Below are positions 1 through 64,000 of a DNA stretch of 64,000 nucleotides, in pieces. Location: NCBI GenBank assembly GCA_051294375.1, contig CM119267.1, forward strand, positions 23,318,905 to 23,382,904, in the 5' to 3' direction. The position numbers were made by a program, and so were the translations under genes. How positions within the stretch are numbered: the first letter of the stretch is position 1; the number at the start of each line of letters is the position of its first letter. This DNA comes from Paraspadella gotoi (lineage: Eukaryota > Animalia > Chaetognatha). The notes beneath the pieces are model-generated. The model was not told where the DNA came from and did no database searches. It saw only the letters and a list, made by a program, of their open reading frames with translations.

Positions 1-3000
1 TCGAGATCTGTCGCCATTACTGCTGAAGGAATGCCCCAATTTCTCGAAGACTTCTCCGCCGATGCTGTCTCTCCTCCTTTGAAGGATCAAGAAGAGATCC
101 TTGGCCTCTTGGAAATGACCATGTCCAAAATGGGCGACCGCATTTTCGCCCATTTGCCCTATATCCTCCGCGTGATTCTGCGACTCGGCGCCGGCGCAAA
201 GAAGCTATTGGATGAAGGGCGCGGAAAAGTCTCCTCCATTCATCCCAGCCATCTCTCCCGACTCAGGAACGTCAAGAACGCGTCCTTCAAACGGGTCGCT
301 CAGTTCTTCAAACTCTTCGACTTTTATCCCTTCACCTCCGCGGAAATCGACGCCATTTTCGAAATTTTTATTTGGCCTTATCTCGGGAAGCAAACGATCA
401 CCAAGGAAAGCTTGGCTTCGCCGACTCCCTGCTTAAAACTCCTGCACTCCTGGACGCTTTCCTCGAGATATTTCCCGTTGTTGACCAAGTGCCGAGACGG
501 AACCGCGCCCGTCGATGTCATTTTCGAGATGATGAATTCCCCGGATTTGAAGAAACCCGTCCTTCAATTGATCGTCGACTGCATTGATCGACTTCTCAAT
601 TCCTCGGATCATTCGACTGCTCCCAATCTTGAATCCACGGCGCCGGCTCCGTGCCACATCCTGGCCGAAGGATGTCGCATTTCGCCCAGCGAAGTCAACA
701 AGGATCAAACGATAGGATTACGAGTCCTGCTGCCTTTTGTCTCTGAAATTTTCAAGTATCTCCACGGAGTTATGCGGCGAATTTCTCGAAAGAAGGACGC
801 CTCGATGCCGGCGAGAGAGTTGACAATGCTGTCGACGATGAGTCCTTTCATTCGTGGCGACGCCGAAGCCGACACCATCATACGCGTTCTCCTGCCTTAC
901 CTCAGTCGATGGAAAGTGCGCGCAGCCGCACCGGTAATCACCGCAAAACAATCATGGACTCCCAAAGTGGATGCGTCCGACGATGATCTCGAAACCAGCC
1001 TTTTGCGGGTTTTGCATCACGCGTTTGCGCTCTCCAGTCGTCCCCGCAACTACGTCATTCCCATTCTTAAGCTTTTCGGTTCCGCTCCTTCATCCGATCG
1101 CAACAACAGATCAAGACATCTTTTGATTCAAATTCTCGGAGACGTTGCAGGCATTGATGCTCACATTGCGCCTCTGCATGCGCTCGCGATCGAAGTCAAT
1201 GCCATGAATCCCAAAGTTTTGGATGAACCCGATTATGGGCGGCGGTTGGTGGCATATGAAGGCTTTGGAAAGCGTCTGCTAAGTCTTTCTACGTCCGACG
1301 AGAACTTAGACAAAACGGCAGAAAAATTGCGCGACTTTGAAATACTCCTTATGCTGTATAACAGTTTGCATTTTCTGCGCCTTGCAGATGACATTGCGCT
1401 GAGGTCCAGCTCTTTGAACTGCCTCAAGAAAATTGTGAAATATGTTGGTTCTCAGGGAAATGAGACGATGTTTAAGAGAATTATCGTCAATCACTTGATG
1501 TTGGAGATTCGCAGGTCTTTGTCTGACCCTAAAGAGAGGATTCGCCACGAGTTCATTGGCCTTTTGGGTCAGGTCGTGCGATGCTGCGGAAAGTCGAGCT
1601 CCGAAGATGGGGAAACGTCTAAATCATTTGCCGTAGAGTTGAAGCGTCTCATAGATGATACCGATCCAGAAGTGGACTTTTTCGAAAATCTCATTCACAT
1701 CCAGATACATCGTCGTCCAAGAGCGTTGACGAGACTTACCAAGCAGTTAGAGGCGAAAGAGCTGGGCTACGAGTCCGTTCACTCTTACATCTTTCCCATT
1801 CTGACGGCAATCTTAAACGAGGATTCCTATTTGAAACATCAGAACATTCTCGTCGAGGAGTGCGTCAAAGCCCTGGTGGCCGCCTGCAAGTTTGCACCTT
1901 GGTCGCTTTATTACACCACGTTGATGACTTTTCTCAAGCGACTGACGATCCCAGGCACAAAGTCACGGATCGCTGTCAAAGTTGTGGTTCCGCTTTTGGA
2001 GGCCTTTCACTTTGACCTTTCGCTGTCTCGCGGGTTGAAAAGAGGAAAGGACGGGATGGAAAAAGGAAATAAAGGGAAGACGAAGGAGAAAGCCGTTGAA
2101 AAGGGAGTAGAAATAAATCTGGAAGAGAATGAGGAAATAAAAAGTGATGAAGATGAACCGATGGAAACTACAGAGGATAATGATGCTGAAGAAGATGAAG
2201 AGAACGAAAAGAAATCGTTTCAAACCTCTTGGGTAGATCCCTCCCGACCATTGTCGGAAGAAGACGCTACAGAAATTCACCAAACGATCGCAAAAATCGT
2301 CATTCCTCAATTGAATCGACAACTTATCCAAAAGAAAAAAGGAGAGGAGGTGCACAAGCTCAGCAAAGGCGACGTTTATGACGAGAATGAAGCATTGAGA
2401 GTTCCTCTTGCCATGGCCATGGTCAAGTTGCTCTCGAAACTGCCGGACGGAATGTTGCAGTCTCACGTGACCAATATCATCACCAAAGTGATTCAGTTTT
2501 TAAAGTCTTTTGATCAGGAAGTGAGGCAGGCTTCTCGCGAAACCCTAAAACACATCTTGGTTACTTTGGGACCCAAATACTTTTTCTACATCATCACCGA
2601 ACTCAAGGAGACTCTCCTTAAGGGATTCATGAAACACGTTCTCAATTTTACCGTCCACAAACTTCTCAAAACCTTGGCCGGGACGAACAGCCTTCGAAAA
2701 CTTTTGGAACCCAGCAACTTCGACGCCTGCGTCCCCGTCTTGTCGGAGATTTACTGCGACGAACTCTTCGGCGACGTCGGCGAGGAGAGGGAAGTGGAGG
2801 CCATCACCAATAAGATTCATGAAGCCAAAGGCGCCTGCAAAAGCTACGACTCTTATCTAATCCTCGGTAAAAACGTTTCGCCTTCCATGCTGACGACCCT
2901 GTTGATGCCGTTGAGAAACAAGCTCAACTCGTCGCAGAGCAAAGAAATCGTGGGCAAAATCTCCACTTGTTTGTCCATGATCACCAACGGGTTAGCGCAA

Positions 3001-6000
3001 AACAAATCGATCCCCGTCGAACTGCTGCTCACGATCGCCCACGGATTCAGCAAGGACGGATTCGAAGGGATCGTCACGTCCAAGAAGAAAGAGGTCGATG
3101 TCCCCGTTCCGTCGTTGCGACCGGAGAGCTGCCTTCTCTTACCCGAGAATCCGGGACGAGCGGGATTCAAGCCTCAGACGACCTCTGCTACCAACAAAAA
3201 CGTTCTCATCGATTTCGGTCTTCAACTCTTGCAAATGTGTCTCAAGCGGGGAAAGGTGAAAGCAAACAATGTGGAACACTTGGGAATGTTGGATCCTTTC
3301 GTATCCATTTTGTCCGAATGCCTTGATGCCAAGCATACCAAGACGGCCGCCACTGCCTTGCAGACATTATGCCTCATTTTGAAGTTTCCTAACCTGCCGT
3401 CGCTTATGACCCACTTTAAGGACATTGCAGACGCTGTCTTTGTGATCGTTCACCGCTATGGCACCGGGGGTTTAACGAAAAAGGGCGAGATCGCTGAGCT
3501 CGTTGCCGCAGCATACAAGGCTTTGAATATCGTTTTGCACAAGTCGTCGAAGCCACTCGGCGAGGACGAGATGGAGTATCGCCTGACGGAGGATCAATTG
3601 AAGGCGCTTGTGATGTATGTGGAGCACGATGTGGCCGGCGCCGATTCGGTCGCCGCCGACAGACAGCCGACGGCCTTTTCCATGCTGAAGGCACTGCTCG
3701 CGCGAAAGTTCAATTGCAAAGAGCTCATTCCGCTGATGGACAAGGTCTTCATTCTGGCCATCAAGTCGCCCTTGGAAGGAGTGAGGTCATCCTGCCGGCA
3801 ACTCTCCCTGCAATACTTAGTCCACTACCCGTTGGGCAAACGGATCAAGGGTCACTTGCAGTTCTTTTTGCGGCAGTTGGAATACGACGGATTCGAGGAT
3901 GGGAGAGCTTCGGCTTTGGAGATGGTGCAGGTAAAGATGACTCATACATATCGTTGACGTTTAGTCAATTAACGAGGGTAAATAAAAAGTGACAAGTTTA
4001 TTAATGAAGGAAAATGATTAAGGTGATGGCAAAGGTAAAGATGACAAAGGTTACGACAAAGGTGATGACAATATTAAACGGTTCAATAATTATTTGAAGA
4101 AGGGTTCTTTTTTGAGTTTGGATGTTAAGGTGATTGGTCATTCTAAGGTTGAAGTAAGGTCTGTGATTCGTCGGCATTCTGATTATTCGTGAAGAAGACG
4201 AGCAATCGCCTCACTAGGCCAACCAAGTCCGTTTATAGGTCCATTCCGTTTATGATATAGATATCAGGGTTTAATGTATTGTTCGCCTTAAGTATAAGAG
4301 GAGGATTTACACATCAGTTAACAATCGTCAACTTCTTTTCCCTATAGGCTCTTCTCCAAAATTTTCCGAAAAAATCTTTGGATACCTACGCCACCAACGT
4401 GATGTTCCTTCCCCTGGCGGCGCGACTCATCAATGAGGAGAGTCAAAAGGTACGCAAGATGGTCGGCATCGTTGTCAAGGGTCTATTGCAGAAAGTGGAC
4501 GTTGCTGATCGAGACACAATGTTCGATTCGGCGATGGTGTGGCTCCGTCAGGACTCTGGCGACGCTCCCACGCTCTTGGCTCAGCGCAGACTGGGTGCAC
4601 AGCTGATCGGCATCTTCGCCGAGGCCGAGGGCTCGGCCTTCGAACGAAGGCTGGACGATGTTCTTCCGGCATTGTCGCTGGCGACGCGACCGGATAAGTT
4701 TGAAGACGAGGAAAAGGAGGACGGAGACGACGGCGATGAGAACGATAACAATTTGGACGATAATGAAGAAGGCTGGGAAACTGTAGGCGCGCCTTCGCGT
4801 GAAGAAGGGAAGAAAACATCCTCGGCCAAGGACGGTCTTCTCTTCATGCTGCTCAACTCTTTTAAAAAGATCATCGTCGCCTGCGGTTCCAACGTTTGGC
4901 GGAGGAAAAAAGTGGATGATCTTTTGCAATTACTGGAATCGGCCGTAGAATTTCTCTACCATCCGCACTCGTGGATCAGGTAATTCGAGACTTGTGGGGA
5001 TGTGTCTTAAAAAAAAAAAAAAATGCTATTAAAAGTTTATCGTTAAAGAAAATAATTAATTAAATTACATAATTGATGATTAGGCTCGTCTCCTCGCAAA
5101 TTTTTGGCCTCTACTTTGCCTCCTTCAAGATTGAGACTTTAAAAGTGGACGCAACCGACGCCACCCCTTCCGGCGTCGCATCTTTTCTCACCCGCGATCC
5201 CGTTGGACAGGTTCGCCAACTCTGCGGCGCCTTTTGCCATCAAATGCAGAGCGAATTTCTCACAAAAGACTTAGCCACGCAAATCGTCAAGAACCTTTTG
5301 TTTATGGTCAAAGTTATTCGGTTCTTGCGGCGAGAAAGAGAGGATTTGATTTTGGGAAGCGGAGAGGACGATGAGAAAAAGATGGAGGAGGAGGAAGAGG
5401 AAGAAGAATCGGACGAGGGGCCGGGACCCGTTCTTTCACGGATGGTGATCGACTCGGAAACTGGCGAGGAGGCTTCCACGGCTCCTCCTCGACACAAACT
5501 CTCCCTAGACTTTGTCCTTCGCCGTGTCGTCTTCGAAGCTCTAAAGGAATCGACTCACCAAAGTCGAGGCACCCTCCGCCAGACCGCTGCGCTGCAGTTT
5601 TCCGCGGCGCTGGTGTCGGAGCTCGACGCCGACGAGACGCGGCACCACTTGCCGACCATGCTGCGTGTGCTTCGGCGCGCGACGAGTTCCGGTCGGCCTA
5701 GCGCGGACGACGCCGCTCCCGGTGCCGCCGATCGTGAGTCCCTCCGTCGTCTGGCCAAAGAGTTTTCCGACATCGTAGAGAAGCGCGCCGGTCAGGAAGC
5801 CTTCGCCTTTGCCATGGTGCGCGTGGAGAAAATGGCCGGAGAGAGGAAGGCGCAACGGCGTCAACAAGCGGCGCTGCTGAAAGTCGTCGATCCCGTGCGC
5901 GCGGCGACGAAGAAGATCAATAGGAAAAGAAAAGGGGGAGACGGAGCGAAGGGAAAGAAGAAAGGGAAGAAGACGAGGCTTAAGGATTTGGCCGTGATTG

Positions 6001-6005
6001 AGTGA
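1..6005 (+). CDS. UTP20: Small subunit processome component 20 (C-terminal part; gene starts upstream of the window)
   Basis: Frame is open from base 1. Inferred exons <1-3930, 4348-4979, 5084-6005 joined in frame by GT-AG introns. HEAT-like helical protein with recalled UTP20/DRIM motifs (EVDFFENLIHIQIHRR, KGFMKHVLNFTVH, ELFGDVGEEREV, YPLGK, HPHSWIR) and a basic KKK tail. Confidence 0.93.
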
Positions 6006-6278
6006 AGACTTGAAAACGTGACTTATACTCTAAGTGCTCTTTAAACTCTTTGTTGGCCCTGAAGCGAGGGAGAAACTGTTTTTTTTTTTAAGTTGAAGTG
6101 AGAGAATTCCCGCGCGTTGTGTCGTTTGCGCGGGATTTTCGTGTTTTTATTACGTAGTTAAATTATCAAATTCTTTTGTTTTTTTTAGTTCCTCCCCAGT
6201 TTATTTTCACTACAAAGGATAAACTTTAATCCGTGTCGGCCGCGGGTGGGAATTGTCTTTCCCTCCGCCGAATGCCCC

Positions 6279-7240
6279 ATGGCTCTTTTCTCCTCCGCGT
6301 CTCTTTTAAAACTCGCTCCATCCAAATTCGTTCCTTTCTTTTCCTCTCCTCGGCGACACGTTCACGTCCCCAAGCATATGTGGGGTCGACCCAACCCTAA
6401 GTATAAAAAGGTGAGATGGTTTTGTAATAGAGATAACTGTAAAATCCCAAATGACAAAGTTTTTAAATTTTATTTTCATATTGTGGTTCGTATAAATCGA
6501 GCAACGCGTTAATTTCCTGCGCAGGGAGAAAAACACGGTCGTTATTGGCGTTCCCGTCAAGGATTGCCCAACGTCCTCGACGAGACGGGCCCGCTGGCCG
6601 AACTGCCCGATTGGACCTTCGCCGACGGAAGACCGGGGCCTCTGTCCAGGAAGCAGACCGCAAAGTGAATAGTTGGTTGAGCCTGTGAAAGGAAAACGAT
6701 TTTAGACAAAATCGTGAAGAGACAGTAATTATTGTTGTTAGTGACAGAACCGTTCAATATAAGCAGTCCCTGAGCTTCGGATCAGGCTGTAACACCGTGT
6801 TACAGGCGGGTTAAGCGCCCCGTCCCTCTTAACTGCTAGGCGACCTCCGGGCTAGAACCCTGGACCTTTGGGTTGGGAGGCGAATGACTTGACTCCGGCA
6901 CCAATGGCCGTAATCGGTTATTTTATTGTTGGACATAAACTCTCGTCGTAATCCGTCGATCTTATTTGCCTTACCCCGCTCATCATTATTTTCCAAAACA
7001 ACTCGTTTTTACAAAAACAGGGAGATTGCCGATTCTTTATCTTTGTTGCGAAAAATGATCCAATTTGTTGTCTTCAGAGTCTTGGAACAGCAACGCCTCC
7101 TCCGCGACGTCGTGGCCGGACTCGAGTTCATCAAATTCGCTCAGTCGCGCCCTGACCGTCACGCCGAGGAAGAGGAGTCGTCGCGTCGTGCCATTTTAGA
7201 CTCAAAGCTGCGTCCCAAGGGAAACCTCGTCCTGGAATAA
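6279..7240 (+). CDS. MRPL52: Mitochondrial ribosomal protein L52 (mL52)
   Basis: Exons 6279-6410, 6525-6664, 7078-7240. Exon 2 is missing from the ORF track and reads WRSRQGLP..GPLAELPDWTFADGRPGP, the mL52 signature. C-terminal LRPKG and a presequence-like N-terminus. Confidence 0.9.
6726..6912 (-). mobile_element. Putative tRNA-derived SINE, copy 1 (in MRPL52 intron 2)
   Basis: Minus strand has a tRNA-like head (ctcccaac loop, B-box-like ggttctagccc), then ggacggggcgcttaa...ttacagc..gatcc..gggac, and an A-rich tail. A diverged copy lies at ~52410-52550. Confidence 0.55.
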
Positions 7241-7270
7241 ACTATTACTTCGTCCAACAATATTGCAACT

Positions 7271-7756
7271 ATGTCCGAATCCGAACGGGTCGATGCCCGC
7301 CTTAACAAGATCGCAAATTACGAGGCTTTTCTCAACGAGAGGCTCAAGCGCGACCTCCTTCGCGTCCACCAACGACGCGACGAGGTCTGGGAGGAGCAAG
7401 CCGAATACCTCAAGCTCAAGACGGTCGTCGAACGCGTCAAGTCTTCCCCGAGCGTCGCCCGCGACGGACTCAAGTCCCGCGTCGATCTCGGCTGCAACTT
7501 TTATGCGGAGGCTCGCGTGGACGACCCTTCGAGGATCTTCGTCGACGTCGGGCTCGGGTATCACGTGGAACTGACCCTCGACGAGGCGACTAAGGTCATC
7601 GACGAGAGAGTGGAAGCGCTCAACTCCCGCGCCGAAGCTTTAACCAAGAGCGCCAATCAGATCAAAGCGCAGATTAGGATCGTCGTGGAGGGAATCCGAG
7701 AGTTGTCCAACATTTCTCGAGAAGATGCGGAAAAGTACAGGGACGTTTGGGCCTGA
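7271..7756 (+). CDS. UXT: UXT, prefoldin alpha-like protein
   Basis: Intronless 161 aa ORF with YEAFLNERLKRDL, VDLGCNFYAEARV, IFVDVGLGYHVELTLDEA and VVEGIREL, typical of UXT. Confidence 0.92.
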   Translation: MSESERVDARLNKIANYEAFLNERLKRDLLRVHQRRDEVWEEQAEYLKLKTVVERVKSSPSVARDGLKSRVDLGCNFYAEARVDDPSRIFVDVGLGYHVELTLDEATKVIDERVEALNSRAEALTKSANQIKAQIRIVVEGIRELSNISREDAEKYRDVWA

Positions 7757-8037
7757 GATAAAGAAAGAGATCTCTCTGCTCGTGTGAAAGTGTTTTACAT
7801 GTTTTCATGTCTTTAAATATATTGATGCCATTTTTGTTTATTATAAGTTGATATTCGTATATAAAAGAACAAAGGAGTTGTAAAGAATAGCAATTAATCA
7901 AAGGTAAAGTTAAAAAGGATCCCAACTCATCATCGCCTTCTTTAAAACTCCGGTTTGTCGTTTTTCGATTTGGTTTGTTTTTGTTTCTCTTCCGCGCAAA
8001 AAGAATACCAAAGACAAAAAACCCTCGGAAGACCGAA

Positions 8038-10884
8038 ATGACGCAATCGTCTCCCGCCCCGCGCGTTCTCGTCGCCTCCAGCCTCGCGGAAAAACTCTCT
8101 ATCACTTCCTTAGACAACTTTGAGCGGGGCCTCGACGGTCCGCGACCGGTCCACGCTTTGATCGGCGTTCCCGGCGACGCTGAGTCCGGCGCCCCCATCC
8201 TCGTGCTAAACGCTTGTCGACTTCATGATCCCGACATGGGCTTCTGCGAAGTAGAACCTTGTAAGGATTCATTTAAAATAATTATAATATTTTTTCCTTC
8301 CACCAAGTAAAATAATTTTCCTCCACTTTCCTCTTTTTGTTCTAATAGGCGTCAATCTCATTCTCGCCGACATCGATTCTCATCTTTCCGGCGGAGTCTC
8401 GGTTGTCGGTCTCCTTCACTACAACGGGTCTATAGGAGGGTATGTTTGTCTAAGATAAGCATATAACTAGGTACCAAGAGGTTCAGTGTAAACAGAAGAA
8501 TTCTCGCTTACTATGTAAACTGTCCTTAATATAAGTATATATGAAAATAGACACATTTAGATTTAATACTGCAATATGTAAATGAGATTGAGAGATTCAA
8601 TTTCATTTAAGATCATATTAAATAATCATCTCTTACAGCTCTGCAACAATGAACAAAAATTGAAAATAATATGTATAATATGTACAATAAGTATTCCCCG
8701 ATCTAATACTTAAGGGAGTGGTCTTTTCATACAATTGAAACATTCTTTGAAATATTTTCCACTTCATTGATAGGGAAGCCAGGTACTCTGGGAGTTAATA
8801 AACGAGACTGTGAAAGAGTCTTGATTGAAAGCTTGCAGGGACCTGCTATGTCATTATCTTGTAAGAGTGATGGAGGCCTTAAACCACCAAAGCCTGTCCA
8901 AAGTCAGGGGCAAGATAGCTTATTTATTAAATGATTGGATAATTTTTATATTGGTTGTACCAATTTCATGTAATATCTAAATAATTTATCCTTTGCTCAC
9001 CCAGCAACATTCCCGAAGACGTCCTCCACATCTTCGACCCCTACGATTCGAAGATGCCGCGAGACCGCGACTATGTACAGCTGTCGCTGGCGCCGTCTCA
9101 GTCTGACGCCGTCGGTTACGAAATCGCAGAATGTCACGTCTTTCGAATCGGAGACGAGGATCAGGAGAAAACGACTTTTTCCGTCGTCGACGATCCGTTG
9201 GACGATTTGCTTCTCTTTCGCGTCCGCGCTTCTTTCCCGCTCAACTTGGAGATTCCCGAAGATGACGAGCAAATAATCGGCGGGGCGATCGAGCGACTTT
9301 TGACGCGACTCTCCATGAGATCCCCCGCCTTTGCCCTCGAGAGCAGCGCCGCCGATTTAATCCTCGCCCGCGGCGTCGTCTTCAACGCCGAGGGAGAAGA
9401 TCTCCGCGACGCCGGTGACGTGCGCGACTTCGCCGAAGCGGCGATGGCGCAAAGCGACGTCGACGAAGGATTCGCCATCGTCGCCTCCGCCGAAGATGAA
9501 AGAAAGAAGAGGAAGAAGCGAGCTAAGAAATCCGCGACGATTAAAGGCCCCAAATCTGCCATCTGCTTCAGATTCTTCGAACGCATCACCGGCGACGAGG
9601 CCCTCGAGCCTTTCCCATCCCACAGCCCCGTAATTCGCCTTACGCCCAAAGAATTCGTCTCTGTCAAGACTATCCTTTCGTTGGAAGCGCTGGCCGTCGC
9701 GCGTTCGGGAGATTCCCGCGAGGCGCTCCTCGATCGCTTCCTCCAAGGCCTCGAGCGGCAGATCGTGAGCTGCGGAGAGTGGCTCAAGTCGAGACTCTAC
9801 GCCGTTGTGAAAGCGTCGGCGCCTCGTCGCTTTGAATCATTTCACGCTCTGCCTGAAACTGCCGGACATTTCGTCTCCATTGTCGTCCCCATTGGCGCAG
9901 AGGACAATGACGATGACATGGAAGAAGAAGATAAGAACATCCGGCGCCGATTAGCTTATTATTTTTTCTTGCCGCCGGATCGACCGCTCTTTCGAGAAGG
10001 AAACGCGTACGTCTTCGCCGAAGAAGCCGCGAGCTCGCCTTATTTGAGAAACGTTCACTTGGGCCTGAAGCGGCCGTTACCCAATGCGGCGGAGGCGGCC
10101 GTGGCGACGGTTCAGGGGAACTACGTTTATCATCATTACTTGCAGGTAGAGAGGAAAGAGGTTTCACTTTTTCTCTATTGGTGGCGTTGTTGTATTTATC
10201 AATTCGTAACATCACAATGACTGTTATCAGGTACTTTTTGTCGCCCGACTTATTTTTTTGTAATATTACTTCAGGATCGCATGTCCGACGATGGATGGGG
10301 TTGCGCCTATCGATCTCTTCAGACGATCGTTTCGTGGTTCCGTCTTCAAGGTTACACCTCCCGTGCCACGCCCACCCACACGGAAATTCAACAGACGCTC
10401 GTCGATCTCGACGACAAGCCTCCGTCGTTCGTCGGTTCGAAGAAGTGGATCGGTTCAATGGAGGTTTGTCGCTAATTCATATTTTTGTAATTGTTTACAT
10501 TTAGTAAATCTAAATTGGATTTGAAATTATCTCCAGGTAAGCTACTGTCTTGACCATCTCGCCGGCGTCACCTCCCGCATCCTTAGCGTGAGCTCCGGTG
10601 CCGCTTTGGCGGACAAGGCGCGCGAGCTGCTCGACCACTTTCGATCGGAAGGCACGCCGGTGATGATCGGTGGCGGCGTCCTGGCGCACACGATCCTCGG
10701 CGTCGCCTTCGACGACGTCGGCGGCGAAGTCAAGTTTCTCGTTCTCGATCCACACTACACCGGCGCCGAAGACCTCAAGATCATCCAGGACAAAGGCTGG
10801 TGCGGTTGGAAGCCATCCTCGTTTTGGGACAAGAACGCCTTCTACAATCTGTGTTTGCCGCAACGACCGAGGGGAATCTATTGA
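8038..10884 (+). CDS. UFSP2: UFM1-specific protease 2 (peptidase C78)
   Basis: Exons 8038-8260, 8349-8439, 9005-10145, 10275-10463, 10537-10884 stay in frame. Motifs [11 protein letters not shown], catalytic [38 protein letters not shown] and YNLCLPQRP. Confidence 0.95.
8835..8975 (+). repeat. ~140 bp dispersed repeat, copy 1 (UFSP2 intron 2)
   Basis: gcagggacctgctatgtcattatctt...ggttgtaccaatttcat is a near reverse complement of ~31932-32068. Confidence 0.8.
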
Positions 10885-11097
10885 AGAGTGAAGACGAATC
10901 TTACGTGTTGATGTTGATGCTGAAGATTCCGTATGTTGCAGATGATGTTAGGAAAAAGACATTGTTTCATTGATCTTAAGTCCTAGCGTTTCAAATTAAT
11001 AAAAACTAGTCACCGTTTAATGGAAAATAAAGCCTGTTAATGCTTAATCATTGTTGTCATAATTTTTTTAAAAAATGATAAAACGACAGATAGAAAA

Positions 11098-11559
11098 ATG
11101 GACGAGATTGAGTCTCTAGTCGCTGATATGCTCAAGGTCCAAATTGAGTCACCAAAAAACCTCGTCACCAATTCCTTCTCGGCATGGAGCTTTCGACACC
11201 GCCTCCAACGTCTCGCCTTGGACGCCGGTCGGGCAGACCTGATTCCATCAACGCCCGAGGAAGAGGCCCTCGTTCGCCAGTGGCTCAAGACGTCCATCAC
11301 GGATCCTCCGACGTGCGAGTTGGCGGAGATCCTCGACGCTTTCCTCGCCGACAGAGTCTTTCTCGTCGGGCATCGACTCACTCTCGCCGATCTCGCCCTC
11401 CTCGTCGTCGTCGGGCCGCGAATCACGGCCGCTTCCTTTGCGGAGAAGGAAAGACTGACCAACTTATCGAGATGGTTCGTCCACGCGAGAGGGGCGTTGC
11501 CGAGGATGCCGGATTCGTTGGCTGGAGGAATATTTCTCCGGACCAGACTTTATGTTTGA
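11098..11559 (+). CDS. EEF1E1: AIMP3/p18, GST-C-like multisynthetase complex component
   Basis: Intronless 153 aa ORF with STPEEEALVRQWL, LADRVFLVGHRLTLADL, EKERLTNLSRWF and terminal RLY, matching recalled AIMP3 sequence. Confidence 0.85.
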   Translation: MDEIESLVADMLKVQIESPKNLVTNSFSAWSFRHRLQRLALDAGRADLIPSTPEEEALVRQWLKTSITDPPTCELAEILDAFLADRVFLVGHRLTLADLALLVVVGPRITAASFAEKERLTNLSRWFVHARGALPRMPDSLAGGIFLRTRLYV

Positions 11560-11807
11560 CAAGTTGGTGTCATTGCGTGTCGGGAACAAACTCTTGTTGA
11601 ATCGCGGATCAACTTTTTGGAAATTCCCTGCGGATAAACTTTTGTGATTGATTGTCTTATTCAAATAAAGATTCATTGTATTCATTAATTCGTTATTGAT
11701 AATTATTTAATTGTTCATTACCCTGTTGGACAAACTCTCATTGAAATTTATTACTTATTATTATTTCTCTCTCTCTTTTTCTCTTTCTCCCTCTCCCTTT
11801 TTCTTTT

Positions 11808-11851
<44 letters not shown>

Positions 11852-11879
11852 TCATACATGCATTTGTTTGTTTTATTTA

Positions 11880-12690
11880 TGATGAATGACTCATCGCGTC
11901 AATGATTAGCATCATATTAATAAATGACTATCATCGCATCAATGAATGATTATCAGCGCATCAATGAATGATTATCATCGCATCAATATTTGGTTATCAT
12001 CACATCAATATTTGTTTATCATCGCATCAATATTTGGTTATCATCGCATCAATAATTGTTATCATCGCCTCAATTATTATTACACCAATCAATTACTATT
12101 ATATCAATCAATTATTATTACATTAATTATAATTACATCAATCAATTACTTATATCAATCAACCAATCATTTATTAATATATCAATCAATTAATTACTAT
12201 TACATAAATCAATCGAGAACAAAAGACGGAAAACCCTGCTCATCATTACTATTACATCAGTCAATCAATCAATTACTATTATATCAATCAAACAATTTCT
12301 ATTACATCAATCAATTATTATTNNNNNNNNNNNNNNNNNNTCAATCAATTATTATTACATCAATCAATTACTATTATATCGATCAATTACTATTATATCA
12401 ATTACTATTATATCAATAATTCGTAATCAATCTTTTTTTTCGTGGATTTTTTCATTAATNNNNNNNNNNATCGCATCAATAATTGTTATCATCGCCTCAA
12501 TTATTATTACACCAATCAATTACTATTATATCAATCAATTATTATTACATTAATTATAATTACATCAATCAATTACTTATATCAATCAACCAATCATTTA
12601 TTAATATATCAATCAATTAATTACTATTACATAAATCAATCGAGAACAAAAGACGGAAAACCCTGCTCATCATTACTATTNNNNNNNNNN
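11880..12690. repeat. Low-complexity ATCA/ATTA repeats with a gap-flanked duplication
   Basis: 12043-12253 is repeated at 12470-12680 between N runs, and a CT microsatellite lies just upstream. Confidence 0.75.
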
Positions 12691-12704
12691 TAAGATTTTT
12701 TAAA

Positions 12705-13211
12705 ATGTTTTTAGCACAATGTAGAACGAGAGTTTGGACGAACCTCTTCGACCCGATGTGGATAGGTTTTATCGAGGGACTTTCTTATCGACTCTGTCCT
12801 CTCGCCTTCTCGCTCAGTAGCAAGCCAAAAGCCTCTACAGTCCTGACGTGCCACTTACGCCAGCGGGGCTACCCTCACTGGACTTCGTATTCAGTCAAGT
12901 ATCGGGACGTCCTCAACGATCAATGGGGTCACTCGCATTTTAACTGGCTCGTCGACGGCGTTAACTACCACGTGTTGCGGACCGGGTGTTGGCCCTACAT
13001 CAAGTATCACGTTTCCAAGAGAGCGCATCAAGACTTGAGCCTCGAGGATATTCTATTCCGCTGTTTGAAGCTTTTGAATTTGGGAATCCCGACTGTAGCC
13101 TACGGACTCGGGTGTTGGATGGTGATCTCGTGCGAGGAGAGAATTCAGACGGAGCAAGGTCCAGTCACGATCTACTTCGCGATTCCAGAGGACAAAGGCG
13201 CCGTTAGTTAG
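12705..13211 (+). CDS. C15orf61: C15orf61 homologue (DUF4528)
   Basis: KPKASTVLTCHLRQR, PHWTS, NDQWGHSHFNW, NYHVLRTGCWPYIKYH, NLGIPT and EDKGA match recalled C15orf61 sequence. The start lies next to an N gap, so the true ATG is uncertain. Confidence 0.88.
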   Translation: MFLAQCRTRVWTNLFDPMWIGFIEGLSYRLCPLAFSLSSKPKASTVLTCHLRQRGYPHWTSYSVKYRDVLNDQWGHSHFNWLVDGVNYHVLRTGCWPYIKYHVSKRAHQDLSLEDILFRCLKLLNLGIPTVAYGLGCWMVISCEERIQTEQGPVTIYFAIPEDKGAVS

Positions 13212-13256
13212 CGAAGGAGAACGGATATTTAGGGTAATTGCTAAGAATCTCTCGCG

Positions 13257-14246
13257 ATGGTTTTTTGGACGGCGGTCGGCGTCGTTTCTCTCACCGGCGC
13301 CATTATTCATCTCGCCCGTCGCTATTTTACCGGCGCTATTTGCAAAGATCGCTCCTCGTTGGCGGGAAAGACCGTGATCGTCACCGGCGCCAACTGCGGT
13401 ATCGGAAAAGCCGTGACGCGTATCTTAGCGGAGCGCGACGCGCGCGTCATCTTGGCTTGCCGAAACACTACGACGGGCGCGGAGGCGGCGTCGGAGGTAG
13501 CGAAGGCCACCGGACACGACGCCACTCAGTTGGTCGTCAAGCACTTGGATCTGGCCTCCCTCGAGTCAGTCACCGCCTTTTGCGCGGACATCGTCGCCAC
13601 GGAACCGCGAATCGATGTGATCGTCTGCAACGCCGGTTTGGCGTCTCTTCCGCAGCTGGTGCGCACCGTCGATGGGTTCGAGACGCAAATGGGCGTCAAT
13701 CACTTGGGTCACGTCGCGCTCACTCAACGTCTACTCCCAGTTTTAAAGGCGTCGGCGCCGTCGAGAATCGTCGCCGTCTCTTCGGTTCTCTACAAGAATG
13801 GCAACGTCGACCCCAACTATCTCAACTATGAACAGAAGAAATACGACCCCAACACCGCCTACGCCGATTCCAAACTTGCCACAATTCTCTACAACGCCGA
13901 ACTCGGTCGTCGACTCGCCGACTCCCGCGTCAACGTCTTCAGCGCCTCGCCGGGAATCGTGTACACAAACTTGGGACGCTTTCGATCCTTCACAGTTCTT
14001 GAGAAAATCCTCGCCGTCCCCTTCGCTATCCTCTTCGTACGGACTCCTCATCAGGGCGCCCAGAACGTCATCCACTGCGCCACGGAGCCTTCGCTGGAGG
14101 ATCCCGCTGCGTCGGGAAAGTTTTATCGGGATTGCAGGGAAAAGGAGTTAGTGAAAGGTCATCAGGCCGAAGATCCCGAGTTGGCTCTGCGGGTGTACGA
14201 GGCGTCGTTGAAATTAGTCGGGATGGAACCGGACAAGAAAACTTAG
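13257..14246 (+). CDS. Retinol dehydrogenase 11-14-like short-chain dehydrogenase/reductase
   Basis: N-terminal hydrophobic anchor, TGANCGIG Rossmann motif, NAG, NHLGH and catalytic YADSK. Intronless. Confidence 0.93.
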   Translation: MVFWTAVGVVSLTGAIIHLARRYFTGAICKDRSSLAGKTVIVTGANCGIGKAVTRILAERDARVILACRNTTTGAEAASEVAKATGHDATQLVVKHLDLASLESVTAFCADIVATEPRIDVIVCNAGLASLPQLVRTVDGFETQMGVNHLGHVALTQRLLPVLKASAPSRIVAVSSVLYKNGNVDPNYLNYEQKKYDPNTAYADSKLATILYNAELGRRLADSRVNVFSASPGIVYTNLGRFRSFTVLEKILAVPFAILFVRTPHQGAQNVIHCATEPSLEDPAASGKFYRDCREKELVKGHQAEDPELALRVYEASLKLVGMEPDKKT

Positions 14247-14671
14247 TGAAAATCGGGGAGCCCGGATATCGAAGGAGATTGGCCCCGCTGATTGGTCGGC
14301 GTAGTAGCGCCGACTTTCTTACAGTTTTTTCTTTTGTTTTTCTTTTGTTTTCCTTTCGTTTTTTCTCTGATAAACGTGTGATCTACCGGACTAACCGTTT
14401 CAAAATACGATTCTTGGCGAGACGGACCGATGAATCTGTATTCAATTTTGGAATATTTTTTTTCCACTCTCGTTAAATCAATTTACGTTATTGAAATATA
14501 CATATTATACATACAATGCCTATTGAGACGATCTTCAATTACTCTGAGATTTAAATTCGATTTTTTCCCCCCCAAGCTTAACCCGTGTAGTTCGGGATGT
14601 TCCCAACGGAAAAAATTATCAGTGGCTTCGAAATTTCTTAAACTCTTCAATCCCTCATATAAGAAAATAAT

Positions 14672-17411
14672 ATGGAGACGGACGCGCCCCTCAAGTCGGA
14701 CTCTCGTCCTCTCTCCTCGGCCTCCTCCGCCGAGTCCCTCAATTCTCTCAAACCCAAGTCGCCCTCCTCCATCGTCGCCTCTTGCCCGACTTGCGGCAAG
14801 AGCTTCTGCAGCGTCGGCGCCCTCAAGCGTCACAATATCAGCATCCACCTCAAGAACGAGATTTTTCCCTGCAACGTCGCCGGATGCGGAAAGACTTTCT
14901 TGCTGAAGGAATATCTCAAGAAGCACCTCCGTCGCTTTCACAAACTTCCTCCCATGTTTCCGCGGAAACGGAAGAGCACCTCCGATCTGAAGGCGTTGAA
15001 GACGTCGGCGAAGGGCATGGCCGGAGGCGTCTCGGCGCCGGAAAAGGGACTCGACATCTCCGGTGAATCTCCCGATCAAACTTCCTCTGGCCAAAGCTCC
15101 GCTCCGCCGCAGTTGAAAACCTTCGCCGAATCTCTATCCCGCTCGGAGAGATCCGCGCCCGATTCAGCCTCTCCGTTCCCTGCGCGACCTTCGAAACCTC
15201 TCGCCAGGAAAAAGTCTTCCTCGTCGACGAAGACTGTCCGCATCTCGGCCGACGAAAGCGTCGGGGGTGAGAGCGACGGGCCCCTTTCCGACGCCGCCTC
15301 GTCATCTTCCAGTCCGGAAAAACCCGGCGCCGGTCTCGGTATCGCCGGAAAGGGCAAACGCCGCAAGCAGAAGAAGGCGCTGGTCGAAGGATGGGTGGAT
15401 CCGGATGAACTCGGCGACGATTACTGGTTGCCCGGCGCCGCAAAGAAAGTCAAGATTGCCGAAAAGAAAAAAGGTGGGGAAACTGTAACGCCGGAGGCGG
15501 TGGCCGCCGCCGCTGCCGCGGCGACTGCGGCGCTCAACGCCATGACGGCTGCGTCGGTAGCATCGGCAGCACCGGCAGCACCAGCACTGAAAAAGAAGAC
15601 AATCGAGGAAAAACCAGTTGTTGACGGCGTAAAAGTTGAGACGAACCTCATTACGCCGGCGCGAAAATCCTCGGGCAAGTCCCCCATTACGGTTGCCGGA
15701 AAGTCAATACCGATGTCGGTCGGCAAGCCCGCTCTGACGCCATCGGGCAAGTCCGTCGCTCCGCCGTCGGCTAAGTCCGCTCCGACGCCCGCCGGAAAGT
15801 CCTCCCCGACGCCCGGCAAAAAATCTAGTGACGCCTCCCTTCAGAAATTAAAAAAGATTCGTTCCAAAACTCTGGCCGATCGAAAGGAGCTTTCGAGGGA
15901 AAGCCGATTCAGTCCCGCGATCGACCGGAAGAGCGCCACCGATTCCCCGACGCCGTCTTCCTCCGGCGCCGGACAATCGAGCAAATCCGTCAAGGGGCCG
16001 GTGATTCGAGTTAGAGGCGATTCCGTCGATATCGTGAACAACCCGGAGGCGGCGTCGCAGGTTAGTGTGATGGATTGATTGATTTATTGATTCGAGTGCG
16101 TTATTGATTCTGTTGATTTATTGATTCTGTTGATTTATTGATTCTATTGATTTATTGATCCTCGTCGAATTTTCCTCGACGATCCTTATGCTTTTAAAAA
16201 TTTGTTGTCTTTTCAATTTAATTACCTTAATTAATTTTTGTTATTGTTATTAGAAAAAATCGGTGATCATTATCTTATTAACACGCAACCTCGGTCAAAC
16301 CACATGACCTTACCAACCTTACCTCGCTCAATTCCCCCAACTTATTTATGGTCAAAACGGTTGACCTTTATGGTCAAACGTTGACCTTTGTAAATACCAT
16401 TGTAATAGACTTAGTATCTGAGCATTTTGACTGTTATTGTTTATAACCTTGTTGAAGAATAAATCATTCTTGATCTGAAACTTGTATCGTCCATAATCTC
16501 TCCCATTCCCTCAAGGTGATCAACGGTTGTAAGCCGGCTAAGTGCCGCTACTACGCCGGCCCTTACGTCAACGAAAAGATCGCCAAGGGCTTCTACAATC
16601 GCCCGCCGACGCATTTCGTCCTCAATTACGAGGACACCCACAACTGGCGCTGCATGCTCTGCGGCCACGGCAACTTCTTCGACGATCTCGGCCAACTCTT
16701 CGGTCCGTTCCACGTGGCCGAGTCCAAACTCGACGCCATCTTCGCCGAGTCTCTCGTCAGCCTCTGCCGAGAGTCGATGGCTTCGATGTCGGAGGCGGCG
16801 GTGCTGTCGCCGAGGCGGAGCAGGATCGTGGCCGGAACCAAGGGGCCGGTGCAGGTCAGGATGTAGTATCCGCTTTTTTTTTCTTTTCTATTTTCCTTTT
16901 TCTTTTCTTTTCTCTTCTCTTCTTTTGTCACTTCTTATCTTTATCCATTTTCTTCTCTTTTCTGTTTTCTTTTCTTTTCTTCATTAATCTCCTTTTCCTC
17001 CAGGGATCCAAATCCCCCACCCGATCCGCCATCACCTCCTCCGGCAACATCGCTCAAGAGACGGACGACTCTGTGGCCGTGACTAACCCCGACCCTGAGC
17101 CTTTCGAGATTTGGCTTCACGAATCTTGCGTAGTTTGGTCGGTAGGCGTCTACATGGTGGAAGGCAAGCTCTATGGGCTGGAGGAGGCGCTAAATCTGGC
17201 GGCCGAGACCAAGTGCTCCTTTTGCCTGGAGTTGGGCGCCTCGCTCGGCTGCTTCAAGAGCTGCAACAGCAACTATCACTTTCACTGCGCCAGGAAAAAC
17301 TGCTGTCAATTTAACGAGGAAACTTTTACCATTCGATGTCCGAAGCACGCCGAGTCGAGGTCGACGGTCCTGACGGCGTCAAAGGAGAACGTCGCCGTCG
17401 TGGCTCATTAA
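14672..17411 (+). CDS. TCF20/RAI1-like extended-PHD protein with two N-terminal C2H2 zinc fingers
   Basis: Exons 14672-16060, 16516-16854, 17004-17411. C2H2 fingers CPTCGKSF..H and CNVAGCGKTF..H. ePHD motifs WRCMLC..LGQLFGP and WLHESCVVWSVGVYMVEGKLYGLEEAL..CSFC..GASLGC..YHFHCA..CPKH. Confidence 0.8.
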
Positions 17412-17847
17412 GAAAGAAAGGAAAGAAAAAAAGAAAGATAGTCAGTTTGCTAAATTATTTTCTAATTTTACTAAGTATGCTGATTGAAAATCTATTGAGT
17501 TATTCACAATTAGCGGAATTTTTTTTTTTCAATTGACAATTCATTTATCCCATTGAATCTAGCTTCGCCAAATTATTTTGCGCTTCCAATTTTGTTTAAT
17601 TTTTGTTAGTCCAAATTTTTCGTCGCGTTTATTGACGTTGCGACAAAATTACCCTAATTAGTCATCGTCATTATATTTATGTGCCATTTATTTTCCTGAC
17701 CGTTTTTATTTATTAATTAGTAATTACTCGCCCTCCCCTCGTTTTAGGACGTGCTAAGTTCGCTTCTATCTCAATTACTTGTTCTCGACTTTTGCACTGT
17801 TGTCATTTATTTATTTACTCGCAAAAGACTAAAACTCAAAATAAACA

Positions 17848-20800
17848 ATGAATCATTCCGAGGACATAAAATCTGACTTGGAGCGCCTCGTGCTCCGCGT
17901 CTTTCCCCATTTGGCCAAGAGCGATCAGAACTTTTCCATCTGCATGGACTTTGCTCAGTCTCACGTGCGGCGTCACACTTTTCTCGCCCCCGACGCGCAC
18001 AAGATCCGTCGCGCCCTAGACGGGATCGTGGAGAAAATCGCCGTTCACTCGCAGACCAACAAGGTACGGTAGCAACTACGTAATCATTGCACCAACTACT
18101 TCCTATTTATAATGATTGACCGATCCTTCATCAAATCAACATCCCCCCCCTACATCAGGCCGATTCCCTCAAACGCCTCGTGGATTCCTTCCCCCGCTCG
18201 CCCCTCTTCGAAGAGACGCCAAAGATCAAATCCTTGACGGGCGGAGGGGAGACTCACTTCGCCGTTCTCTCCTTCCTCCTCGAACTCTCTCAACAGCCGA
18301 CGGTCTCCTATCGCCACCTCCGCCTCGCCCTTCCTTTCGCCGCGTCGAAAAAGGCCGGCGAGGAGGACGCCGACGCCTTCGATTGGCCGGCGTTTTTGAG
18401 GGAAGGCGAGGAGGACTTTAATCGATCCGACGCCACCTCAGGGTTTTTGGATTCTTCGTCGGGCGGAAGCGATTTCGAGGAAGAGGTACGTATTTCAGTC
18501 TATCAATGTTTGTGGATACCTTTTGTCTCGAAATTTATTTATAACAACTCAAGTTTAATAAAGAAAAACATCGATTTGGGAAACAGTGCTAATTTTATTT
18601 AGACCATGCATTAGACACATTTTTTTCCGCTGAAAATGGTCATAGAGTCTCCAAAAATGTGTCATTCTGTTCGTATTTAAACGTTCTTTAAGAAAAAAAA
18701 CCTTTCAAAGATTTTTAAATACTTCTCGCCTCTCCCAGGGCGTCAAAGTGCCACGAGCGTCAAATTTATCGATTTTTGATATTTTCTTTATTTTCTTGTT
18801 TATAATAGCTAATTTTAAATAATTTTTCAATAATATGTTATGATTTATTAGGTTATTCCAATAAAAAAATCTTATAGATTTGTATTTGCATTGTATCAGT
18901 ATCTTTAACCGGAAAAAATGCCACAGACCGGAAATGACTCACCAAAAATCACGTTATTTTCATAAAAATTTACAATTTAGGAATTTTTCCGAAAAAAAAA
19001 TATATGAAAGCTAGAAAAATATTTTAAATTTTATAAGTCATTGCAAAAGATGAGAAAAAGATAGATACCCGGGACGAAAATGCAGAATTAGTTCATATTT
19101 ACTTCAATTTGTAAATTCGGAGCGCGTGACTGGAATCAAGTATGATTCTGACCGGACTCACGCTTGAAAATAGGAAGAACAGGCTTGTCAAGGAAAGATT
19201 TGATGAGAAAAACAGTGAGACTGGATTTAATTTTAAAAACATCTTAAATTTAACGTATTGTAAAATATTTTTTTAAAAAGTTTTTTATAATAAATATCAA
19301 TCTTTTATGATTACGGGAAGAAAACCTTGCAATACCATCATATGTCATAAAGATCCAGAGATTTAATCACTACAATCTAACGATGCTTGATATTATGCCG
19401 AACACTAAACATGGAAAAATGCCAGAAACTATTACAGTTACATTAAAAGCAGCAAGAGTGAATATGGTCAGCCATCAGCACTGCTGATCGGGCATGTCTA
19501 TCAACCGACAACCTTTTTCTCCTTTTACGAGATATTGTTTCGTCACAGTAAAGTTGTCATGAAAATGGTTTTTTCTTTGCTTTCACTTATTTCCTGAGAT
19601 CCGTAAAGAAGTTCATATGACCAAGTTAAATCTTAAAAGGTAAAATTTAAAAAAAAAGTTTTATTGATCGTAATTAATCTCATCTCCAGGAAACCTTTAA
19701 CTTCTGAAAATTTTTATTGAAATGACCTGTAGGACATAACTCCCTATGTAGTTCGTCGCTTTAAATTTACTTTTGTAAAAGTGTTTAAAAAATATAAACA
19801 ATCAATATTTGTTTAAGCGCGTTCTTGCATTTATATCCTGAATATGCTTAATTTCTCGTGCTGTTTAGTCTGAGCCCCCAGCAAAAAGTTTATGTCACCA
19901 TTATGTCATTTTACATGTACATCATGGCGGATGCGCTCCCCCTCTAAAAAATAAACGCAATGCAATGAAAGACGCAATGGTGGCGGTCTTAAAATGCCTG
20001 TTTTCCATTTCAAACAATATTGCCAATGCCTTGTATGTACGATGATAGTCATCTGGAAGAATTTATAACGAATAGTCTTGCTTGTTTTTTCAGTTCCAAT
20101 ATTTGTTTTAACAATTTGGTAAAATGATATTATAAAATGAAACATAAAAATTCTTCCATGCTTACACGATTTGAGCCGTCAAGTGAATGGAAAGACAATT
20201 CAAATTTCCAAGCTTTCGTCACCTTTTTAAACAGATTTCCTCTGCTCAAGCCACTGAGCGTAAGGTCAAGTTTGCAAGTGCCATGACCTTTTGCAATTCC
20301 CAATAATCTTGAGCAAACTTCATTCAGGATTTTTGCAGGCAATTGATATGAATCAACGGCGACATCCCAAGTAATAGTTTTAAACGTTGAAAAACGGTTA
20401 CGGCCATTTTGGTCACATGATCTCATCTATATCCCTCATATACTGATTTTTTTTGCCATAAAACTTTTGGTTACGAAATACATTATTTTTTACTTTTTAA
20501 AACTTGGTCTTTGCCATTTTTCTTGTAGCAATTAAAATTATTTGAATCTGTGATCTAAATTTTTCATTTTTAGGAAAAATTTCAAAGTAATTAATTAACT
20601 TCCGGTTTATTATATTATTAAAAATTCTTAATAACGGTTTGAGGTGTTTAAATTACGATTAAATATTTTGGGTAACATTTAATATAACAGGTAATACAAA
20701 TTTTATCCTTATTTTTATAATTATCTAAAAAATTGTTTTGAAAGACCTCAAAAATGGCTGAAAATCAATTATTTTGACGCCCGTGGCACTTTAACGCCCT

Positions 20801-21033
20801 CGGGAAAGCGAGATATTAAAAAATGCATTATAAATGCTTTCATTGTGTATAGCTCTAAAATACGAAAAGAATGACACCTTTTTCATAACTCTATGACAAT
20901 TTTCAGCGGAAAAAAATGTGTCTACCATGCATTCAAACCATTTAGCTGGTTCATTATTCAAGGCCAGAGAAATTGTGGTGAGGTAAAAAATTATTTACAA
21001 ATAAGAGAAGGTGAGAGGAAGAGGAGGAGACTC

Positions 21034-21064
<31 letters not shown>

Positions 21065-24000
21065 AACTTTCAACCAAAAAGGGATTAATCCCTCATCCCC
21101 CTCCCCCCTTGTTCTTCGTCCGGGATGTAGGTGGTCCAATTGGCTTCCATGCATCTGTTTTCACGTATGCTCCTTTGTCTTCGTTGAGCCCTTTGCCTGG
21201 TCCACAATCAAAATGACGAATCCAAAGAGCTTCTTCCACTCTTAGATGGTGCTTGAGCATTCTTTGGTTTTTGATTCGTGGCTGAGAGATGATTTCAGGT
21301 TCCCAGATGAAAGGGGCATCGCAATGCTCTCGATGTTGTGTCAAGCCGGAATGACGCCAATTACCCGACTCGGCTGCTCTTTTGTGTTCTGCCGTTCGAG
21401 TTTCAAAACTACGACAGGTTTCTCCAATGTATCGAGCCTTAGGAGAGCAAGAGCAACGAAAGCTATAGATTCCGCGTCCCTTTTTTGGCGACGGCTTTGT
21501 TTTTGTTTGGGGCGCAGAGGATGTTTGCCAGCGTCTGTCCGCTCCTGCTAAAGAGTGATGCTCCTGCCTTTTTAAAAGCTCTTTGCAGTTGTTGGGTGAT
21601 ACCTGGAAGGTATGGAAGTGTAGCATAAGGGCGGAGTTCGTATTTTGGTCGTTATGGAAAGGCAGTTCAGCAAAAAGGTTTGCTACAGTAGGTTGTTGTT
21701 GTGATCGTTGTAGTACGTCATTGTTGTTGCTGTAGTTGTCTTTGTTTTCGGCTTTTATCTGATGGATGGTATTAATCCCTTTTTGGTTGAAAGTTTCTCT
21801 CTCTCTCTCTCTTTCTCTCTCTCTGAGTCTCCTCCTCTTCCTCTCACCTTCTCTTATTTGTAAATAATTTTTTACCTCACCACAATTTCTCTGGCCTTGT
21901 ATAATGAACCAGCTAAATGGTTTGAATGCATGGTCTAAATAAAATTAGCACTGTTTCCCAAATCGATGTTTTTCTTTATCAAACTACTCGGTGCATGAGA
22001 TGACACTTAACAACTCAAGTTTACTAACGAATTCAATAAACTAGACAGTCTTCTGGAAAGAGCGTAGATTTAAAACATGCGGAATTTCAAGAATCTTCAA
22101 GAATTTGAGTCCAACACAACAGTGCAATCTAAAGTCATGGAATGAATTGACTTTGGATAATTTTCGTATTGGTTGTACAATTTTTTTTGTCACCTTCAAA
22201 AGATAACAATTTTTATAAACTTCCCGTTATAAATCCCCTTTCCCCTTCTGTAATAAGGATGAAACTACCAAAGCGGAACTTACCTCAACTGCCACGACGA
22301 CGGCCCCCACAGCCCCAACAGCCGCCACCGCCGCCACAACCGCCACGGCCACCGCCGCCACCGCCAATGATGAACCTTCCATCCACGAAGACTCAAGTTC
22401 GCGCAGCAGCGTTACTCTTTCGCAATATTCCGACCGCGCCTCTCGGGACCGGAAGTGGCTGGAGAGAAACCTCATGCCCGAGTACTGGCGCGGCAAAAAG
22501 GCCTCGCCCAACGAAATCATCTTGGAGAACCCTAAGATGACGGGCTGCTTGGCGGCGCATTGGCAGCGCAAGTTGTTGCTGGACCAGAACGCGGGGGCTT
22601 TGGTGCCATCGGATTCGGCGCCGACGTCTTGGTTGACGGAATCGCAGGTATAAAGGTATTAAGGTATGAAGAATCATCTGAATATGCTAGTTAAATTTAA
22701 AATAGATTTGTGGACCATTCAATTTCTTTCAGAGAGTCAATAGTTCATTGGTTTTGAATTTATATATGGGGAAGATTTTTTTTCTCTCTCGCTATCCGTT
22801 TTCACTCTCGATTGTTGATTGTAAATTGTTGATTGTTGACATAATTTTTAGTTTAAAAGTTTTGGAATGATTTCAGTATAAGAAATTCTACCTTTTCATT
22901 TCCCAGGCCCTCCGCGAATGCCTTTGGCTTCTCCGCGGCACGAATCTCCGCTCCCCCATTTTTATCGTAAAACACGACTCCTCGTCCTCCCTCCCTCTCG
23001 CCATCCATCCTAACCCCAAATTCTGTCTCTCCAGTCTAACGCCGGCCGAATGGGCCAAAGTCGTGGCCGAGTTCTCTCGGTACGCCAAAGTGCGCTCTCG
23101 CATCGACGATTTTATCCAGGCAAGTTTGGACGGGGAATTCCATTTTTTTGATTCGTAGTTTATTATTGACTTATTTATTCGTTTAACTTGCAGCGAGTAT
23201 TCCGCGCCGACCGTCCCCTTGACGCCGACCGACCCCTTCCTAGAACTTACCAAGCCTTCGCCGGCGGACTCAATCAACTCACCAAAGAAGACCTCAGCTT
23301 CGACGTAGAATCCCTGGAGAAAGAACTCATCGCCTGCAAGCGAACGACGGCGGCCACGCTGTCCAGCGTCTTCGAGACTCTCGCGCCTCGTCTACGACTC
23401 CTCGACGCAATCGCCGACGTCCTCGAGCACAGCGTCGAAACGGACGACGCCGCCTCCGACAACGCGCTCCGAGCCACGCGTCTTCTCTCCGTCGTTCATC
23501 GCGTCGTCGAACACTTGGACGCCTCCGCCTCAGGCGCCGAAGGGCCCGACTCCGTCCTCTCTTCTTTGATCTGGCTTTGGGCCCAGACCCTGCAACCGAT
23601 CGTCGAGATTGTCGACGACTGGATCCGCACCGGCCGCCTTGACGACACGAAGGGTGAATTCTTTATTTGGCGCAACCCCGACGTTCGTCTCGACGAAGAA
23701 GGCTTTTGGGCAAGGGGCTACGGATTCGCCGTGCCCGCCGCCGCCGCCGGAGTTGACGGAGAGGTCGAGAACGTCGCCGACGAGGCGCTTCGCTGTCACT
23801 TCTTCGCTCCCTCCATCGTCAAGAACGTTGTGATGGCGGGGAAGTCGATGGAGATCCTGCGCAGCCTTTCCAAGACGGAAGCCGACGATTCGCGATTCCA
23901 ACGACGACACTTCGCTTCGTCTCTCTATTCCGATTTCGTCGACGCCCTCTTCCATTCTCATTCGCCAAAGAAACTCAGATTCGCCGCCAATCTCACTTCC

Positions 24001-25583
24001 GACGGACCGAACGGCGCCGGTTTAGCCGAGGTACATAGTTAATTGAAGATTATATTCATAGGAATTAAAATAGATTCAAAATTAAATTTGTGTTTACAAT
24101 GGTAATTTTCGATTTTCGATTAAATCTAATTTTGATTTCTAAATAAATGAAACTAATTTAATTATTTCATTCAGTAATTTTTTACAACGTTTCCTACTCA
24201 TTTCAGAGCGACATCTTCTCCGCCCTCGACGCTAACGTCCGCGACGAGCTTCGAACCACTTATCCGGATCCTCTCCTCGTCTTCAATTTTACTCAGACTT
24301 TCTCCTTCGATCTCGTGGGCGACATCGAGGCGATGAACGAAAACGCCGAGGGATTTCATCGCTCCACTCTCGAGAGGAAAAAGCGAGAGGTCCGTTGCGC
24401 CTGTCTCAAACGGGACGATCTCTCATTTCCTTCCTTCGGCCGCCTGCTCGACGCCTGCTTGTTTCCCTTGGTCCGGAAACGTTCGGTGTTGGTGTGTCAA
24501 GCGCTGGTAGACAGCCTACTGAAGAAGTCGGCCTTGCTGGAGGAATTGTCGGCGCTGCGAAAGGTCTACTTGCTGGAGGCCGGAGATGCGATGCACACGT
24601 TTTGCCTCGAGGTGTTCGATCGACTCAACGCCGGCGACGAATCTGTTCGTCAAGAGGGATTTTTAAACTCGGCCTTTGACGACGCGTTGTCGAGACATCA
24701 CGAGGCCGTTGCCGATCGCGTCACCGTCGTCGTCGGCGCCGTCGCCGAAGACTCGGCCGGAGATTCTTCCTCTCCCATCCACGCCCTCGACGGATTGAAG
24801 ATCGAGATGGACGTCCCTTGGCCCGTCTTTCCCCTCATCGTGACTCCGTCTCATTTGGAGGTCTACGATAGCATTTTCGTGAGTCTGCTTCAGATCAAGC
24901 GGGCCAAGCATTGTCTCGACTCGTTAAAATTCGAAGATCTCCGCATCGACCCCGTGGAGATCCTCAACGCTATCAATGGCGGCGCCGGGGCGGCGCTCCT
25001 TCCCCGCGACTCCCACGGCGACTTCGCTCCGGTCCACGTCGCAGTCGCGCACCTTCGCCACCGCGTGATCCTCTTCCGACACCGCCTGGCACACTTTGTC
25101 AATTCGCTACACAACTACGTCATGCAGCGGATCCTCCACGTTATCCGCGTCGACTTTCAAAAGAAGCTCGAAGCCGCGGGAGAGATCGAGAACGTGGACG
25201 AGCTGCGGCAAATGCACGGCGAGTTCGTACAGCAAGTGTGGGAACGATGCCCGCTCAATCCCAGTTTCCGCAATTTTCGCCAGCTTATCCTCAAGATGCT
25301 CAACATCGCCGTTGTGTTGCATCAGCGCTGGCGGTCGTCGCCGTCGTCGGGCGCCTCTGTTTCTCTATTATCTCCGACTCGCCGGCTTCCGGAAAAGCCG
25401 CTCGACCTCTCGCCGGATTTACCGATAGCTCCCTCGGTCGTGATTACCCCTAAGAACTTCGAGGATATGGACTACCAAATGAGGCAGTTGATCGTCTTCA
25501 TTCAAACTTTTCTCGAGAAGGTGGTCAAGAGGGGAAGCTTCCCGCATTTAGAGGCTTTTGCTCGGGAGATTTTACCGCGGTGA
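17848..25583 (+). CDS. TUBGCP5: Gamma-tubulin complex component 5
   Basis: Exons 17848-18063, 18159-18485, 22258-22647, 22907-23119, 23194-24030, 24207-25583. Motifs FDWPAFLREGEE, LTESQALRECLWLL, RTYQAF, MAGKSMEIL, YLLEAGDAMHTF, HFVNSLHNYVMQRILH and KRGSFPHLE. Confidence 0.9.
18612..20924. mobile_element. Non-autonomous TIR DNA transposon, hAT-like (8 bp TSD)
   Basis: 37 bp TIRs tagacacatttttttccgctgaaaat(g/t)gtcatagagt with one mismatch, further inverted subterminal blocks, and TSD ccatgcat at 18604-18611 and 20925-20932. No intact transposase. Confidence 0.85.
21093..21626 (-). pseudogene. GIY-YIG endonuclease domain of the Penelope-like element (RT absent)
   Basis: GIYSFRCSC..YIGETCRSFETRTAEH..SGLTQH..EALWI..LNEDKG is the Penelope GIY-YIG pattern. 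Confidence 0.85.
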
Positions 25584-26082
25584 CGTTAGTCTTTATCTCT
25601 CATTTCTAACCTGTGATCTCTCCTAGTCAATACTGTCGTGTCTCAGTTTTGTTAAGCTACTACTTTAATTAATACAAATTTCCAGTGAACTAGTTGTATT
25701 ATTATCACTATTATGATTAATAATGGTTAACACGGTCTGTTTTTTTCGTTATTTTGAAACTTTTCACTCTTACAAATTATTCGTTGTTTGTTGTTCCAAC
25801 CTCATAAAAATAGTTCGTGTTATCTTTTATTATTTATTTTAAAGTGGATTTTCGAGCGTATCTTTTTCTCGAAAATGCAGTCCCCACATCACTTTACCAT
25901 TTATAGAATTAATGCCGTTAACTTGGTTGTATTCCCATAGTTAAATCAGGTTATTTAAAAAAATGTTGTGCCTTGAAACGAGGAGAGCCGATTAGTAGGA
26001 TAAAGGAAAAAAAATAATTTCAAAACAAACACCACCTACAAACAAAACTCAAAGAATAAGAATAACAAAAAAAGGGACGACA

Positions 26083-26827
26083 ATGTCCTCGGAACAGTTC
26101 GAAAACAACGAGGACGATTTAAAGAGCCTCGTTGATGGACTTCGATCTCGCATCGAGAATCGCCTCCCGCGTCTGACTGGCGAGGAGCGGAAGTCGGCCG
26201 TGCGGGAGAGCGAACGAGAGATCGACGATGCCGAGGCTCTGGTCAAAGAGATGAGGGAGGAGGCGAGCGTCGCCCCGCCGCAGTATCGCTCGCAAATGAT
26301 GACTAAAGTGAGTGGAAATATTTGAAATAGATTTCGATAAGAAATTTTATTTTAAAAGTTACGGGCAAATTTACGTACGGTTTTTTCGTACTTTTCGGTT
26401 TAAGGTTCGACAAAGGGAGCAAGACATCGTCTCTATCAAACGCAGTCTCGAAAAACATTCCCTGACGGCTCGCGACGCGCCGTTCCGCGGAGGCGCGCGA
26501 TCGCTGGAGGAGCAACACCGAGCACAATTAGTGCAGGGAACCGCGTCTCTGAGCCGCGGGAGCGATAGCCTCGCGCGCACCCATCAACTCGCCGCGGAAA
26601 CCGACCAGATCGGCACCGACATTCTCGAGGATCTGGGCACGCAGCGAGAACAGCTCGTCCGCGTGCAGACGCGCGTGCACGAGACTGACGCGACGTTGCG
26701 GAGCAGCGCCAAAACTATCCGAACCATGGGTCGCAGGGTCATGACCAACAAACTCATTCTGGTCGTTATAATCGTCTTAGAAATCGCCATTTTGTGCGGA
26801 TTGGTATATTGGAAATTTTTCACCTGA
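26083..26827 (+). CDS. VTI1B: Vesicle transport SNARE VTI1 (VTI1B-like Qb-SNARE)
   Basis: Exons 26083-26307 and 26405-26827. Habc domain, SNARE motif AAETDQIGTDILEDLGTQREQL, RRVMTNKLIL and C-terminal TM ending YWKFF. Confidence 0.88.
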
Positions 26828-27110
26828 ATTTGTTTTATATCAATTAGTTGTAAATGTTTTTGTTTGAATCGGTGAACGTCGTTGTTACTTGATACGTCGA
26901 AAAAAGATTTCAATTATCTCGTTTTTACTCTTATTTCTGTCACGAATAAGCTGCCGCACGCTTGTTCAATGTTCTACAAATTTTTATTTCATCTCGCGAT
27001 AAACATTTGCCCTCTTTGCCGGTTAATCAATGATTATTGATGATCACCTTCGCTCCCCACGCCTTTCTAGTCACTTTAACTCAGGAACGCCGCCGTCGCG
27101 TCGCCGCGAA

Positions 27111-28511
27111 ATGGCATCGTCGAGTTCGACTGTCACGGGTGACGCCGCCTCCGACGTCGCTGATAACGCCTACTTTGCCGAATACTCGGATCTCTCCGTC
27201 CAAGAGTTAATGCTCAAAGACTCAGTCCGCGTCACCGCTTACCGGGATGCCGTGAGAGATAATAGCCATCTTTTTGAAGGGAAGGTGTGTCTCAAGTTTC
27301 TGTTCACTTGCTCTTTCGTTATATTTCGTTTATCTTTAGCTTATGTTATTCTTTCTTTATGTATTTTTTTCTCATCACTTTTAATATCCTTCAATTCTTC
27401 CCACCCACTCAGACGGTTATGGATGTTGGCGCCGGAGTCGGCGTCTTGTCTCTCTTCTGCGCGCGCGCCGGCGCTAAACGCGTTTACGCCGTCGAAGGTA
27501 GCGGGGCGGCGATGGTGGCGGAGCGGGTGGTGGCCAAGAACGGGATGAAGGAGGTTGTGAAGGTGGTTCATCGAAGGGTGGAAGACATCAACGACATGGA
27601 CGATGTTGAGGTCGACGTCATCATCTCCGAATGGATGGGTGCGTCGATGGGAGGAGGGCATCGGGTAAATGGAAAATTGGGCGAACCAATCAATTTACCA
27701 ATCAATTCTAGGCTTTTATCTCCTTCACGAATCCATGCTCGACACTGTGATCTTCGCCCGCGATAAATGGCTCAAACCCGAAGGTCTCCTCTTCCCTTCC
27801 TTCGCCTACCTTCTCCTCGCCCCCGTCGACATGTCGGTCAACCTCGCCGAGACGGCGGCCGCTTGGACCGACTTTCACGGGTTCGACCTTAGCCCGGTCG
27901 GCGCCGCCTTAGACGCTCGCCGCGCCGCCAAGCCCGCCGTCCTCGACGTGTCCGAGTCCCAACTTCTCGCCGACCCGCGGACCCTGGCCTCTTTCGACCT
28001 GAAGACCGTCTCGTCGGACGAAGCGGCCGCCGTCTTCCAGGCGTTGACCTTCGACGTAGACTTGGGCGAATCGTCAAAGCCTTCGAAATCCTCTTCCTCT
28101 TCTACGCGCCCCTTTCACGGCTTCGCCTGTTGGTTCGACGTCGTTTTCGCCGGCGACCCTTCCGCCCGTCCCATCACTCTCACGACCCGCCCCGGCGCCC
28201 CGTCGACCCATTGGAAGCAAACCGTCTTTTTCCTACCTCGGGCATCCGAGGTCCGCCACGACGACGTCGTCTCATGCTACGCCACGTTGACGCGGGACTT
28301 GGACAATCCGCGCCGTTACGACGTCTGCATCGATTTGCGTCGGGACGGGGTGGAGGACGAGGAGGAGGGAGATATAGACATGGAGGGAAAGGATCATCCG
28401 CTGCCGTGCGACTGCGGAGCCGCGAGGTGCGCCCTTATAAAGGCGGTGCTGGAAAAATACGCCAGGGAGGAGACAGAACGATTGGAGGCAGAAGCGGAGT
28501 TGCACGAATAA
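27111..28511 (+). CDS. Type I protein arginine methyltransferase (PRMT6/Art8-like)
   Basis: Exons 27111-27284, 27413-27638, 27712-28511. Motifs YFAEYSD, MLKD, VMDVGAG, double-E loop SEWMGFYLLHESML, THWKQ, and a C-terminal HPLPCDC..RC extension. Confidence 0.88.
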
Positions 28512-28690
28512 AAAAAACAAAAAACTTGAACTATGAAACTTGGATTATTTCGTTTTGTTCTGAAACATTTGGAAAAATCTTTTTTTTTTCCGCTACGCCG
28601 ATTGGAAATTTAATCATTGAATTAAGAAGTCTGTTGTTCACCTTTACTCGAGGCTCACGATTCATTGTTTATTTTTTTAGTCGAGTTAAA

Positions 28691-31600
28691 ATGGCCTCGG
28701 TCACGAATGATCTATCAGAGATTGAAGAATTTCGTGACCAATCTCTGATTAGCAGCGTTGACAGGCGTTCCACGTTGGGCGTTCTTGACGAAACACTAGA
28801 CAATCCCTCGAAATCACTTATGGAAGCGCCCGAGGACTTTTATCTGGAAGATTGGTCGGGCGTCATCTGCGACTTGATATTCTTTGGAGAGCTTAAGGAG
28901 ACGGAGCGTTATCGGGCAGTCTCTAAAAAGTTTGAGGCGAGATATGGGACAACCAATGATAACTGGTGTCCTGTTCGTAAACGTCTTATATCCTTGGATC
29001 GGTGGGAGGCGGAAAAGGCAGCTGATGCTAGTACAAGCTCTGATAAGGAAAACGCGATTTCCGACATGGAAGAGGCCAGTAATAAAACTTTGGACAGTAC
29101 ACACATGTCAGAGGCCAGAACCAATAACATGGCAAAAGTCATTATTAACACTGATGTTGCTGAGGCCAGTGTAAGCACTGTGGCTGTGGACAGTATGTTC
29201 ATCGACACGGCAGATGTCAGAAAGAACACTGAAATGGCCGAGTCCATTACAAACACCAGAATGGCAGAGGCCAGAGTAAATAATGAAAAGGCAGAGGCCA
29301 GAGAAAACACTGAAATAACAGAAGCCAGAAAAAAGGCTGAAATGGCAGAGGCCAGAGAAAAGGCTGAAAAGGAAGAGGCCAGAGAAAGGCTGAAAAGGAA
29401 GAGGCCAGAGAAAAGGCTGAAAAGGAAGAGGCCAGAGAAAAGGCTGAAAAGGAAGAGGCCAGAGAAAAGGCTGAAAAGGAAGAGGCCAGAGAAAAGGCTG
29501 AAAAGGAAGAGGCCAGAGAAAAGGCTGAAAAGGAAGAGGCCAGAGAAAAGGCTGAAAGGAAGAGGCCAGAGAAAAGGCTGAAAGGAGAGGCCAGAGAAAA
29601 GGCTGAAAGGAGAGGCCAGAGAAAAGGCTGAAAAGGAAGAGGCAGAGAAAAGGCTGAAAGGAAGAGGCCAGAGAAAAGGCTGAAAAGGAAGAGGTCAGAG
29701 AAAAGGCTGAAAAGGAAGAGGCCAGAGAAAAGGCTGAAAATGCAAAACCAAAAAAAGGCTGAAATGGCAGAGGCCAGAGAAAAGTCTGAAATGGCAGAGG
29801 CCAGAGAAAGTCTGAAATGGCAGAGGCCAGAGAAAAGTCTGAAATGGAAGAGGCCAGAGAAAAGTCTGAAAAGGAAGAGGCCAGAGAAAAGTCTGAAAAG
29901 GAAGAGGCCAGAGAAAAGGCTGAAAAGGAAGAGGCCAGAGAAAGGCTGAAAAGGAAGAGGCCAGAGAAAAGGCTGAAAAGGAAGAGGCCAGAAAAAAGGC
30001 TGAAAAGGAAGAGGCAGAGAACAGGCTGAAAAGGAAGAGGCCAGAGAAAAGGCTGAAAAGGAAGAGGCCAGTACAAACACTAACAAGGCAGAGGCTTGTA
30101 CAAATTTTAAGGTGGCAGAGGCCAGCATAAACCTTAAGGCGGTAGATGCCAGTACAAGCAATGACGTGCCTAACAATACTGACATCGCTAGAAACAACAT
30201 TGATTTTCCTAAAGCTCGTACTATCATTCCCATAGTAGAAGATAGCATAAATAAATCTCTCGCAGAATACAGTACAAATGCTTTCTTGCCAGAAAATATG
30301 TCTTCTGTCATCCGAGAAGCTAATATTAAAGGAATAAAGGAAGGCTATGCAACTATTGTCATGCCAGAAACTCATTCACAAATTAGAGAAGCCAAACTTA
30401 ATTCTCCCAAATTACATGTGTCTGGGTCTCCAGAGGAGCGTTCGCTTTTTTCAAGGAGGTCGAGCGTTGGCGTAGAATCAATCGAGAGCGCTATTAGGTG
30501 TCAGGAAGAAAAAAAACAGCTTTTACAGTCTCTTAAAAGTGTGAAGCAAACTGTTAACAATATGGCCTTGAAGCATGGGTTATACGACAAGCACATCGCA
30601 GAAAAATTGAGTCCTTTACCTGAGCATTTGAAGAGAACTAGTTTTGACGAAGAAAGCATTAAAAGCCAAATTAAAAAATATGAGGAGAAAGCTGAACGTT
30701 TGAAATACTTGGACAAGCTCAAGGAAAAGGTCAAAGAAGAAGGCATGAATATTTTTCAAGAACATTGTCAACCCCACAAAGGTAACCAGCTTGAGAACTC
30801 TGATGTCGTCTTGTCTCAGGATCCCCTTATGCCGTTTAGAACTTTTGCAAACAGCAGACGTCCCTCCATGGATTCTCTGATTGAAGAGTCCGAGGATCCT
30901 CTCGACAATCCTATCGAAAATAAAGACCCCTTCACCACAGAGAAGCAGAACGAGCCCAGTTGTCAGTCTGGATGCGAACGCTCCGACCCGTCCGACCTGA
31001 CCCGACCTGTTTGTGTCGATAGCCCACGTCGCCGACGTGGCACTTTAGATTCGCCGACCACCACCAAAGTTCCGATTGTCTATAAAAAGCCTACTCCACT
31101 AAAAAGTCCCTCTATTTTGAGGGCGGTCAATTCTAATACCTGTACTGATGTCTCGTTCGACGCAGCCGCGACCTACGAGACCTCATCCCGTAAAGTGGGA
31201 TTTAAAAATGATCTTGAGACTTCGCCAGTCAATTCGAGTCCTTCTCATTTGTCGGTCGTCACCCCGAGTCGATCCGCGCTGAAAAAATCCGCCAAGCGAA
31301 TTCCGGTTTCGTCGCCTTCCGGCAGGCTCGGCGCTTCTCATGCGTCGGTCTCATCCGACTCCGGGTCGCCGCTGCTTCATCGAGCGCCCTCTCCGCCCGG
31401 TTCTCCCACTCCCGCGGTACGGCGTCACGGAACCCTCGTTCGCCAGCTTTTTTCCGACGATACCCCGGTGATCGGGGCGAAGGCTCAAACGCCTCAATCC
31501 AAAACGGCCTTGTCTAACCAATCCTCGTACGGGGGCAGTCGTATTCCCGTCCCCTCTTTCAAGCCTAAGCCGACCGAGGCTCGCGAGCCTGTCGCGTCTT

Positions 31601-31818
31601 CAGTCTTGACGTTTCGTCGTCATCTCACGCCAGGGACAACGCCCGCATTAGGATCGACCGGCACCAAGAGACCCGCCACTCCGAGAAGAGTGCCTTCTCC
31701 AAACTTATCTGTTCCTAGAATTCAATTTTCGCGCTTCAATGGAGTCGTGGGTTCTCGAGCAGCGGTGAATCCAAGCCCCGTCATCTCGACGACATCTCGC
31801 ACTCCTTTTCGTCGCTAA
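28691..31818 (+). CDS. Large orphan protein (~1000 aa) with an EAREKAEKE repeat and a basic Ser/Pro-rich tail; apparent frameshifts inside the repeat
   Basis: ATG at 28691 follows ttttttag. Open frames lie on both sides of the array (to ~29385 and ~30060-31818). Frame breaks coincide with A-run length variants in the repeat units. Confidence 0.6.
29330..30070 (+). repeat. 27 bp coding minisatellite gaggccagagaaaaggctgaaaaggaa
   Basis: Roughly 27 tandem units, with 25-26 bp variants. Confidence 0.95.
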
Positions 31819-31931
31819 GTCTAAATTACTTGATAGAGTTCATTTATTTACCAACTGATCGTCGGACATTCGCCGCTGTTTAAATTATCATTCCGATTTT
31901 CAACCTCATTTGTTATCATGTTATGTTGTAA

Positions 31932-32068
31932 TTATGAAATTGGTACAACCAATATATAAATTATCCATTCATTTAATAAATAAGCTATCTTGCCCCTGAC
32001 TTTGGACAGGCTTTGGTGGTTTAAGGCCTCCATCTCTCTAATAAGATAATGACATAGCAGGTCCCTGC
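31932..32068 (-). repeat. ~140 bp dispersed repeat, copy 2
   Basis: Reverse complement of ~8835-8975 with a few substitutions. Confidence 0.8.
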
Positions 32069-32380
32069 TATGATACCTGCCCAACACCCCTTTTTTATTG
32101 TTCTGTGATATTGTTGTCAATTCTGACGGATACCGCAATACTATGTGAAATCACAATTTTGCTTTTACATTTATGCCCCTCTACCTCGCATTATATTGAA
32201 AAAACTATTTTTTAATTGTTCTGTGATACTGATCTATTTTGATGGATACCACACTCACGGTTTTGATTTTAATTTTATGCCTCTCTACCTCGTATTACTA
32301 TGTTTTAAAAGGTAAAATTTACTTTTTTATTTTATATTTTACTTAGCTTATTTTTTGAAACGCGTTAAAAATCAAACAAA

Positions 32381-32796
32381 ATGTCCGCTCACGGATTGGA
32401 CAAAATTCCAGACTCTTTGGGTTTCATGGTTTTGAATGAAGACGGCGGCATTCTCTCCTCAGGAGGTGATCTTGACGGGCAGGACAGAATTGCGGGTAAG
32501 CTCGTTGTCTTTATATATAATCAATTAATAAGTTAAACAAAACTCGCCTTAACTTTCTCCCCCGCTTTTTTTTTTCTCTAGGCATCATGACTTCCATGCT
32601 CCGGTGTCTCTCCCGCCTTCGCAAAGATGACGGTTCGCCCCAATCCTTCCAAAGAGTCACGCTCGTCCTCGACGCCTTCTTCTACGGAGTCACCGTCAGC
32701 AACCAAAAGATCTTCGTCGTCAAACGATCGAAGAAGCCGGCCGTTCCGGCCAAGCGCGATGACTTCGAGGACGACGACGAATTCCGGCGAAATTAA
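32381..32796 (+). CDS. LAMTOR4: Ragulator complex subunit LAMTOR4
   Basis: Exon 1 (32381-32495, absent from the ORF track) reads MSAHGLDKIPDSLGFMVLNEDGGILSSGGDL. Exon 2 (32582-32796) has FQRVTLV..VTVSNQKIFVVKR. Confidence 0.88.
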
Positions 32797-33236
32797 ACTT
32801 TGAAGGAGATCAAACTGTTTCTTCTTTGTTTGGTTCGTCTTTGCACGAGCATATTTTCTCGGTTTGAAGGTTGTAGATCGGCAGGGCATATTTGCGTTTT
32901 GATTTTTTGTTTTGTAAATACACCAATGAGGGTTGCCTATTGCCCAATATTATATTATAAGGCTTTACCCGAATTAAATGGTTGTTAGTTTCTAAAATTA
33001 GTGGGGGGCTCCCTTAAATCGCAGCTAAGATGAGGTGATTTATCCCACCCTCTCTCCTCTTTCTCTTCATAACATCCGCGTCGTTCTCCCCGACTGGTTG
33101 CTGGTCAACCTCCGTTGATTCGCTATTTTTTTCCAGATGTGAAAATAATATTCGGAATTGTGATTTTCTTCTTTCTTTTCTTCAACGGAAGGATAAAAGA
33201 AATAAAGAAAAAAAGTCAGCGTCACGCGATTCTTTT

Positions 33237-33668
33237 ATGTCGATCGCGGATCCGTCGAGTCGGAAACATGACGTCGACGAACGCGACGATCGGCGCGACG
33301 ATCGCCGCACCGTCGTCTACGGGCTCATAGATTTAGGGAAGAAGTCGGACCGGGAGATCGAGGTCTTGCTTCAACATTTTAACTTCCGTGTTCACTTATT
33401 ATATTTTAAGATGAAGATTTTCATTGTTCCTTTCTTTTCCATTTCCAAGGAGCTTTTGAAGATGGCGCAATCGCTAAAGCTCCACCGGATGTTCCGAACC
33501 TGTCACGAAATTTTAACGCAGCGGCGGTTGACGCATCCGACTTTGTCGTCGCCGCCGCCGCCGCCGCCGACGACGATGGCGCCGCAGTCAAAAAGGCGCT
33601 CCGTGCTCTTCGCCGGAGAGCGGAGTTCCGGATCGGGCACGCTCAAAGTCGGCGATATCGGTTTTTAA
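33237..33668 (+). CDS. Small uncharacterised protein with a segment resembling the C-terminal helices of a BTB/POZ domain
   Basis: Likely in-frame 87 bp GT-AG intron at 33363-33449. The spliced product contains VVYGLIDL..EIEELLKMAQSLKLHRMFRTCHEIL. GC-rich, coding-like exons. Confidence 0.5.
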   Translation: MSIADPSSRKHDVDERDDRRDDRRTVVYGLIDLGKKSDREIEVLLQHFNFRVHLLYFKMKIFIVPFFSISKELLKMAQSLKLHRMFRTCHEILTQRRLTHPTLSSPPPPPPTTMAPQSKRRSVLFAGERSSGSGTLKVGDIGF

Positions 33669-34346
33669 GGCTCCTACGATTCGATTAACCGCCCGTCGAG
33701 TTTTGTTTTTTTGTTCCTGTGATGCTTACATATCAATTATTTATACAATATTTCGAACATATTACATATAGTCGCTATATAAAATCAAAATGTTATATAT
33801 TTCCCACGTGCTTCATCTTTAATCGTCTCTTGTTATTTTCGATTTGAGAATGATCTTGTGGTACAAGTTGTACAATACTATGTATGATTTTGCGTCCGTT
33901 TGAACAACGGAGTCATCAAAGTTCGAATCTCGCCTTTTTGTATAACATTCTCGAATGTTTACATAGTTCTATAATTTTGATCTCATGACATATCAATATA
34001 TATGACTACATAGATCGAGCTCTCGTTAAGTTTAAAATCTAGCTTTTCCGTTGATTTTATATTTTTGAACTTGGCATGTTGGACATTTCATAATATTAAA
34101 GTAGATATTAGTTAAATTTGTTGAAACATTTATTAGTAAAAAAAGTGAACAAAAAAGCGTCGAGATTCACATTGACACAAATAATGTAACCTCCCGTTAG
34201 ATTTTAAATCCTAATTAACTTAATCGTTTGTTCTACTAACTCGTTGATATTTATTTTCTCATAGTGGTAAAAATAACGCCTGGTACTATAGCCATTAGCC
34301 GTCTGGAACTAAAAAAAAAATAAAAACTACACTATAGATTATAGAA

Positions 34347-35199
34347 ATGGCTAAGCGCGGAATCACATACGTTAAAGGAGAAGAGCCAGCGTTTTTGAAA
34401 CGATTCAAAGAGAAGGTGCGCAACTTTAACCTACTATGTCATATATTCATTAAATGCGTTAACATTCCAGGTTTACACATTATTTTCTTTTCTCTATCAT
34501 AGGCGGGCTTCGTGGAGGGTCCAGGGGTAAACGAGAAATTCAAGCGAGACGAGGCCAAATCCTCTGGTCCTGATGAGAATGAGGAAATCAAGGACGACGA
34601 ACAACCCATGGTGTGTGTTGGGCTCATTTGGGAATGTAAAAGGGGAGTGGAAACTGGAAGTAGTAGTACGTGTAATGGATCCTTTCTAAATTTGAACATT
34701 TGTTTCCAGGTGGTCCGCCTTAAGGACGAGCACCTGACCCAGGCCGAAGCCGAAAAGGAGTGGCAGCGAGCCAAGACGGAGGGAGAGCTTCGTCTGAGGG
34801 ACGAAGAGGGCGTCGGGCGAGGGCCTCCGGTCGACGCCGTCGGAAAGATCCGGTTTAGAAAACCGAAGGTGAGTTAGAAAAAAGATAAGGGTAGAAAAGG
34901 AGGTAAAATTTGTGGGAAAAAAAAGGGGGAAAAAAAAATGAGTTGAAGGCCGGATTTTTCGCGCTAAATTTAACTAGAATTTTACCGATGTTCTTTTTTT
35001 TTCCTTTGCCTTTCCGCAGGAAAAAACGGAGAACGACAAAGACGAGAAAAAACAAAAGACAGACGAGACGGAAAAGCGTGAGAAACGAGACAAAACCGTT
35101 AAAAAGGAGAGAAGAGAAAAGAAAAGAGACGTGAAAGCTGTGAAAGATTCCAAACTCTTGTCGTTTGGCGACGAGGATGAAGAAGAGGAGGAAACGTGA
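34347..35199 (+). CDS. KIAA1143: KIAA1143 homologue (DUF4604)
   Basis: Exons 34347-34415, 34503-34610, 34710-34868, 35020-35199. Reads ITYVKGEEPAFLKRFKEKAGFVEGP, DEQPMVVRL, KIRFRKP and LLSFGDEDEE. Confidence 0.88.
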
Positions 35200-35377
35200 C
35201 CATCGTTGTTTATTTTGTTAGTTTTTATTGGTTTTTAATTGTTTTATATTTTATTTTCTCTTCGGTATCACGCCTTGCCATTTCCCTTGTCCAATGTCCA
35301 TTTGGAGTTTTATTTTACTTCAATAAAAAAAAACAACTAAAACCAAAAACAACCAACGAATCCTATCGAATCTTGAG

Positions 35378-36992
35378 ATGACGAGCCAGACAATGAACGA
35401 GTACAGTGAGGGAGATCACGTGATTGTTACAGCTAGTCATGATCGCTGTCTCGTCGGCCGAATATTTCGACTCTACACTCGACGGCGCCGTCGAGAAGCT
35501 GAGATGCGTTGGTACTGGTTCGGTTCATGGTTTCCCGCCGTAACCTGGTTACATCCGGCCGAGATAATCCGGGACATGTCGAACAGATTAGATCCGGCGG
35601 TGGACCTGTCAAAAATATCCGGAAAGTGCACGGTTCTTTTCTTGCATCCGCACGAGAGCGCTGACGGGAATAGCGTCAGGTTGGAAGTTTTTTTTGTTCA
35701 GACGTTTGATCTCACGTTGACGAGTTTAACCAATTTCGATAAAGGGGTTTAATAGGCATATTAAATTGGAATTTCTTTGAAAGCGCGGGAAAATATATTT
35801 TTAGGAATTAATAACCTTCTCCCGCTTATTATCTTTTCTTGTCCCTCACCCGCTACCGGTTAACCAAGTCATCTGACTCAAATGGCCTCGCAACGCCTCT
35901 ACCTACCCGAACGCGCCGTCATTCGTCCCGTCTATATTTGCCGCTTCGAGTTTTCCGCCCAAGAGCAGTTTCGTCCGGTCATTCGTCCGTCGTTATACGA
36001 AAAAGCCGACGAACATGGCCCGTCACCGCCGTCGTCACGGTCGAGTCGGCATTCGTCAAATCCTTCGCCGATACGTTCGACCGACAGACTCTCCTCGAAG
36101 CGGCTCTCCCTCGCCGCCATCGCCGCCCGCTCTCAAGCGCCCCGTCGACCGGTCGAGCGATCTTCTTCCTTCGACAGCGACGAGGGGGATTCTTCCTCGT
36201 CCGCGGAGGACGAGATTCGCCCCACGTCGGCAAAGTATTCTTATCCAATCGCCGGAGAAAACGGTTACTACGAAGAAAGTGACGTTCAGAGCGACAAAGA
36301 AAAGGTCGAAAAATCCGGCAGGACGAGCGCCATTCCTACCATTCTCTGCGGAAAGGTGGTTTGGTGGGAAAGTTTGTTTTTTACCATTTTCGCCGAGGGT
36401 TTTGAGAATCACTCAATGGGGGAAACGACACAGACATGAGGGAACTGAATGATAAAAATATTCATTAACATTTTTATTGGTTCCTCCATAAAATCCCAAT
36501 TGCGTTTTTTTATTCCCAAAAAACTTACTTAATCTCAGACACGAGCGATCCAAAACGCGAATTGAGACGTTGATTAAAAACGTTTTCTCTCATCCCTACG
36601 GACGAAAAAAAAACTTGGCAATCCATCAGCGTCTTCTAACCGTCCCATTTTTTTTTCACACCTTCCACTTTCCTCAAATCCACCACCAATCCACCATCCC
36701 AATTGGCTAGATCGACGAAAAGCGAGACTTTCGAAATCCGTATTCCGATCCGGAATCCGTGGACCCGCGGGAGGTGGACAGCGACGCGGACAAATGCGAC
36801 CGGAAGTCGCGGATCCTCAAGGGTAAGTTACTCTCGCAGGAGAACCGGTCCAGACTGAGTCAGTTCGAGAAGGAAAGACCCGAGCGAGTCATGCGGGCGA
36901 GAAAGGAAAGGGATGAGATGGAATATCGACTCAAGATGAAGAGGAGGGAAGCGGACGAGGTGAGGAAGGGGGGGAGGTGGGGGGAAAGGTGA
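35378..36992 (+). CDS. BAH-domain protein with a Ser/Arg-rich linker and charged tail (3' end uncertain)
   Basis: Exons 35378-35679, 35869-36355, 36711-36959(+) join in frame. GDHVIV..VGRIFRLY..MRWYW..EII..ISGKCTVL..YICRFEF is a BAH-like pattern. A donor at 36960 has no confident acceptor. Confidence 0.6.
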
Positions 36993-37406
36993 GGATTTAA
37001 GAAACGAGGATGTGAAGAGGAAGTTGGGAAGGAAAAGCTTTTTATTGTAGAAATCAGATTAGTGGAGTATTTGGCGGTAAAATCGATCGTATTTAAATAT
37101 TTGTTTAGTAAATTGAAAAAGGAAAAAGATCTCTTGTTTTAACCAAGAAATTAGGATTATTTTGATAATCATAATCGTATTTTTTTATCGTCGCAATCGC
37201 TTAGCGTTTGCGACGATATTGTAACGCTTTTGCGCATAAGTGGCGTCGTCGTCGTCGTCGTCAACGGCGTTCCAAATTATAGATCGCCTTTTTTATGATT
37301 AAATTTGGGTGTATGAAGCTGAAAATTTATAAACAGCTTCTCATCATCGATGTGCTTAAAATTGAGTCTGGACAGTAGAAACATTTGAATCCAACAAAGT
37401 TTTAAT

Positions 37407-37520
37407 TAGATAACCAGTCTGGGTGTCATTCTGTTCATTTTTCCAAGCTCTTTTTAACTAAAAAAGTTTCATTTAAAAAAAACTTTTTCGCCCGAGCCAG
37501 GGGTGTTGAAGAGACAAAAT
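37407..37520 (+). mobile_element. Possible end of a DNA transposon related to the 18612-20924 element
   Basis: gtgtcattctgttc...ttcgcccgagccaggggtgttgaag parallels the subterminal sequence at 18659-18750. No partner TIR found. Confidence 0.3.
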
Positions 37521-39068
37521 ATGGAAATTCACAATTTTTTAGTATTTTTTAGCTTTTTCCAGTTAATTTTTTTAATATAATAATCTTTAATCAAGTTAAT
37601 TACTTCTGATAATGATTTTAATTTATCCTATTTAACTGTTTTTAAAACATACATTAAAAAAATATTAGTTTTTAGCTTAAGCCAAGGGTGTTGAAGAGCT
37701 AAAATGTCTAAATATTTTTTTAAAATATTTATAAATTATAATTTATTTTTTTTTAAAGATAACTTATATTAATCATGGTAATGAAAATATTTGATATCTT
37801 TAAATGCTTTTAGGCGATTTACCACAGCTTTAATTTAATCAATTAATTTAATAATGTTTTTTAAAACTGAAAACCCCAAAAACTTCTATGATTCAAAGCA
37901 AATAATTTTAATTTTTAATGTAATTGTTACAAGATAAAATTATTTAAATAATATTCGGATATTATTATAAAAAAAAGTTTGTTTACTTTATACTATATAA
38001 ATATAATTTTATTTAACAAATAATTTAAAAAATGATATCTGCATATAAATTTTGTACGGATAAGAGTAATAGTTTGGTTTAACTCTATATACAAATATTT
38101 TGTTATTAAATAAACAATTATTTTTTAATATACAATAATTTTTTAAAAAATAATTAATTGCTTTTTACTTTTTTCATTTAATAATTGTTTAACAAAGAAG
38201 TTTTGTTTTTCTCACTAAATCTAAAAACACAAGAAAAAGAAAGTTATGATTTATAAAAGATTCATTAAAAATAACAACCTCTTATAATCCGATTCATATA
38301 TACTATTTTACTATATAATAATATTGTTAATTAATTTACTTGATTAGCAAATTATTAATAAGTTTAAATTATAAACATTGTGTTGAACTTGTTTATTGCA
38401 TTTTTAGATTTCGAAAAAAATTTTTATGTTAACAAAAAAATTTAATGAATTTGTTAATAATTTGATTTTTATCTTTTTCTCTCTTTTCTCCTGCTGCTTC
38501 TGCTGCTGCCTTTTGATTTCTTTCTTTTTTCTGACTGCCTCTGCTGCTGCCGCTGCTGATTCGTCCGAAAACGATTTGGCTTTCTCTCTCTCTCTCTCTC
38601 TGTTTATTTGACAATGAAATTTTTTTTTTCTTTTTTTTTTTTTCTCAGGGGCTGCGTCTGCTGATCAGTTTATTTGACAATGAACTCTTTCCTATTCTAT
38701 TTTCTCTTTTCTATTCTTTCTTTCCTTTCTATTCTTTCTTTTCTTTCTATTCTTTCTTTTCTTTCTTTCTTTTCTTTTCTTTCTATTCTTTATTTATATT
38801 TATTCTTTTCTTCTTTTTCTTTCTGTTTATAAATTAATTTTCTTTTCTCAAATTTGATTTTTTTTAGTATCAAAATTTGTCGTCAATCCATATTTTCCTT
38901 ATGCGATTGCGACGATCCTTATGCTTTTAAAAATTTTTTTTATAATTTTCCCCGGTCCATCTCGATTATTTGGCAATCCTCTTTCAATCCAAAAAAAAAA
39001 AAAAAAAGAAGAGAAACTATTCTCCCGAAGATGTCAGCCCTTCGTCACAACCTCAAGCCAAGAAAGCA

Positions 39069-39941
39069 ATGAACCGTTCCCGCCCTCACAAGGAATTCCT
39101 GCTCGAAGTCTACGAGGATCCCCGCGAGGAGCGATCCAATTGGGTCTTTCGAGTTTCCACCCGTCGTCGCGTCTCTTCTACGTCGTCCAAGTCGTCGTCG
39201 TCATCGTCACGCAGGGAAAGTCGTCATTATTCGTCTTCTTCGTCGGTCCAATCGCCGCGCTCGTCTTTGTCGTCCGACTCGTATACCGTTGACAAACGCG
39301 CGTGTCGCACTCGCGGCGCTCGGTCCGCCTACGTCCCTCGGTTTAGTTGCCGCAACTATTTCCTCTCGCGGGGCAGAACTTCGTTGCCCGCGAGGAAATT
39401 CAGGGGTCGGGGAAGGGGAGATAGGTGGGGAGGAGGTGGAGATAGTGGAGGTAGAGATGGTTGTGGTGGAGGTAGAGATAGAGATAGGGATGGAAGAGGA
39501 AGAGATGACGACGGAAGAAGAGACAGAGAGGGAGAGTCGTGGCGTGGAGGAGATCGGTGGCGCGGAGGACATGGCGGAGATAGAAATTGGGAAAATCATC
39601 GGATGAACAGGGATAATGGGGATTGGTGGGGGCGGGGAAACGGTGGCTACGATTACTGGCAAAATGGCGAAGAAAACTGGGGCAACGATGGCGGAGACGA
39701 CTGGGGCGGGGGCGCCGGCTGGACGAGTCGAGGTAACGATCGTGGTGGTCGCGGAAGGGGTCGCGGAGATTGGCGCGGTAAAAGTGGACGCGGGTTCCCC
39801 CCTTGGTTTCGTGGGCGAGGGTGGCGGCGTGGACCGACCAAGAGTCGACTCTATAAATGTGCTGACGGTTCTTACAAGATACTCAACGCGCAAAATCGTG
39901 TCTACAATTGGAAGGGCGAGTCGCTGAATCAAGAGATGTAA
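39069..39941 (+). CDS. SR- and RG/W-rich low-complexity protein, paralogue 1
   Basis: Intronless ORF, first ATG at 39069. Shares LEVYEDP..FRV and RGARS..SCR motifs with the next gene. Confidence 0.65.
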   Translation: MNRSRPHKEFLLEVYEDPREERSNWVFRVSTRRRVSSTSSKSSSSSSRRESRHYSSSSSVQSPRSSLSSDSYTVDKRACRTRGARSAYVPRFSCRNYFLSRGRTSLPARKFRGRGRGDRWGGGGDSGGRDGCGGGRDRDRDGRGRDDDGRRDREGESWRGGDRWRGGHGGDRNWENHRMNRDNGDWWGRGNGGYDYWQNGEENWGNDGGDDWGGGAGWTSRGNDRGGRGRGRGDWRGKSGRGFPPWFRGRGWRRGPTKSRLYKCADGSYKILNAQNRVYNWKGESLNQEM

Positions 39942-40267
39942 CGCGCGAATCTCCTCGTGATCTTGATCCTTGAATATTTATTGAAAACTTTTCACCCGGA
40001 AACGAAGGACTAACGTTGAACAAATTAATCAATTTCATAGTCCTAGTGATTCCTTTTTACATTTATATTATTCATACTTCCTGTTTGTATGATGAGCTGA
40101 GATAGTACAAATTATATTAGGTATAAGATGATGACTTAATTATAAAAGCTTTTTACAGTTAGCGCAAGTAAAGACATTGTAGTACGTACTTCCGGGAACA
40201 AAGCTCGATCATGTGAAAGGCTTATTTCAAGTTTTGTTTCCTTTAAATATTTAAAGATTTGAGAATA

Positions 40268-42178
40268 ATGGCGACACGCGGCTCATCTCCCTTCACCTCT
40301 TTCCTGAGTCGACATCCCAAGCAAAAGTCGCTGGCCAGAAATTCTCCGGCCCCTCGCCGCCCCTCTCGAGACAAATCATCTTCTTCGTCGCCCCGTCCGG
40401 GGACTTTTCAAAAAAGAAAGCGTCGGCGGAGTCTTCGAGACGGCGGCCCCAAATCTACCCAGCGTTCTGAAAGTTCCTCCGGCTCGTCCAAACGATCCCA
40501 CTGTTCCGTCAAGTTCCCCGGTCGAGTCAAGTCCCCGTCGACTCGCGCGCGCCGTTCGTCGTCAACCGATTCGTCGTCTTCCATCCTACGCCGAGCCTCA
40601 ATTTGCATCCCTAACCGGGTGTTGCTGACTTTGGAGGTCTACGACGATCCTTGGGACGCGTCTAAAAGGTGCGACTCATTTGATGGTTAGGAGAATGGAA
40701 TTTAAAAACAACTTCTACATCAATTATTTTCTAGGAGCGACCTCATTTTTCGTGTGACTCGCCGATCCGGTCGCTCGCTGTCTCGACAACGTTCGTCGTC
40801 TCGAGGACGATCGTCTTCTCGGCGACGATCGTCTCCTCCGCTGCGATCGTCTTCTAAGCGACGATCGTCTCCTCCGCTGCGATCGTCTTCTAAGCGACGA
40901 TCGTCTCCTCCGCTGCGATCGTCTTCTAAGCGACGATCGTCTCCTCCGCTGCGATCGTCTTCTAAGCGACGATCGTCTCCTCCGCTGCGATCGTCTTCTA
41001 AGCGACGATCGTCTCCTCCGCTGCGATCGTCTTCTAAGCGACGATCGTCTCCTCCGCCACGATCGTTTTCTAAGCAACAATCATCTCCTCCGCCGCGATC
41101 GTCTTCTCGGCGGCAATCGTCTCCTCAGCCGCGATCGTCTCCTCATCCGGGATCGTCCCCTCAGCCGCGATCGTCTTCTCAGCGGCGATCGTCTTCTAAG
41201 CGGCGAAACGAATCTCGTCGGCGATCGAGATCTACGCGTTTGCGATCGTCGTCTTCTTCTTCATCTTCGTCGTCGTCGTCGTCGTCGTCCCGACCAACGC
41301 CACCATGTCATTATTCTCATGAGAAGCGTCGGCCAGATCCCCGGATGTCGATGATGCCGCGGTTCGATAGAAGAGGAGGCGTTCCTCGGCGCGGCGCCCG
41401 CTCGATGTTTCCCGCACCGAGTTGCAGAGGGCGCGGCGGATATCGTGGATGGAGTGGAGACGGCGGGAAGTACAGAGGAAACTTTAGAGGCGGTTGGCAT
41501 GGCGAGGATCGTGGATGGCGTGGTGGAAAGGGAGATGGTTTTGGGGGTGGATGGCATGGGGGAAATGGAAACGATTTTAAAGGCGGGCGGTACAGTGAAA
41601 ACTATAATTGTCGGGGCGGAAGGCACGGTGGAAAAGACGATTATCAGGGCGAATGGCACGGTGGAAACGGAGAAGCTTATCGGGGCGAATATCACCGCGG
41701 GTTCGGCGACAGGCCCCGCAGGGGATTCGGGCGCGGATTTCGAAGGGGCGGAAGATGGAAGAACATGCCCTCGTCCCCATGTAGGACTTTCGTCTTGGAT
41801 GTTTACGATGATCCGCGGTCAACAGAGAACGCCTACGTCTTCCGCGTGCTGAAGGAAACGGAGAGGCCCCCGTCGCCCGAGAGGCCCGCCGTCTCCGTCG
41901 CCCGAGCGCCTTCGGCCGCGTCGGCTTGCCCGAAGGCATCGAAAAGTCGACCAGCAGGGCGGACGAGAGGGGCGATGACGGCTGCGCCTAGACTCAAGTC
42001 AACCGTCCAAACGACGAATAGCATTAAACACAAAATTCGCCGATTTGATTTGGTATCCAATTGGTTGGAAGGCGGGGGGAGTGGAGGTGGCGGGGGGAGT
42101 GGCGGCGGAAGAGGCGGCGACGGCGCCGCTGACGAAAACTGTGGGGATAGCGAAACGAAAAAGGACGGAGATGTTTAA
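40268..42178 (+). CDS. SR- and RGG-rich low-complexity protein, paralogue 2
   Basis: Exons 40268-40668 and 40735-42178. Splicing rebuilds the shared motif [20 protein letters not shown], and a second copy [18 protein letters not shown] follows. Confidence 0.7.
40820..41060 (+). repeat. 36 bp coding tandem repeat ([12 protein letters not shown])
   Basis: About six perfect copies of gcgacgatcgtctcctccgctgcgatcgtcttctaa, followed by degenerate units. Confidence 0.95.
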
Positions 42179-42959
42179 ATATTTGAAAGTGACTTTTTTT
42201 TTACTTTATTTTTTGAAAATAAATTTTATTAGTCGTGATTTTACCGCTTGGAAAATCTCCTTTTAATATTGACTTTGTATATATATGAAATTAGTCTTTC
42301 GTATTTTAGCCGAATAAAAGTTTAAATTTATTACGAAAAACGTGTTGGTTTTTTTTTCGATTTAATTCCATCAATTGCAATGCAATGTGAATAACTCAAT
42401 TAGATAGGTTTTTTGTAAGGGGAGGGTGGAATTACAATCAGTACAAATTTTATGTCCTACAGAACTGTCAAAAAAGAATTTATTTTTGCTTAGGCTGCGT
42501 CCTTATTTTCTTTGAAAACTACTGGAGCAACTACGAGTGATGTCATGTTTTTTTCATTTTTTATCAAAATGATCATGTATCATGTTTTGACTAAAAGTCA
42601 AAACCATGTCCAATTTGTCCATTAAGTGGTTTAGCCAATCCCCGAGCCTTGAGTGTGGATTCTGATCGCCCACGAATTATGTTTAGGGTAGAATTCGAAA
42701 TGCCTCTGCCCGCCGGCAGATTAGGGGCGGGCGACGCCGGCCACGCGGGCGGTGATCGTGAGATGACGTGGGTTGGCCGAGTTATGCCGCGAAAAAATCC
42801 CCTCGCTTATATCTCCCCTCCCGATCTTTTTTTTCCTTTATCGAGAGAGAGAGAGAGAGAGAGACAGGGATAGAGAAAAAGCGAGAGAGAGTCTTCACTT
42901 AACGAATTAAGAAAAGATCGAGATGGAGAGAAAAAGAGGGGAGCATTGAAGGAAAAAGA

Positions 42960-43375
42960 GGAAAACGTAGAAAGGGGAAGGAAGAGAACGAGGGAAGAAC
43001 ATCGAGGGAGGAAAAGGGGAAGGAAGGATGAGAGAGGAAAGAACATCGAGGGAGGAAAAGAAAAGAGGAAGGAAGAAAGAGAGCAAGGAAAGAACATTGA
43101 GGGAGGAAAAAAAGAGGGGAAGGAAGGAAGAGAGCAAGGGAAGAACATTGAGGGAGGAAAAGAAGAGGGGAAGGAAGGAAGAGAGCAAGGAAAGAACATC
43201 GAGGAAGGAAAAGAAAAGGGGGAAGGAAGAAAGAGAGGAAAAAACATTGAGGGAGGAAAGGAAAAGGGGGTAGGAAGGAAGAGAGCGAGGAAAGAACATC
43301 GAGGGAGAAAAAGAAGAGGGGAAGGAAGGAAGAGAGTGAGGAAAGAACATCGAGCGAGGAAAAGAAAAGGGGGAG
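42960..43375. repeat. Purine-rich minisatellite
   Basis: Recurring aagaacat(c/t)gagggaggaaaa unit at about 45-55 bp spacing. Confidence 0.8.
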
Positions 43376-43973
43376 GGATAAAAAAAATATGACGCGAATC
43401 TTCAGTCGTCTTCTGGCACGCGCAGCCTGGGCGGAGGAGGAGGAGGAGGAGGAGGAGTTTTCGCGAAGAAGACGAGGAAGACGAGGAGGCGAAGAGTGAC
43501 GGTTTTGGACGGACGGATTCCGGTCGTCGTCGATGGCGTCGTTGATTTGTCGCGCGTCGTCCTTGATTGTTTCCTCGTAAAATACGAAAACGTTTGGAAA
43601 TAAAATCTCCACGATTCTCACCATTTTTTGGGGGGGACTAACAGTTTTTTTTTCTCTTTCTCGTTTTATTTATATTTTCGGTCACTTTCGCTGCTCGCTA
43701 GACAACTTCATGAGAGTTTTTGTGTTTTTAGACTCGGTCTTGCCATTTTTCACTCGCTGTTTACCAACTTTCCTTGTGCGCACCGCTATTTTCGAACTGC
43801 GTTTTTGCCAATTTCGAGTCAACCTCTAGTACCTCTCTATAGCCTCACACACAACCTTACTTTAAAAAAAGAATGAAAAAGAAAAAATAATAAAAAAATC
43901 GACGTCGCGAAGTTTTGAACCAGAAAAGAAAATATTTTCCTCTCAACGGAGAAAAGAGTTTGTGTTCAGCGCA

Positions 43974-44034
<61 letters not shown>

Positions 44035-44298
44035 CTCTCCTACTCTCTCTTCTCTCTCTTCTCTCTCTCTCTTCTTTCCACCGAATATCTTGATTATATA
44101 TTATGTTTTGTCAAAACCACTATGCGCGTTACCGCCTAATTAGGCGGAGAGGTCTTAGCCCCGCCGTCGCGACAGGATTCTCGCGCGCGGAGGAAAAGCG
44201 CACGCGCCATTTTTTTCTTCCAAATTTCCATCCATCGCTCGAGTCGTTATAGTTTGGCCTCTTTCACTCACTCTCTCTCTTCTCTCTCTCTCTCTTCT

Positions 44299-44350
<52 letters not shown>

Positions 44351-44552
44351 CTCTCGCTCGTCTCCTTTACTTTTCATTAGTTGCCTTTTCCTTTCTTGTC
44401 CCTGACGCCCTCCCGCTGGCCCGATCTCGCCCCTTCTCGCTCCATCTCGCCTCCATCGCGCCCTCTTACGTCCTTTTTTTCTGGCGCTCCTCTCAACGCA
44501 CGCACTTTAAGCCAAGAAAAAAACAGCGGAGGGGGAAAAAAATCACATAGCG

Positions 44553-44660
<108 letters not shown>

Positions 44661-46839
44661 CCTCCCACTCCGCCGGATAGAAAGTGTGAATCCCGGCCGT
44701 GAAAGGCGGGCGCGCGTCTTTGTTCGCTTCACCTTTTTCACCCACGTTTCGAGTCCGCCATTTTTTCCTTCCCGCCCGCCATCTTTAAAGTTTAATGCTT
44801 TTATCAATGGCGCTCAACTTTTCTCTTTCCCTTTCTCCGCCGTCTTCCTTTAACTTTCCATCTTTGGCGCTTTTTTCTTGGTCTTGTTTGCTTTCCTGCC
44901 TCTACTCCCACGGCTCACATCTCTCTTTCTTATATTTTCTAGTCTTATGTATTTTTTATCTATTTTTATCTTTGGGCCTGCTCCCTTTTTCCCCCTTTTT
45001 ATATCCTTAACTCTTTAGAACTATTCCCATTCTTCCGTCTCCCTTTCAGCCTTATTAATCCCCTCCTCCCGATTTCTCTCTCCTCTCTCTTTCCCTCGCG
45101 CCATTACTTCGATTGCCTTTTTGTTTGGTTTAAAGAAAAGGAGAGAAAGATATGCCGTGTAAAACGATTTGCTAATGGGAGTCCAGAATTTTGCCAAGCT
45201 ATTTAATATCCGTTCTTTCAAAAGAGTCATTAACTTACTTTTCTTCTACTTTTTCTTTCTTAGATTCTTTCTCTCTTTCAACTTTTAGACTTTCTTTCCT
45301 TTGACTTTCTTTCTTTCCATGTGGAAAGGCCTTCACGGATAAGAATTACTATTTCAATGGAAGGAAATAAATTTTCCGCTCGCTTCTCTTTTCGGCTTTT
45401 CCAAAATTCAAACATAACCAAAAAAAAGGCAAAATTTGATCGAAGTCTTTTTTTTTCTGCAAGTCTCTTTCGACTTGGTTTTTTTTTTTTTTAAATTTGT
45501 AAACTATTGTTATATAAAAAATATATAATATCAAAACTATAAAAATCTTACGTATCGAATAAAAATAAATAAACCAAGCAGCAAGCAAGCTTTCCCCTCG
45601 TCTTTCCACTTGCTTCGAAAGGAATTAACCGCAGTGACACTATCTCGAGTTTATAACGCCGCCAAATCCCCGGGGCTTCAATCAAGGCTTCTTTCCTCCT
45701 CCAGTCCTTCCAGAAATTCGCGGACGGGTCTCCGCCCAATTCGCGGTTTTACGGTTGTCGTCGTCGTCGTCGTTGTTGTTGTAGTTGAATTTGCGCGAAT
45801 TCCACTTCTTGATTGTCTTCTTTTATTTTCCGCCGAAAGAAAGTAGTTCCTTAAAAACTTTGTAAAATTTCGTGAGTAAATACTATTTCAAATTGTTTAA
45901 TTGACATGACAGAATAATTGTATAAATGTTTCGAATAGTTATCGCAACAGAAATACGGCAAATTGCAAGTTTAGAAAAATCGTACAATTTAAAAAAACAC
46001 GCACAGTGTACATCGATTACAATTTAGCAAAATGAAAAATCTCCCGAATTTCTAAATTTCTACCGACACTTCACGACACCGTCGACATCCTTTCGAACCC
46101 CAAGCCACACCTCCGTCCCTCCGGAGCCCCGCCCCTCCAGTCGGGGACAGCCTCGTTTTCGAAACGTCAGTCGGGGAGTCGCCGGTGGCCGATGGGGGCG
46201 GCGTCGGCCGAGTCGCCGGTGAGTGGAATCGAGTGGCCGAGACGCGGTGACGCCTGGAGACGATTCTCGAGGGAAAGGTCTTTCCTAGAGGAGACAAGTT
46301 TTTTTTTTTTGAGAGAGAGGAGAGTGAGAGGGGGAGAAAAAGGCTGAGACCAAAATGGCGAAAAAGGGTTCTGAGGTAGTCTGTCACGTTCTCGAACGTA
46401 GATCCCGGTCGTCCTGTATATAAAACCCTCGTTGCATTTTCGGCGGCGAACTCGCGCACTCTCCTCACGCTCACTGCGCATGCGCGGGGAAATCGAATCA
46501 CCCGCTTTCACAATTCGGACTCCCAATTTACCTTTCACCCGATTTTCTTTTCTTTCTTGTTTTCTGCGCTTCATTTGTACGCCGGAAACCAGGGATTTTG
46601 TAACAATTTTCGTTAACCGTCTCTCTCTCTCTCCGTCTCTCCTCTCACTCTCTCTCCTCTCTCTCTCTCCATCTCCTCTCTCTCTCCTCCTCTCTCTCTC
46701 TCTCTCTCTCTCTCTACCCCCTTCATTAAGCCAAGCAACCGGGTTTTCGCCCGCTAGAATTCCATTCATTTCCTTTCCATTTCTTCTTTTTCCATTTGCT
46801 CTTTTTTTCTCGCCAAATCTTTTTTCTATTCTTAATTCT

Positions 46840-46894
<55 letters not shown>

Positions 46895-47718
46895 CTCTCG
46901 TCTCTCCCTCTCTCTCTCTCTCTCTCTCTCCTCTCTATATGAGCTCAGTTAATCGCCATGATTTCAGCAGCCGTTGATGATTTTTATTCATCCATGCCAA
47001 TTCTCTCAGCGTTATAAAAAATGTATTTCCTTTTCTTAAATTTTTCTTATTTACATTGATAATTATTATAATTAAATTTTTCGGCGGTTTTTGTTTATAA
47101 AACCTGTTAAAAAACTTCGCGAAAAAAAATAATAAACTTATTAAAAATGTAAAAACTTACTTAAGTTAATAAATTATCAAACAGTAAACGTCTTCAGAAA
47201 AAGAAAAGTTACAATTTCTTTTTTCGTTTTTCCCCCATTTTTCCCTCCGTTTGACTGGAGAGAGAAACAAAAAAAACCCTCTAAATTTGTTGGCCTCGAA
47301 ATTCCTTCGGTCGAAATCGTTTTCGATCTCTGCTTCCGCGGAAAATATATCCGCTTTGAGCGGCGATCACCCGGCGGAGAGAAAAAAAAAAGCGGATATA
47401 AACCTTCCCTTCAACGTTTTCCCAATACTTTCTCTTTTTTTTTCGACTTGGGTTCTGATCCCGACATCTTCTCCCCTTATATCTCAAATGGGTCTTCTCA
47501 GCCACCCCCCCCTCCCACATCCCTCTTATCTCACACCCCCTTCCATCTCCCAGCCCCTCCAAACATTTCCGGTTCTCGTTTGACTTTTGCCCTCGAAATA
47601 AAAAATCTAAAACGACGCGTTTATTTTCGCTCCTCGTTTCTCGCGCATTTTCCGGGTCCTCCTCTCTCTCTCTCTCTCTCTCTCTTTCTCCTCTCCTCTC
47701 TCCTCTCTCTCTCGCTCA

Positions 47719-47749
<31 letters not shown>

Positions 47750-48450
47750 GGCCACACCAGACATTGTTCATTAAGGCTAGGTAAAATTTCTAAAATTTAC
47801 AACTTTGAATTCTCAAATTCTAAAATGTGAGGAACGAACAACATTATAATATAACATTTATTAATAAAAAAATTGATAATAAATTTAACAATTACGGCAG
47901 TTAGGCCATGATTAAGCTAGTACTAAACCAATAATTTAAAATTTTCAAAACATTTTTCTACAGATTTTTTTGCAGATTTGGATTCGCATAAAAAAATGAT
48001 AAAAGAAAATAACTTCTTTTGAAAAATTCCTTATTAAGGGTCAAAAATTTATAAAACTATATTTTAACGCTAAAATTAACTTTTATATATATAAATATAG
48101 TTTTTTTTTAATTTTTAACCCACTAATGAAAGAATTTTAAAAATATTTGATATTTCTTTTATCAACTTTTGACGAGAATTTCAAAATCTGCAATCAAAAT
48201 TAAGAAAACCCTATTGTGAAATTTCGATTTTATTTTAAGGATAGTACATATCATAAATATAGCCTCTGCCGAAAATAAAAAACATAAAATTATATTTTTT
48301 TATAAATTAATTTCACTGATGGATGTTGTTCATAGATAGACTTTAAATTTTTCGTATGATTAACTTTCACTACGCCTTATTGTTCATATCTTCATGAGAG
48401 CGAATCGCTTCTCTCACCTGCTCGTATAACCCGATCCACGACGACCGCCG

Positions 48451-48650
48451 TTTTTTAGTCGGATCTGCTTATCAGCAGAATCCGACTCTGATAAACTCAC
48501 TTTTTATAACCACTTTTTCGTCCGTCGGTCCGTCCCCCGTCAATATGTCGGCGCACACACTTAAATCAAACATCGAATTATAATGCAAAAAAAATATGTC
48601 CGTTCCGTTCCGCGTCCGTCCGCTCCCTTCGCCGTCCGTCCGTCCCACCT
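48451..48650 (+). mobile_element. Possible Helentron-associated (DINE-1/HINE-like) element 5' end
   Basis: A T-run, then a palindrome agtcggatctgct-tatc-agcagaatccgact (48457-48487), then (gtcc)n-like repeats. Confidence 0.35.
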
Positions 48651-50087
48651 TTACAAAAAACACCAATTAACTCTGATTTGGCATGTGAAGGGATTTAAAT
48701 GAAATTGGTGGAAGTAAGTGGTGTATTGAGCGTGATATTAATTCGATGAATCGTTCCCGATGAAAGAGGTTTAAATGGAAAAAACAAAAAAAATATTCCA
48801 CTATTTGAACACCAATTGCTCATGACGGATGGGCTGATTGACCTGGAGTGTATTGGTATGAAAAGTGTGTGATGAACGACGGAAATCAAGTTTCGATGAA
48901 ATTGATGAAATGATTTAAAATGGAAAAATAACAAAAAACCCTGTTACTCAAATTGATAGCTTCTTTTCCTTTTATATTAAATGTATCTGCAAGGATGTAT
49001 AATTAAATCATATAATTAATCAGTTAATTAATCAATTATATAAATTAATCATAATAATTAATAGCTCAATCCAATCCGTCCATGCCGTCCCAATCTAGCA
49101 AAGCTCCCCAATAACCGATTTGTGTCTGGTGGTATTGGAATAAATTTTGTGTTGGAGAAAGTGTGTGATTAAATGCGGATATAAAATTTCGAAATGAATC
49201 GTGTGAGTGAAATCAGTTAAACTGAAAAAACATAAGTCGAATTCTACTAAATCTTTTAAACTTATTTAACCAATAAATACGTTACCTCTCAATTATATCA
49301 TAAATTGGATGGATAATTCGAGTTGAAATTTTGTGTGGGTAGGAAAACGTATGACGACGCTTGAATAAAATTCAGTGAAAACGTACCAGTGAAATATTTA
49401 AATGAAAAAAATATGAGAAATACATTTACTGAGATACTTTTTATTTATTCTAACCTCATGATAGTATTGAGAAATGAAATTTTGTGAGCGGTAGAAGTGA
49501 TGAAGAAGCTAAATATAAAGTTTTGACGGAAATGCAAGTTGAAAAAATGAAATGCATGGTTGAAAAAATTGATGCAAGTAAAAAATCTTAAAGCATAAGG
49601 AGTCGTCTACTGCATAAAAAAAGAGAAGAGAGAGAGAAAGAAGAGGAGTGAAGATGAGAGAGATAGAGTGAGAGAGAAAGAGAGAGAGGAGAGAGAGAGA
49701 GTAAGAGAGAAGGAGACATAAAATACAAAAAATCTTAAAAACTCATAGATCGAGCGCAGAGCCCACTATCTAAGAAACATTAATGAAAACAACCCGTGGA
49801 AAGAAAACGGAATGAATCATGCGATATATGAATGTTATGTACTAGTAATTGATGTAGTAGATACTAATTGAATTTGATGTAATAGTAACTATGATGTAAT
49901 AAGGAATTGTCATTTAAATGATATCGATGATAACAATTTATTGAGGATGATAGTCATTCACATGCTGTGATATAGTCTTCATATGCCGAATGATGTCAAC
50001 ATTGATTCGAATGATTTCCCATTCGATTGATGCGATGATAGTCAATAAAACTAACAAGATACGTATTAGTGAAAGAAGAGAGATGAG

Positions 50088-50127
<40 letters not shown>

Positions 50128-50640
50128 AGAAAGAAGAGAAAAGGAGAAAGAGACGCAGAAGCAGAATACGAAAGAGAAATAAATCACGAAAATTCTTCGG
50201 AATGAATATGGATTTTGGATTGAAAAAAAGTCGCGAATAAATGGCAATAAATAAAAAGTTTTAAAGAAAAAAAATAATCAGAATTTTCAAAAAAATAAGC
50301 AAACGATCACTGCAAAAAATCGGACAGAACGGACAGACCCATACAGGAAGGACACAGAGAGAAGAGAGACAGAGAAGAGAGAAAAAGAGAGAAGAGAAAC
50401 AGCCCTGCATGAGAACAAGAGAAAGAAGAAAGAGCGATGTATAATAATTAAAGAGAGAGAGAGTAAGAGAGAAGTCTACAGCCCCTTAACTCACGTTAAA
50501 AGAACAGCAATACTAATGGCGCCGCAGCGCGTAGCGTGAGCGTATTTCCTACCCAAAGGACCGGTTCGCCGCCCCTTCGCGGCAATCGTTTTACATTATG
50601 AACCCACATTACTAAAATAAATTTTGTAAACAAAAAAAAA

Positions 50641-50679
<39 letters not shown>

Positions 50680-51575
50680 AAAGAAGCTGGACAGATCCTG
50701 CAAGTTGCCGAAACCGGTTTTAGAAGAAACAGTGACGGAGAAAAAGAGAGAGAGAGAGCGACTATAATATACGTTTTGTTTTGTAAATAAACACATAAAC
50801 AAATAACAATATTGGAAATAATGATATACATGAGAATTTTAAAGATCTTGATGATTTAGAAGCCATATAGAAAAGTTCAACCTCCCTATGAATATCAACA
50901 CTTTTCAACCAGATTTGCATAAAAAATGTCGAGACCGGACGAGCTAAAACCAAAAAAAAAAAATCTAAGACAGCGACGGCTTTGCCCGCCTGGGCTGATA
51001 ATAAGGCATTTGTTTTGTTTGATAAAAGGTACCACAAAATCATGTAATATGTCTCTGAGACTCAATTTTTAACTTGACATCGGATGATTGAGTTCCCTGA
51101 AATAAAAGTTATAATAATCTATATAATTAATATAATCTATAAATTTAATTAATTAATTCTATTAAATTAATAATTAATCTACATATTTAATATAATTTTT
51201 ATGGAGCAATCCGAACAGGTTTCAAGACTGTTTTTTTCCTCTCTCGCGTCGAACCGATCCTGGCCCTTCGGGCTGCGCAAATACCGATACGGAAAACTGG
51301 GATGGCGTTAACATAAAGACCGTGCGTGGAGATGGAAGGGGGAGAAAATACTGGTCGGGAATGAAGAGAAGAGAGAGATGAGAGAGAGAGAGAATGAGCA
51401 GAGAGAGAAAGAGAAGAGAGAAGAGAGAGAGAGAGAGAGAGAGTTTTTGGTCTCAGCGTCCCCGGGAAGGAGCGTCATCGAGCCGCGTTCTTTAAAATTG
51501 GTTGGCGAATGGTAAAAACTCGGAGAGGTAGGTAGATAAAGAGAGAGGGGAGGAAGAGGTTGCATTTAGATAAAA

Positions 51576-51615
<40 letters not shown>

Positions 51616-52409
51616 GCTCCGTGGCGCAGGAAACTCGATTCAAACTCTTGAGCCGAAAAAAAAAAGGAGACGAAGAAGCCAAACAAATTTTTTTTCCTTT
51701 AGTAAGACTTTCCTTACTTTGGGTAAGGCTTTTTACGAAGCTTCCTTCTTCCTTTCAGAAAGGGGATACAAGGGGACCTTAGGTGCGTACATAGTAGCGG
51801 TAGAAAAAACATCGTTAGGTCGTGCGATATCACGTGATCGAATTAACTTTTTAAATTTTAAAATTGTTTTGAAATTTGAAGTTTATGGAAAAGTATATTA
51901 ATACTTGGTCTCAAAAATTGGATTGCGTAAATATCAAATGTTACATTTAAATATATAGTACGAAACTTGCACTATGAATGCAAAAACTATGGTACATTCA
52001 ACTAATGAGCAATACGAGCCTTACCCGTGACCTAGGGCAGGCAATGGTTAAACGTTAATATAGCTAAGTAAATAAATATTAGTTTTTTGAACGAAAAAGT
52101 ATGAAAAACAATGTAATTTAGTACTTGGTACACGATGAAACCAAGTCGTAGAGTGGGCGCGAAAAAAAAGTGTATCTCGCGTTTTATCTCGATCCCATAA
52201 GTTTTCTACGACCTCGTTGTGGAACAAAAGACGAAGAGGAAAATGAAAGAACCGCCAGTTTTCATTCCCGAAGCGGAGAAAAAGAAAAGAGGGGGGAAGC
52301 CAGTGGCCGAGGCGTGGAGTGTCGAGTGGCTTTTTCTCTCAGTTAAGATTGTAATACTGTTTAGCTGTAGTATTTCATACCCCGTTACTCGTCCGAGAAT
52401 CAGAAGCAC

Positions 52410-52550
52410 CTATGTCGCCTGAGGTAGCCAAGCTCCTCCCAACGCAAAGGACTCGGGTTCGCGCCTTGCTGATTCACACAAGTAAAAGCTGGACGGGGCG
52501 TTTAAGCCACCTGTAGTGACGGATTACAGCAAGATCCAAAGTTCGGGACC
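52410..52550 (+). mobile_element. Putative tRNA-derived SINE, copy 2
   Basis: ctcccaacgcaaagg..gggttcgcgcc..ggacggggcgtttaagccacctgta..ttacagcaagatccaaagttcgggac is colinear with the minus-strand copy at 6726-6912. Confidence 0.55.
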
Positions 52551-53098
52551 TTGTGTGCAACGGACGGTCAACTGCTCGCGGCATCGTCTTCCACAACTGT
52601 ATAAATCTTAATCAAAGTTGTTTTTTGTTTGTTTTGTTTGATTTGTTTTGTTGATTTGTTTAAGTAGTAAATATATGTATATCAGATTAGATGTTAAATA
52701 CGCAGGGAAAGAGAAAACTTTAAAAAATATAATAATAATTTATATTATTTTATACTAAGGATCAAGGTGCGAATAATTAGTTGACAATTTGAAAAGTGTT
52801 TAAAACCAAAGAAAGAAAAAGTTAAAAAATAATATTCATAAAAAATATAAATAAAAAATTAAACAAATAAAAAGACGGTAGCGGTAGTACTATTTCATAC
52901 GAGTAACGGGGTATGAAATACAACCGCTACAAGAAAATATTTATTCAAACGAAGCGAATCTTTATCGCTACCGACAAAAATATTGTAGTCTTTCTCTCTC
53001 TCTCTCTCTCTGACTCTGTCTCTCTCTCTCTCGAAGCCGTTACCCGAACCCTCCCTAGAGCCAAGTTTTCTTCGACACGGAGAATGGGAGGAAACTAG

Positions 53099-53210
<112 letters not shown>

Positions 53211-54598
53211 TCAGAAATCGGAATCGTTCGTTTTCGTGAAGGAAAGGGAGACAGAATCTTTTCGTTTTGACGAAGAAAGAGAGAGGGAGAGAGAGAAGAG
53301 GCGCTCTTGACGTCCAAAACACTCGCCAAGGAGAAACGAGTTCTCATTTCCGTTAGTAAATATTCTTAAAACTCAAAAGACATGATAAATATTAATTTTT
53401 GTAAATTTTTTTTAATATATATTTTTTTGTTTATTGTGTTCAACAACGATTAAAGTTAAAATAGGACATGTTTCGGTTCAAATACGAACCTTCATCAGCG
53501 CAAATTTGACATTTACATGTTTTTCATAATATTGATTAATAAATGCTCTAATTTTTTTTTTAAATAAAAACAAAGACAATAAAAAATGAAGAGACGCTAA
53601 TAAAAATAATGATAATAATAATAAAAACAAGACGCTAAAACAATAAGATAAGGATAATAATAACAAAAATAATGATAATATAATAAAAACAAAGACGCTA
53701 ATAAACAAAATAAATAAATATTAATAATAATAAATAAATAAAAAATAATTAAATAAATGCTCTAAATTTTTTAAATGCTCTCAAAGATTTATTCCGATAT
53801 TATTGTGATTATCTTAAGAGGGGCATCTAATAATAAGAAAAAGAAAAATACTCCCCATTGTAAAGCTACTACTATGAAATATCTAAATATTAATTGGGAA
53901 ACTAAATTACAATTAAACAATATTTAAAGTACGTATTGCTAAAATAGTAAAATAAGATTTTTATGGAAACCGTCTCAAAATATATGAGAAATAATTTAAC
54001 CTGCTACAATATGTAAATAAGATTAAAGAACTCAATTTCATTTGAAATTAACTACAAGTTAACCAGAAAAATGATTGTTTAAAAAAAAAGTAATCCTGTC
54101 TTCCCCAATCAACGAATTCATCACCACAACTTTTTTCGACCTCACCTATCAGTCCTCACCCAACCATCTGAGGCCACATCGAACTCACCCCGCATATTTA
54201 TATCTTCCCCTCTCCCTACTCCCTCCGAAACCCCGCGCATCTGGCGATCTTCCCCCGAGGGACTGACCAAGGTTCCACCGCTCGTTTTTCATCTCTCTCT
54301 CNNNNNNNNNNTCTCTCTCTCTCAATGACTCCACTGGTCAGTTTAAAGATAAATCGATCAAAGTTATCTTTATAAAATGCAAAAAATTAAACGGTTGACT
54401 GTTATTTGAAAGGGAATATCGCGATGCTTAATTGTGGTCAGAAATTAGATCTCTGATTGGTTGAACTCTAACTAATCAGAGATTGCATCGATGGGATACC
54501 GATTGATAGAGAGAAGAATTCGAAAAATTGCGTCTCTCTCTCCCTTCCTTCTTCCTTCTAACAAAAACTCAAAACTTATAAATTTCTAACCAAAAAAA

Positions 54599-54686
<88 letters not shown>

Positions 54687-55839
54687 CTCAATTTGAGTCG
54701 ATTTTTGCGCGTCTGCACGTTCGAGAGGAAAGGGAAAAAAAAATTGATAAATAAAAAAAAAAATAATAATTTTTAGTTTCGCATCAACTTTTGGTCTGAA
54801 CATAAACAGGCTCAGGCTTCGATGCTCGACCGATCAGGCGCCAGAATCAGGCGGATAGAGTTGTTCTTTTTTTCCTTTTTTTAAAAAAAATAGGATTCAC
54901 TGTGGGAAAAGGGGATGGGGGAAAAAGTTTACTGTGGGATGAGGAGGGTGTTTACAGTTTGGAGGGAAATTAATTGTAGGAAGTGGGAATGCGTAATTAA
55001 TCGTGGGAGAGGGAGGAGAAAGGGGGGGAGACAAGTAGGTGGGGGTAGTTCGAGACTATTCGGCCTTATTTTACAAAAGCACCCCGTTTCATCTTTAGGT
55101 CTGAAGATTAGGTTAAAAGTTAGTTTTAATGATTAGGTTATTGATTAAGGTTAGGGATTATGTTAGTAAATAGGGTCAGGAATTCCGGTATGAGTTTAGT
55201 AATAGGTTAGGATTTATTATTATAGTTAAAATTAAATTAAGGATTTAAGGAATTAAGTCTAATTAAGGGTTAAAGGAACAGATTTCGGGCGCTTTTGGAA
55301 AAGGGAGCCCAAGTTATTTAACGTGAGAGATTTGGAGGATGTTGGCGAAAGAAAATTCATTTAAGAGAAAAATTTTACGTGGCCGTGAATGGTGACTGAT
55401 GTGGAATAAGATTGCACATTGCACAATCAGGAAGATCAGGAGATCCGTGAAAAAAAATTTACTGTGGTAAATGAGCCTCGCACAATGCAATGCAATGAAA
55501 TGCACATTGCACAATCAGGAGAAGACAATTCACTGTGGGACAGAAGGACGAGAGATCCGTGAAAAAAAAATTTCACTGTGGGAAAATGGGAGGCGAGAAA
55601 ATTCAAACCAAAAAAACAAAAAAAAATTCTCGCGAGATTTCGTCGAACAAAATGAAAATGATATCCTAGTTATTTTTCCATTTTTTCCCCTCTTTTTTTA
55701 TATCAAAAATGAAAAGAATTTGAAAGAATAAAAAAAAAAGAAGTGATAGGAATTAACGAAGCAATTAGGATTCACTTCGACTCGACATTGGAATTAATCA
55801 CGATTACGTCGGCGNNNNNNNNNNNNNNNNNNNNNNNNN

Positions 55840-56634
55840 AAAAAGAAGGACGCATCTATAGTACATCGGGAGGAAGGAGAAGGTTTAGGAGAATGACGTA
55901 TTCTACCTGAACTAATGACTCTTTTCGATTTTGTTTGTTTGTTTTAATCTCGAATGAATATGATAAAAATCGATTTATGAGGCATCAGTTGTTTGTTGTT
56001 GTTGTTGTTTACATAAACAAAGATTATTTTTTTGTTGCAAAGTTTTAATATATAAGCGAGTTTGGTTCATTGGCTTTTTTGACACATTGATACTAATGTA
56101 TTTTAATGAGACAACAAACATGAGGAATATATAGCCAGGGTGAACTTATGCAATGCTTATACAGGGTGAAACTTATGCAGGGTGAACTTATGCAATGCTT
56201 ATGCAGTAGAAACTTATGCAGGGTGAACTTATGCAATGCTTATGCAAGGGTGAACTTATGCAGATGAACTTATGCAGGGTGAACTTATGCAGGGTGAAAC
56301 TTATGCAGGGTAAACTTATGCAGGGTGAACTTATGCAATGCTTATGCAGGGAGAACTTATGCAGGGTGAACTTTATGCAATGCTTATGCAGGGTGAACTT
56401 ATGCAGGGTGAACTTATGCAGGGTAAACTTATGCAGGATGAACATCACTCGATTTTTCTATTATTTTCGTTTGAAATTCGTTCTTTCTTCACACATTTCT
56501 ATTTAACAAAAATATGTATGTTTAATTTTATTTTATCAAACTAGTAAAAAAAACCATTTCGTTGATTTATCTTAAATTAGTGAGTTGGATTCAAAAAACA
56601 GTTTATTTTAGCCACGGAATTAATCTTTTCTCAT

Positions 56635-56718
<84 letters not shown>

Positions 56719-56786
56719 CTAACGGGCGGAAATTCCAGACGAATGAAATAACACCAGAGTAAATATTTAAAACCGTCTTTCCGGAT

Positions 56787-56834
<48 letters not shown>

Positions 56835-57003
56835 CGAGAGAAACTCCCACGGGCGGAGAAACGAGAAAAAATAGGAAAAGGGACAAAAAAGGAGAAAAAA
56901 GAGAAAAAAAAAGGAGAAAAAAGGGAAAAAAGGAAATAAAAAGAAACAAAACAGGAAATCAAGCAAATATTTTTTTTCTAACTCGGTAGATTGGAGGAAA
57001 GAA

Positions 57004-57082
<79 letters not shown>

Positions 57083-57125
57083 CCCAAAATGGAATAGGCC
57101 GAAAAAAGAAAGCAATATTAAAGTT
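55840..57125 (+). repeat. 1.29 kb segment duplicated at 59131-60416 and partly inverted at 60417-61443
   Basis: Identical ORF translations at a constant 3291 bp offset, and both direct copies begin right after N gaps. Confidence 0.9.
56137..56442. repeat. 15 bp minisatellite (gggtgaacttatgca) with atgcttatgca spacers
   Basis: Tandem array, also present at ~59428-59733 and inverted at ~60835-61141. Confidence 0.9.
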
Positions 57126-59105
57126 TTTTTTCTTTTTTTAAACTCGAGATGAAAAAAATTGGTGGGAAAATAAGGAAAATCGCGGAAAGTTAAAATCGGT
57201 TTTCTCGATTTTCAAAATATTTTTCTTTTTTACTAAAGATTTTTTTTCTTTTTCTTTAAAAAAATTAAAAGAAAAAAATTTCTGAAAAAAAGAAAGTTTT
57301 TTTCATCCTAGCTTTTATTTAAAACGAATACAGCTGAGAAACGGTGTTTGGCGGAGAAAAGAAAGAGGAGAAGGGAGGAAAGGAGGAAAGGAGGAAGAAA
57401 AATAGAGGAAAGGAAGGAAAATAGGAAAGAAAAGAAAAAGAAAATGAGGAAGAATCAAGAAAGGCGTTGAAGGATGTAGATAAAGGAAAGGAAGAGATTA
57501 AAATAAGAAAAGGAAAGCGAAATATCGTTGCTAAGTTGTTTGAAAACGATTATTGCGCAACTTTCTCAACTCCTCTGGCGGCCATGGAACGCATTGGAAC
57601 GGGTCCTGGGTTGAGGAACCTTTGCTTCGTGATTTTCCACAGCGGATCGGAATAGATCCCGGTAACTACTGGTCATGAGGTGGTTAGTTTAACACAATTA
57701 GACATGAGCCACAAAATGGTAGAAAGATATTTCATAAGTGAGTGATTTTGAAAAAAGATCCGGTTCTTAATAAGGCCGAGGACGAACGAAGTCGATCGAG
57801 AAGAAAAAATTAACTATCAAGGTCACAAATACTTGATAAACCACATAGGCTACCTCCACTGTCTTTCATGAATAAGTATGAAAGGGCGGGCCTCACCCCA
57901 ATTTAATGCAGAGGACACGGGACCCCCCCATGATAATCCCTTTAAGAAAGGTGAGGGGCGAGCCTCCAATAAAAGATTAACGGGCGAGTCCAACGCCTCG
58001 CCTCGGACTTCTACCAATTACTAATAGAGGAGTAAGGGTACGTCGTCCCACCTCTCTACCAATAAAGCCTATAAGGAGATACAAGCCCACCCCATAACCT
58101 TCCACACCCTTTCTCCCCCCCCACCCCACGCCACCATCCCGCGCCAAGGACGAGGGCTTTATCTCCTTATACTTTATTGGTAGAGAGGTGGGACACGTAC
58201 CCTTACTCCTCTATTAGTAATTGGTAGAAGTCCGAGCGAGGCGTGGGACTCGCCCGTTAATCTTTTATTGGAGGCTCGCCCCTCACCTTTCTTAAAGGGA
58301 TTATCATGGGGGGGCGTCCCGTGTCCTCTGCTTAAAATTGGGGTGAGGCCCGCCCTTCATACTTTTCATGAAAGACAGTGGAGTTAGCCTATGTGGTTTA
58401 TCAGTATTTGTACCTTGATAGTTAATTTCTTTCTTCTCGATCGACTTCGTTCGTCCTCGGCCTTATTAAGAACCGGACCTTTTTTTCAAATCACTCACTT
58501 ATGAATATCTTTCTACCATTTGTGGCTCATGTCTAATTGTGTAAACTAACCACCTCATGACCAGTAGTTACCGGGATCTATTCCGATCCGCTGTGGAAAA
58601 TCACGAAGCAAGGTTTCTCAACCCAGGACCCGTTCCAATGCGTTCCATGGCCGCCAGAGGAGTTGAGAAAGTTGCGCATAATCGTTTTCAACCAACTCAG
58701 CAACGATATTTCGCCTTCCTTTTCTTATTTTAATCTCTTCCTTTCCTTTTATCTTCATCCTTCAACCTCCTTTCTTGATTCTTTCTCATTTTCTTTTTCT
58801 TTTCTTTCCTATTTCCTTCCTTTCCTCTATTTTTCTTCCTCCTTTCCTCCTTTCCTCCCTTCTCCTCTTTCTTTCTCCGCCAAACACCGTTTCTCAGCTG
58901 TATTCGTTTAAATAAAAGCTAGGATGAAAAAAACTTCTTTTTTTCAGAATTTTTTTTCTTTTAATTTTTTTTTAAAGAAAAAGAAAAAAATCTTTAGTAA
59001 AAAAGAAAAATATTTTGAAAATCGAGAAAACCGATTTAACTTTCCGCGATTTTCCTTATTTTCCCACCAATTTTTTTTTCATCTCGAGTTTAAAAAAAGA
59101 AAAAA
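57124..59105. repeat. ~2 kb palindrome (arms ~960 bp, spacer 58089-58153)
   Basis: 58154-59105 is the reverse complement of 57124-58088, differing mainly by single-base indels. Confidence 0.9.
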
Positions 59106-59925
59106 NNNNNNNNNNNNNNNNNNNNNNNNNAAAAAGAAGGACGCATCTATAGTACATCGGGAGGAAGGAGAAGGTTTAGGAGAATGACGTATTCTACCTG
59201 AACTAATGACTCTTTTCGATTTTGTTTGTTTGTTTTAATCTCGAATGAATATGATAAAAATCGATTTATGAGGCATCAGTTGTTTGTTGTTGTTGTTGTT
59301 TACATAAACAAAGATTATTTTTTTGTTGCAAAGTTTTAATATATAAGCGAGTTTGGTTCATTGGCTTTTTTGACACATTGATACTAATGTATTTTAATGA
59401 GACAACAAACATGAGGAATATATAGCCAGGGTGAACTTATGCAATGCTTATACAGGGTGAAACTTATGCAGGGTGAACTTATGCAATGCTTATGCAGTAG
59501 AAACTTATGCAGGGTGAACTTATGCAATGCTTATGCAAGGGTGAACTTATGCAGATGAACTTATGCAGGGTGAACTTATGCAGGGTGAAACTTATGCAGG
59601 GTAAACTTATGCAGGGTGAACTTATGCAATGCTTATGCAGGGAGAACTTATGCAGGGTGAACTTTATGCAATGCTTATGCAGGGTGAACTTATGCAGGGT
59701 GAACTTATGCAGGGTAAACTTATGCAGGATGAACATCACTCGATTTTTCTATTATTTTCGTTTGAAATTCGTTCTTTCTTCACACATTTCTATTTAACAA
59801 AAATATGTATGTTTAATTTTATTTTATCAAACTAGTAAAAAAAACCATTTCGTTGATTTATCTTAAATTAGTGAGTTGGATTCAAAAAACAGTTTATTTT
59901 AGCCACGGAATTAATCTTTTCTCAT

Positions 59926-60009
<84 letters not shown>

Positions 60010-60077
60010 CTAACGGGCGGAAATTCCAGACGAATGAAATAACACCAGAGTAAATATTTAAAACCGTCTTTCCGGAT

Positions 60078-60125
<48 letters not shown>

Positions 60126-60294
60126 CGAGAGAAACTCCCACGGGCGGAGAAACGAGAAAAAATAGGAAAAGGGACAAAAAAGGAGAAAAAAGAGAAAAAA
60201 AAAGGAGAAAAAAGGGAAAAAAGGAAATAAAAAGAAACAAAACAGGAAATCAAGCAAATATTTTTTTTCTAACTCGGTAGATTGGAGGAAAGAA

Positions 60295-60373
<79 letters not shown>

Positions 60374-60415
60374 CCCAAAATGGAATAGGCCGAAAAAAGA
60401 AAGCAATATTAAAGT

Positions 60416-60450
<35 letters not shown>

Positions 60451-60517
60451 ATCCGGAAAGACGGTTTTAAATATTTACTCTGGTGTTATTTCATTCGTCT
60501 GGAATTCCGCCCGTTAG

Positions 60518-60644
<127 letters not shown>

Positions 60645-63600
60645 ATGAGAAAAGATTAATTCCGTGGCTAAAATAAACTGTTTTTGAATCCAACTCACTA
60701 ATTTAAGATAAATCAAACGAAATGGTTTTTTTTACTAGTTTGATAAAATAAATTAAACATACATATTTTTGTTAAATAGAAAATGTGTGAAGAAAGAACG
60801 AATTTCAAACGAAAATAATAGAAAAATCGAGTGATGTTCATCCTGCATAAGTTTACCCTGCATAAGTTTACCCTGCATAAGCATTGCATAAGTTCACCCG
60901 GTATAAGTTCTCCCTGCATAAGCATTGCATAAGTTCACCCTGCATAAGTTTACCCTGCATAAGTTCACCCTTCATAAGTTCACCCTGCATAAGTTCATCC
61001 TGCATAAGTTCACCCTGCATAAGTTCACCCTGCATAAGCATTGCATAAGTTCACCCTGCATAAGTTCTCCCTGCATAAGCATTGCATAAGTTCACCCTGC
61101 ATAAGTTCACCCTGTATAAGCATTGCATAAGTTCACCCTGGCTATATATTCCTCATGTTTGTTGTCTCATTAAAATACATTAGTATCAATGTGTCAAAAA
61201 AAGCCAATGAACCAAACTCGCTTATATATTAAAACTTTGCAACAAAATATAATCTTTGTTTATGTCCTTTTTTCTTCCCTGAATTAATTCTTTATCGACA
61301 ATTTTTTTTCTTTTTCGTCCAAATACGAAGAAAAATAACAACAACAACAACAACAACAACAACTGATGCCTCATTGATCGATTTTTATCATATCATTCGA
61401 GATTAAAACAAACAAACAAAATCGAAAAGAGTCATTAGTTCAGTATCTTCGTTAAACTTTCCCTTCTCATTACTAAATGTCACGAAATCTCGTGATCGTC
61501 AGGAAACTCGTCGCCTTGAGCAACCGTCGCCGCCGCAGACAGCCGCCGCAGACAGCCGCCGCAGACAGCCGCCGCAGACGCCACCACCGTTCCTCTCCCA
61601 AAATTTTATCCCTAATNNNNNNNNNNNNNNNNNNNNNNNNNNNNNNNNNNNNNNNNNNNNNNNNNNNNNNNNNNNNNNNNNNNNNNNNNNNNNNNNNNNN
61701 NNNNNNNNNNNNNNNNNNNNNNNNNNNNNNNNNNNNNNNNNNNNNNNNNNNNNNNNNNNNNNNNNNNNNNNNNNNNNNNNNNNNNNNNNNNNNNNNNNNN
61801 NNNNNNNNNNNNNNNNNNNNNNNNNNNNNNNNNNNNNNNNNNNNNNNNNNNNNNNNNNNNNNNNNNNNNNNNCTCACTCCTCGCCACTCCTATTGGCCAC
61901 ACACCACTCCTCAATCGCCGCTCCTCCCCTTGGACGACTCCACTCGCCACTTCCTGGTTTAATCACCGTTGTTTGTGAATCGCAAACAGTTTTCAACTCG
62001 AAAGGCACAATTGGTCTCCTTCATGTTGAGACTTTGAAAACCGCATTTAAGTCTTATTTTTTTTCACCTGCGAGAATTTGCTTTCATGTGTTATGAAAGG
62101 AAATTCTTTATTCTTATTTTTATCATATTTTTTCTTTCTTTATATTCATCTTCTCTCATCCCTGTTTCCATATACATTATTTTTAACCTTTATCTTTCCC
62201 TTTTTCATTTGGTCTCTCTTTTCTTTTGTTACTTGCGATGAAAGTCCTCGCAAAGCAAAGTCTGTCAAGCTTACGTTTATATATAATATATATATTTATA
62301 TTTATTATTTATATATTTATATATAAATAATCAGAGTAATATTAATTTAATAATATTTGGTAGTTGCTACAACATGAGACCTTTTTTTCAACTATTTTTA
62401 TAAACACGTGATACGATACCATCTTGTGAGAGGAATAATTAAAATGGCGCACCTCTTGGAATTATCATTCTCCTTTTTTTCCCTTTCCTTTAACAGTTCA
62501 GGTGGACGCAATGAAAAAAAAGAAGGAAACTGAACTAAATTGAGTAAATTTGTATTCTCATAACGTTTCTCTCTCTCTTCGCCTCCTTGACAACTTGACA
62601 CTTGACAACGGAGTTGACCCACTGAGAATTCAAACCGCACCTGGGCTCATCTCTTCACATTTTTTTTACCTCACCCACGTTAAACATACCCCATCGTAGC
62701 GCCGCGTGACCGCAACCTTATCCTTACTCAGTCAAGTCTAGTCGCTTAATTCACTTATTCACAGTTTATTTTACTTCACATTCTATCCATCTTTTTATTT
62801 CGAACATCCTTCAAAAATATACTACAAATTCACTACCACCCCCTTAAAAATCCCCACTCAAATCCCCACCTCGCACGTTCCCCTCCCTTTTTCCCGCGTT
62901 CTGAGTCCCGAGGGTCAATCCGCTTCGTTTATCCTTCTTTTGTGACTCAGTTCCTTCGTTAGTTCTCTCTCTCTCTCTCTCTNNNNNNNNNNNNNNNNNN
63001 NNNNNNNNNNNNNNNNNNNNNNNNNNNNNNNNNNNNNNNNNNNNNNNNNNNNNNNNNNNNNNNNNNNNNNNNNNNNNNNNNNNNNNNNNNNNNNNNNNNN
63101 NNNNNNNNNNNNNNNNNNNNNNNNNNNNNNNNNNNNNNNNNNNNNNNNNNNNNNNNNNNCGTCGTCGTCGTCGTCGTCGTCGTCTCGCATCGATAACAAT
63201 CTCTTTGTTTGTCAACAATGAGGCCGACCGCCTTCTCTGGCATTTCCTCCGCTCTTTTCTCTCTCCATCAATTTCTTTTATTTTCGTCCTTTTTTCTCTT
63301 TTTCTTTTATTTTCTTTTTCCTTCTTTTTTCCTCCCCTCCCTTTTAGTTTTATACTCTTTCCTCTATTTTTTTATATTTTCCCTTTTCTTTTTTACCCTT
63401 TTCCTAATTTTGTTTTTTTTCATCCTATTTTTCTTTTCCTCCCATTTTTTTCATTTTTTCTTTATCTCCTTTACTTATCTCTTTTCTCCATTTTTCCATT
63501 TTTTCTTTATCCCTTTTCCTTATCCCTTTTCTCCATTTTTTCTTTATCCATTTTCCTTATCCCTCTTCTCAATTTTTCCATTTTATCTTTATCCCTTTTC

Positions 63601-64000
63601 CTTATCCCTTTTCTCAATTTTTCAATTTTTCTTTATCCCTTTTCCTTATCCCTTTTCTCCATTTTTTCATTTTTTCTTCATCCCTTTTCTCCATTTTTCC
63701 ATTTTTTCTTTATCCCTTTTCCTGAGCTGTCTACGGCGCCGGCGTCAAAGTCTTGCGCCCGTGCAGCTCGGCGCCCGGAAGCCCTTGATCGAAAATCTCT
63801 TCTCACGAGCGAACCGAATTCAAAAAAACTGCAATCGGCGGAGGGTCGCGCGTGGTGGAGGGGGGGGAAGAGGAGGTGGGGGATGAGGAGGAAGAGGAGG
63901 AGGAAGAGAGAGAAAGGAGGAGAAGAGGAGAGAGAGGAGGAGGATCGTAGTGGCAGGAGGAAGAGGAATGAGGAGGCAGAGGAGGAAAAGGAAAGATTGT

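What the first reader, a model, noticed from the sequence alone, without database searches (positions are those of the whole stretch)
1..42178. Operon-like array of about 18 co-oriented, tightly packed genes in an animal genome
Seen: every supported gene is on the + strand. Stop-to-ATG gaps from UTP20 to the BAH gene are 273, 30, 281, 213, 1145 (with gaps), 45, 425, 436, 499, 283, 179, 562, 440, 678 and 178 bp. The genes are unrelated housekeeping functions (ribosome biogenesis, mitoribosome, UFMylation, trafficking, mTOR, gamma-tubulin). Known: nematodes, tunicates and flatworms use SL trans-spliced operons enriched in such genes, usually a few genes long. Inference: this is an unusually long polycistronic unit of 16 or more genes, or a chain of operons.
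Basis: partly seen in the sequence, partly recalled or inferred. Interest (0 to 1): 0.9.

Follow-up and report, generated by a model that had tools for sequence, protein, structure and literature searches.

The report
Seventeen animal genes transcribed in chains
Seventeen mostly housekeeping genes of an unidentified animal sit head-to-tail on one strand over 42 kb, and spliced RNA contigs from one run cross 7 of the 11 gaps tested, so the genes are likely read as a few long multi-gene transcripts, possibly as one unit longer than any animal operon found in the papers searched.

Summary
The array is real: 17 genes (not 18), all on the + strand, 1-42178, median stop-to-ATG gap 304 bp. All 15 gaps quoted reproduce.

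One public run holds this DNA as spliced RNA: 17 of 19 introns are seen removed, and single contigs cross 7 of 11 laid spacers. The longest is 8.2 kb through four genes. C15orf61 and the RDH gene share contigs in distant relatives (8 exact contig-length matches).

A spliced leader was not seen. The only hint is a contig that starts exactly after an AG with 5 unlaid letters. Acceptor sites are not enriched (p 0.10-0.15). Two tiny spacers (30 and 45 nt) have no usable acceptor and show a leaky-scanning signature.

Best reading: a chain of operons, probably resolved by leader trans-splicing, with two pairs left bicistronic. One 17-gene operon is not excluded; the longest animal operon I found in print has 13 genes. 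The taxon is unproven; arrow worm is my best guess.

The parts
1..6005 (+). Gene 1, UTP20, 5' end outside the window; exons 1-3930, 4348-4979, 5084-6005
6279..7240 (+). Gene 2, MRPL52; 3 exons; start has C at -3; only 1 internal ATG; stop lies inside an AATAAA
   Evidence: Pfam MRPL52 E 1e-11, PDB mL52
7241..7270 (+). 30 nt spacer with no AG and no ATG; candidate unresolved bicistronic junction
7271..7756 (+). Gene 3, alpha-type prefoldin (name UXT recalled, not tested); one exon, a single Met
   Evidence: Pfam Prefoldin E 1.6e-20; PDB prefoldin alpha subunits
8038..10884 (+). Gene 4, UFSP2; 5 exons
   Evidence: Pfam UfSP2_N and Peptidase_C78; open frame of 663 aa
11098..11559 (+). Gene 5, EEF1E1/AIMP3; one exon
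   Evidence: PDB EEF1E1 E 4e-14
11560..12755 (.). Longest spacer; low complexity, three N runs, 211 bp exact duplicate; link untested
   Evidence: the RNA contig downstream has only 4 letters before 12700
12756..13211 (+). Gene 6, C15orf61 (DUF4528); one exon; start has C at -3; 2 internal ATGs, both T at -3
   Evidence: Pfam E 2.9e-60; named homologues
13212..13256 (+). 45 nt spacer, best acceptor score -3.0, no ATG; bridged by spliced contig; pair shares contigs in relatives
   Evidence: contig-length matches
13257..14246 (+). Gene 7, retinol-dehydrogenase-like SDR; one exon
   Evidence: Pfam adh_short; RDH12-14-like named hits
14672..17411 (+). Gene 8, C2H2 zinc fingers plus extended PHD (RAI1/TCF20-like label recalled); 3 exons
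   Evidence: Pfam; both introns spliced in RNA
17848..25583 (+). Gene 9, gamma-tubulin complex component 5; 6 exons, one 3.8 kb intron with nested repeats
   Evidence: Pfam GCP, PDB GCP5 E 1e-49; 5 of 5 introns spliced
12700..25877 (+). RNA block A: one spliced contig of 8202 nt through genes 6-9 and three spacers
   Evidence: exons plus spacers sum to the 8198 laid letters
25878..25940 (+). Unbridged 63 nt between blocks A and B, ending in an AG; block B is laid from 25941 with 5 unlaid letters before it; candidate trans-splice site
   Evidence: inferred by arithmetic on depth bin and record length; the letters were not shown
26083..26827 (+). Gene 10, VTI1-type v-SNARE (VTI1B label recalled); 2 exons
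   Evidence: Pfam V-SNARE; intron spliced
27111..28511 (+). Gene 11, protein arginine methyltransferase; 3 exons
   Evidence: Pfam PRMT_C E 2e-26; introns spliced
28691..31818 (+). Gene 12 (g12), unknown protein with an E/K/A-rich tandem repeat; frameshifts inside the repeat
   Evidence: no Pfam match; both ends covered by RNA contigs; frames
25941..29150 (+). RNA block B: one spliced contig of 3127 nt through genes 10-11 into g12, crossing two spacers
32381..32796 (+). Gene 13, LAMTOR4; 2 exons; exon 1 and the link to g12 not seen in RNA contigs
   Evidence: PDB LAMTOR4 E 1e-5 and 0.011
33237..33668 (+). Gene 14 (g14), unknown 114 aa protein; its contig starts at 33090, the LAMTOR4 contig ends at 33088
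   Evidence: intron spliced; 0 hits among 1.84 billion representatives, queried with its 87 nt intron read through
33950..34290 (+). Unbridged stretch of about 340 nt; holds a TACTAAC about 25 nt before an AG at 34263-34264; candidate internal promoter or processed spacer
   Evidence: sequence; a hole in contigs proves nothing
34347..35199 (+). Gene 15, DUF4604 protein (KIAA1143 name recalled); 4 exons
   Evidence: weak Pfam E 0.0064 and 0.13 at the two ends of the profile; 3 of 3 introns spliced
35378..39941 (+). Gene 16, BAH domain plus RS/RG-rich tail; exons 35378-35679, 35869-36355, 36711-36959, 39009-39941
   Evidence: Pfam BAH E 1e-6, under the cut-off; two joints seen, third inferred from record length; open frame of 656 aa
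40268..42178 (+). Gene 17, RS/RGG-rich protein; 2 exons; last gene of the array
   Evidence: intron spliced and spacer 39942-40267 bridged; open frame of 614 aa; no Pfam match
34291..40780 (+). RNA block D: two contigs overlapping by 30 nt, through genes 15-17 and two spacers
   Evidence: lengths 1567 and 263 reproduce

Best explanation
The 17 co-oriented genes give spliced RNA contigs that run across most tested spacers, and are likely transcribed as a chain of about three to five operons whose multi-gene precursors are probably cut into single-gene messages by polyadenylation plus spliced-leader trans-splicing, while two pairs with tiny spacers likely stay joined as two-gene messages. Shown: gene order, strand, gaps, removal of introns, contigs across 7 of 11 laid spacers, and shared contigs for C15orf61 and RDH in relatives. 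Inferred: that a contig reflects one molecule; where promoters lie (candidates: the spacers before C15orf61, LAMTOR4 and the DUF4604 gene); that a leader is added (for example at 25941); and that prefoldin and RDH are translated by leaky scanning past the weak starts of MRPL52 and C15orf61.
For: Contig of 8202 nt equals exons plus spacers of genes 6-9 letter for letter in length, with 7 introns removed. Further contigs cross VTI1-PRMT-g12 and DUF4604-BAH-RS. Bins over unique introns are explained by zero intron depth, and one bin in the 2 kb intron is 0, so genomic DNA does not explain the bridging. Excess depth at the LAMTOR4/g14 break fits about 78-fold cover across it (inferred). Of 18 close C15orf61 relatives, 8 have a contig length equal to one of 19 close RDH relatives; jittered lengths give 0.21 on average, 4 at most in 200,000 trials. 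Block B starts exactly after an AG with 5 unlaid letters. MRPL52 and C15orf61 have C at -3 (3 of 16 starts have a pyrimidine) and the two lowest internal ATG densities of 16 genes, 2.3 and 4.4 per kb; this is the signature reported for algal bicistrons (PMC11291117 abstract). Gene content matches known animal operons (PMC12460157 section 10).
Against: One run, contigs only: no strand, no level, no molecule ends, and the tool warns that a contig across two genes shows no single transcript. No leader letters appear among the 12 loose ends shown; 96 further rows were hidden. Acceptor-like sites in the 16 spacers are not enriched over shuffles (p 0.15; p 0.10), and the bridged DUF4604/BAH spacer scores only 1.6. 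An upstream ATG lies at 25963, behind the candidate leader site. The 5 unlaid letters could be an unlisted insertion. The contig at 34291 starts with no loose letters. The leaky-scanning pattern was noticed after the fact in two genes; out-of-frame ATGs are also depleted in UFSP2, GCP5, PRMT and the zinc-finger gene, and two strong-context ATGs lie at 12705 and 12719. Shared contigs in relatives may be DNA, as both genes lack introns here. The breaks could be processing sites rather than promoters.
Confidence: 0.58

Rival explanations
1. All 17 or more genes form one operon from a single upstream promoter; the unbridged spacers are just the places where cleavage and trans-splicing are fastest.
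For: No opposite-strand gene interrupts the run. The GCP5/VTI1 break is only 63 nt, too little for a separate promoter plus outron unless it overlaps the upstream 3' end. The g12/LAMTOR4 break coincides with a high-copy repeat that would break any contig. In a published chaetognath BAC of 158 kb, 15 of 15 non-transposon genes with a listed strand are on + (PMC2481426 Table S5).
Against: About 340 nt without cover before the DUF4604 gene and a spacer of about 1.2 kb before C15orf61 leave room for promoters. A 9-gene Oikopleura operon predicted by distance fell apart under long reads (CORAL preprint).
Confidence: 0.2
2. Each gene has its own promoter in a very compact housekeeping domain; contigs fuse because 3' UTRs or read-through overlap the next gene's 5' end.
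For: Contigs cannot separate overlap from co-transcription. No leader was seen and acceptors are not enriched. Neighbouring contigs differ in depth (58 to 400), although depth here is a poor measure of expression. Same-strand UTR overlap is known in Drosophila (PMC4528330 passages).
Against: It needs overlap of 31 nt or more at 7 of 11 tandem junctions. The 30 and 45 nt spacers leave no room for a 3' UTR plus promoter. The C15orf61-RDH adjacency is kept at 57-59% RDH identity. It does not explain one strand for 17 genes.
Confidence: 0.12
3. There is no trans-splicing: long spliced multi-ORF messages are themselves the product and are translated by leaky scanning, reinitiation or internal entry.
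For: Spacers are retained in fully spliced contigs; no acceptor enrichment; leaky-scanning signature at two junctions.
Against: Long upstream ORFs with many ATGs (UFSP2, GCP5, PRMT: 18 to 21, 15 internal ATGs) and spacers with up to 12 ATGs make scanning to later genes implausible. Several spacers do carry good acceptors (scores 9.2-9.9). Drosophila has at most tetracistronic messages.
Confidence: 0.08
4. The bridging is an artefact of DNA or unspliced RNA in the library, or the array is a misassembly.
For: The run's RNA label is a guess by the tool; assemblers can drop low-cover intron arms; the scaffold has N gaps and exact duplicates.
Against: 17 of 19 introns are skipped at splice ends, intron bins are empty, and RNA contigs follow the genomic gene order with 0-3 differences. 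The order of genes 1-5 relative to 6-17 rests on the scaffold across the N gaps only.
Confidence: 0.02

Closest known systems
Chaetognath operons resolved by SL trans-splicing (Paraspadella gotoi, PMC12460157; Spadella cephaloptera, PMC2481426)
   Same: Same-strand housekeeping genes with short gaps; long one-strand runs in a BAC (15 of 15 non-transposon genes); CpG kept in genes (o/e 1.15-1.57) and lower in several repeat remnants (0.21-0.90), as expected from transposon-only methylation.
   Different: Longest reported operon is 9 genes at a 250 bp cut-off; here 17 genes lie in one run. No leader was seen here, and the taxon is not proven: the C15orf61 tree puts the clade weakly (SH-aLRT 89) with crustaceans and a myriapod.
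Oikopleura dioica and Ciona operons (CORAL preprint 10.64898/2025.12.04.692336; PMC7986045)
   Same: Multi-gene units of unrelated genes, up to 13 genes in Oikopleura, with unprocessed multi-gene RNA seen in sequencing.
   Different: Those units span 14-17 kb with gaps of about 30 bp or none; this one spans 42 kb with a median stop-to-ATG gap of 304 bp and canonical introns.
C. elegans SL2 operons and Macrostomum lignano operons (PMC8629364)
   Same: Co-oriented conserved genes; RNA-seq assembles across spacers and splits at repeats, as here.
   Different: Maximum 8 and 9 genes; about 100 bp between 3' end and acceptor. Here two spacers have no acceptor at all. A specialised SL2-type leader could not be tested.
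Bicistronic mRNAs read by leaky scanning (green algae, PMC11291117; Drosophila dicistronics, PMC4528330)
   Same: MRPL52-prefoldin and C15orf61-RDH: short first ORF, weak start context, few internal ATGs, tiny ATG-free spacer, purine at -3 of the second start.
   Different: Here the pairs are embedded in a much longer operon-like array.

Membership tests
SL-resolved animal operon | Adjacent genes on one strand with short gaps | tested here: met
   17 genes on +, gaps 30-1196, median 304
SL-resolved animal operon | RNA continuous across the intergenic spacers | tested here: met
   7 of 11 laid spacers inside spliced contigs, 1 abutting, 3 unbridged; contigs of one run, not molecules
SL-resolved animal operon | Untemplated common leader on the 5' end of downstream genes | tested here: inconclusive
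   None among 12 loose ends shown (96 hidden); 5 unlaid letters at AG|25941 by arithmetic only; assemblers can clip short leader tips (own knowledge)
SL-resolved animal operon | Unpaired splice acceptor before each downstream start | tested here: inconclusive
   6 of 16 spacers score 6 or more against 4.4 in shuffles (p 0.25); none usable in the 30 and 45 nt spacers
SL-resolved animal operon | One promoter for the unit, none inside | not testable with these tools
   No CAGE, ATAC or raw reads available
SL-resolved animal operon | SL RNA gene in the genome | not testable with these tools
   No genome held; no SL family match in window 1-48000; the start motif of chaetognath leaders matches once in the window, 2.2 expected
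Leaky-scanning bicistronic mRNA | Weak start context and ATG depletion in ORF 1, stronger context at ORF 2 | tested here: met
   MRPL52 and C15orf61: C at -3, lowest ATG densities of 16 genes; second starts have A or G at -3; post hoc, two cases
Leaky-scanning bicistronic mRNA | Both ORFs on one mature capped message, both translated | not testable with these tools
   C15orf61-RDH share a spliced contig and contigs in relatives; no long reads or ribosome data
Chaetognatha (taxon of the window) | Proteins group with chaetognath sequences | tested here: inconclusive
   Window plus 9 unnamed relatives form a clade with support 100 and a long stem; no named chaetognath row exists; weak placement near mandibulate arthropods; best named VTI1 hit is a bivalve

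The most novel reading that the evidence does not exclude
The whole 42 kb or more is one Pol II transcription unit of at least 17 genes, longer than any animal operon found in the searches, and part of a trypanosome-like directional gene cluster in an animal phylum. It uses two decoding routes side by side: leader trans-splicing where a spacer has an acceptor, and conserved two-gene messages read by leaky scanning where it has none.
Probability: 0.2. Interest if true: 0.85.

Novelty: new variant of a known kind. Interest (0 to 1): 0.6.

Why it matters
Animal operons in the papers I read reach 8 genes (C. elegans), 9 (Macrostomum, Paraspadella) and 13 (Oikopleura). A 17-gene, 42 kb run with RNA across most tested spacers suggests that distance cut-offs split longer units, or that operons are themselves chained into one-directional domains. 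It gives a ready test of how far Pol II runs past many 3' ends without terminating. The two acceptor-less pairs would add conserved leaky-scanning bicistrons inside an operon, a mix I did not find described. If the animal is not an arrow worm, it would be a further lineage with operons.

Tried and rejected
Whole-genome comparison of same-strand runs: no genome held.

RNA holders: 3 runs listed, 1 holds the stretch (share 0.81), none on record as RNA. Only X1 was laid. Its share lies between the values expected with all spacers (0.85) and with coding parts only (0.77) for 1-8400, so it says nothing on the left-hand spacers. Uncovered parts (25878-25940, LAMTOR4 exon 1, 33950-34290) are holes in contigs and are not evidence of promoters.

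N-terminal extensions in 30 fetched relative proteins showed no translation of the published chaetognath leaders by eye.

RNase P RNA in MRPL52 intron 2: rejected; no Rfam match; a second, 71% identical copy at 52435-52549 points to a repeat. No tRNA genes.

Acceptor enrichment: two scorings, neither significant. Poly(A) hexamers are present in 10 of 16 spacers, with no clear pattern.

Taxon: ESM Atlas gave only scores under 0.9 for C15orf61 and did not answer for g14. The tree is the quick one; the careful search did not finish; rows under 95 aa and most partial hits were left out (62 rows used). P. gotoi supplements held as text contain none of six gene names and one passage on operons; its operon table is not held and may bear on novelty. 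The FASTA supplements of PMC2481426 and the preprint's supplements could not be read.

Earlier findings of this scan: none by place or sequence.
Full report
1. Observation. I read the whole window and built gene models. Positions 1-42178 hold 17 genes, all on +: UTP20, MRPL52, an alpha prefoldin, UFSP2, EEF1E1, C15orf61, an RDH-like SDR, a C2H2/ePHD gene, GCP5, a VTI1 SNARE, a PRMT, g12, LAMTOR4, g14, a DUF4604 gene, a BAH gene with an RS/RG tail and an RS/RGG gene. Family support comes from Pfam and PDB sequences. The names UXT, VTI1B, KIAA1143 and RAI1/TCF20 are recalled, not tested. g12, g14 and the last gene have no family match. Of 28 further ORFs of both strands, none matched Pfam better than E 0.014. 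Seventeen genes on one strand would arise 0.15 times in 20,000 randomly oriented genes, so orientation alone is suggestive, not decisive.

2. RNA. One of 3 listed runs holds this DNA (X1). It is kept as contigs and its RNA label was a guess. I laid it on 12700-29150 and 30130-40780. Of 19 introns in these stretches, 17 are skipped at their splice ends, one is inferred from record length, and one (LAMTOR4) is not seen. Depth bins over unique introns equal the value expected for zero intron cover, and one bin inside the 2 kb intron is 0. So X1 is spliced RNA, and DNA does not explain what follows. One contig of 8202 nt runs through C15orf61, RDH, the zinc-finger gene and GCP5; exons plus spacers sum to its 8198 laid letters. 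A 3127 nt contig runs through VTI1 and PRMT into g12. Two contigs that overlap by 30 nt run through the DUF4604, BAH and last gene. In all, 7 of 11 laid spacers are bridged. The LAMTOR4 and g14 contigs stop one base apart (33088, 33090), with excess depth that fits about 78-fold cover across the break (inferred). Three spacers are unbridged: GCP5/VTI1 (63 nt), g12/LAMTOR4 (at a high-copy repeat) and g14/DUF4604 (about 340 nt). Limits: one run, no strand, no levels, and a contig is not a molecule.

3. Relatives. Close relatives exist only as unnamed records: VTI1 at 72%, C15orf61 at 70-74%, RDH at 51-59%. Cluster look-ups list contig lengths. Of 18 close C15orf61 members, 8 have a length equal to one of 19 RDH members with a length (1720, 1736, 1763, 1876, 1924, 2014, 2384, 4756), from matching sources; that is 8 of the 10 long enough to hold both ORFs. 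Jittered lengths give 0.21 matches on average and 4 at most in 200,000 trials, and 17 VTI1 lengths match neither set. The 7 members of the more distant, decapod-like cluster were left out of this count. The pair is therefore adjacent across several lineages. These contigs may be RNA or DNA, since both genes lack introns here.

4. Leader. No leader was displayed: 12 loose ends were shown, all at repeats or low-complexity places, and 96 were hidden. Published chaetognath leader forms 1 and 2 share their last five letters and end in A (PMC2481426 Table 3), which would fit. The letters were not seen and an unlisted insertion would look the same. Against: an ATG lies at 25963, and the contig at 34291 has no loose letters. 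Acceptor-like sites scored with the window's own 27 introns are not enriched in the 16 spacers (p 0.15; p 0.10), although three score 9.2-9.9.

5. Two spacers that trans-splicing cannot easily resolve. MRPL52/prefoldin (30 nt) has no AG, and the prefoldin has a single Met. C15orf61/RDH (45 nt) scores -3.0 at best. Neither holds an ATG. The upstream genes are two of the 3 of 16 starts with a pyrimidine at -3, and have the two lowest internal ATG densities of 16 genes. Their three internal ATGs all have a pyrimidine at -3, while the downstream starts have a purine. Weak first start and ATG depletion are the marks of leaky-scanning bicistrons in green algae (PMC11291117, abstract). This was noticed after the fact, rests on two genes, and out-of-frame ATGs are depleted in four other genes too. 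Two strong-context ATGs at 12705 and 12719 would also have to be removed or bypassed.

6. Taxon. The window and 9 unnamed relatives form a long-stemmed clade with support 100; it sits in an unstarred group (89) with crustaceans and a myriapod in a quick single-gene tree. The best named VTI1 hit is a bivalve. For an arrow worm: no named close relatives, CpG kept in genes and lower in repeat remnants, as described for P. gotoi (passage), the 5-letter hint, and a published chaetognath BAC where 15 of 15 non-transposon genes with a strand are on + (Table S5; 24 rows, only genes with a SwissProt match; the 4 minus rows are transposon rows). I put this at about even odds. I did not try to name the species or the study.

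7. Mechanism. Most likely (0.58) a chain of operons: Pol II reads several genes per precursor, introns are removed, and most junctions are cut by 3' end formation and leader trans-splicing, slowly enough that spliced multi-gene RNA is seen; two pairs stay bicistronic. Shown: layout, splicing, contigs across spacers, conserved adjacency. Inferred: single molecules, promoter number, leader, leaky scanning. Rivals: one operon (0.20), separate promoters with overlapping ends (0.12), unresolved long messages without a leader (0.08), artefact (0.02).

8. Comparison. Largest animal operons in what I read: 9 genes in P. gotoi at a 250 bp cut-off (PMC12460157, section 10 and passages), 13 genes and 14 kb in Oikopleura (CORAL preprint, passages), 9 in Macrostomum and 8 in C. 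elegans (PMC8629364, passages), 7 in Ciona (PMC7986045, passages). PMC11067885 (passages) gave only a 500 bp definition. Drosophila has 159 dicistronic pairs and up to tetracistronic messages (PMC4528330, passages). Searches listed nothing longer; I read only listings for most hits, and the library lacks most subscription papers. The longest block I can show in one contig is 4 genes, well inside the known range. It works like an SL-resolved operon cluster; membership is open because the leader test was inconclusive. Three earlier notes of this scan describe shorter candidate operons in other genomes without RNA; they are leads only.

9. Verdict. Observation confirmed with a count of 17. Interpretation partly supported: co-transcription of blocks is likely, one 16-gene unit and a spliced leader are not shown. 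Novelty: new variant of a known kind. Interest 0.6; 0.85 if the array proves to be one unit with two decoding routes (probability 0.2).

Noticed in passing
window 6765-6880 (MRPL52 intron 2) and 52435-52549: Two copies, 71% identical and inverted, of a structured element. Read on the minus strand it looks by eye like a tRNA-derived SINE (label recalled). Not RNase P by Rfam.
   Followed up: partly
window 8835-8969 (UFSP2 intron 2) and 31934-32068: A 135 bp element, 96% identical and inverted, very deep in the RNA run. It holds a weak twister-P5 ribozyme match (25.8 bits, E 0.24, below the gathering score). It may be the end of a Penelope-type retroelement (by eye, recalled).
   Followed up: partly
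window 18552-21985 (GCP5 intron 2): Nested inverted-repeat elements: outer arms 18552-18776 against 20761-20932 and 21925-21985, inner arms 20924-21092 against 21768-21934 at 98%. The inner 282 aa minus-strand ORF has no Pfam match.
   Followed up: partly
window 39009-39941 and 40268-42178: Genes 16 and 17 share a short motif (hydrophobic residues, VY, acidic pair, P, then FRV) once in gene 16 and twice in gene 17, each beside RS- and RG-rich tracts; gene 17 may be a tandem partial duplicate.
   Followed up: no
window 36960-39008: The 2049 bp BAH intron would end in a run of 17 A plus G, without a pyrimidine tract; the joint is inferred from record length, not displayed.
   Followed up: partly
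window 1-42178: Very few introns: 27 in 25.8 kb of coding DNA (1.05 per kb, median 128 bp), with a UTP20 exon of over 3.9 kb. The single VTI1 intron differs in position from those of the distant locus L001; two ENA relatives begin at this same point, which suggests a shared intron.
   Followed up: partly
window 28691-31818: g12 differs from its neighbours: lower GC3, CpG-poor 5' two thirds, and a 900 bp E/K/A repeat with frameshifts. It could be a young or mobile-derived gene taken into the array.
   Followed up: partly
window 42179-64000: No gene-like ORF found after the array; microsatellite-rich, with exact or inverted local duplicates (55840-57125 equals 59131-60416) next to N gaps, probably assembly artefacts.
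   Followed up: partly
proteins P0231 and P0110: One relative's contig that carries C15orf61 and RDH is 4756 nt long, enough to hold the next gene as well; its DNA could not be fetched.
   Followed up: no

What the first reader, a model, noticed from the sequence alone, without database searches (positions are those of the whole stretch)
6175..34264. Unpaired splice acceptors upstream of start codons (candidate trans-splice sites)
Seen: polypyrimidine-AG sites shortly before ATGs, with no recognisable upstream coding exon. The AG ends at 6188 (MRPL52), 14576 (TCF20-like), 17747 (TUBGCP5), 25906 (VTI1), 27084 (PRMT), 28680 (orphan), 32346 (LAMTOR4), 33136 (BTB-like) and 34264 (KIAA1143). Inference: these are SL addition sites. 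T-rich spacers can also give such matches by chance, and short 5' UTR introns are an alternative.
Basis: partly seen in the sequence, partly recalled or inferred. Interest (0 to 1): 0.7.

Follow-up and report, generated by a model that had tools for sequence, protein, structure and literature searches.

The report
Arrow-worm operon with trans-splice acceptors
Seventeen mostly housekeeping genes sit packed on one strand in what is likely an arrow worm, and the splice-like AG sites before nine of them are likely places where a shared leader RNA is added to cut a long transcript into single messages, a process already described in that animal group.

Summary
All nine AGs are at the stated coordinates, with pyrimidine tracts like the cis acceptors (78% vs 76%). 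On sequence alone they are only weakly above chance: antisense strands score about as well, but the best AG lies in the downstream half in 10 of 10 long spacers. The context carries the case. 17 genes run on + over 42 kb. Spliced RNA contigs bridge 7 of 11 spacers tested, and no listed cis joint ends at a claimed AG. The closest relative of the C15orf61-RDH pair (L001) keeps both genes in order on one 1566-nt contig. Its first 7 nt match the published chaetognath spliced-leader 3' end. So this is likely a chaetognath operon region resolved by SL trans-splicing, already published for the phylum. No leader was seen at any of the nine AGs. Five are read through unspliced in the contigs, and seven other genes have weak or no acceptor. 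Side lead: two 30-45 nt spacers lack a good acceptor, and the C15orf61-RDH pair is conserved in relatives, which may mean unresolved two-gene mRNAs.

The parts
1..6005 (+). UTP20 (5' end outside window)
   Evidence: Pfam UTP20_N/UTP20/UTP20_C
6175..6188 (+).
6279..7240 (+). MRPL52, 3 exons; last exon has no ATG in any frame and AATAAA overlaps its stop
   Evidence: Pfam
7241..7270 (+). 30-nt MRPL52-UXT spacer with no AG
7271..7756 (+). UXT-like prefoldin subunit, single exon
   Evidence: Pfam Prefoldin
8038..10884 (+). UFSP2 (first exon boundaries not fully resolved)
   Evidence: Pfam UfSP2_N, Peptidase_C78
11098..11559 (+). EEF1E1/AIMP3-like GST_C protein
   Evidence: Pfam GST_C, Arc1p_N_like
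12705..12724 (+). Unlisted candidate acceptor (AG 12714) followed by an ATG-stop element also seen just after the leader-like start of L001
   Evidence: use as acceptor inferred
12756..13211 (+). C15orf61 (DUF4528), single exon
   Evidence: Pfam; 74% to L001
13212..13256 (+). 45-nt C15orf61-RDH spacer, no AATAAA, weak AGs; 38 nt in L001
13257..14246 (+). Retinol-dehydrogenase-like SDR, single exon
   Evidence: Pfam
14557..14576 (+). Claimed acceptor before TCF20-like gene; crossed unspliced by X1 contig
14672..17411 (+). TCF20-like (C2H2 + extended PHD), 3 exons
   Evidence: Pfam; joints
17728..17747 (+). Claimed acceptor before TUBGCP5; strongest site (p=0.006); crossed unspliced
17848..25583 (+). 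TUBGCP5, 6 exons
   Evidence: Pfam; joints; open frame
25887..25906 (+). Claimed acceptor before VTI1; upstream ATGs at 25912 and 25963; alternative AG at 25940
26083..26827 (+). VTI1, 2 exons
   Evidence: Pfam V-SNARE
27065..27084 (+). Claimed acceptor before PRMT; rival AG 27070; crossed unspliced
27111..28511 (+). Protein arginine methyltransferase, 3 exons
   Evidence: Pfam
28661..28680 (+). Claimed acceptor before orphan gene; crossed unspliced
28691..31818 (+). Orphan gene with 27-nt tandem array (frameshifted in the assembly)
   Evidence: RNA contigs
32327..32346 (+). Claimed acceptor before LAMTOR4; no RNA test possible
32381..32796 (+). LAMTOR4, 2 exons
   Evidence: PDB matches
33117..33136 (+). 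Claimed acceptor before 'BTB-like' gene; followed at once by ATG-stop; rival AG 33191; crossed unspliced
33237..33668 (+). Small spliced gene, family not identified (no BTB match)
   Evidence: joint
34245..34264 (+). Claimed acceptor before KIAA1143
34347..35199 (+). KIAA1143-like (DUF4604, weak), 4 exons
   Evidence: joints
35378..39941 (+). BAH-domain, Arg/Ser-rich gene (last junction not resolved)
   Evidence: Pfam BAH; joints
40268..42178 (+). Second Arg/Ser/Gly-rich gene, 2 exons
   Evidence: joint 40666-40733; open frame

Best explanation
The window holds 17 genes packed on the + strand, which are likely one or more operons of a chaetognath (arrow worm), and most of the listed AGs, or AGs a few dozen bases from them, are likely acceptors where a 36-nt spliced leader is added. 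Shown: the gene order, the AGs and tracts, and spliced RNA contigs that cross most spacers. Inferred: RNA polymerase II makes multi-gene precursors and cis introns are removed. The upstream message is then polyadenylated close to the next acceptor, and the spliceosome joins a capped leader to the donor-less AG, freeing each downstream message. The T-rich tract would lie in the upstream gene's 3' UTR, which is why contigs run on through it.
For: 17 of 17 genes on + (chance 1.5e-5), stop-to-ATG spacers 30-678 nt except one gapped 1196. X1 contigs skip 17 cis introns yet bridge 7 of 11 spacers tested in single records. No listed joint ends at a claimed AG. Best AG is ATG-proximal in 10 of 10 long spacers. 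L001 carries C15orf61 (74%) then RDH (58%) 38 nt apart and starts with GTTTAAA, the 3' end of chaetognath leader forms 2-4 (PMC2481426 Table 3); chance 1e-4 to 4e-4 at one position, and the chaetognath idea was noted before the contig was fetched. 8 of 18 C15orf61 relatives share a contig length with one of 19 RDH relatives; 0 of 7 in a control cluster. UTP20 falls in no named group. The phylum has published leaders and operons.
Against: No leader sequence was seen at any window AG; only 17 of 58 and 6 of 98 loose ends were displayed. 5 of the 9 AGs are crossed unspliced by contigs. Shuffle tests are weak and antisense controls are similar. No branch-point enrichment. 4 of 9 sites have an upstream ATG before the main start. 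The lineage rests on one 7-nt match in one contig not shown to be RNA, plus exclusion; no named chaetognath sequence was compared. A contig across two genes does not show a single transcript. X1 is one study.
Confidence: 0.66

Rival explanations
1. Part of the cluster is expressed as stable multi-gene mRNAs. The leader goes only on some genes, and downstream frames such as RDH and UXT are translated by re-initiation, so several listed AGs are unused.
For: L001 runs from a leader-like start through both genes and ends 13 nt after an AATAAA, with no AATAAA in its spacer. 8 of the 10 C15orf61-relative contigs of at least 1500 nt match an RDH contig length. The MRPL52-UXT spacer has no AG. 5 claimed AGs are crossed unspliced.
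Against: Assembled contigs merge overlapping messages and drop short leader branches. C15orf61 has 2 internal ATGs in the window and 6 in L001, which argues against simple leaky scanning. AGs inside the upstream coding exon (7199, 13188, cis acceptor 7077) could serve as acceptors; MRPL52 exon 3 has no ATG.
Confidence: 0.14
2. The genes are tightly packed but each has its own promoter. UTRs abut or overlap, and the AGs are chance matches in T-rich spacers.
For: Sense vs antisense best scores do not differ (p=0.80); antisense shuffle p is as low as sense. Spacers turn from about 40% T to 41% A near the ATG, which could by itself bias AG scores. 7 of 16 genes lack a listed site.
Against: 30- and 45-nt spacers leave no room for a promoter. 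The leader-like tail on L001 and the conserved gene pair. 17 genes on one strand.
Confidence: 0.13
3. The AGs end short cis introns in the 5' UTRs.
For: Tracts resemble cis acceptors. Moderate donors exist upstream at 6098 and 33035.
Against: No joint among the 15 of 17 shown or the 10 shown ends at a claimed AG, while 17 coding-region introns are seen. Five sites are crossed unspliced. No donor reaches the cis median.
Confidence: 0.05

Closest known systems
Chaetognath SL trans-splicing and operons (Spadella cephaloptera RPS14-PCNA operon, PMC2481426; Paraspadella gotoi genome survey, PMC12460157)
   Same: Co-oriented housekeeping genes with short spacers and donor-less AGs. A relative's contig starts with the published leader tail. 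In Spadella only three bases separate the poly(A) site from the next acceptor, which fits contigs running through spacers.
   Different: The run here is 17 genes; the longest published operon has nine. Leader addition is not shown at these sites. Two spacers have no AG or only weak ones.
Tunicate operons resolved by a general-purpose leader (Ciona, Oikopleura; passages of PMC7986045)
   Same: Very short intercistronic distances and no operon-specific leader.
   Different: Different lineage; the Ciona leader printed there ends in AG, whereas the chaetognath leader ends in AAA.
Directly translated dicistronic mRNAs (Drosophila Adh-Adhr and stoned, passage in PMC2776167; green algae, PMC7896298 listing only)
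   Same: Two frames tens of bases apart on one contig, conserved between species (C15orf61-RDH).
   Different: Those systems lack a leader; translation of both frames from one message is untested here.

Membership tests
SL trans-spliced operon (chaetognath type) | Neighbouring genes on one strand with very short spacing | tested here: met
   17 of 17 on +; stop-to-ATG 30-678 nt in 15 of 16 spacers
SL trans-spliced operon (chaetognath type) | Acceptor (tract + AG) without upstream donor before downstream genes | tested here: inconclusive
   Present at 9 of 16 genes, weak excess over shuffles, absent before UXT
SL trans-spliced operon (chaetognath type) | Leader joined to transcripts at these AGs | tested here: inconclusive
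   None seen in X1 contigs, most loose ends hidden; 7-nt leader-like start on relative L001
SL trans-spliced operon (chaetognath type) | RNA spanning gene boundaries | tested here: inconclusive
   Spliced contigs bridge 7 of 11 spacers, but contigs do not prove one molecule
SL trans-spliced operon (chaetognath type) | Leader absent from the locus and encoded by an SL RNA gene elsewhere | not testable with these tools
   No leader gene found in the window; rest of genome not available
SL trans-spliced operon (chaetognath type) | Single upstream promoter | not testable with these tools
   Needs capped 5' ends; the cluster starts outside the window
Chaetognatha | Groups with named chaetognath sequences | tested here: inconclusive
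   No named chaetognath hit; long unplaced branch; leader tail on closest relative
5' UTR cis intron | GT-AG junction ending at the AG | tested here: not met
   No listed joint at the 5 covered sites
Directly translated dicistronic mRNA | Both frames on one mature, polysome-bound message | not testable with these tools
   Only contig-level linkage

The most novel reading that the evidence does not exclude
Arrow worms run a mixed system: a 17-gene operon, longer than the nine-gene maximum published, in which most genes are freed by leader addition but some pairs (C15orf61-RDH, kept across distant relatives; MRPL52-UXT) stay as leader-capped two-gene mRNAs, or use an acceptor inside the upstream coding exon so that only one of the two proteins can come from a given precursor.
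Probability: 0.22. Interest if true: 0.65.

Novelty: new member of a known kind. Interest (0 to 1): 0.36.

Why it matters
Leader trans-splicing and operons are already published for chaetognaths, so the acceptors mainly add a site-level map for one long cluster. The added value is the conserved C15orf61-RDH pair and the AG-free MRPL52-UXT spacer. They give a concrete, cheap test of whether an animal with a spliced leader leaves some operon genes unresolved or makes them mutually exclusive.

Tried and rejected
No whole genome is held, so no genome-wide acceptor model or leader-gene search was possible. Run search: no RNA holder listed on record; X1 is a guess, though its contigs are spliced. 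X2 and X3 gave only short matches. Rfam: 0 hits; motif scan for a leader gene in the window: none. Parts without contig cover (about 25878-25940, 33950-34290, LAMTOR4 exon 1) prove nothing. Contig ends are not transcript ends: one appears to start near 25941, just after AG 25940, with about 5 unplaced letters (estimated from bin depth), another at 34291; neither is counted. The 24 letters of the long X1 record beyond 12720 could not be read. Full PWM and branch-point tests gave nothing; the KIAA1143 start was set one base off, fixed. UTP20 tree was the quick method only and left the row unplaced. A test of RDH-TCF20 linkage in relatives found no matching contig length. L002 and L003 are more distant and gave no RDH match. 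The protein atlas gave no answer. Searching three supplementary PDFs of PMC12460157 for six gene names gave 0 hits; its table file could not be read. Earlier-findings look-ups returned nothing. Literature searches listed no paper on chaetognath dicistronic mRNAs or a C15orf61 gene pair; only the top 10-30 rows were listed, from an open-access library.

Full report
Observation. All nine AGs end at the stated coordinates on the + strand, 10-176 nt before the main ATG. Their tracts are 78% pyrimidine, against 76% for 23 cis acceptors from the same genes. The statistics are modest. A PWM from the cis acceptors gave Fisher p=0.065 over 15 spacers and no sense-antisense difference (p=0.80). A pyrimidine-tract model gave p=0.008 and 0.047 for sense, but 0.034 and 0.023 for antisense, with p=3e-6 for the cis control. 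The clearest signal is position: the best AG is in the ATG-proximal half in 10 of 10 spacers of at least 270 nt (p=0.002), though spacers also shift from T-rich to A-rich there. No branch-point enrichment was found. The list omits 7 of 16 downstream genes, which have weak or no acceptors.

Anatomy. Bases 1-42178 hold 17 genes, all on +: UTP20, MRPL52, UXT, UFSP2, EEF1E1-like, C15orf61, RDH, TCF20-like, TUBGCP5, VTI1, PRMT, an orphan, LAMTOR4, a small unidentified gene, KIAA1143-like, a BAH gene and an Arg/Ser-rich gene. Stop-to-ATG spacers are 30-678 nt, apart from one gapped spacer. 'BTB-like' got no BTB match. Beyond 42.3 kb the window reads as low-complexity and repeated DNA; it was not scanned against families.

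RNA. One run, X1, holds the region as contigs. I laid 12720-29160 and 30170-40760, covering 8 of the 9 sites. The contigs skip 17 coding-region introns, so they derive from spliced RNA. Single records bridge 7 of the 11 spacers in these stretches; one record covers C15orf61, RDH, TCF20-like and TUBGCP5. Five claimed AGs (14576, 17747, 27084, 28680, 33136) are crossed unspliced, and no listed joint ends at a claimed AG (15 of 17 joints shown; 10 shown, 1 dropped). This counts against 5' UTR introns. It neither shows nor excludes leader addition: contigs drop short branches, and only 17 of 58 and 6 of 98 loose ends were displayed, none leader-like.

Lineage and relatives. Named hits come from many animal phyla at similar distance, and UTP20 is a long unplaced branch in a quick tree of 36 rows. 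A set of unnamed proteins is clearly closer (RDH 51-59%, C15orf61 70-74%). 8 of 18 C15orf61 relatives share a contig length with one of 19 RDH relatives, against 0 of 7 in a control cluster, which suggests the pair stays together. One scan returned 3 loci; L001 (1566 nt) shows the pair directly, in the same order and 38 nt apart. It starts with GTTTAAA, 22 nt before the C15orf61 ATG, and ends shortly after an AATAAA. That 7-mer is the 3' end of chaetognath leader forms 2-4 (PMC2481426 Table 3), with a chance of 1e-4 to 4e-4 at a given position. I infer a chaetognath with probability about 0.85. This rests on one contig, and no named chaetognath sequence was compared.

Mechanism. Most likely (0.66) these are operons resolved by leader trans-splicing. 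Shown: gene order, AGs, spliced RNA across spacers, conserved pair. Inferred: co-transcription, polyadenylation next to the acceptor, leader addition. In Spadella three bases separate the poly(A) site from the next acceptor (PMC2481426), which would explain continuous contigs. The exact AG is uncertain where an upstream ATG follows it (6188, 14576, 25906, 33136) or a neighbour scores higher (6199, 27070, 33191). Rivals: stable multi-gene mRNAs (0.14), separate promoters with chance AGs (0.13), 5' UTR introns (0.05).

Odd spacers. MRPL52-UXT is 30 nt with no AG; AATAAA overlaps the MRPL52 stop, and the last MRPL52 exon has no ATG, so a leader added at 7077 or 7199 would give a clean UXT message at the cost of MRPL52 (inference). 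C15orf61-RDH has no AATAAA and only weak AGs in both species. These are the most novel leads and are untested.

Comparison with print. PMC12460157 reports 10,197 of 21,072 genes trans-spliced, 18% in operons, the longest with nine genes. I saw its abstract, passages, Methods part 1 of 2 and searches of three supplementary PDFs; its table file, which lists genes and operons, could not be read and may already cover such a cluster. PMC2481426: passages and section 12; its alignment files were unreadable. PMC2566580, PMC7986045, PMC2776167: passages. PMC7896298: listing only. Five searches listed no paper on chaetognath two-gene mRNAs.

Verdict. The AGs are real, and likely leader acceptors as a class but unproven site by site, in a phylum where this is known. 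New member of a known kind; interest 0.36.

Noticed in passing
window 7078-7270: Last MRPL52 exon plus the 30-nt spacer hold no ATG before the UXT start, and the spacer has no AG; an acceptor inside MRPL52 would make the two messages mutually exclusive.
   Followed up: partly
window 12715-12724; L001 11-25: An ATG followed at once by a stop lies just upstream of C15orf61 in both species; another follows AG 33136.
   Followed up: partly
window 18552-21985: The 3.8-kb TUBGCP5 intron holds adjacent or nested inverted-repeat elements (arms 18612/20858, 20924/21796, 18552/21915) and a 282-aa minus-strand ORF with no Pfam match.
   Followed up: partly
window 23120-23193: GC-AG intron in TUBGCP5, supported by an RNA joint.
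   Followed up: yes
window 8835-8969 and 31934-32068: 135-nt dispersed repeat, 96% alike, in a UFSP2 intron and inverted in the spacer before LAMTOR4; very deep in X1 contigs.
   Followed up: no
window 6770-6915: Stretch in MRPL52 intron 2 that looks by eye like a tRNA-derived short repeat on the minus strand; no Rfam hit.
   Followed up: no
window 1-3930: UTP20 exon of at least 3.9 kb; the genes here are intron-poor, four being single-exon.
   Followed up: no
window 29266-30071: 27-nt coding tandem array in the orphan gene with single-base indels that break the frame, probably sequencing errors.
   Followed up: no
window 38990-39010: The apparent last acceptor of the BAH gene follows a 17-base A run rather than a pyrimidine tract; junction not resolved.
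   Followed up: partly
window 55815-61450: Direct and inverted copies of kilobase stretches around gaps; look like assembly artefacts.
   Followed up: no
P0242, P0247: Two RDH relatives have 22-24 extra N-terminal residues, probably translated spacer; in P0247 it is rich in Phe/Leu/Ser, hinting at a pyrimidine tract in that species.
   Followed up: no

What the first reader, a model, noticed from the sequence alone, without database searches (positions are those of the whole stretch)
7200..7300. MRPL52-UXT junction: 30 bp spacer, in frame, with no AG and AATAAA overlapping the stop
Seen: the spacer 7241-7270 (actattacttcgtccaacaatattgcaact) has no AG, so it cannot hold a standard trans-splice acceptor. 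It is 10 stop-free codons in frame with both genes, and AATAAA (7236-7241) overlaps the MRPL52 TAA. No ATG lies between 7078 and 7271. Inference: UXT is made either from a true bicistronic mRNA (reinitiation or leaky scanning), or by SL addition inside MRPL52 exon 3 (acceptor 7077 or ttttag ending 7199), which would make the two mRNAs mutually exclusive. Stop readthrough into a fusion protein is less likely with TAA-A.
Basis: partly seen in the sequence, partly recalled or inferred. Interest (0 to 1): 0.8.

Follow-up and report, generated by a model that had tools for sequence, protein, structure and literature searches.

The report
Arrow-worm two-protein mRNA, MRPL52–UXT
In an animal that is likely an arrow worm, the genes for a mitochondrial ribosome protein (MRPL52) and a chaperone subunit (UXT) lie 30 bases apart with no splice signal between them and assemble into one spliced RNA here and in a relative, and weak start signals on the first gene suggest that ribosomes likely slip past it to make the second protein from the same uncut message, instead of the message being cut in two as is usual in these animals.

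Summary
One spliced RNA contig of this organism runs through MRPL52, the spacer, UXT and UFSP2 with one mismatch, so the spacer is not a mis-assembly. A relative's cDNA contig (L001) carries both genes 38 nt apart, out of frame, and starts with 17 nt of the chaetognath spliced leader SL2. The organism is therefore likely an arrow worm, the pair is conserved, and read-through is out. The same library also bridges operon junctions that have good acceptors, so bridging shows co-transcription, not a mature bicistron. The mechanism evidence is in start contexts. In both species every AUG upstream of UXT, including MRPL52's own, has a pyrimidine at −3 (3 of 3; 5 of 5), and UXT's AUG has A. Nine of 10 other window genes have a purine there. 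Three related MRPL52 lineages have no internal Met, against 11 of 96 homologs elsewhere. Best reading (0.58): an SL-capped bicistronic mRNA read by leaky scanning, probably helped by a uORF. Main rival (0.27): SL addition at an acceptor inside MRPL52 exon 3 or near its stop. The AATAAA overlap, the frame and the lack of AG are each common by chance. No raw reads were available.

The parts
6170..6188 (+). Poly-T tract and AG: likely SL trans-splice acceptor of MRPL52
   Evidence: The X1 contig begins at 6189, directly after this AG, with no loose letters; the relative's MRPL52 cDNA L001 begins with an SL2 tail; all SLs in Table 3 of PMC2481426 end in TAAA, which would make the assembly branch at exactly this base (inference).
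6272..6400 (+). Out-of-frame 42-codon uORF overlapping the MRPL52 start and spanning the one in-frame Met (6378)
   Evidence: -3 base C. Translation not shown.
6279..6410 (+). MRPL52 exon 1 coding part; start codon with C at -3 (weak context)
   Evidence: start aligns with the starts of P0155, P0157, P0158; intron joint seen in X1.
6525..6664 (+). MRPL52 exon 2
   Evidence: PF18699 E 1e-11; both flanking joints in X1.
6665..7077 (+). MRPL52 intron 2 (413 nt); its acceptor 7077 is a candidate alternative SL site
   Evidence: GT..AG joint 6664>7078 in X1; P0160 and P0162 stop at the same residue, consistent with an intron at this place in a relative (inference).
6715..6910 (-). High-copy repeat in intron 2 with A-box- and B-box-like motifs (tRNA-derived SINE-like)
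   Evidence: Depth 43,000-69,000 from hundreds of X1 contigs; box-like motifs by pattern (box patterns recalled); no tRNA by ARAGORN, no Rfam hit.
7078..7240 (+). MRPL52 exon 3 to TAA; free of ATG
7194..7199 (+). TTTTAG inside exon 3, candidate internal acceptor
   Evidence: Pyrimidine fraction 0.65, inside the 0.53-0.88 range of 16 real acceptors; chance 0.035 by codon shuffle; not present at this position in L001.
7236..7241 (+). AATAAA overlapping the stop; use as a poly(A) signal not shown
   Evidence: T fraction 0.22 downstream against 0.33-0.43 after the UFSP2 and PRMT hexamers.
7241..7270 (+). 30-nt intercistronic spacer, no AG, no ATG
   Evidence: crossed without mismatch by the X1 contig.
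7271..7756 (+). UXT, single exon, 161 aa, start with A at -3, no other Met
7757..8037 (+). 281-nt gap with three ATGs; pyrimidine-rich AAG sites at 7847 and 8003 are candidate acceptors for UFSP2
   Evidence: crossed by the same X1 contig.
8038..11037 (+). UFSP2 (exons 8038-8260, 8349-8439, 9005-10145, 10275-10463, 10537-10884) and 3' UTR; third gene on the 3467-nt contig

Best explanation
MRPL52 and UXT are co-transcribed in an operon of a likely chaetognath, and their junction is likely left uncut, giving an SL-capped bicistronic mRNA from which UXT would be translated by ribosomes that scan past the weak MRPL52 start. Shown: one spliced RNA contig crosses the spacer; the spacer has no AG; all upstream AUGs have a pyrimidine at -3 and the UXT AUG has A; the pair and this pattern are kept in a second species whose cDNA starts with an SL tail. 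Inferred: the leader is added once, at 6188/6189. Most 40S subunits start at MRPL52. Some pass it, or start at the overlapping uORF (6272-6400), skip the single in-frame Met and resume scanning over an AUG-free stretch to UXT. UFSP2 lies behind a strong UXT start and six further AUGs, so it is probably cut off by SL addition at an AAG acceptor. An MRPL52-only mRNA ending after the AATAAA may exist as well.
For: (1): one 3467-nt X1 contig skips both MRPL52 introns and runs unbroken 7078-8260 with 1 other letter. (2): L001 (1 of 49 UXT loci fetched) is intronless, holds full MRPL52 (67% identity) and UXT (60%) 38 nt apart, starts with the last 17 nt of SL2.0 (PMC2481426 Table 3) and ends 36 nt after the UXT stop. 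(4): -3 is C or T at 3 of 3 upstream AUGs here and 5 of 5 in L001, A at both UXT starts. 10 of 10 other window starts have A or G by first-ATG choice, and 9 of 10 after correcting the C15orf61-like start by homology; that exception is the other gene followed by a very short spacer. Six of six non-start upstream AUGs with a pyrimidine: P 0.01-0.06. (5): internal Met 0, 0, 0 in three related MRPL52 lineages and 1 here, against 0 in 11 of 96 and at most 1 in 24 of 96 other homologs; the Met-free part includes exons 1-2, which the internal-acceptor model does not predict. (6) Contrast: in other animals UXT follows KRR1 (4 loci) or another ORF (1 locus); 4 of these 5 show a poly-pyrimidine YAG just before the UXT start, and the upstream ORF has 8-10 internal Met. 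(7) The same signature was tested in green algae and cited for Drosophila (PMC11892635, passages).
Against:: the same X1 library gives one 8202-nt contig across four genes, including a junction with a strong acceptor (17747), so bridging does not show a mature bicistron. SL branches would be dropped from contigs. AUG depletion alone is weak: at most 1 AUG in MRPL52 plus spacer has P 0.125, the 363-nt AUG-free run P 0.059. L001 has 3 out-of-frame AUGs in MRPL52 against 4.45 expected and one 4-codon uORF. N-terminal Met absence alone is common (31 of 52 homologs), and the four lineages are related, so they are not independent. Exon 3 holds a TTTTAG in both species, at different places (P 0.035 and 0.12). 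L001's spacer has AAG sites, one with pyrimidine fraction 0.59, and AAG ends 3 of 16 introns here. Only two DNA sequences of the junction were seen. X1 is only guessed to be RNA and is one study.
Confidence: 0.58

Rival explanations
1. UXT has its own monocistronic mRNA, made by SL addition at an acceptor inside the MRPL52 gene (intron 2 acceptor 7077, or TTTTAG 7199; an AAG in the spacer in the relative), possibly from a promoter in intron 2. The two mRNAs overlap, exclude each other per precursor, and merge in assembly.
For: Chaetognaths trans-splice about half of their genes and resolve operons by SL (PMC12460157 passages; PMC2481426). Exon 3 plus spacer is ATG-free in both species. 7077 and 7199 score within the range of real acceptors. 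TTTTAG occurs once in 11,781 nt of nine other coding regions. Shared cis/trans acceptors and true internal SL sites are documented in flatworms (PMC12582326 passages). Contigs cannot show SL branches.
Against: Gives no reason for a weak MRPL52 start in both species, for weak contexts at all exon 1-2 AUGs, or for Met-free exons 1-2. The 7199 site is absent at that position in L001. The flatworm paper judges most internal sites low-level noise. No second contig or joint is laid on 7103-8236 in X1, though contigs drop such variants.
Confidence: 0.27
2. The mRNA is bicistronic, but UXT is reached mainly by reinitiation after the full MRPL52 ORF (30 nt away) or by internal ribosome entry, not by scanning past the first start.
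For: Short spacer in both species (30 and 38 nt) with no AUG. FlyBase authors note most Drosophila dicistrons do not meet scanning requirements (PMC4528330 passages).
Against: Does not need a weak MRPL52 start. Exon 3 plus spacer folds no better than shuffles here (z +1.20) or clearly in L001 (z -1.03). Stop and start do not overlap. Reinitiation after long ORFs is generally poor (own knowledge).
Confidence: 0.11
3. Stop-codon read-through makes an MRPL52-linker-UXT fusion.
For: The spacer is in frame and stop-free here.
Against: The relative's spacer is 38 nt, out of frame. In-frame and stop-free together is expected about 1 time in 5. TAA-A is a poor read-through context (own knowledge). UXT has its own strong start.
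Confidence: 0.02
4. The junction is an assembly error or UXT is a pseudogene.
For: None found.
Against: The X1 contig matches 7078-8260 at all but one base; UXT is full length and 60-67% identical to relatives; the linkage is in a second species.
Confidence: 0.01

Closest known systems
Chaetognath SL-resolved operons (RPS14-PCNA in Spadella cephaloptera, PMC2481426; 18% of genes in Paraspadella gotoi, PMC12460157)
   Same: Same-strand housekeeping cluster, gaps under 250 bp, SL on the first gene, co-transcription.
   Different: The described junction has an acceptor three bases from the upstream poly(A) site; this spacer has no AG, so it cannot be resolved that way. I found no uncut, translated junction described in the passages read.
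Drosophila dicistronic mRNAs (stoned and Snapin as cited in PMC11892635; 159 pairs in PMC4528330, including mRpL53 with 8 nt between stop and start)
   Same: Short spacer, unrelated small housekeeping proteins, weak first start, few internal AUGs in the first ORF.
   Different: Drosophila lacks SL trans-splicing; here the bicistron would sit inside an SL operon and carry an SL cap. mRpL52 and Uxt did not occur in the 12 supplementary files searched (one file not searched).
Green-algal bicistronic loci read by leaky scanning (PMC7896298, PMC11892635)
   Same: Weak ORF1 context, stronger ORF2 context, weak internal AUGs, frame not conserved.
   Different: Shown there by long reads, proteomics and mutants; here only inferred from sequence and contigs. 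No trans-splicing in those algae.
KSHV ORF35-36 uORF-driven reinitiation (PMC3561293, abstract)
   Same: A uORF close to the first start that could send ribosomes to the downstream ORF.
   Different: Viral; the uORFs there are short. Here it is 42 codons and overlaps the start, and in L001 it is 4 codons and ends 9 nt before the start, so only its position is shared.
SL1-type operons of Caenorhabditis and Ciona; internal SL acceptors of flatworms (PMC9258526, PMC12582326)
   Same: No real intercistronic region; 3' end formation and trans-splicing would compete (the rival model).
   Different: Those have an acceptor abutting the poly(A) site; here it would have to lie inside the upstream coding exon.

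Membership tests
SL-resolved operon junction (chaetognath, Ciona, SL1-type) | Genes co-transcribed, same strand, short gap | tested here: met
   30-nt gap; one spliced contig across it; L001.
SL-resolved operon junction (chaetognath, Ciona, SL1-type) | SL on the first gene | tested here: met
   L001 starts with 17 nt of SL2.0; in the window only inferred from the contig start after AG 6188.
SL-resolved operon junction (chaetognath, Ciona, SL1-type) | AG acceptor between the upstream 3' end and the downstream AUG | tested here: not met
   No AG in 7241-7270; UXT has no later Met to start from. L001 has AAG sites only, with pyrimidine fraction 0.35-0.59.
SL-resolved operon junction (chaetognath, Ciona, SL1-type) | SL found on the downstream gene's own mRNA | not testable with these tools
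   Only assembled contigs were offered; the held supplements of PMC12460157 name none of these genes.
Leaky-scanning dicistronic mRNA (Drosophila, green algae) | Both ORFs on one mature poly(A) mRNA | tested here: inconclusive
   One contig in X1 and in L001, but X1 also bridges junctions with good acceptors.
Leaky-scanning dicistronic mRNA (Drosophila, green algae) | Weak context at ORF1 start, stronger at ORF2 start | tested here: met
   -3 C versus -3 A in both species; 9 of 10 other starts purine. MRPL52 has G at +4 and UXT T, so the contrast rests on -3.
Leaky-scanning dicistronic mRNA (Drosophila, green algae) | Few, weak AUGs upstream of ORF2; few in-frame Met in ORF1 | tested here: inconclusive
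   All weak at -3 (P 0.01-0.06); Met 0, 0, 0, 1 versus 11 of 96 with none; but overall AUG count P 0.125 here and not depleted in L001 exons 1-2.
Leaky-scanning dicistronic mRNA (Drosophila, green algae) | ORF2 protein made from that mRNA and falling when ORF1 context is strengthened | not testable with these tools
   Needs Ribo-seq, proteomics or reporters.
uORF-driven reinitiation (KSHV ORF35-36 type) | uORF at or just before the ORF1 start | tested here: met
   6272-6400 overlaps the start; L001 32-46 ends 9 nt before it. uAUGs are common, so two cases are weak.
uORF-driven reinitiation (KSHV ORF35-36 type) | ORF2 output depends on the uORF | not testable with these tools
   Needs mutation of the uAUG in a reporter.
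Programmed stop-codon read-through fusion | In-frame, stop-free spacer conserved across species | tested here: not met
   38 nt, frame +2, in L001.

The most novel reading that the evidence does not exclude
Arrow-worm operons contain a class of junctions that are never cut by trans-splicing: conserved, SL-capped bicistronic mRNAs in which a deliberately weak first start, helped by a uORF, sets the ratio of two unrelated housekeeping proteins. MRPL52-UXT is one, and C15orf61-like-RDH in the same window (45-nt spacer, pyrimidine-poor AG sites, first start with C at -3, a start-stop uORF ahead of it) is a second. Some of the 681 short-gap clusters in P. gotoi without any SL-annotated gene (2,151 candidates minus 1,470 validated) could be of this kind.
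Probability: 0.3. Interest if true: 0.78.

Novelty: new variant of a known kind. Interest (0 to 1): 0.58.

Why it matters
In animals with spliced leaders, operons are assumed to be cut into one-gene mRNAs, and operon finders count only SL-resolved junctions. A conserved junction with no acceptor and a leaky-scanning signature would show both solutions, cutting and co-translation, side by side in one transcription unit. It gives a simple rule for finding more cases (short gap, no acceptor, pyrimidine at -3 of the first start) that can be run at once on existing chaetognath long-read and SL data. It also warns that such pairs will be annotated as one gene with the second ORF lost. Dicistronic mRNAs as such are known, which caps the novelty.

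Tried and rejected
No whole genome is held for the window, so no genome-wide control was possible. No listed run is on record as RNA; X1 is a guess, supported by its GT..AG joints. X2 laid nothing and X3 only two short pieces. By length arithmetic X3's MRPL52 contig (440 nt) would reach about 90 nt past the stop and its UXT contig (584 nt) would start near codon 19, which fits a short spacer, but this assumes the lengths of P0158 and P0003, so I do not count it. No contig was laid on 6050-6188; that is no evidence on the UTP20-MRPL52 junction. An acceptor weight matrix from 15 introns was overfit (the held-out true site 7077 scored -2.1) and the script stopped at an N; I used plain pyrimidine fraction instead. 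Cis-splicing exon 2 to 7200 gives a frameshifted 125-aa product, not a fusion. Folding found no unusual structure before UXT. No SL gene, tRNA or Rfam family in the window. The ESM Atlas only confirmed UXT. 48 of 49 UXT loci had no MRPL52 hit at E 0.01; many are short. Earlier scan notes returned nothing. In one search UFSP2 exon 2 was entered one base off at both ends (same length); one search has the corrected frame. The three supplementary files held for PMC12460157 contain none of UXT, MRPL52, RM52 or UFSP2 and no operon table; its Supplementary Table 1 and gene-level SL counts, which I could not see, bear directly on the claim. Papers: PMC12460157, PMC12582326, PMC11892635, PMC4528330, PMC2776167, PMC9258526, PMC3273482, PMC11900008, PMC7896298 as passages; PMC2481426 as passages and section 12; PMC3561293 as abstract; Wall et al. 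2005 only as cited in PMC11892635. Searches for a printed description listed none on MRPL52-UXT or on a translated dicistron in chaetognaths; the library lacks most subscription papers.

Full report
Observation. MRPL52 has coding exons 6279-6410, 6525-6664 and 7078-7240; the 30-nt spacer has no AG and no ATG and is in frame and stop-free; AATAAA overlaps the TAA; UXT starts at 7271 and is one exon with no other Met. Pfam and homologs confirm both names. The single features are weak. 35% of 30-nt windows in other gaps lack AG and 58% are stop-free, and AATAAA also overlaps the TAA of the PRMT gene. The arrangement is what matters: this is the shortest of 11 gaps in a same-strand cluster (UTP20, MRPL52, UXT, UFSP2, a GST-C-domain gene, C15orf61-like, a short-chain dehydrogenase here called RDH, a zinc-finger/PHD gene, a gamma-tubulin complex gene, a SNARE gene, PRMT, one more ORF) and the only one without an AG.

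RNA evidence. Run X1, guessed to be RNA, has one 3467-nt contig that starts at 6189, skips both MRPL52 introns, runs unbroken from 7078 to 8260 with one other letter, and splices on into UFSP2. Its length places the end at 11037, just after AATAAA 11026 (arithmetic). The spacer is therefore real and transcribed. As a control I laid X1 on 12695-18150: one 8202-nt contig runs through four genes, across a 45-nt, a 425-nt and a 436-nt gap, the last with a strong acceptor at 17747. This library bridges operon junctions in general. Bridging shows co-transcription, and cannot tell precursors or overlapping mRNAs from a mature bicistron.

Organism and conservation. Of 49 UXT loci fetched, one, L001, also encodes MRPL52. 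It is intronless, has both full ORFs 38 nt apart and out of frame, ends 36 nt after the UXT stop, and begins with the last 17 nt of the chaetognath leader SL2.0 (Table 3 of PMC2481426). The window's UXT groups with the L001 species and four unnamed proteins at 98/98 support, so the window is likely a chaetognath; this rests on the leader and the tree, not on a named record. All listed chaetognath leaders end in TAAA, which fits the X1 contig starting exactly after the poly-T AG at 6188 (inference). Other UXT and MRPL52 members of those clusters (1213, 1387, 1570, 1746, 1177, 946 nt) had no matching longest length, and one UXT cluster (P0002) had no MRPL52 partner among the hits. The frame change removes read-through.

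How UXT is reached. Chaetognaths trans-splice about half of their genes and resolve operons by SL addition (PMC12460157); in the RPS14-PCNA operon the acceptor is three bases from the poly(A) site (PMC2481426). Two routes remain: translate an uncut mRNA, or add SL further upstream, inside MRPL52.

For translation of an uncut mRNA. The MRPL52 start has C at -3 in both species, and every AUG upstream of UXT has C or T there (3 of 3 here, 5 of 5 in L001), while both UXT starts have A. Ten of 10 other window starts have a purine when the first in-frame ATG is taken. Homologs show that the C15orf61-like gene really starts at 12756, which has C, making it 9 of 10; that exception is the other gene followed by a very short spacer. 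Internal AUGs have a pyrimidine at -3 in 43 of 92 cases, so six of six non-start upstream AUGs has P 0.01, or 0.06 with L001's own rate of 10 of 14. MRPL52 of three related lineages has no internal Met and the window's has one, against none in 11 of 96 and at most one in 24 of 96 other homologs (110 rows, 14 dropped as short or not starting with Met). The window's one Met lies under a 42-codon uORF (6272-6400) that overlaps the start; after it the spliced RNA is AUG-free up to UXT. L001 has a 4-codon uORF just before the start, and its three out-of-frame AUGs open ORFs of 1, 33 and 3 codons that all end by position 332. This is the signature tested in green algae and cited for Drosophila stoned and Snapin (PMC11892635), with a uORF placed as in KSHV ORF35-36 (PMC3561293). 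A contrast comes from other animals, where UXT follows KRR1 or another ORF: 4 of 5 such loci show a poly-pyrimidine YAG just before the UXT start, and the upstream ORF has 8-10 internal Met. MRPL52's stop lies in the last exon if the mRNA ends after UXT, which would avoid exon-junction-triggered decay (own knowledge); 4 of 10 genes here lack introns, so this is no evidence.

Against it, and for SL addition inside MRPL52. AUG depletion alone is not significant here (P 0.125 for at most one AUG; P 0.059 for the 363-nt run; P 0.046 for no out-of-frame AUG by codon shuffle), and L001 exons 1-2 are not depleted. Lack of Met in the N-terminal part is common (31 of 52 homologs), and the lineages are related. 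Exon 3 plus spacer is ATG-free in both species, as the rival also needs. Sites 7077 and 7199 fall in the range of 16 real acceptors. TTTTAG is rare in coding sequence here (1 in 11,781 nt; P 0.035 for exon 3), and L001 has one too, though at another place (P 0.12). L001's spacer has AAG sites, and AAG ends 3 of 16 introns in the window. Flatworms share acceptors between cis- and trans-splicing and have true internal SL sites, mostly judged noise (PMC12582326). Contigs drop short SL branches, so none of this could be seen directly. The rival, however, gives no reason for the weak contexts in exons 1-2.

UFSP2. It follows a strong UXT start and six more AUGs and has pyrimidine-rich AAG sites at 7847 and 8003, so it is probably separated by SL addition. 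The unit would then be an operon of three genes with one uncut and one cut junction (inference).

Verdict. A real, conserved, co-transcribed gene pair in a likely chaetognath. Bicistronic mRNA with leaky scanning 0.58; internal SL acceptor 0.27; reinitiation after MRPL52 or internal entry 0.11; read-through 0.02; artefact 0.01. It works like a Drosophila or algal dicistron, but membership is not established because mature molecules and translation were not seen. It fails the acceptor test for an ordinary SL-resolved junction. Dicistronic mRNAs are known (159 pairs in Drosophila); one nested in an SL operon and conserved across arrow worms did not turn up in six literature searches. Interest 0.58.

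Noticed in passing
window 12696-14246: Second candidate bicistron: C15orf61-like (true start likely 12756 by homology, C at -3, preceded by a start-stop uORF at 12719 and a T-rich AG at 12714) lies 45 nt before an intronless short-chain dehydrogenase whose start has G at -3 and +4. The spacer's only YAG has pyrimidine fraction 0.24. One X1 contig covers both. Relatives' C15orf61 contigs are mostly 1.2-2.4 kb, long enough for both genes, but the partner was not checked, and these proteins keep one internal Met.
   Followed up: partly
window 12696-25877: One 8202-nt spliced X1 contig spans C15orf61-like, the dehydrogenase, the zinc-finger/PHD gene and the gamma-tubulin complex gene: a four-gene operon; its end at 25877 is by arithmetic.
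   Followed up: partly
L006:452-1563, L008:3612-4962, L031:3207-4360, L041:788-1944: In other, unnamed animals UXT lies about 67-320 nt downstream of KRR1 on the same strand, with a textbook acceptor before its start in three of the four: a separate, conserved KRR1-UXT operon-like pair. L033 has another ORF in that place.
   Followed up: partly
window 6715-6910: SINE-like repeat antisense in MRPL52 intron 2 with very high depth in X1 (43,000-69,000); could be a heavily transcribed element.
   Followed up: partly
window 6108-6137: Inverted repeat (CCCGCGC ... GCGCGGG) between UTP20 and the MRPL52 acceptor; possible promoter element or hairpin.
   Followed up: no
window 20924-21934: Element in the long intron of the gamma-tubulin complex gene with 169-nt inverted ends (97.6% alike) around a minus-strand ORF with a nuclease-like motif (recalled as GIY-YIG; not scanned); further inverted matches to 18552-18776.
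   Followed up: no
window 8835-8969 and 31934-32068: A 135-nt repeat (96% alike, inverted) shared between a UFSP2 intron and a site 23 kb away.
   Followed up: no
window 12043-12253 and 12470-12680: Identical 211-nt duplicate beside N gaps: probably an assembly artefact just upstream of the C15orf61-like gene.
   Followed up: no
window 16515, 22257, 26404: Three of 16 modelled introns end in AAG rather than YAG; the one at 16515 is backed by an RNA joint.
   Followed up: partly
window 28691-31818: Long ORF after a strong acceptor (28680) with about 28 copies of a 27-nt coding repeat within 29266-30000; not identified.
   Followed up: no
window 10885-11097: The GST-C-domain gene starts 72 nt after the start of the UFSP2 AATAAA (11026), with only purine-rich YAG sites after an upstream out-of-frame ATG at 11075; how its 5' end is made is unclear.
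   Followed up: no
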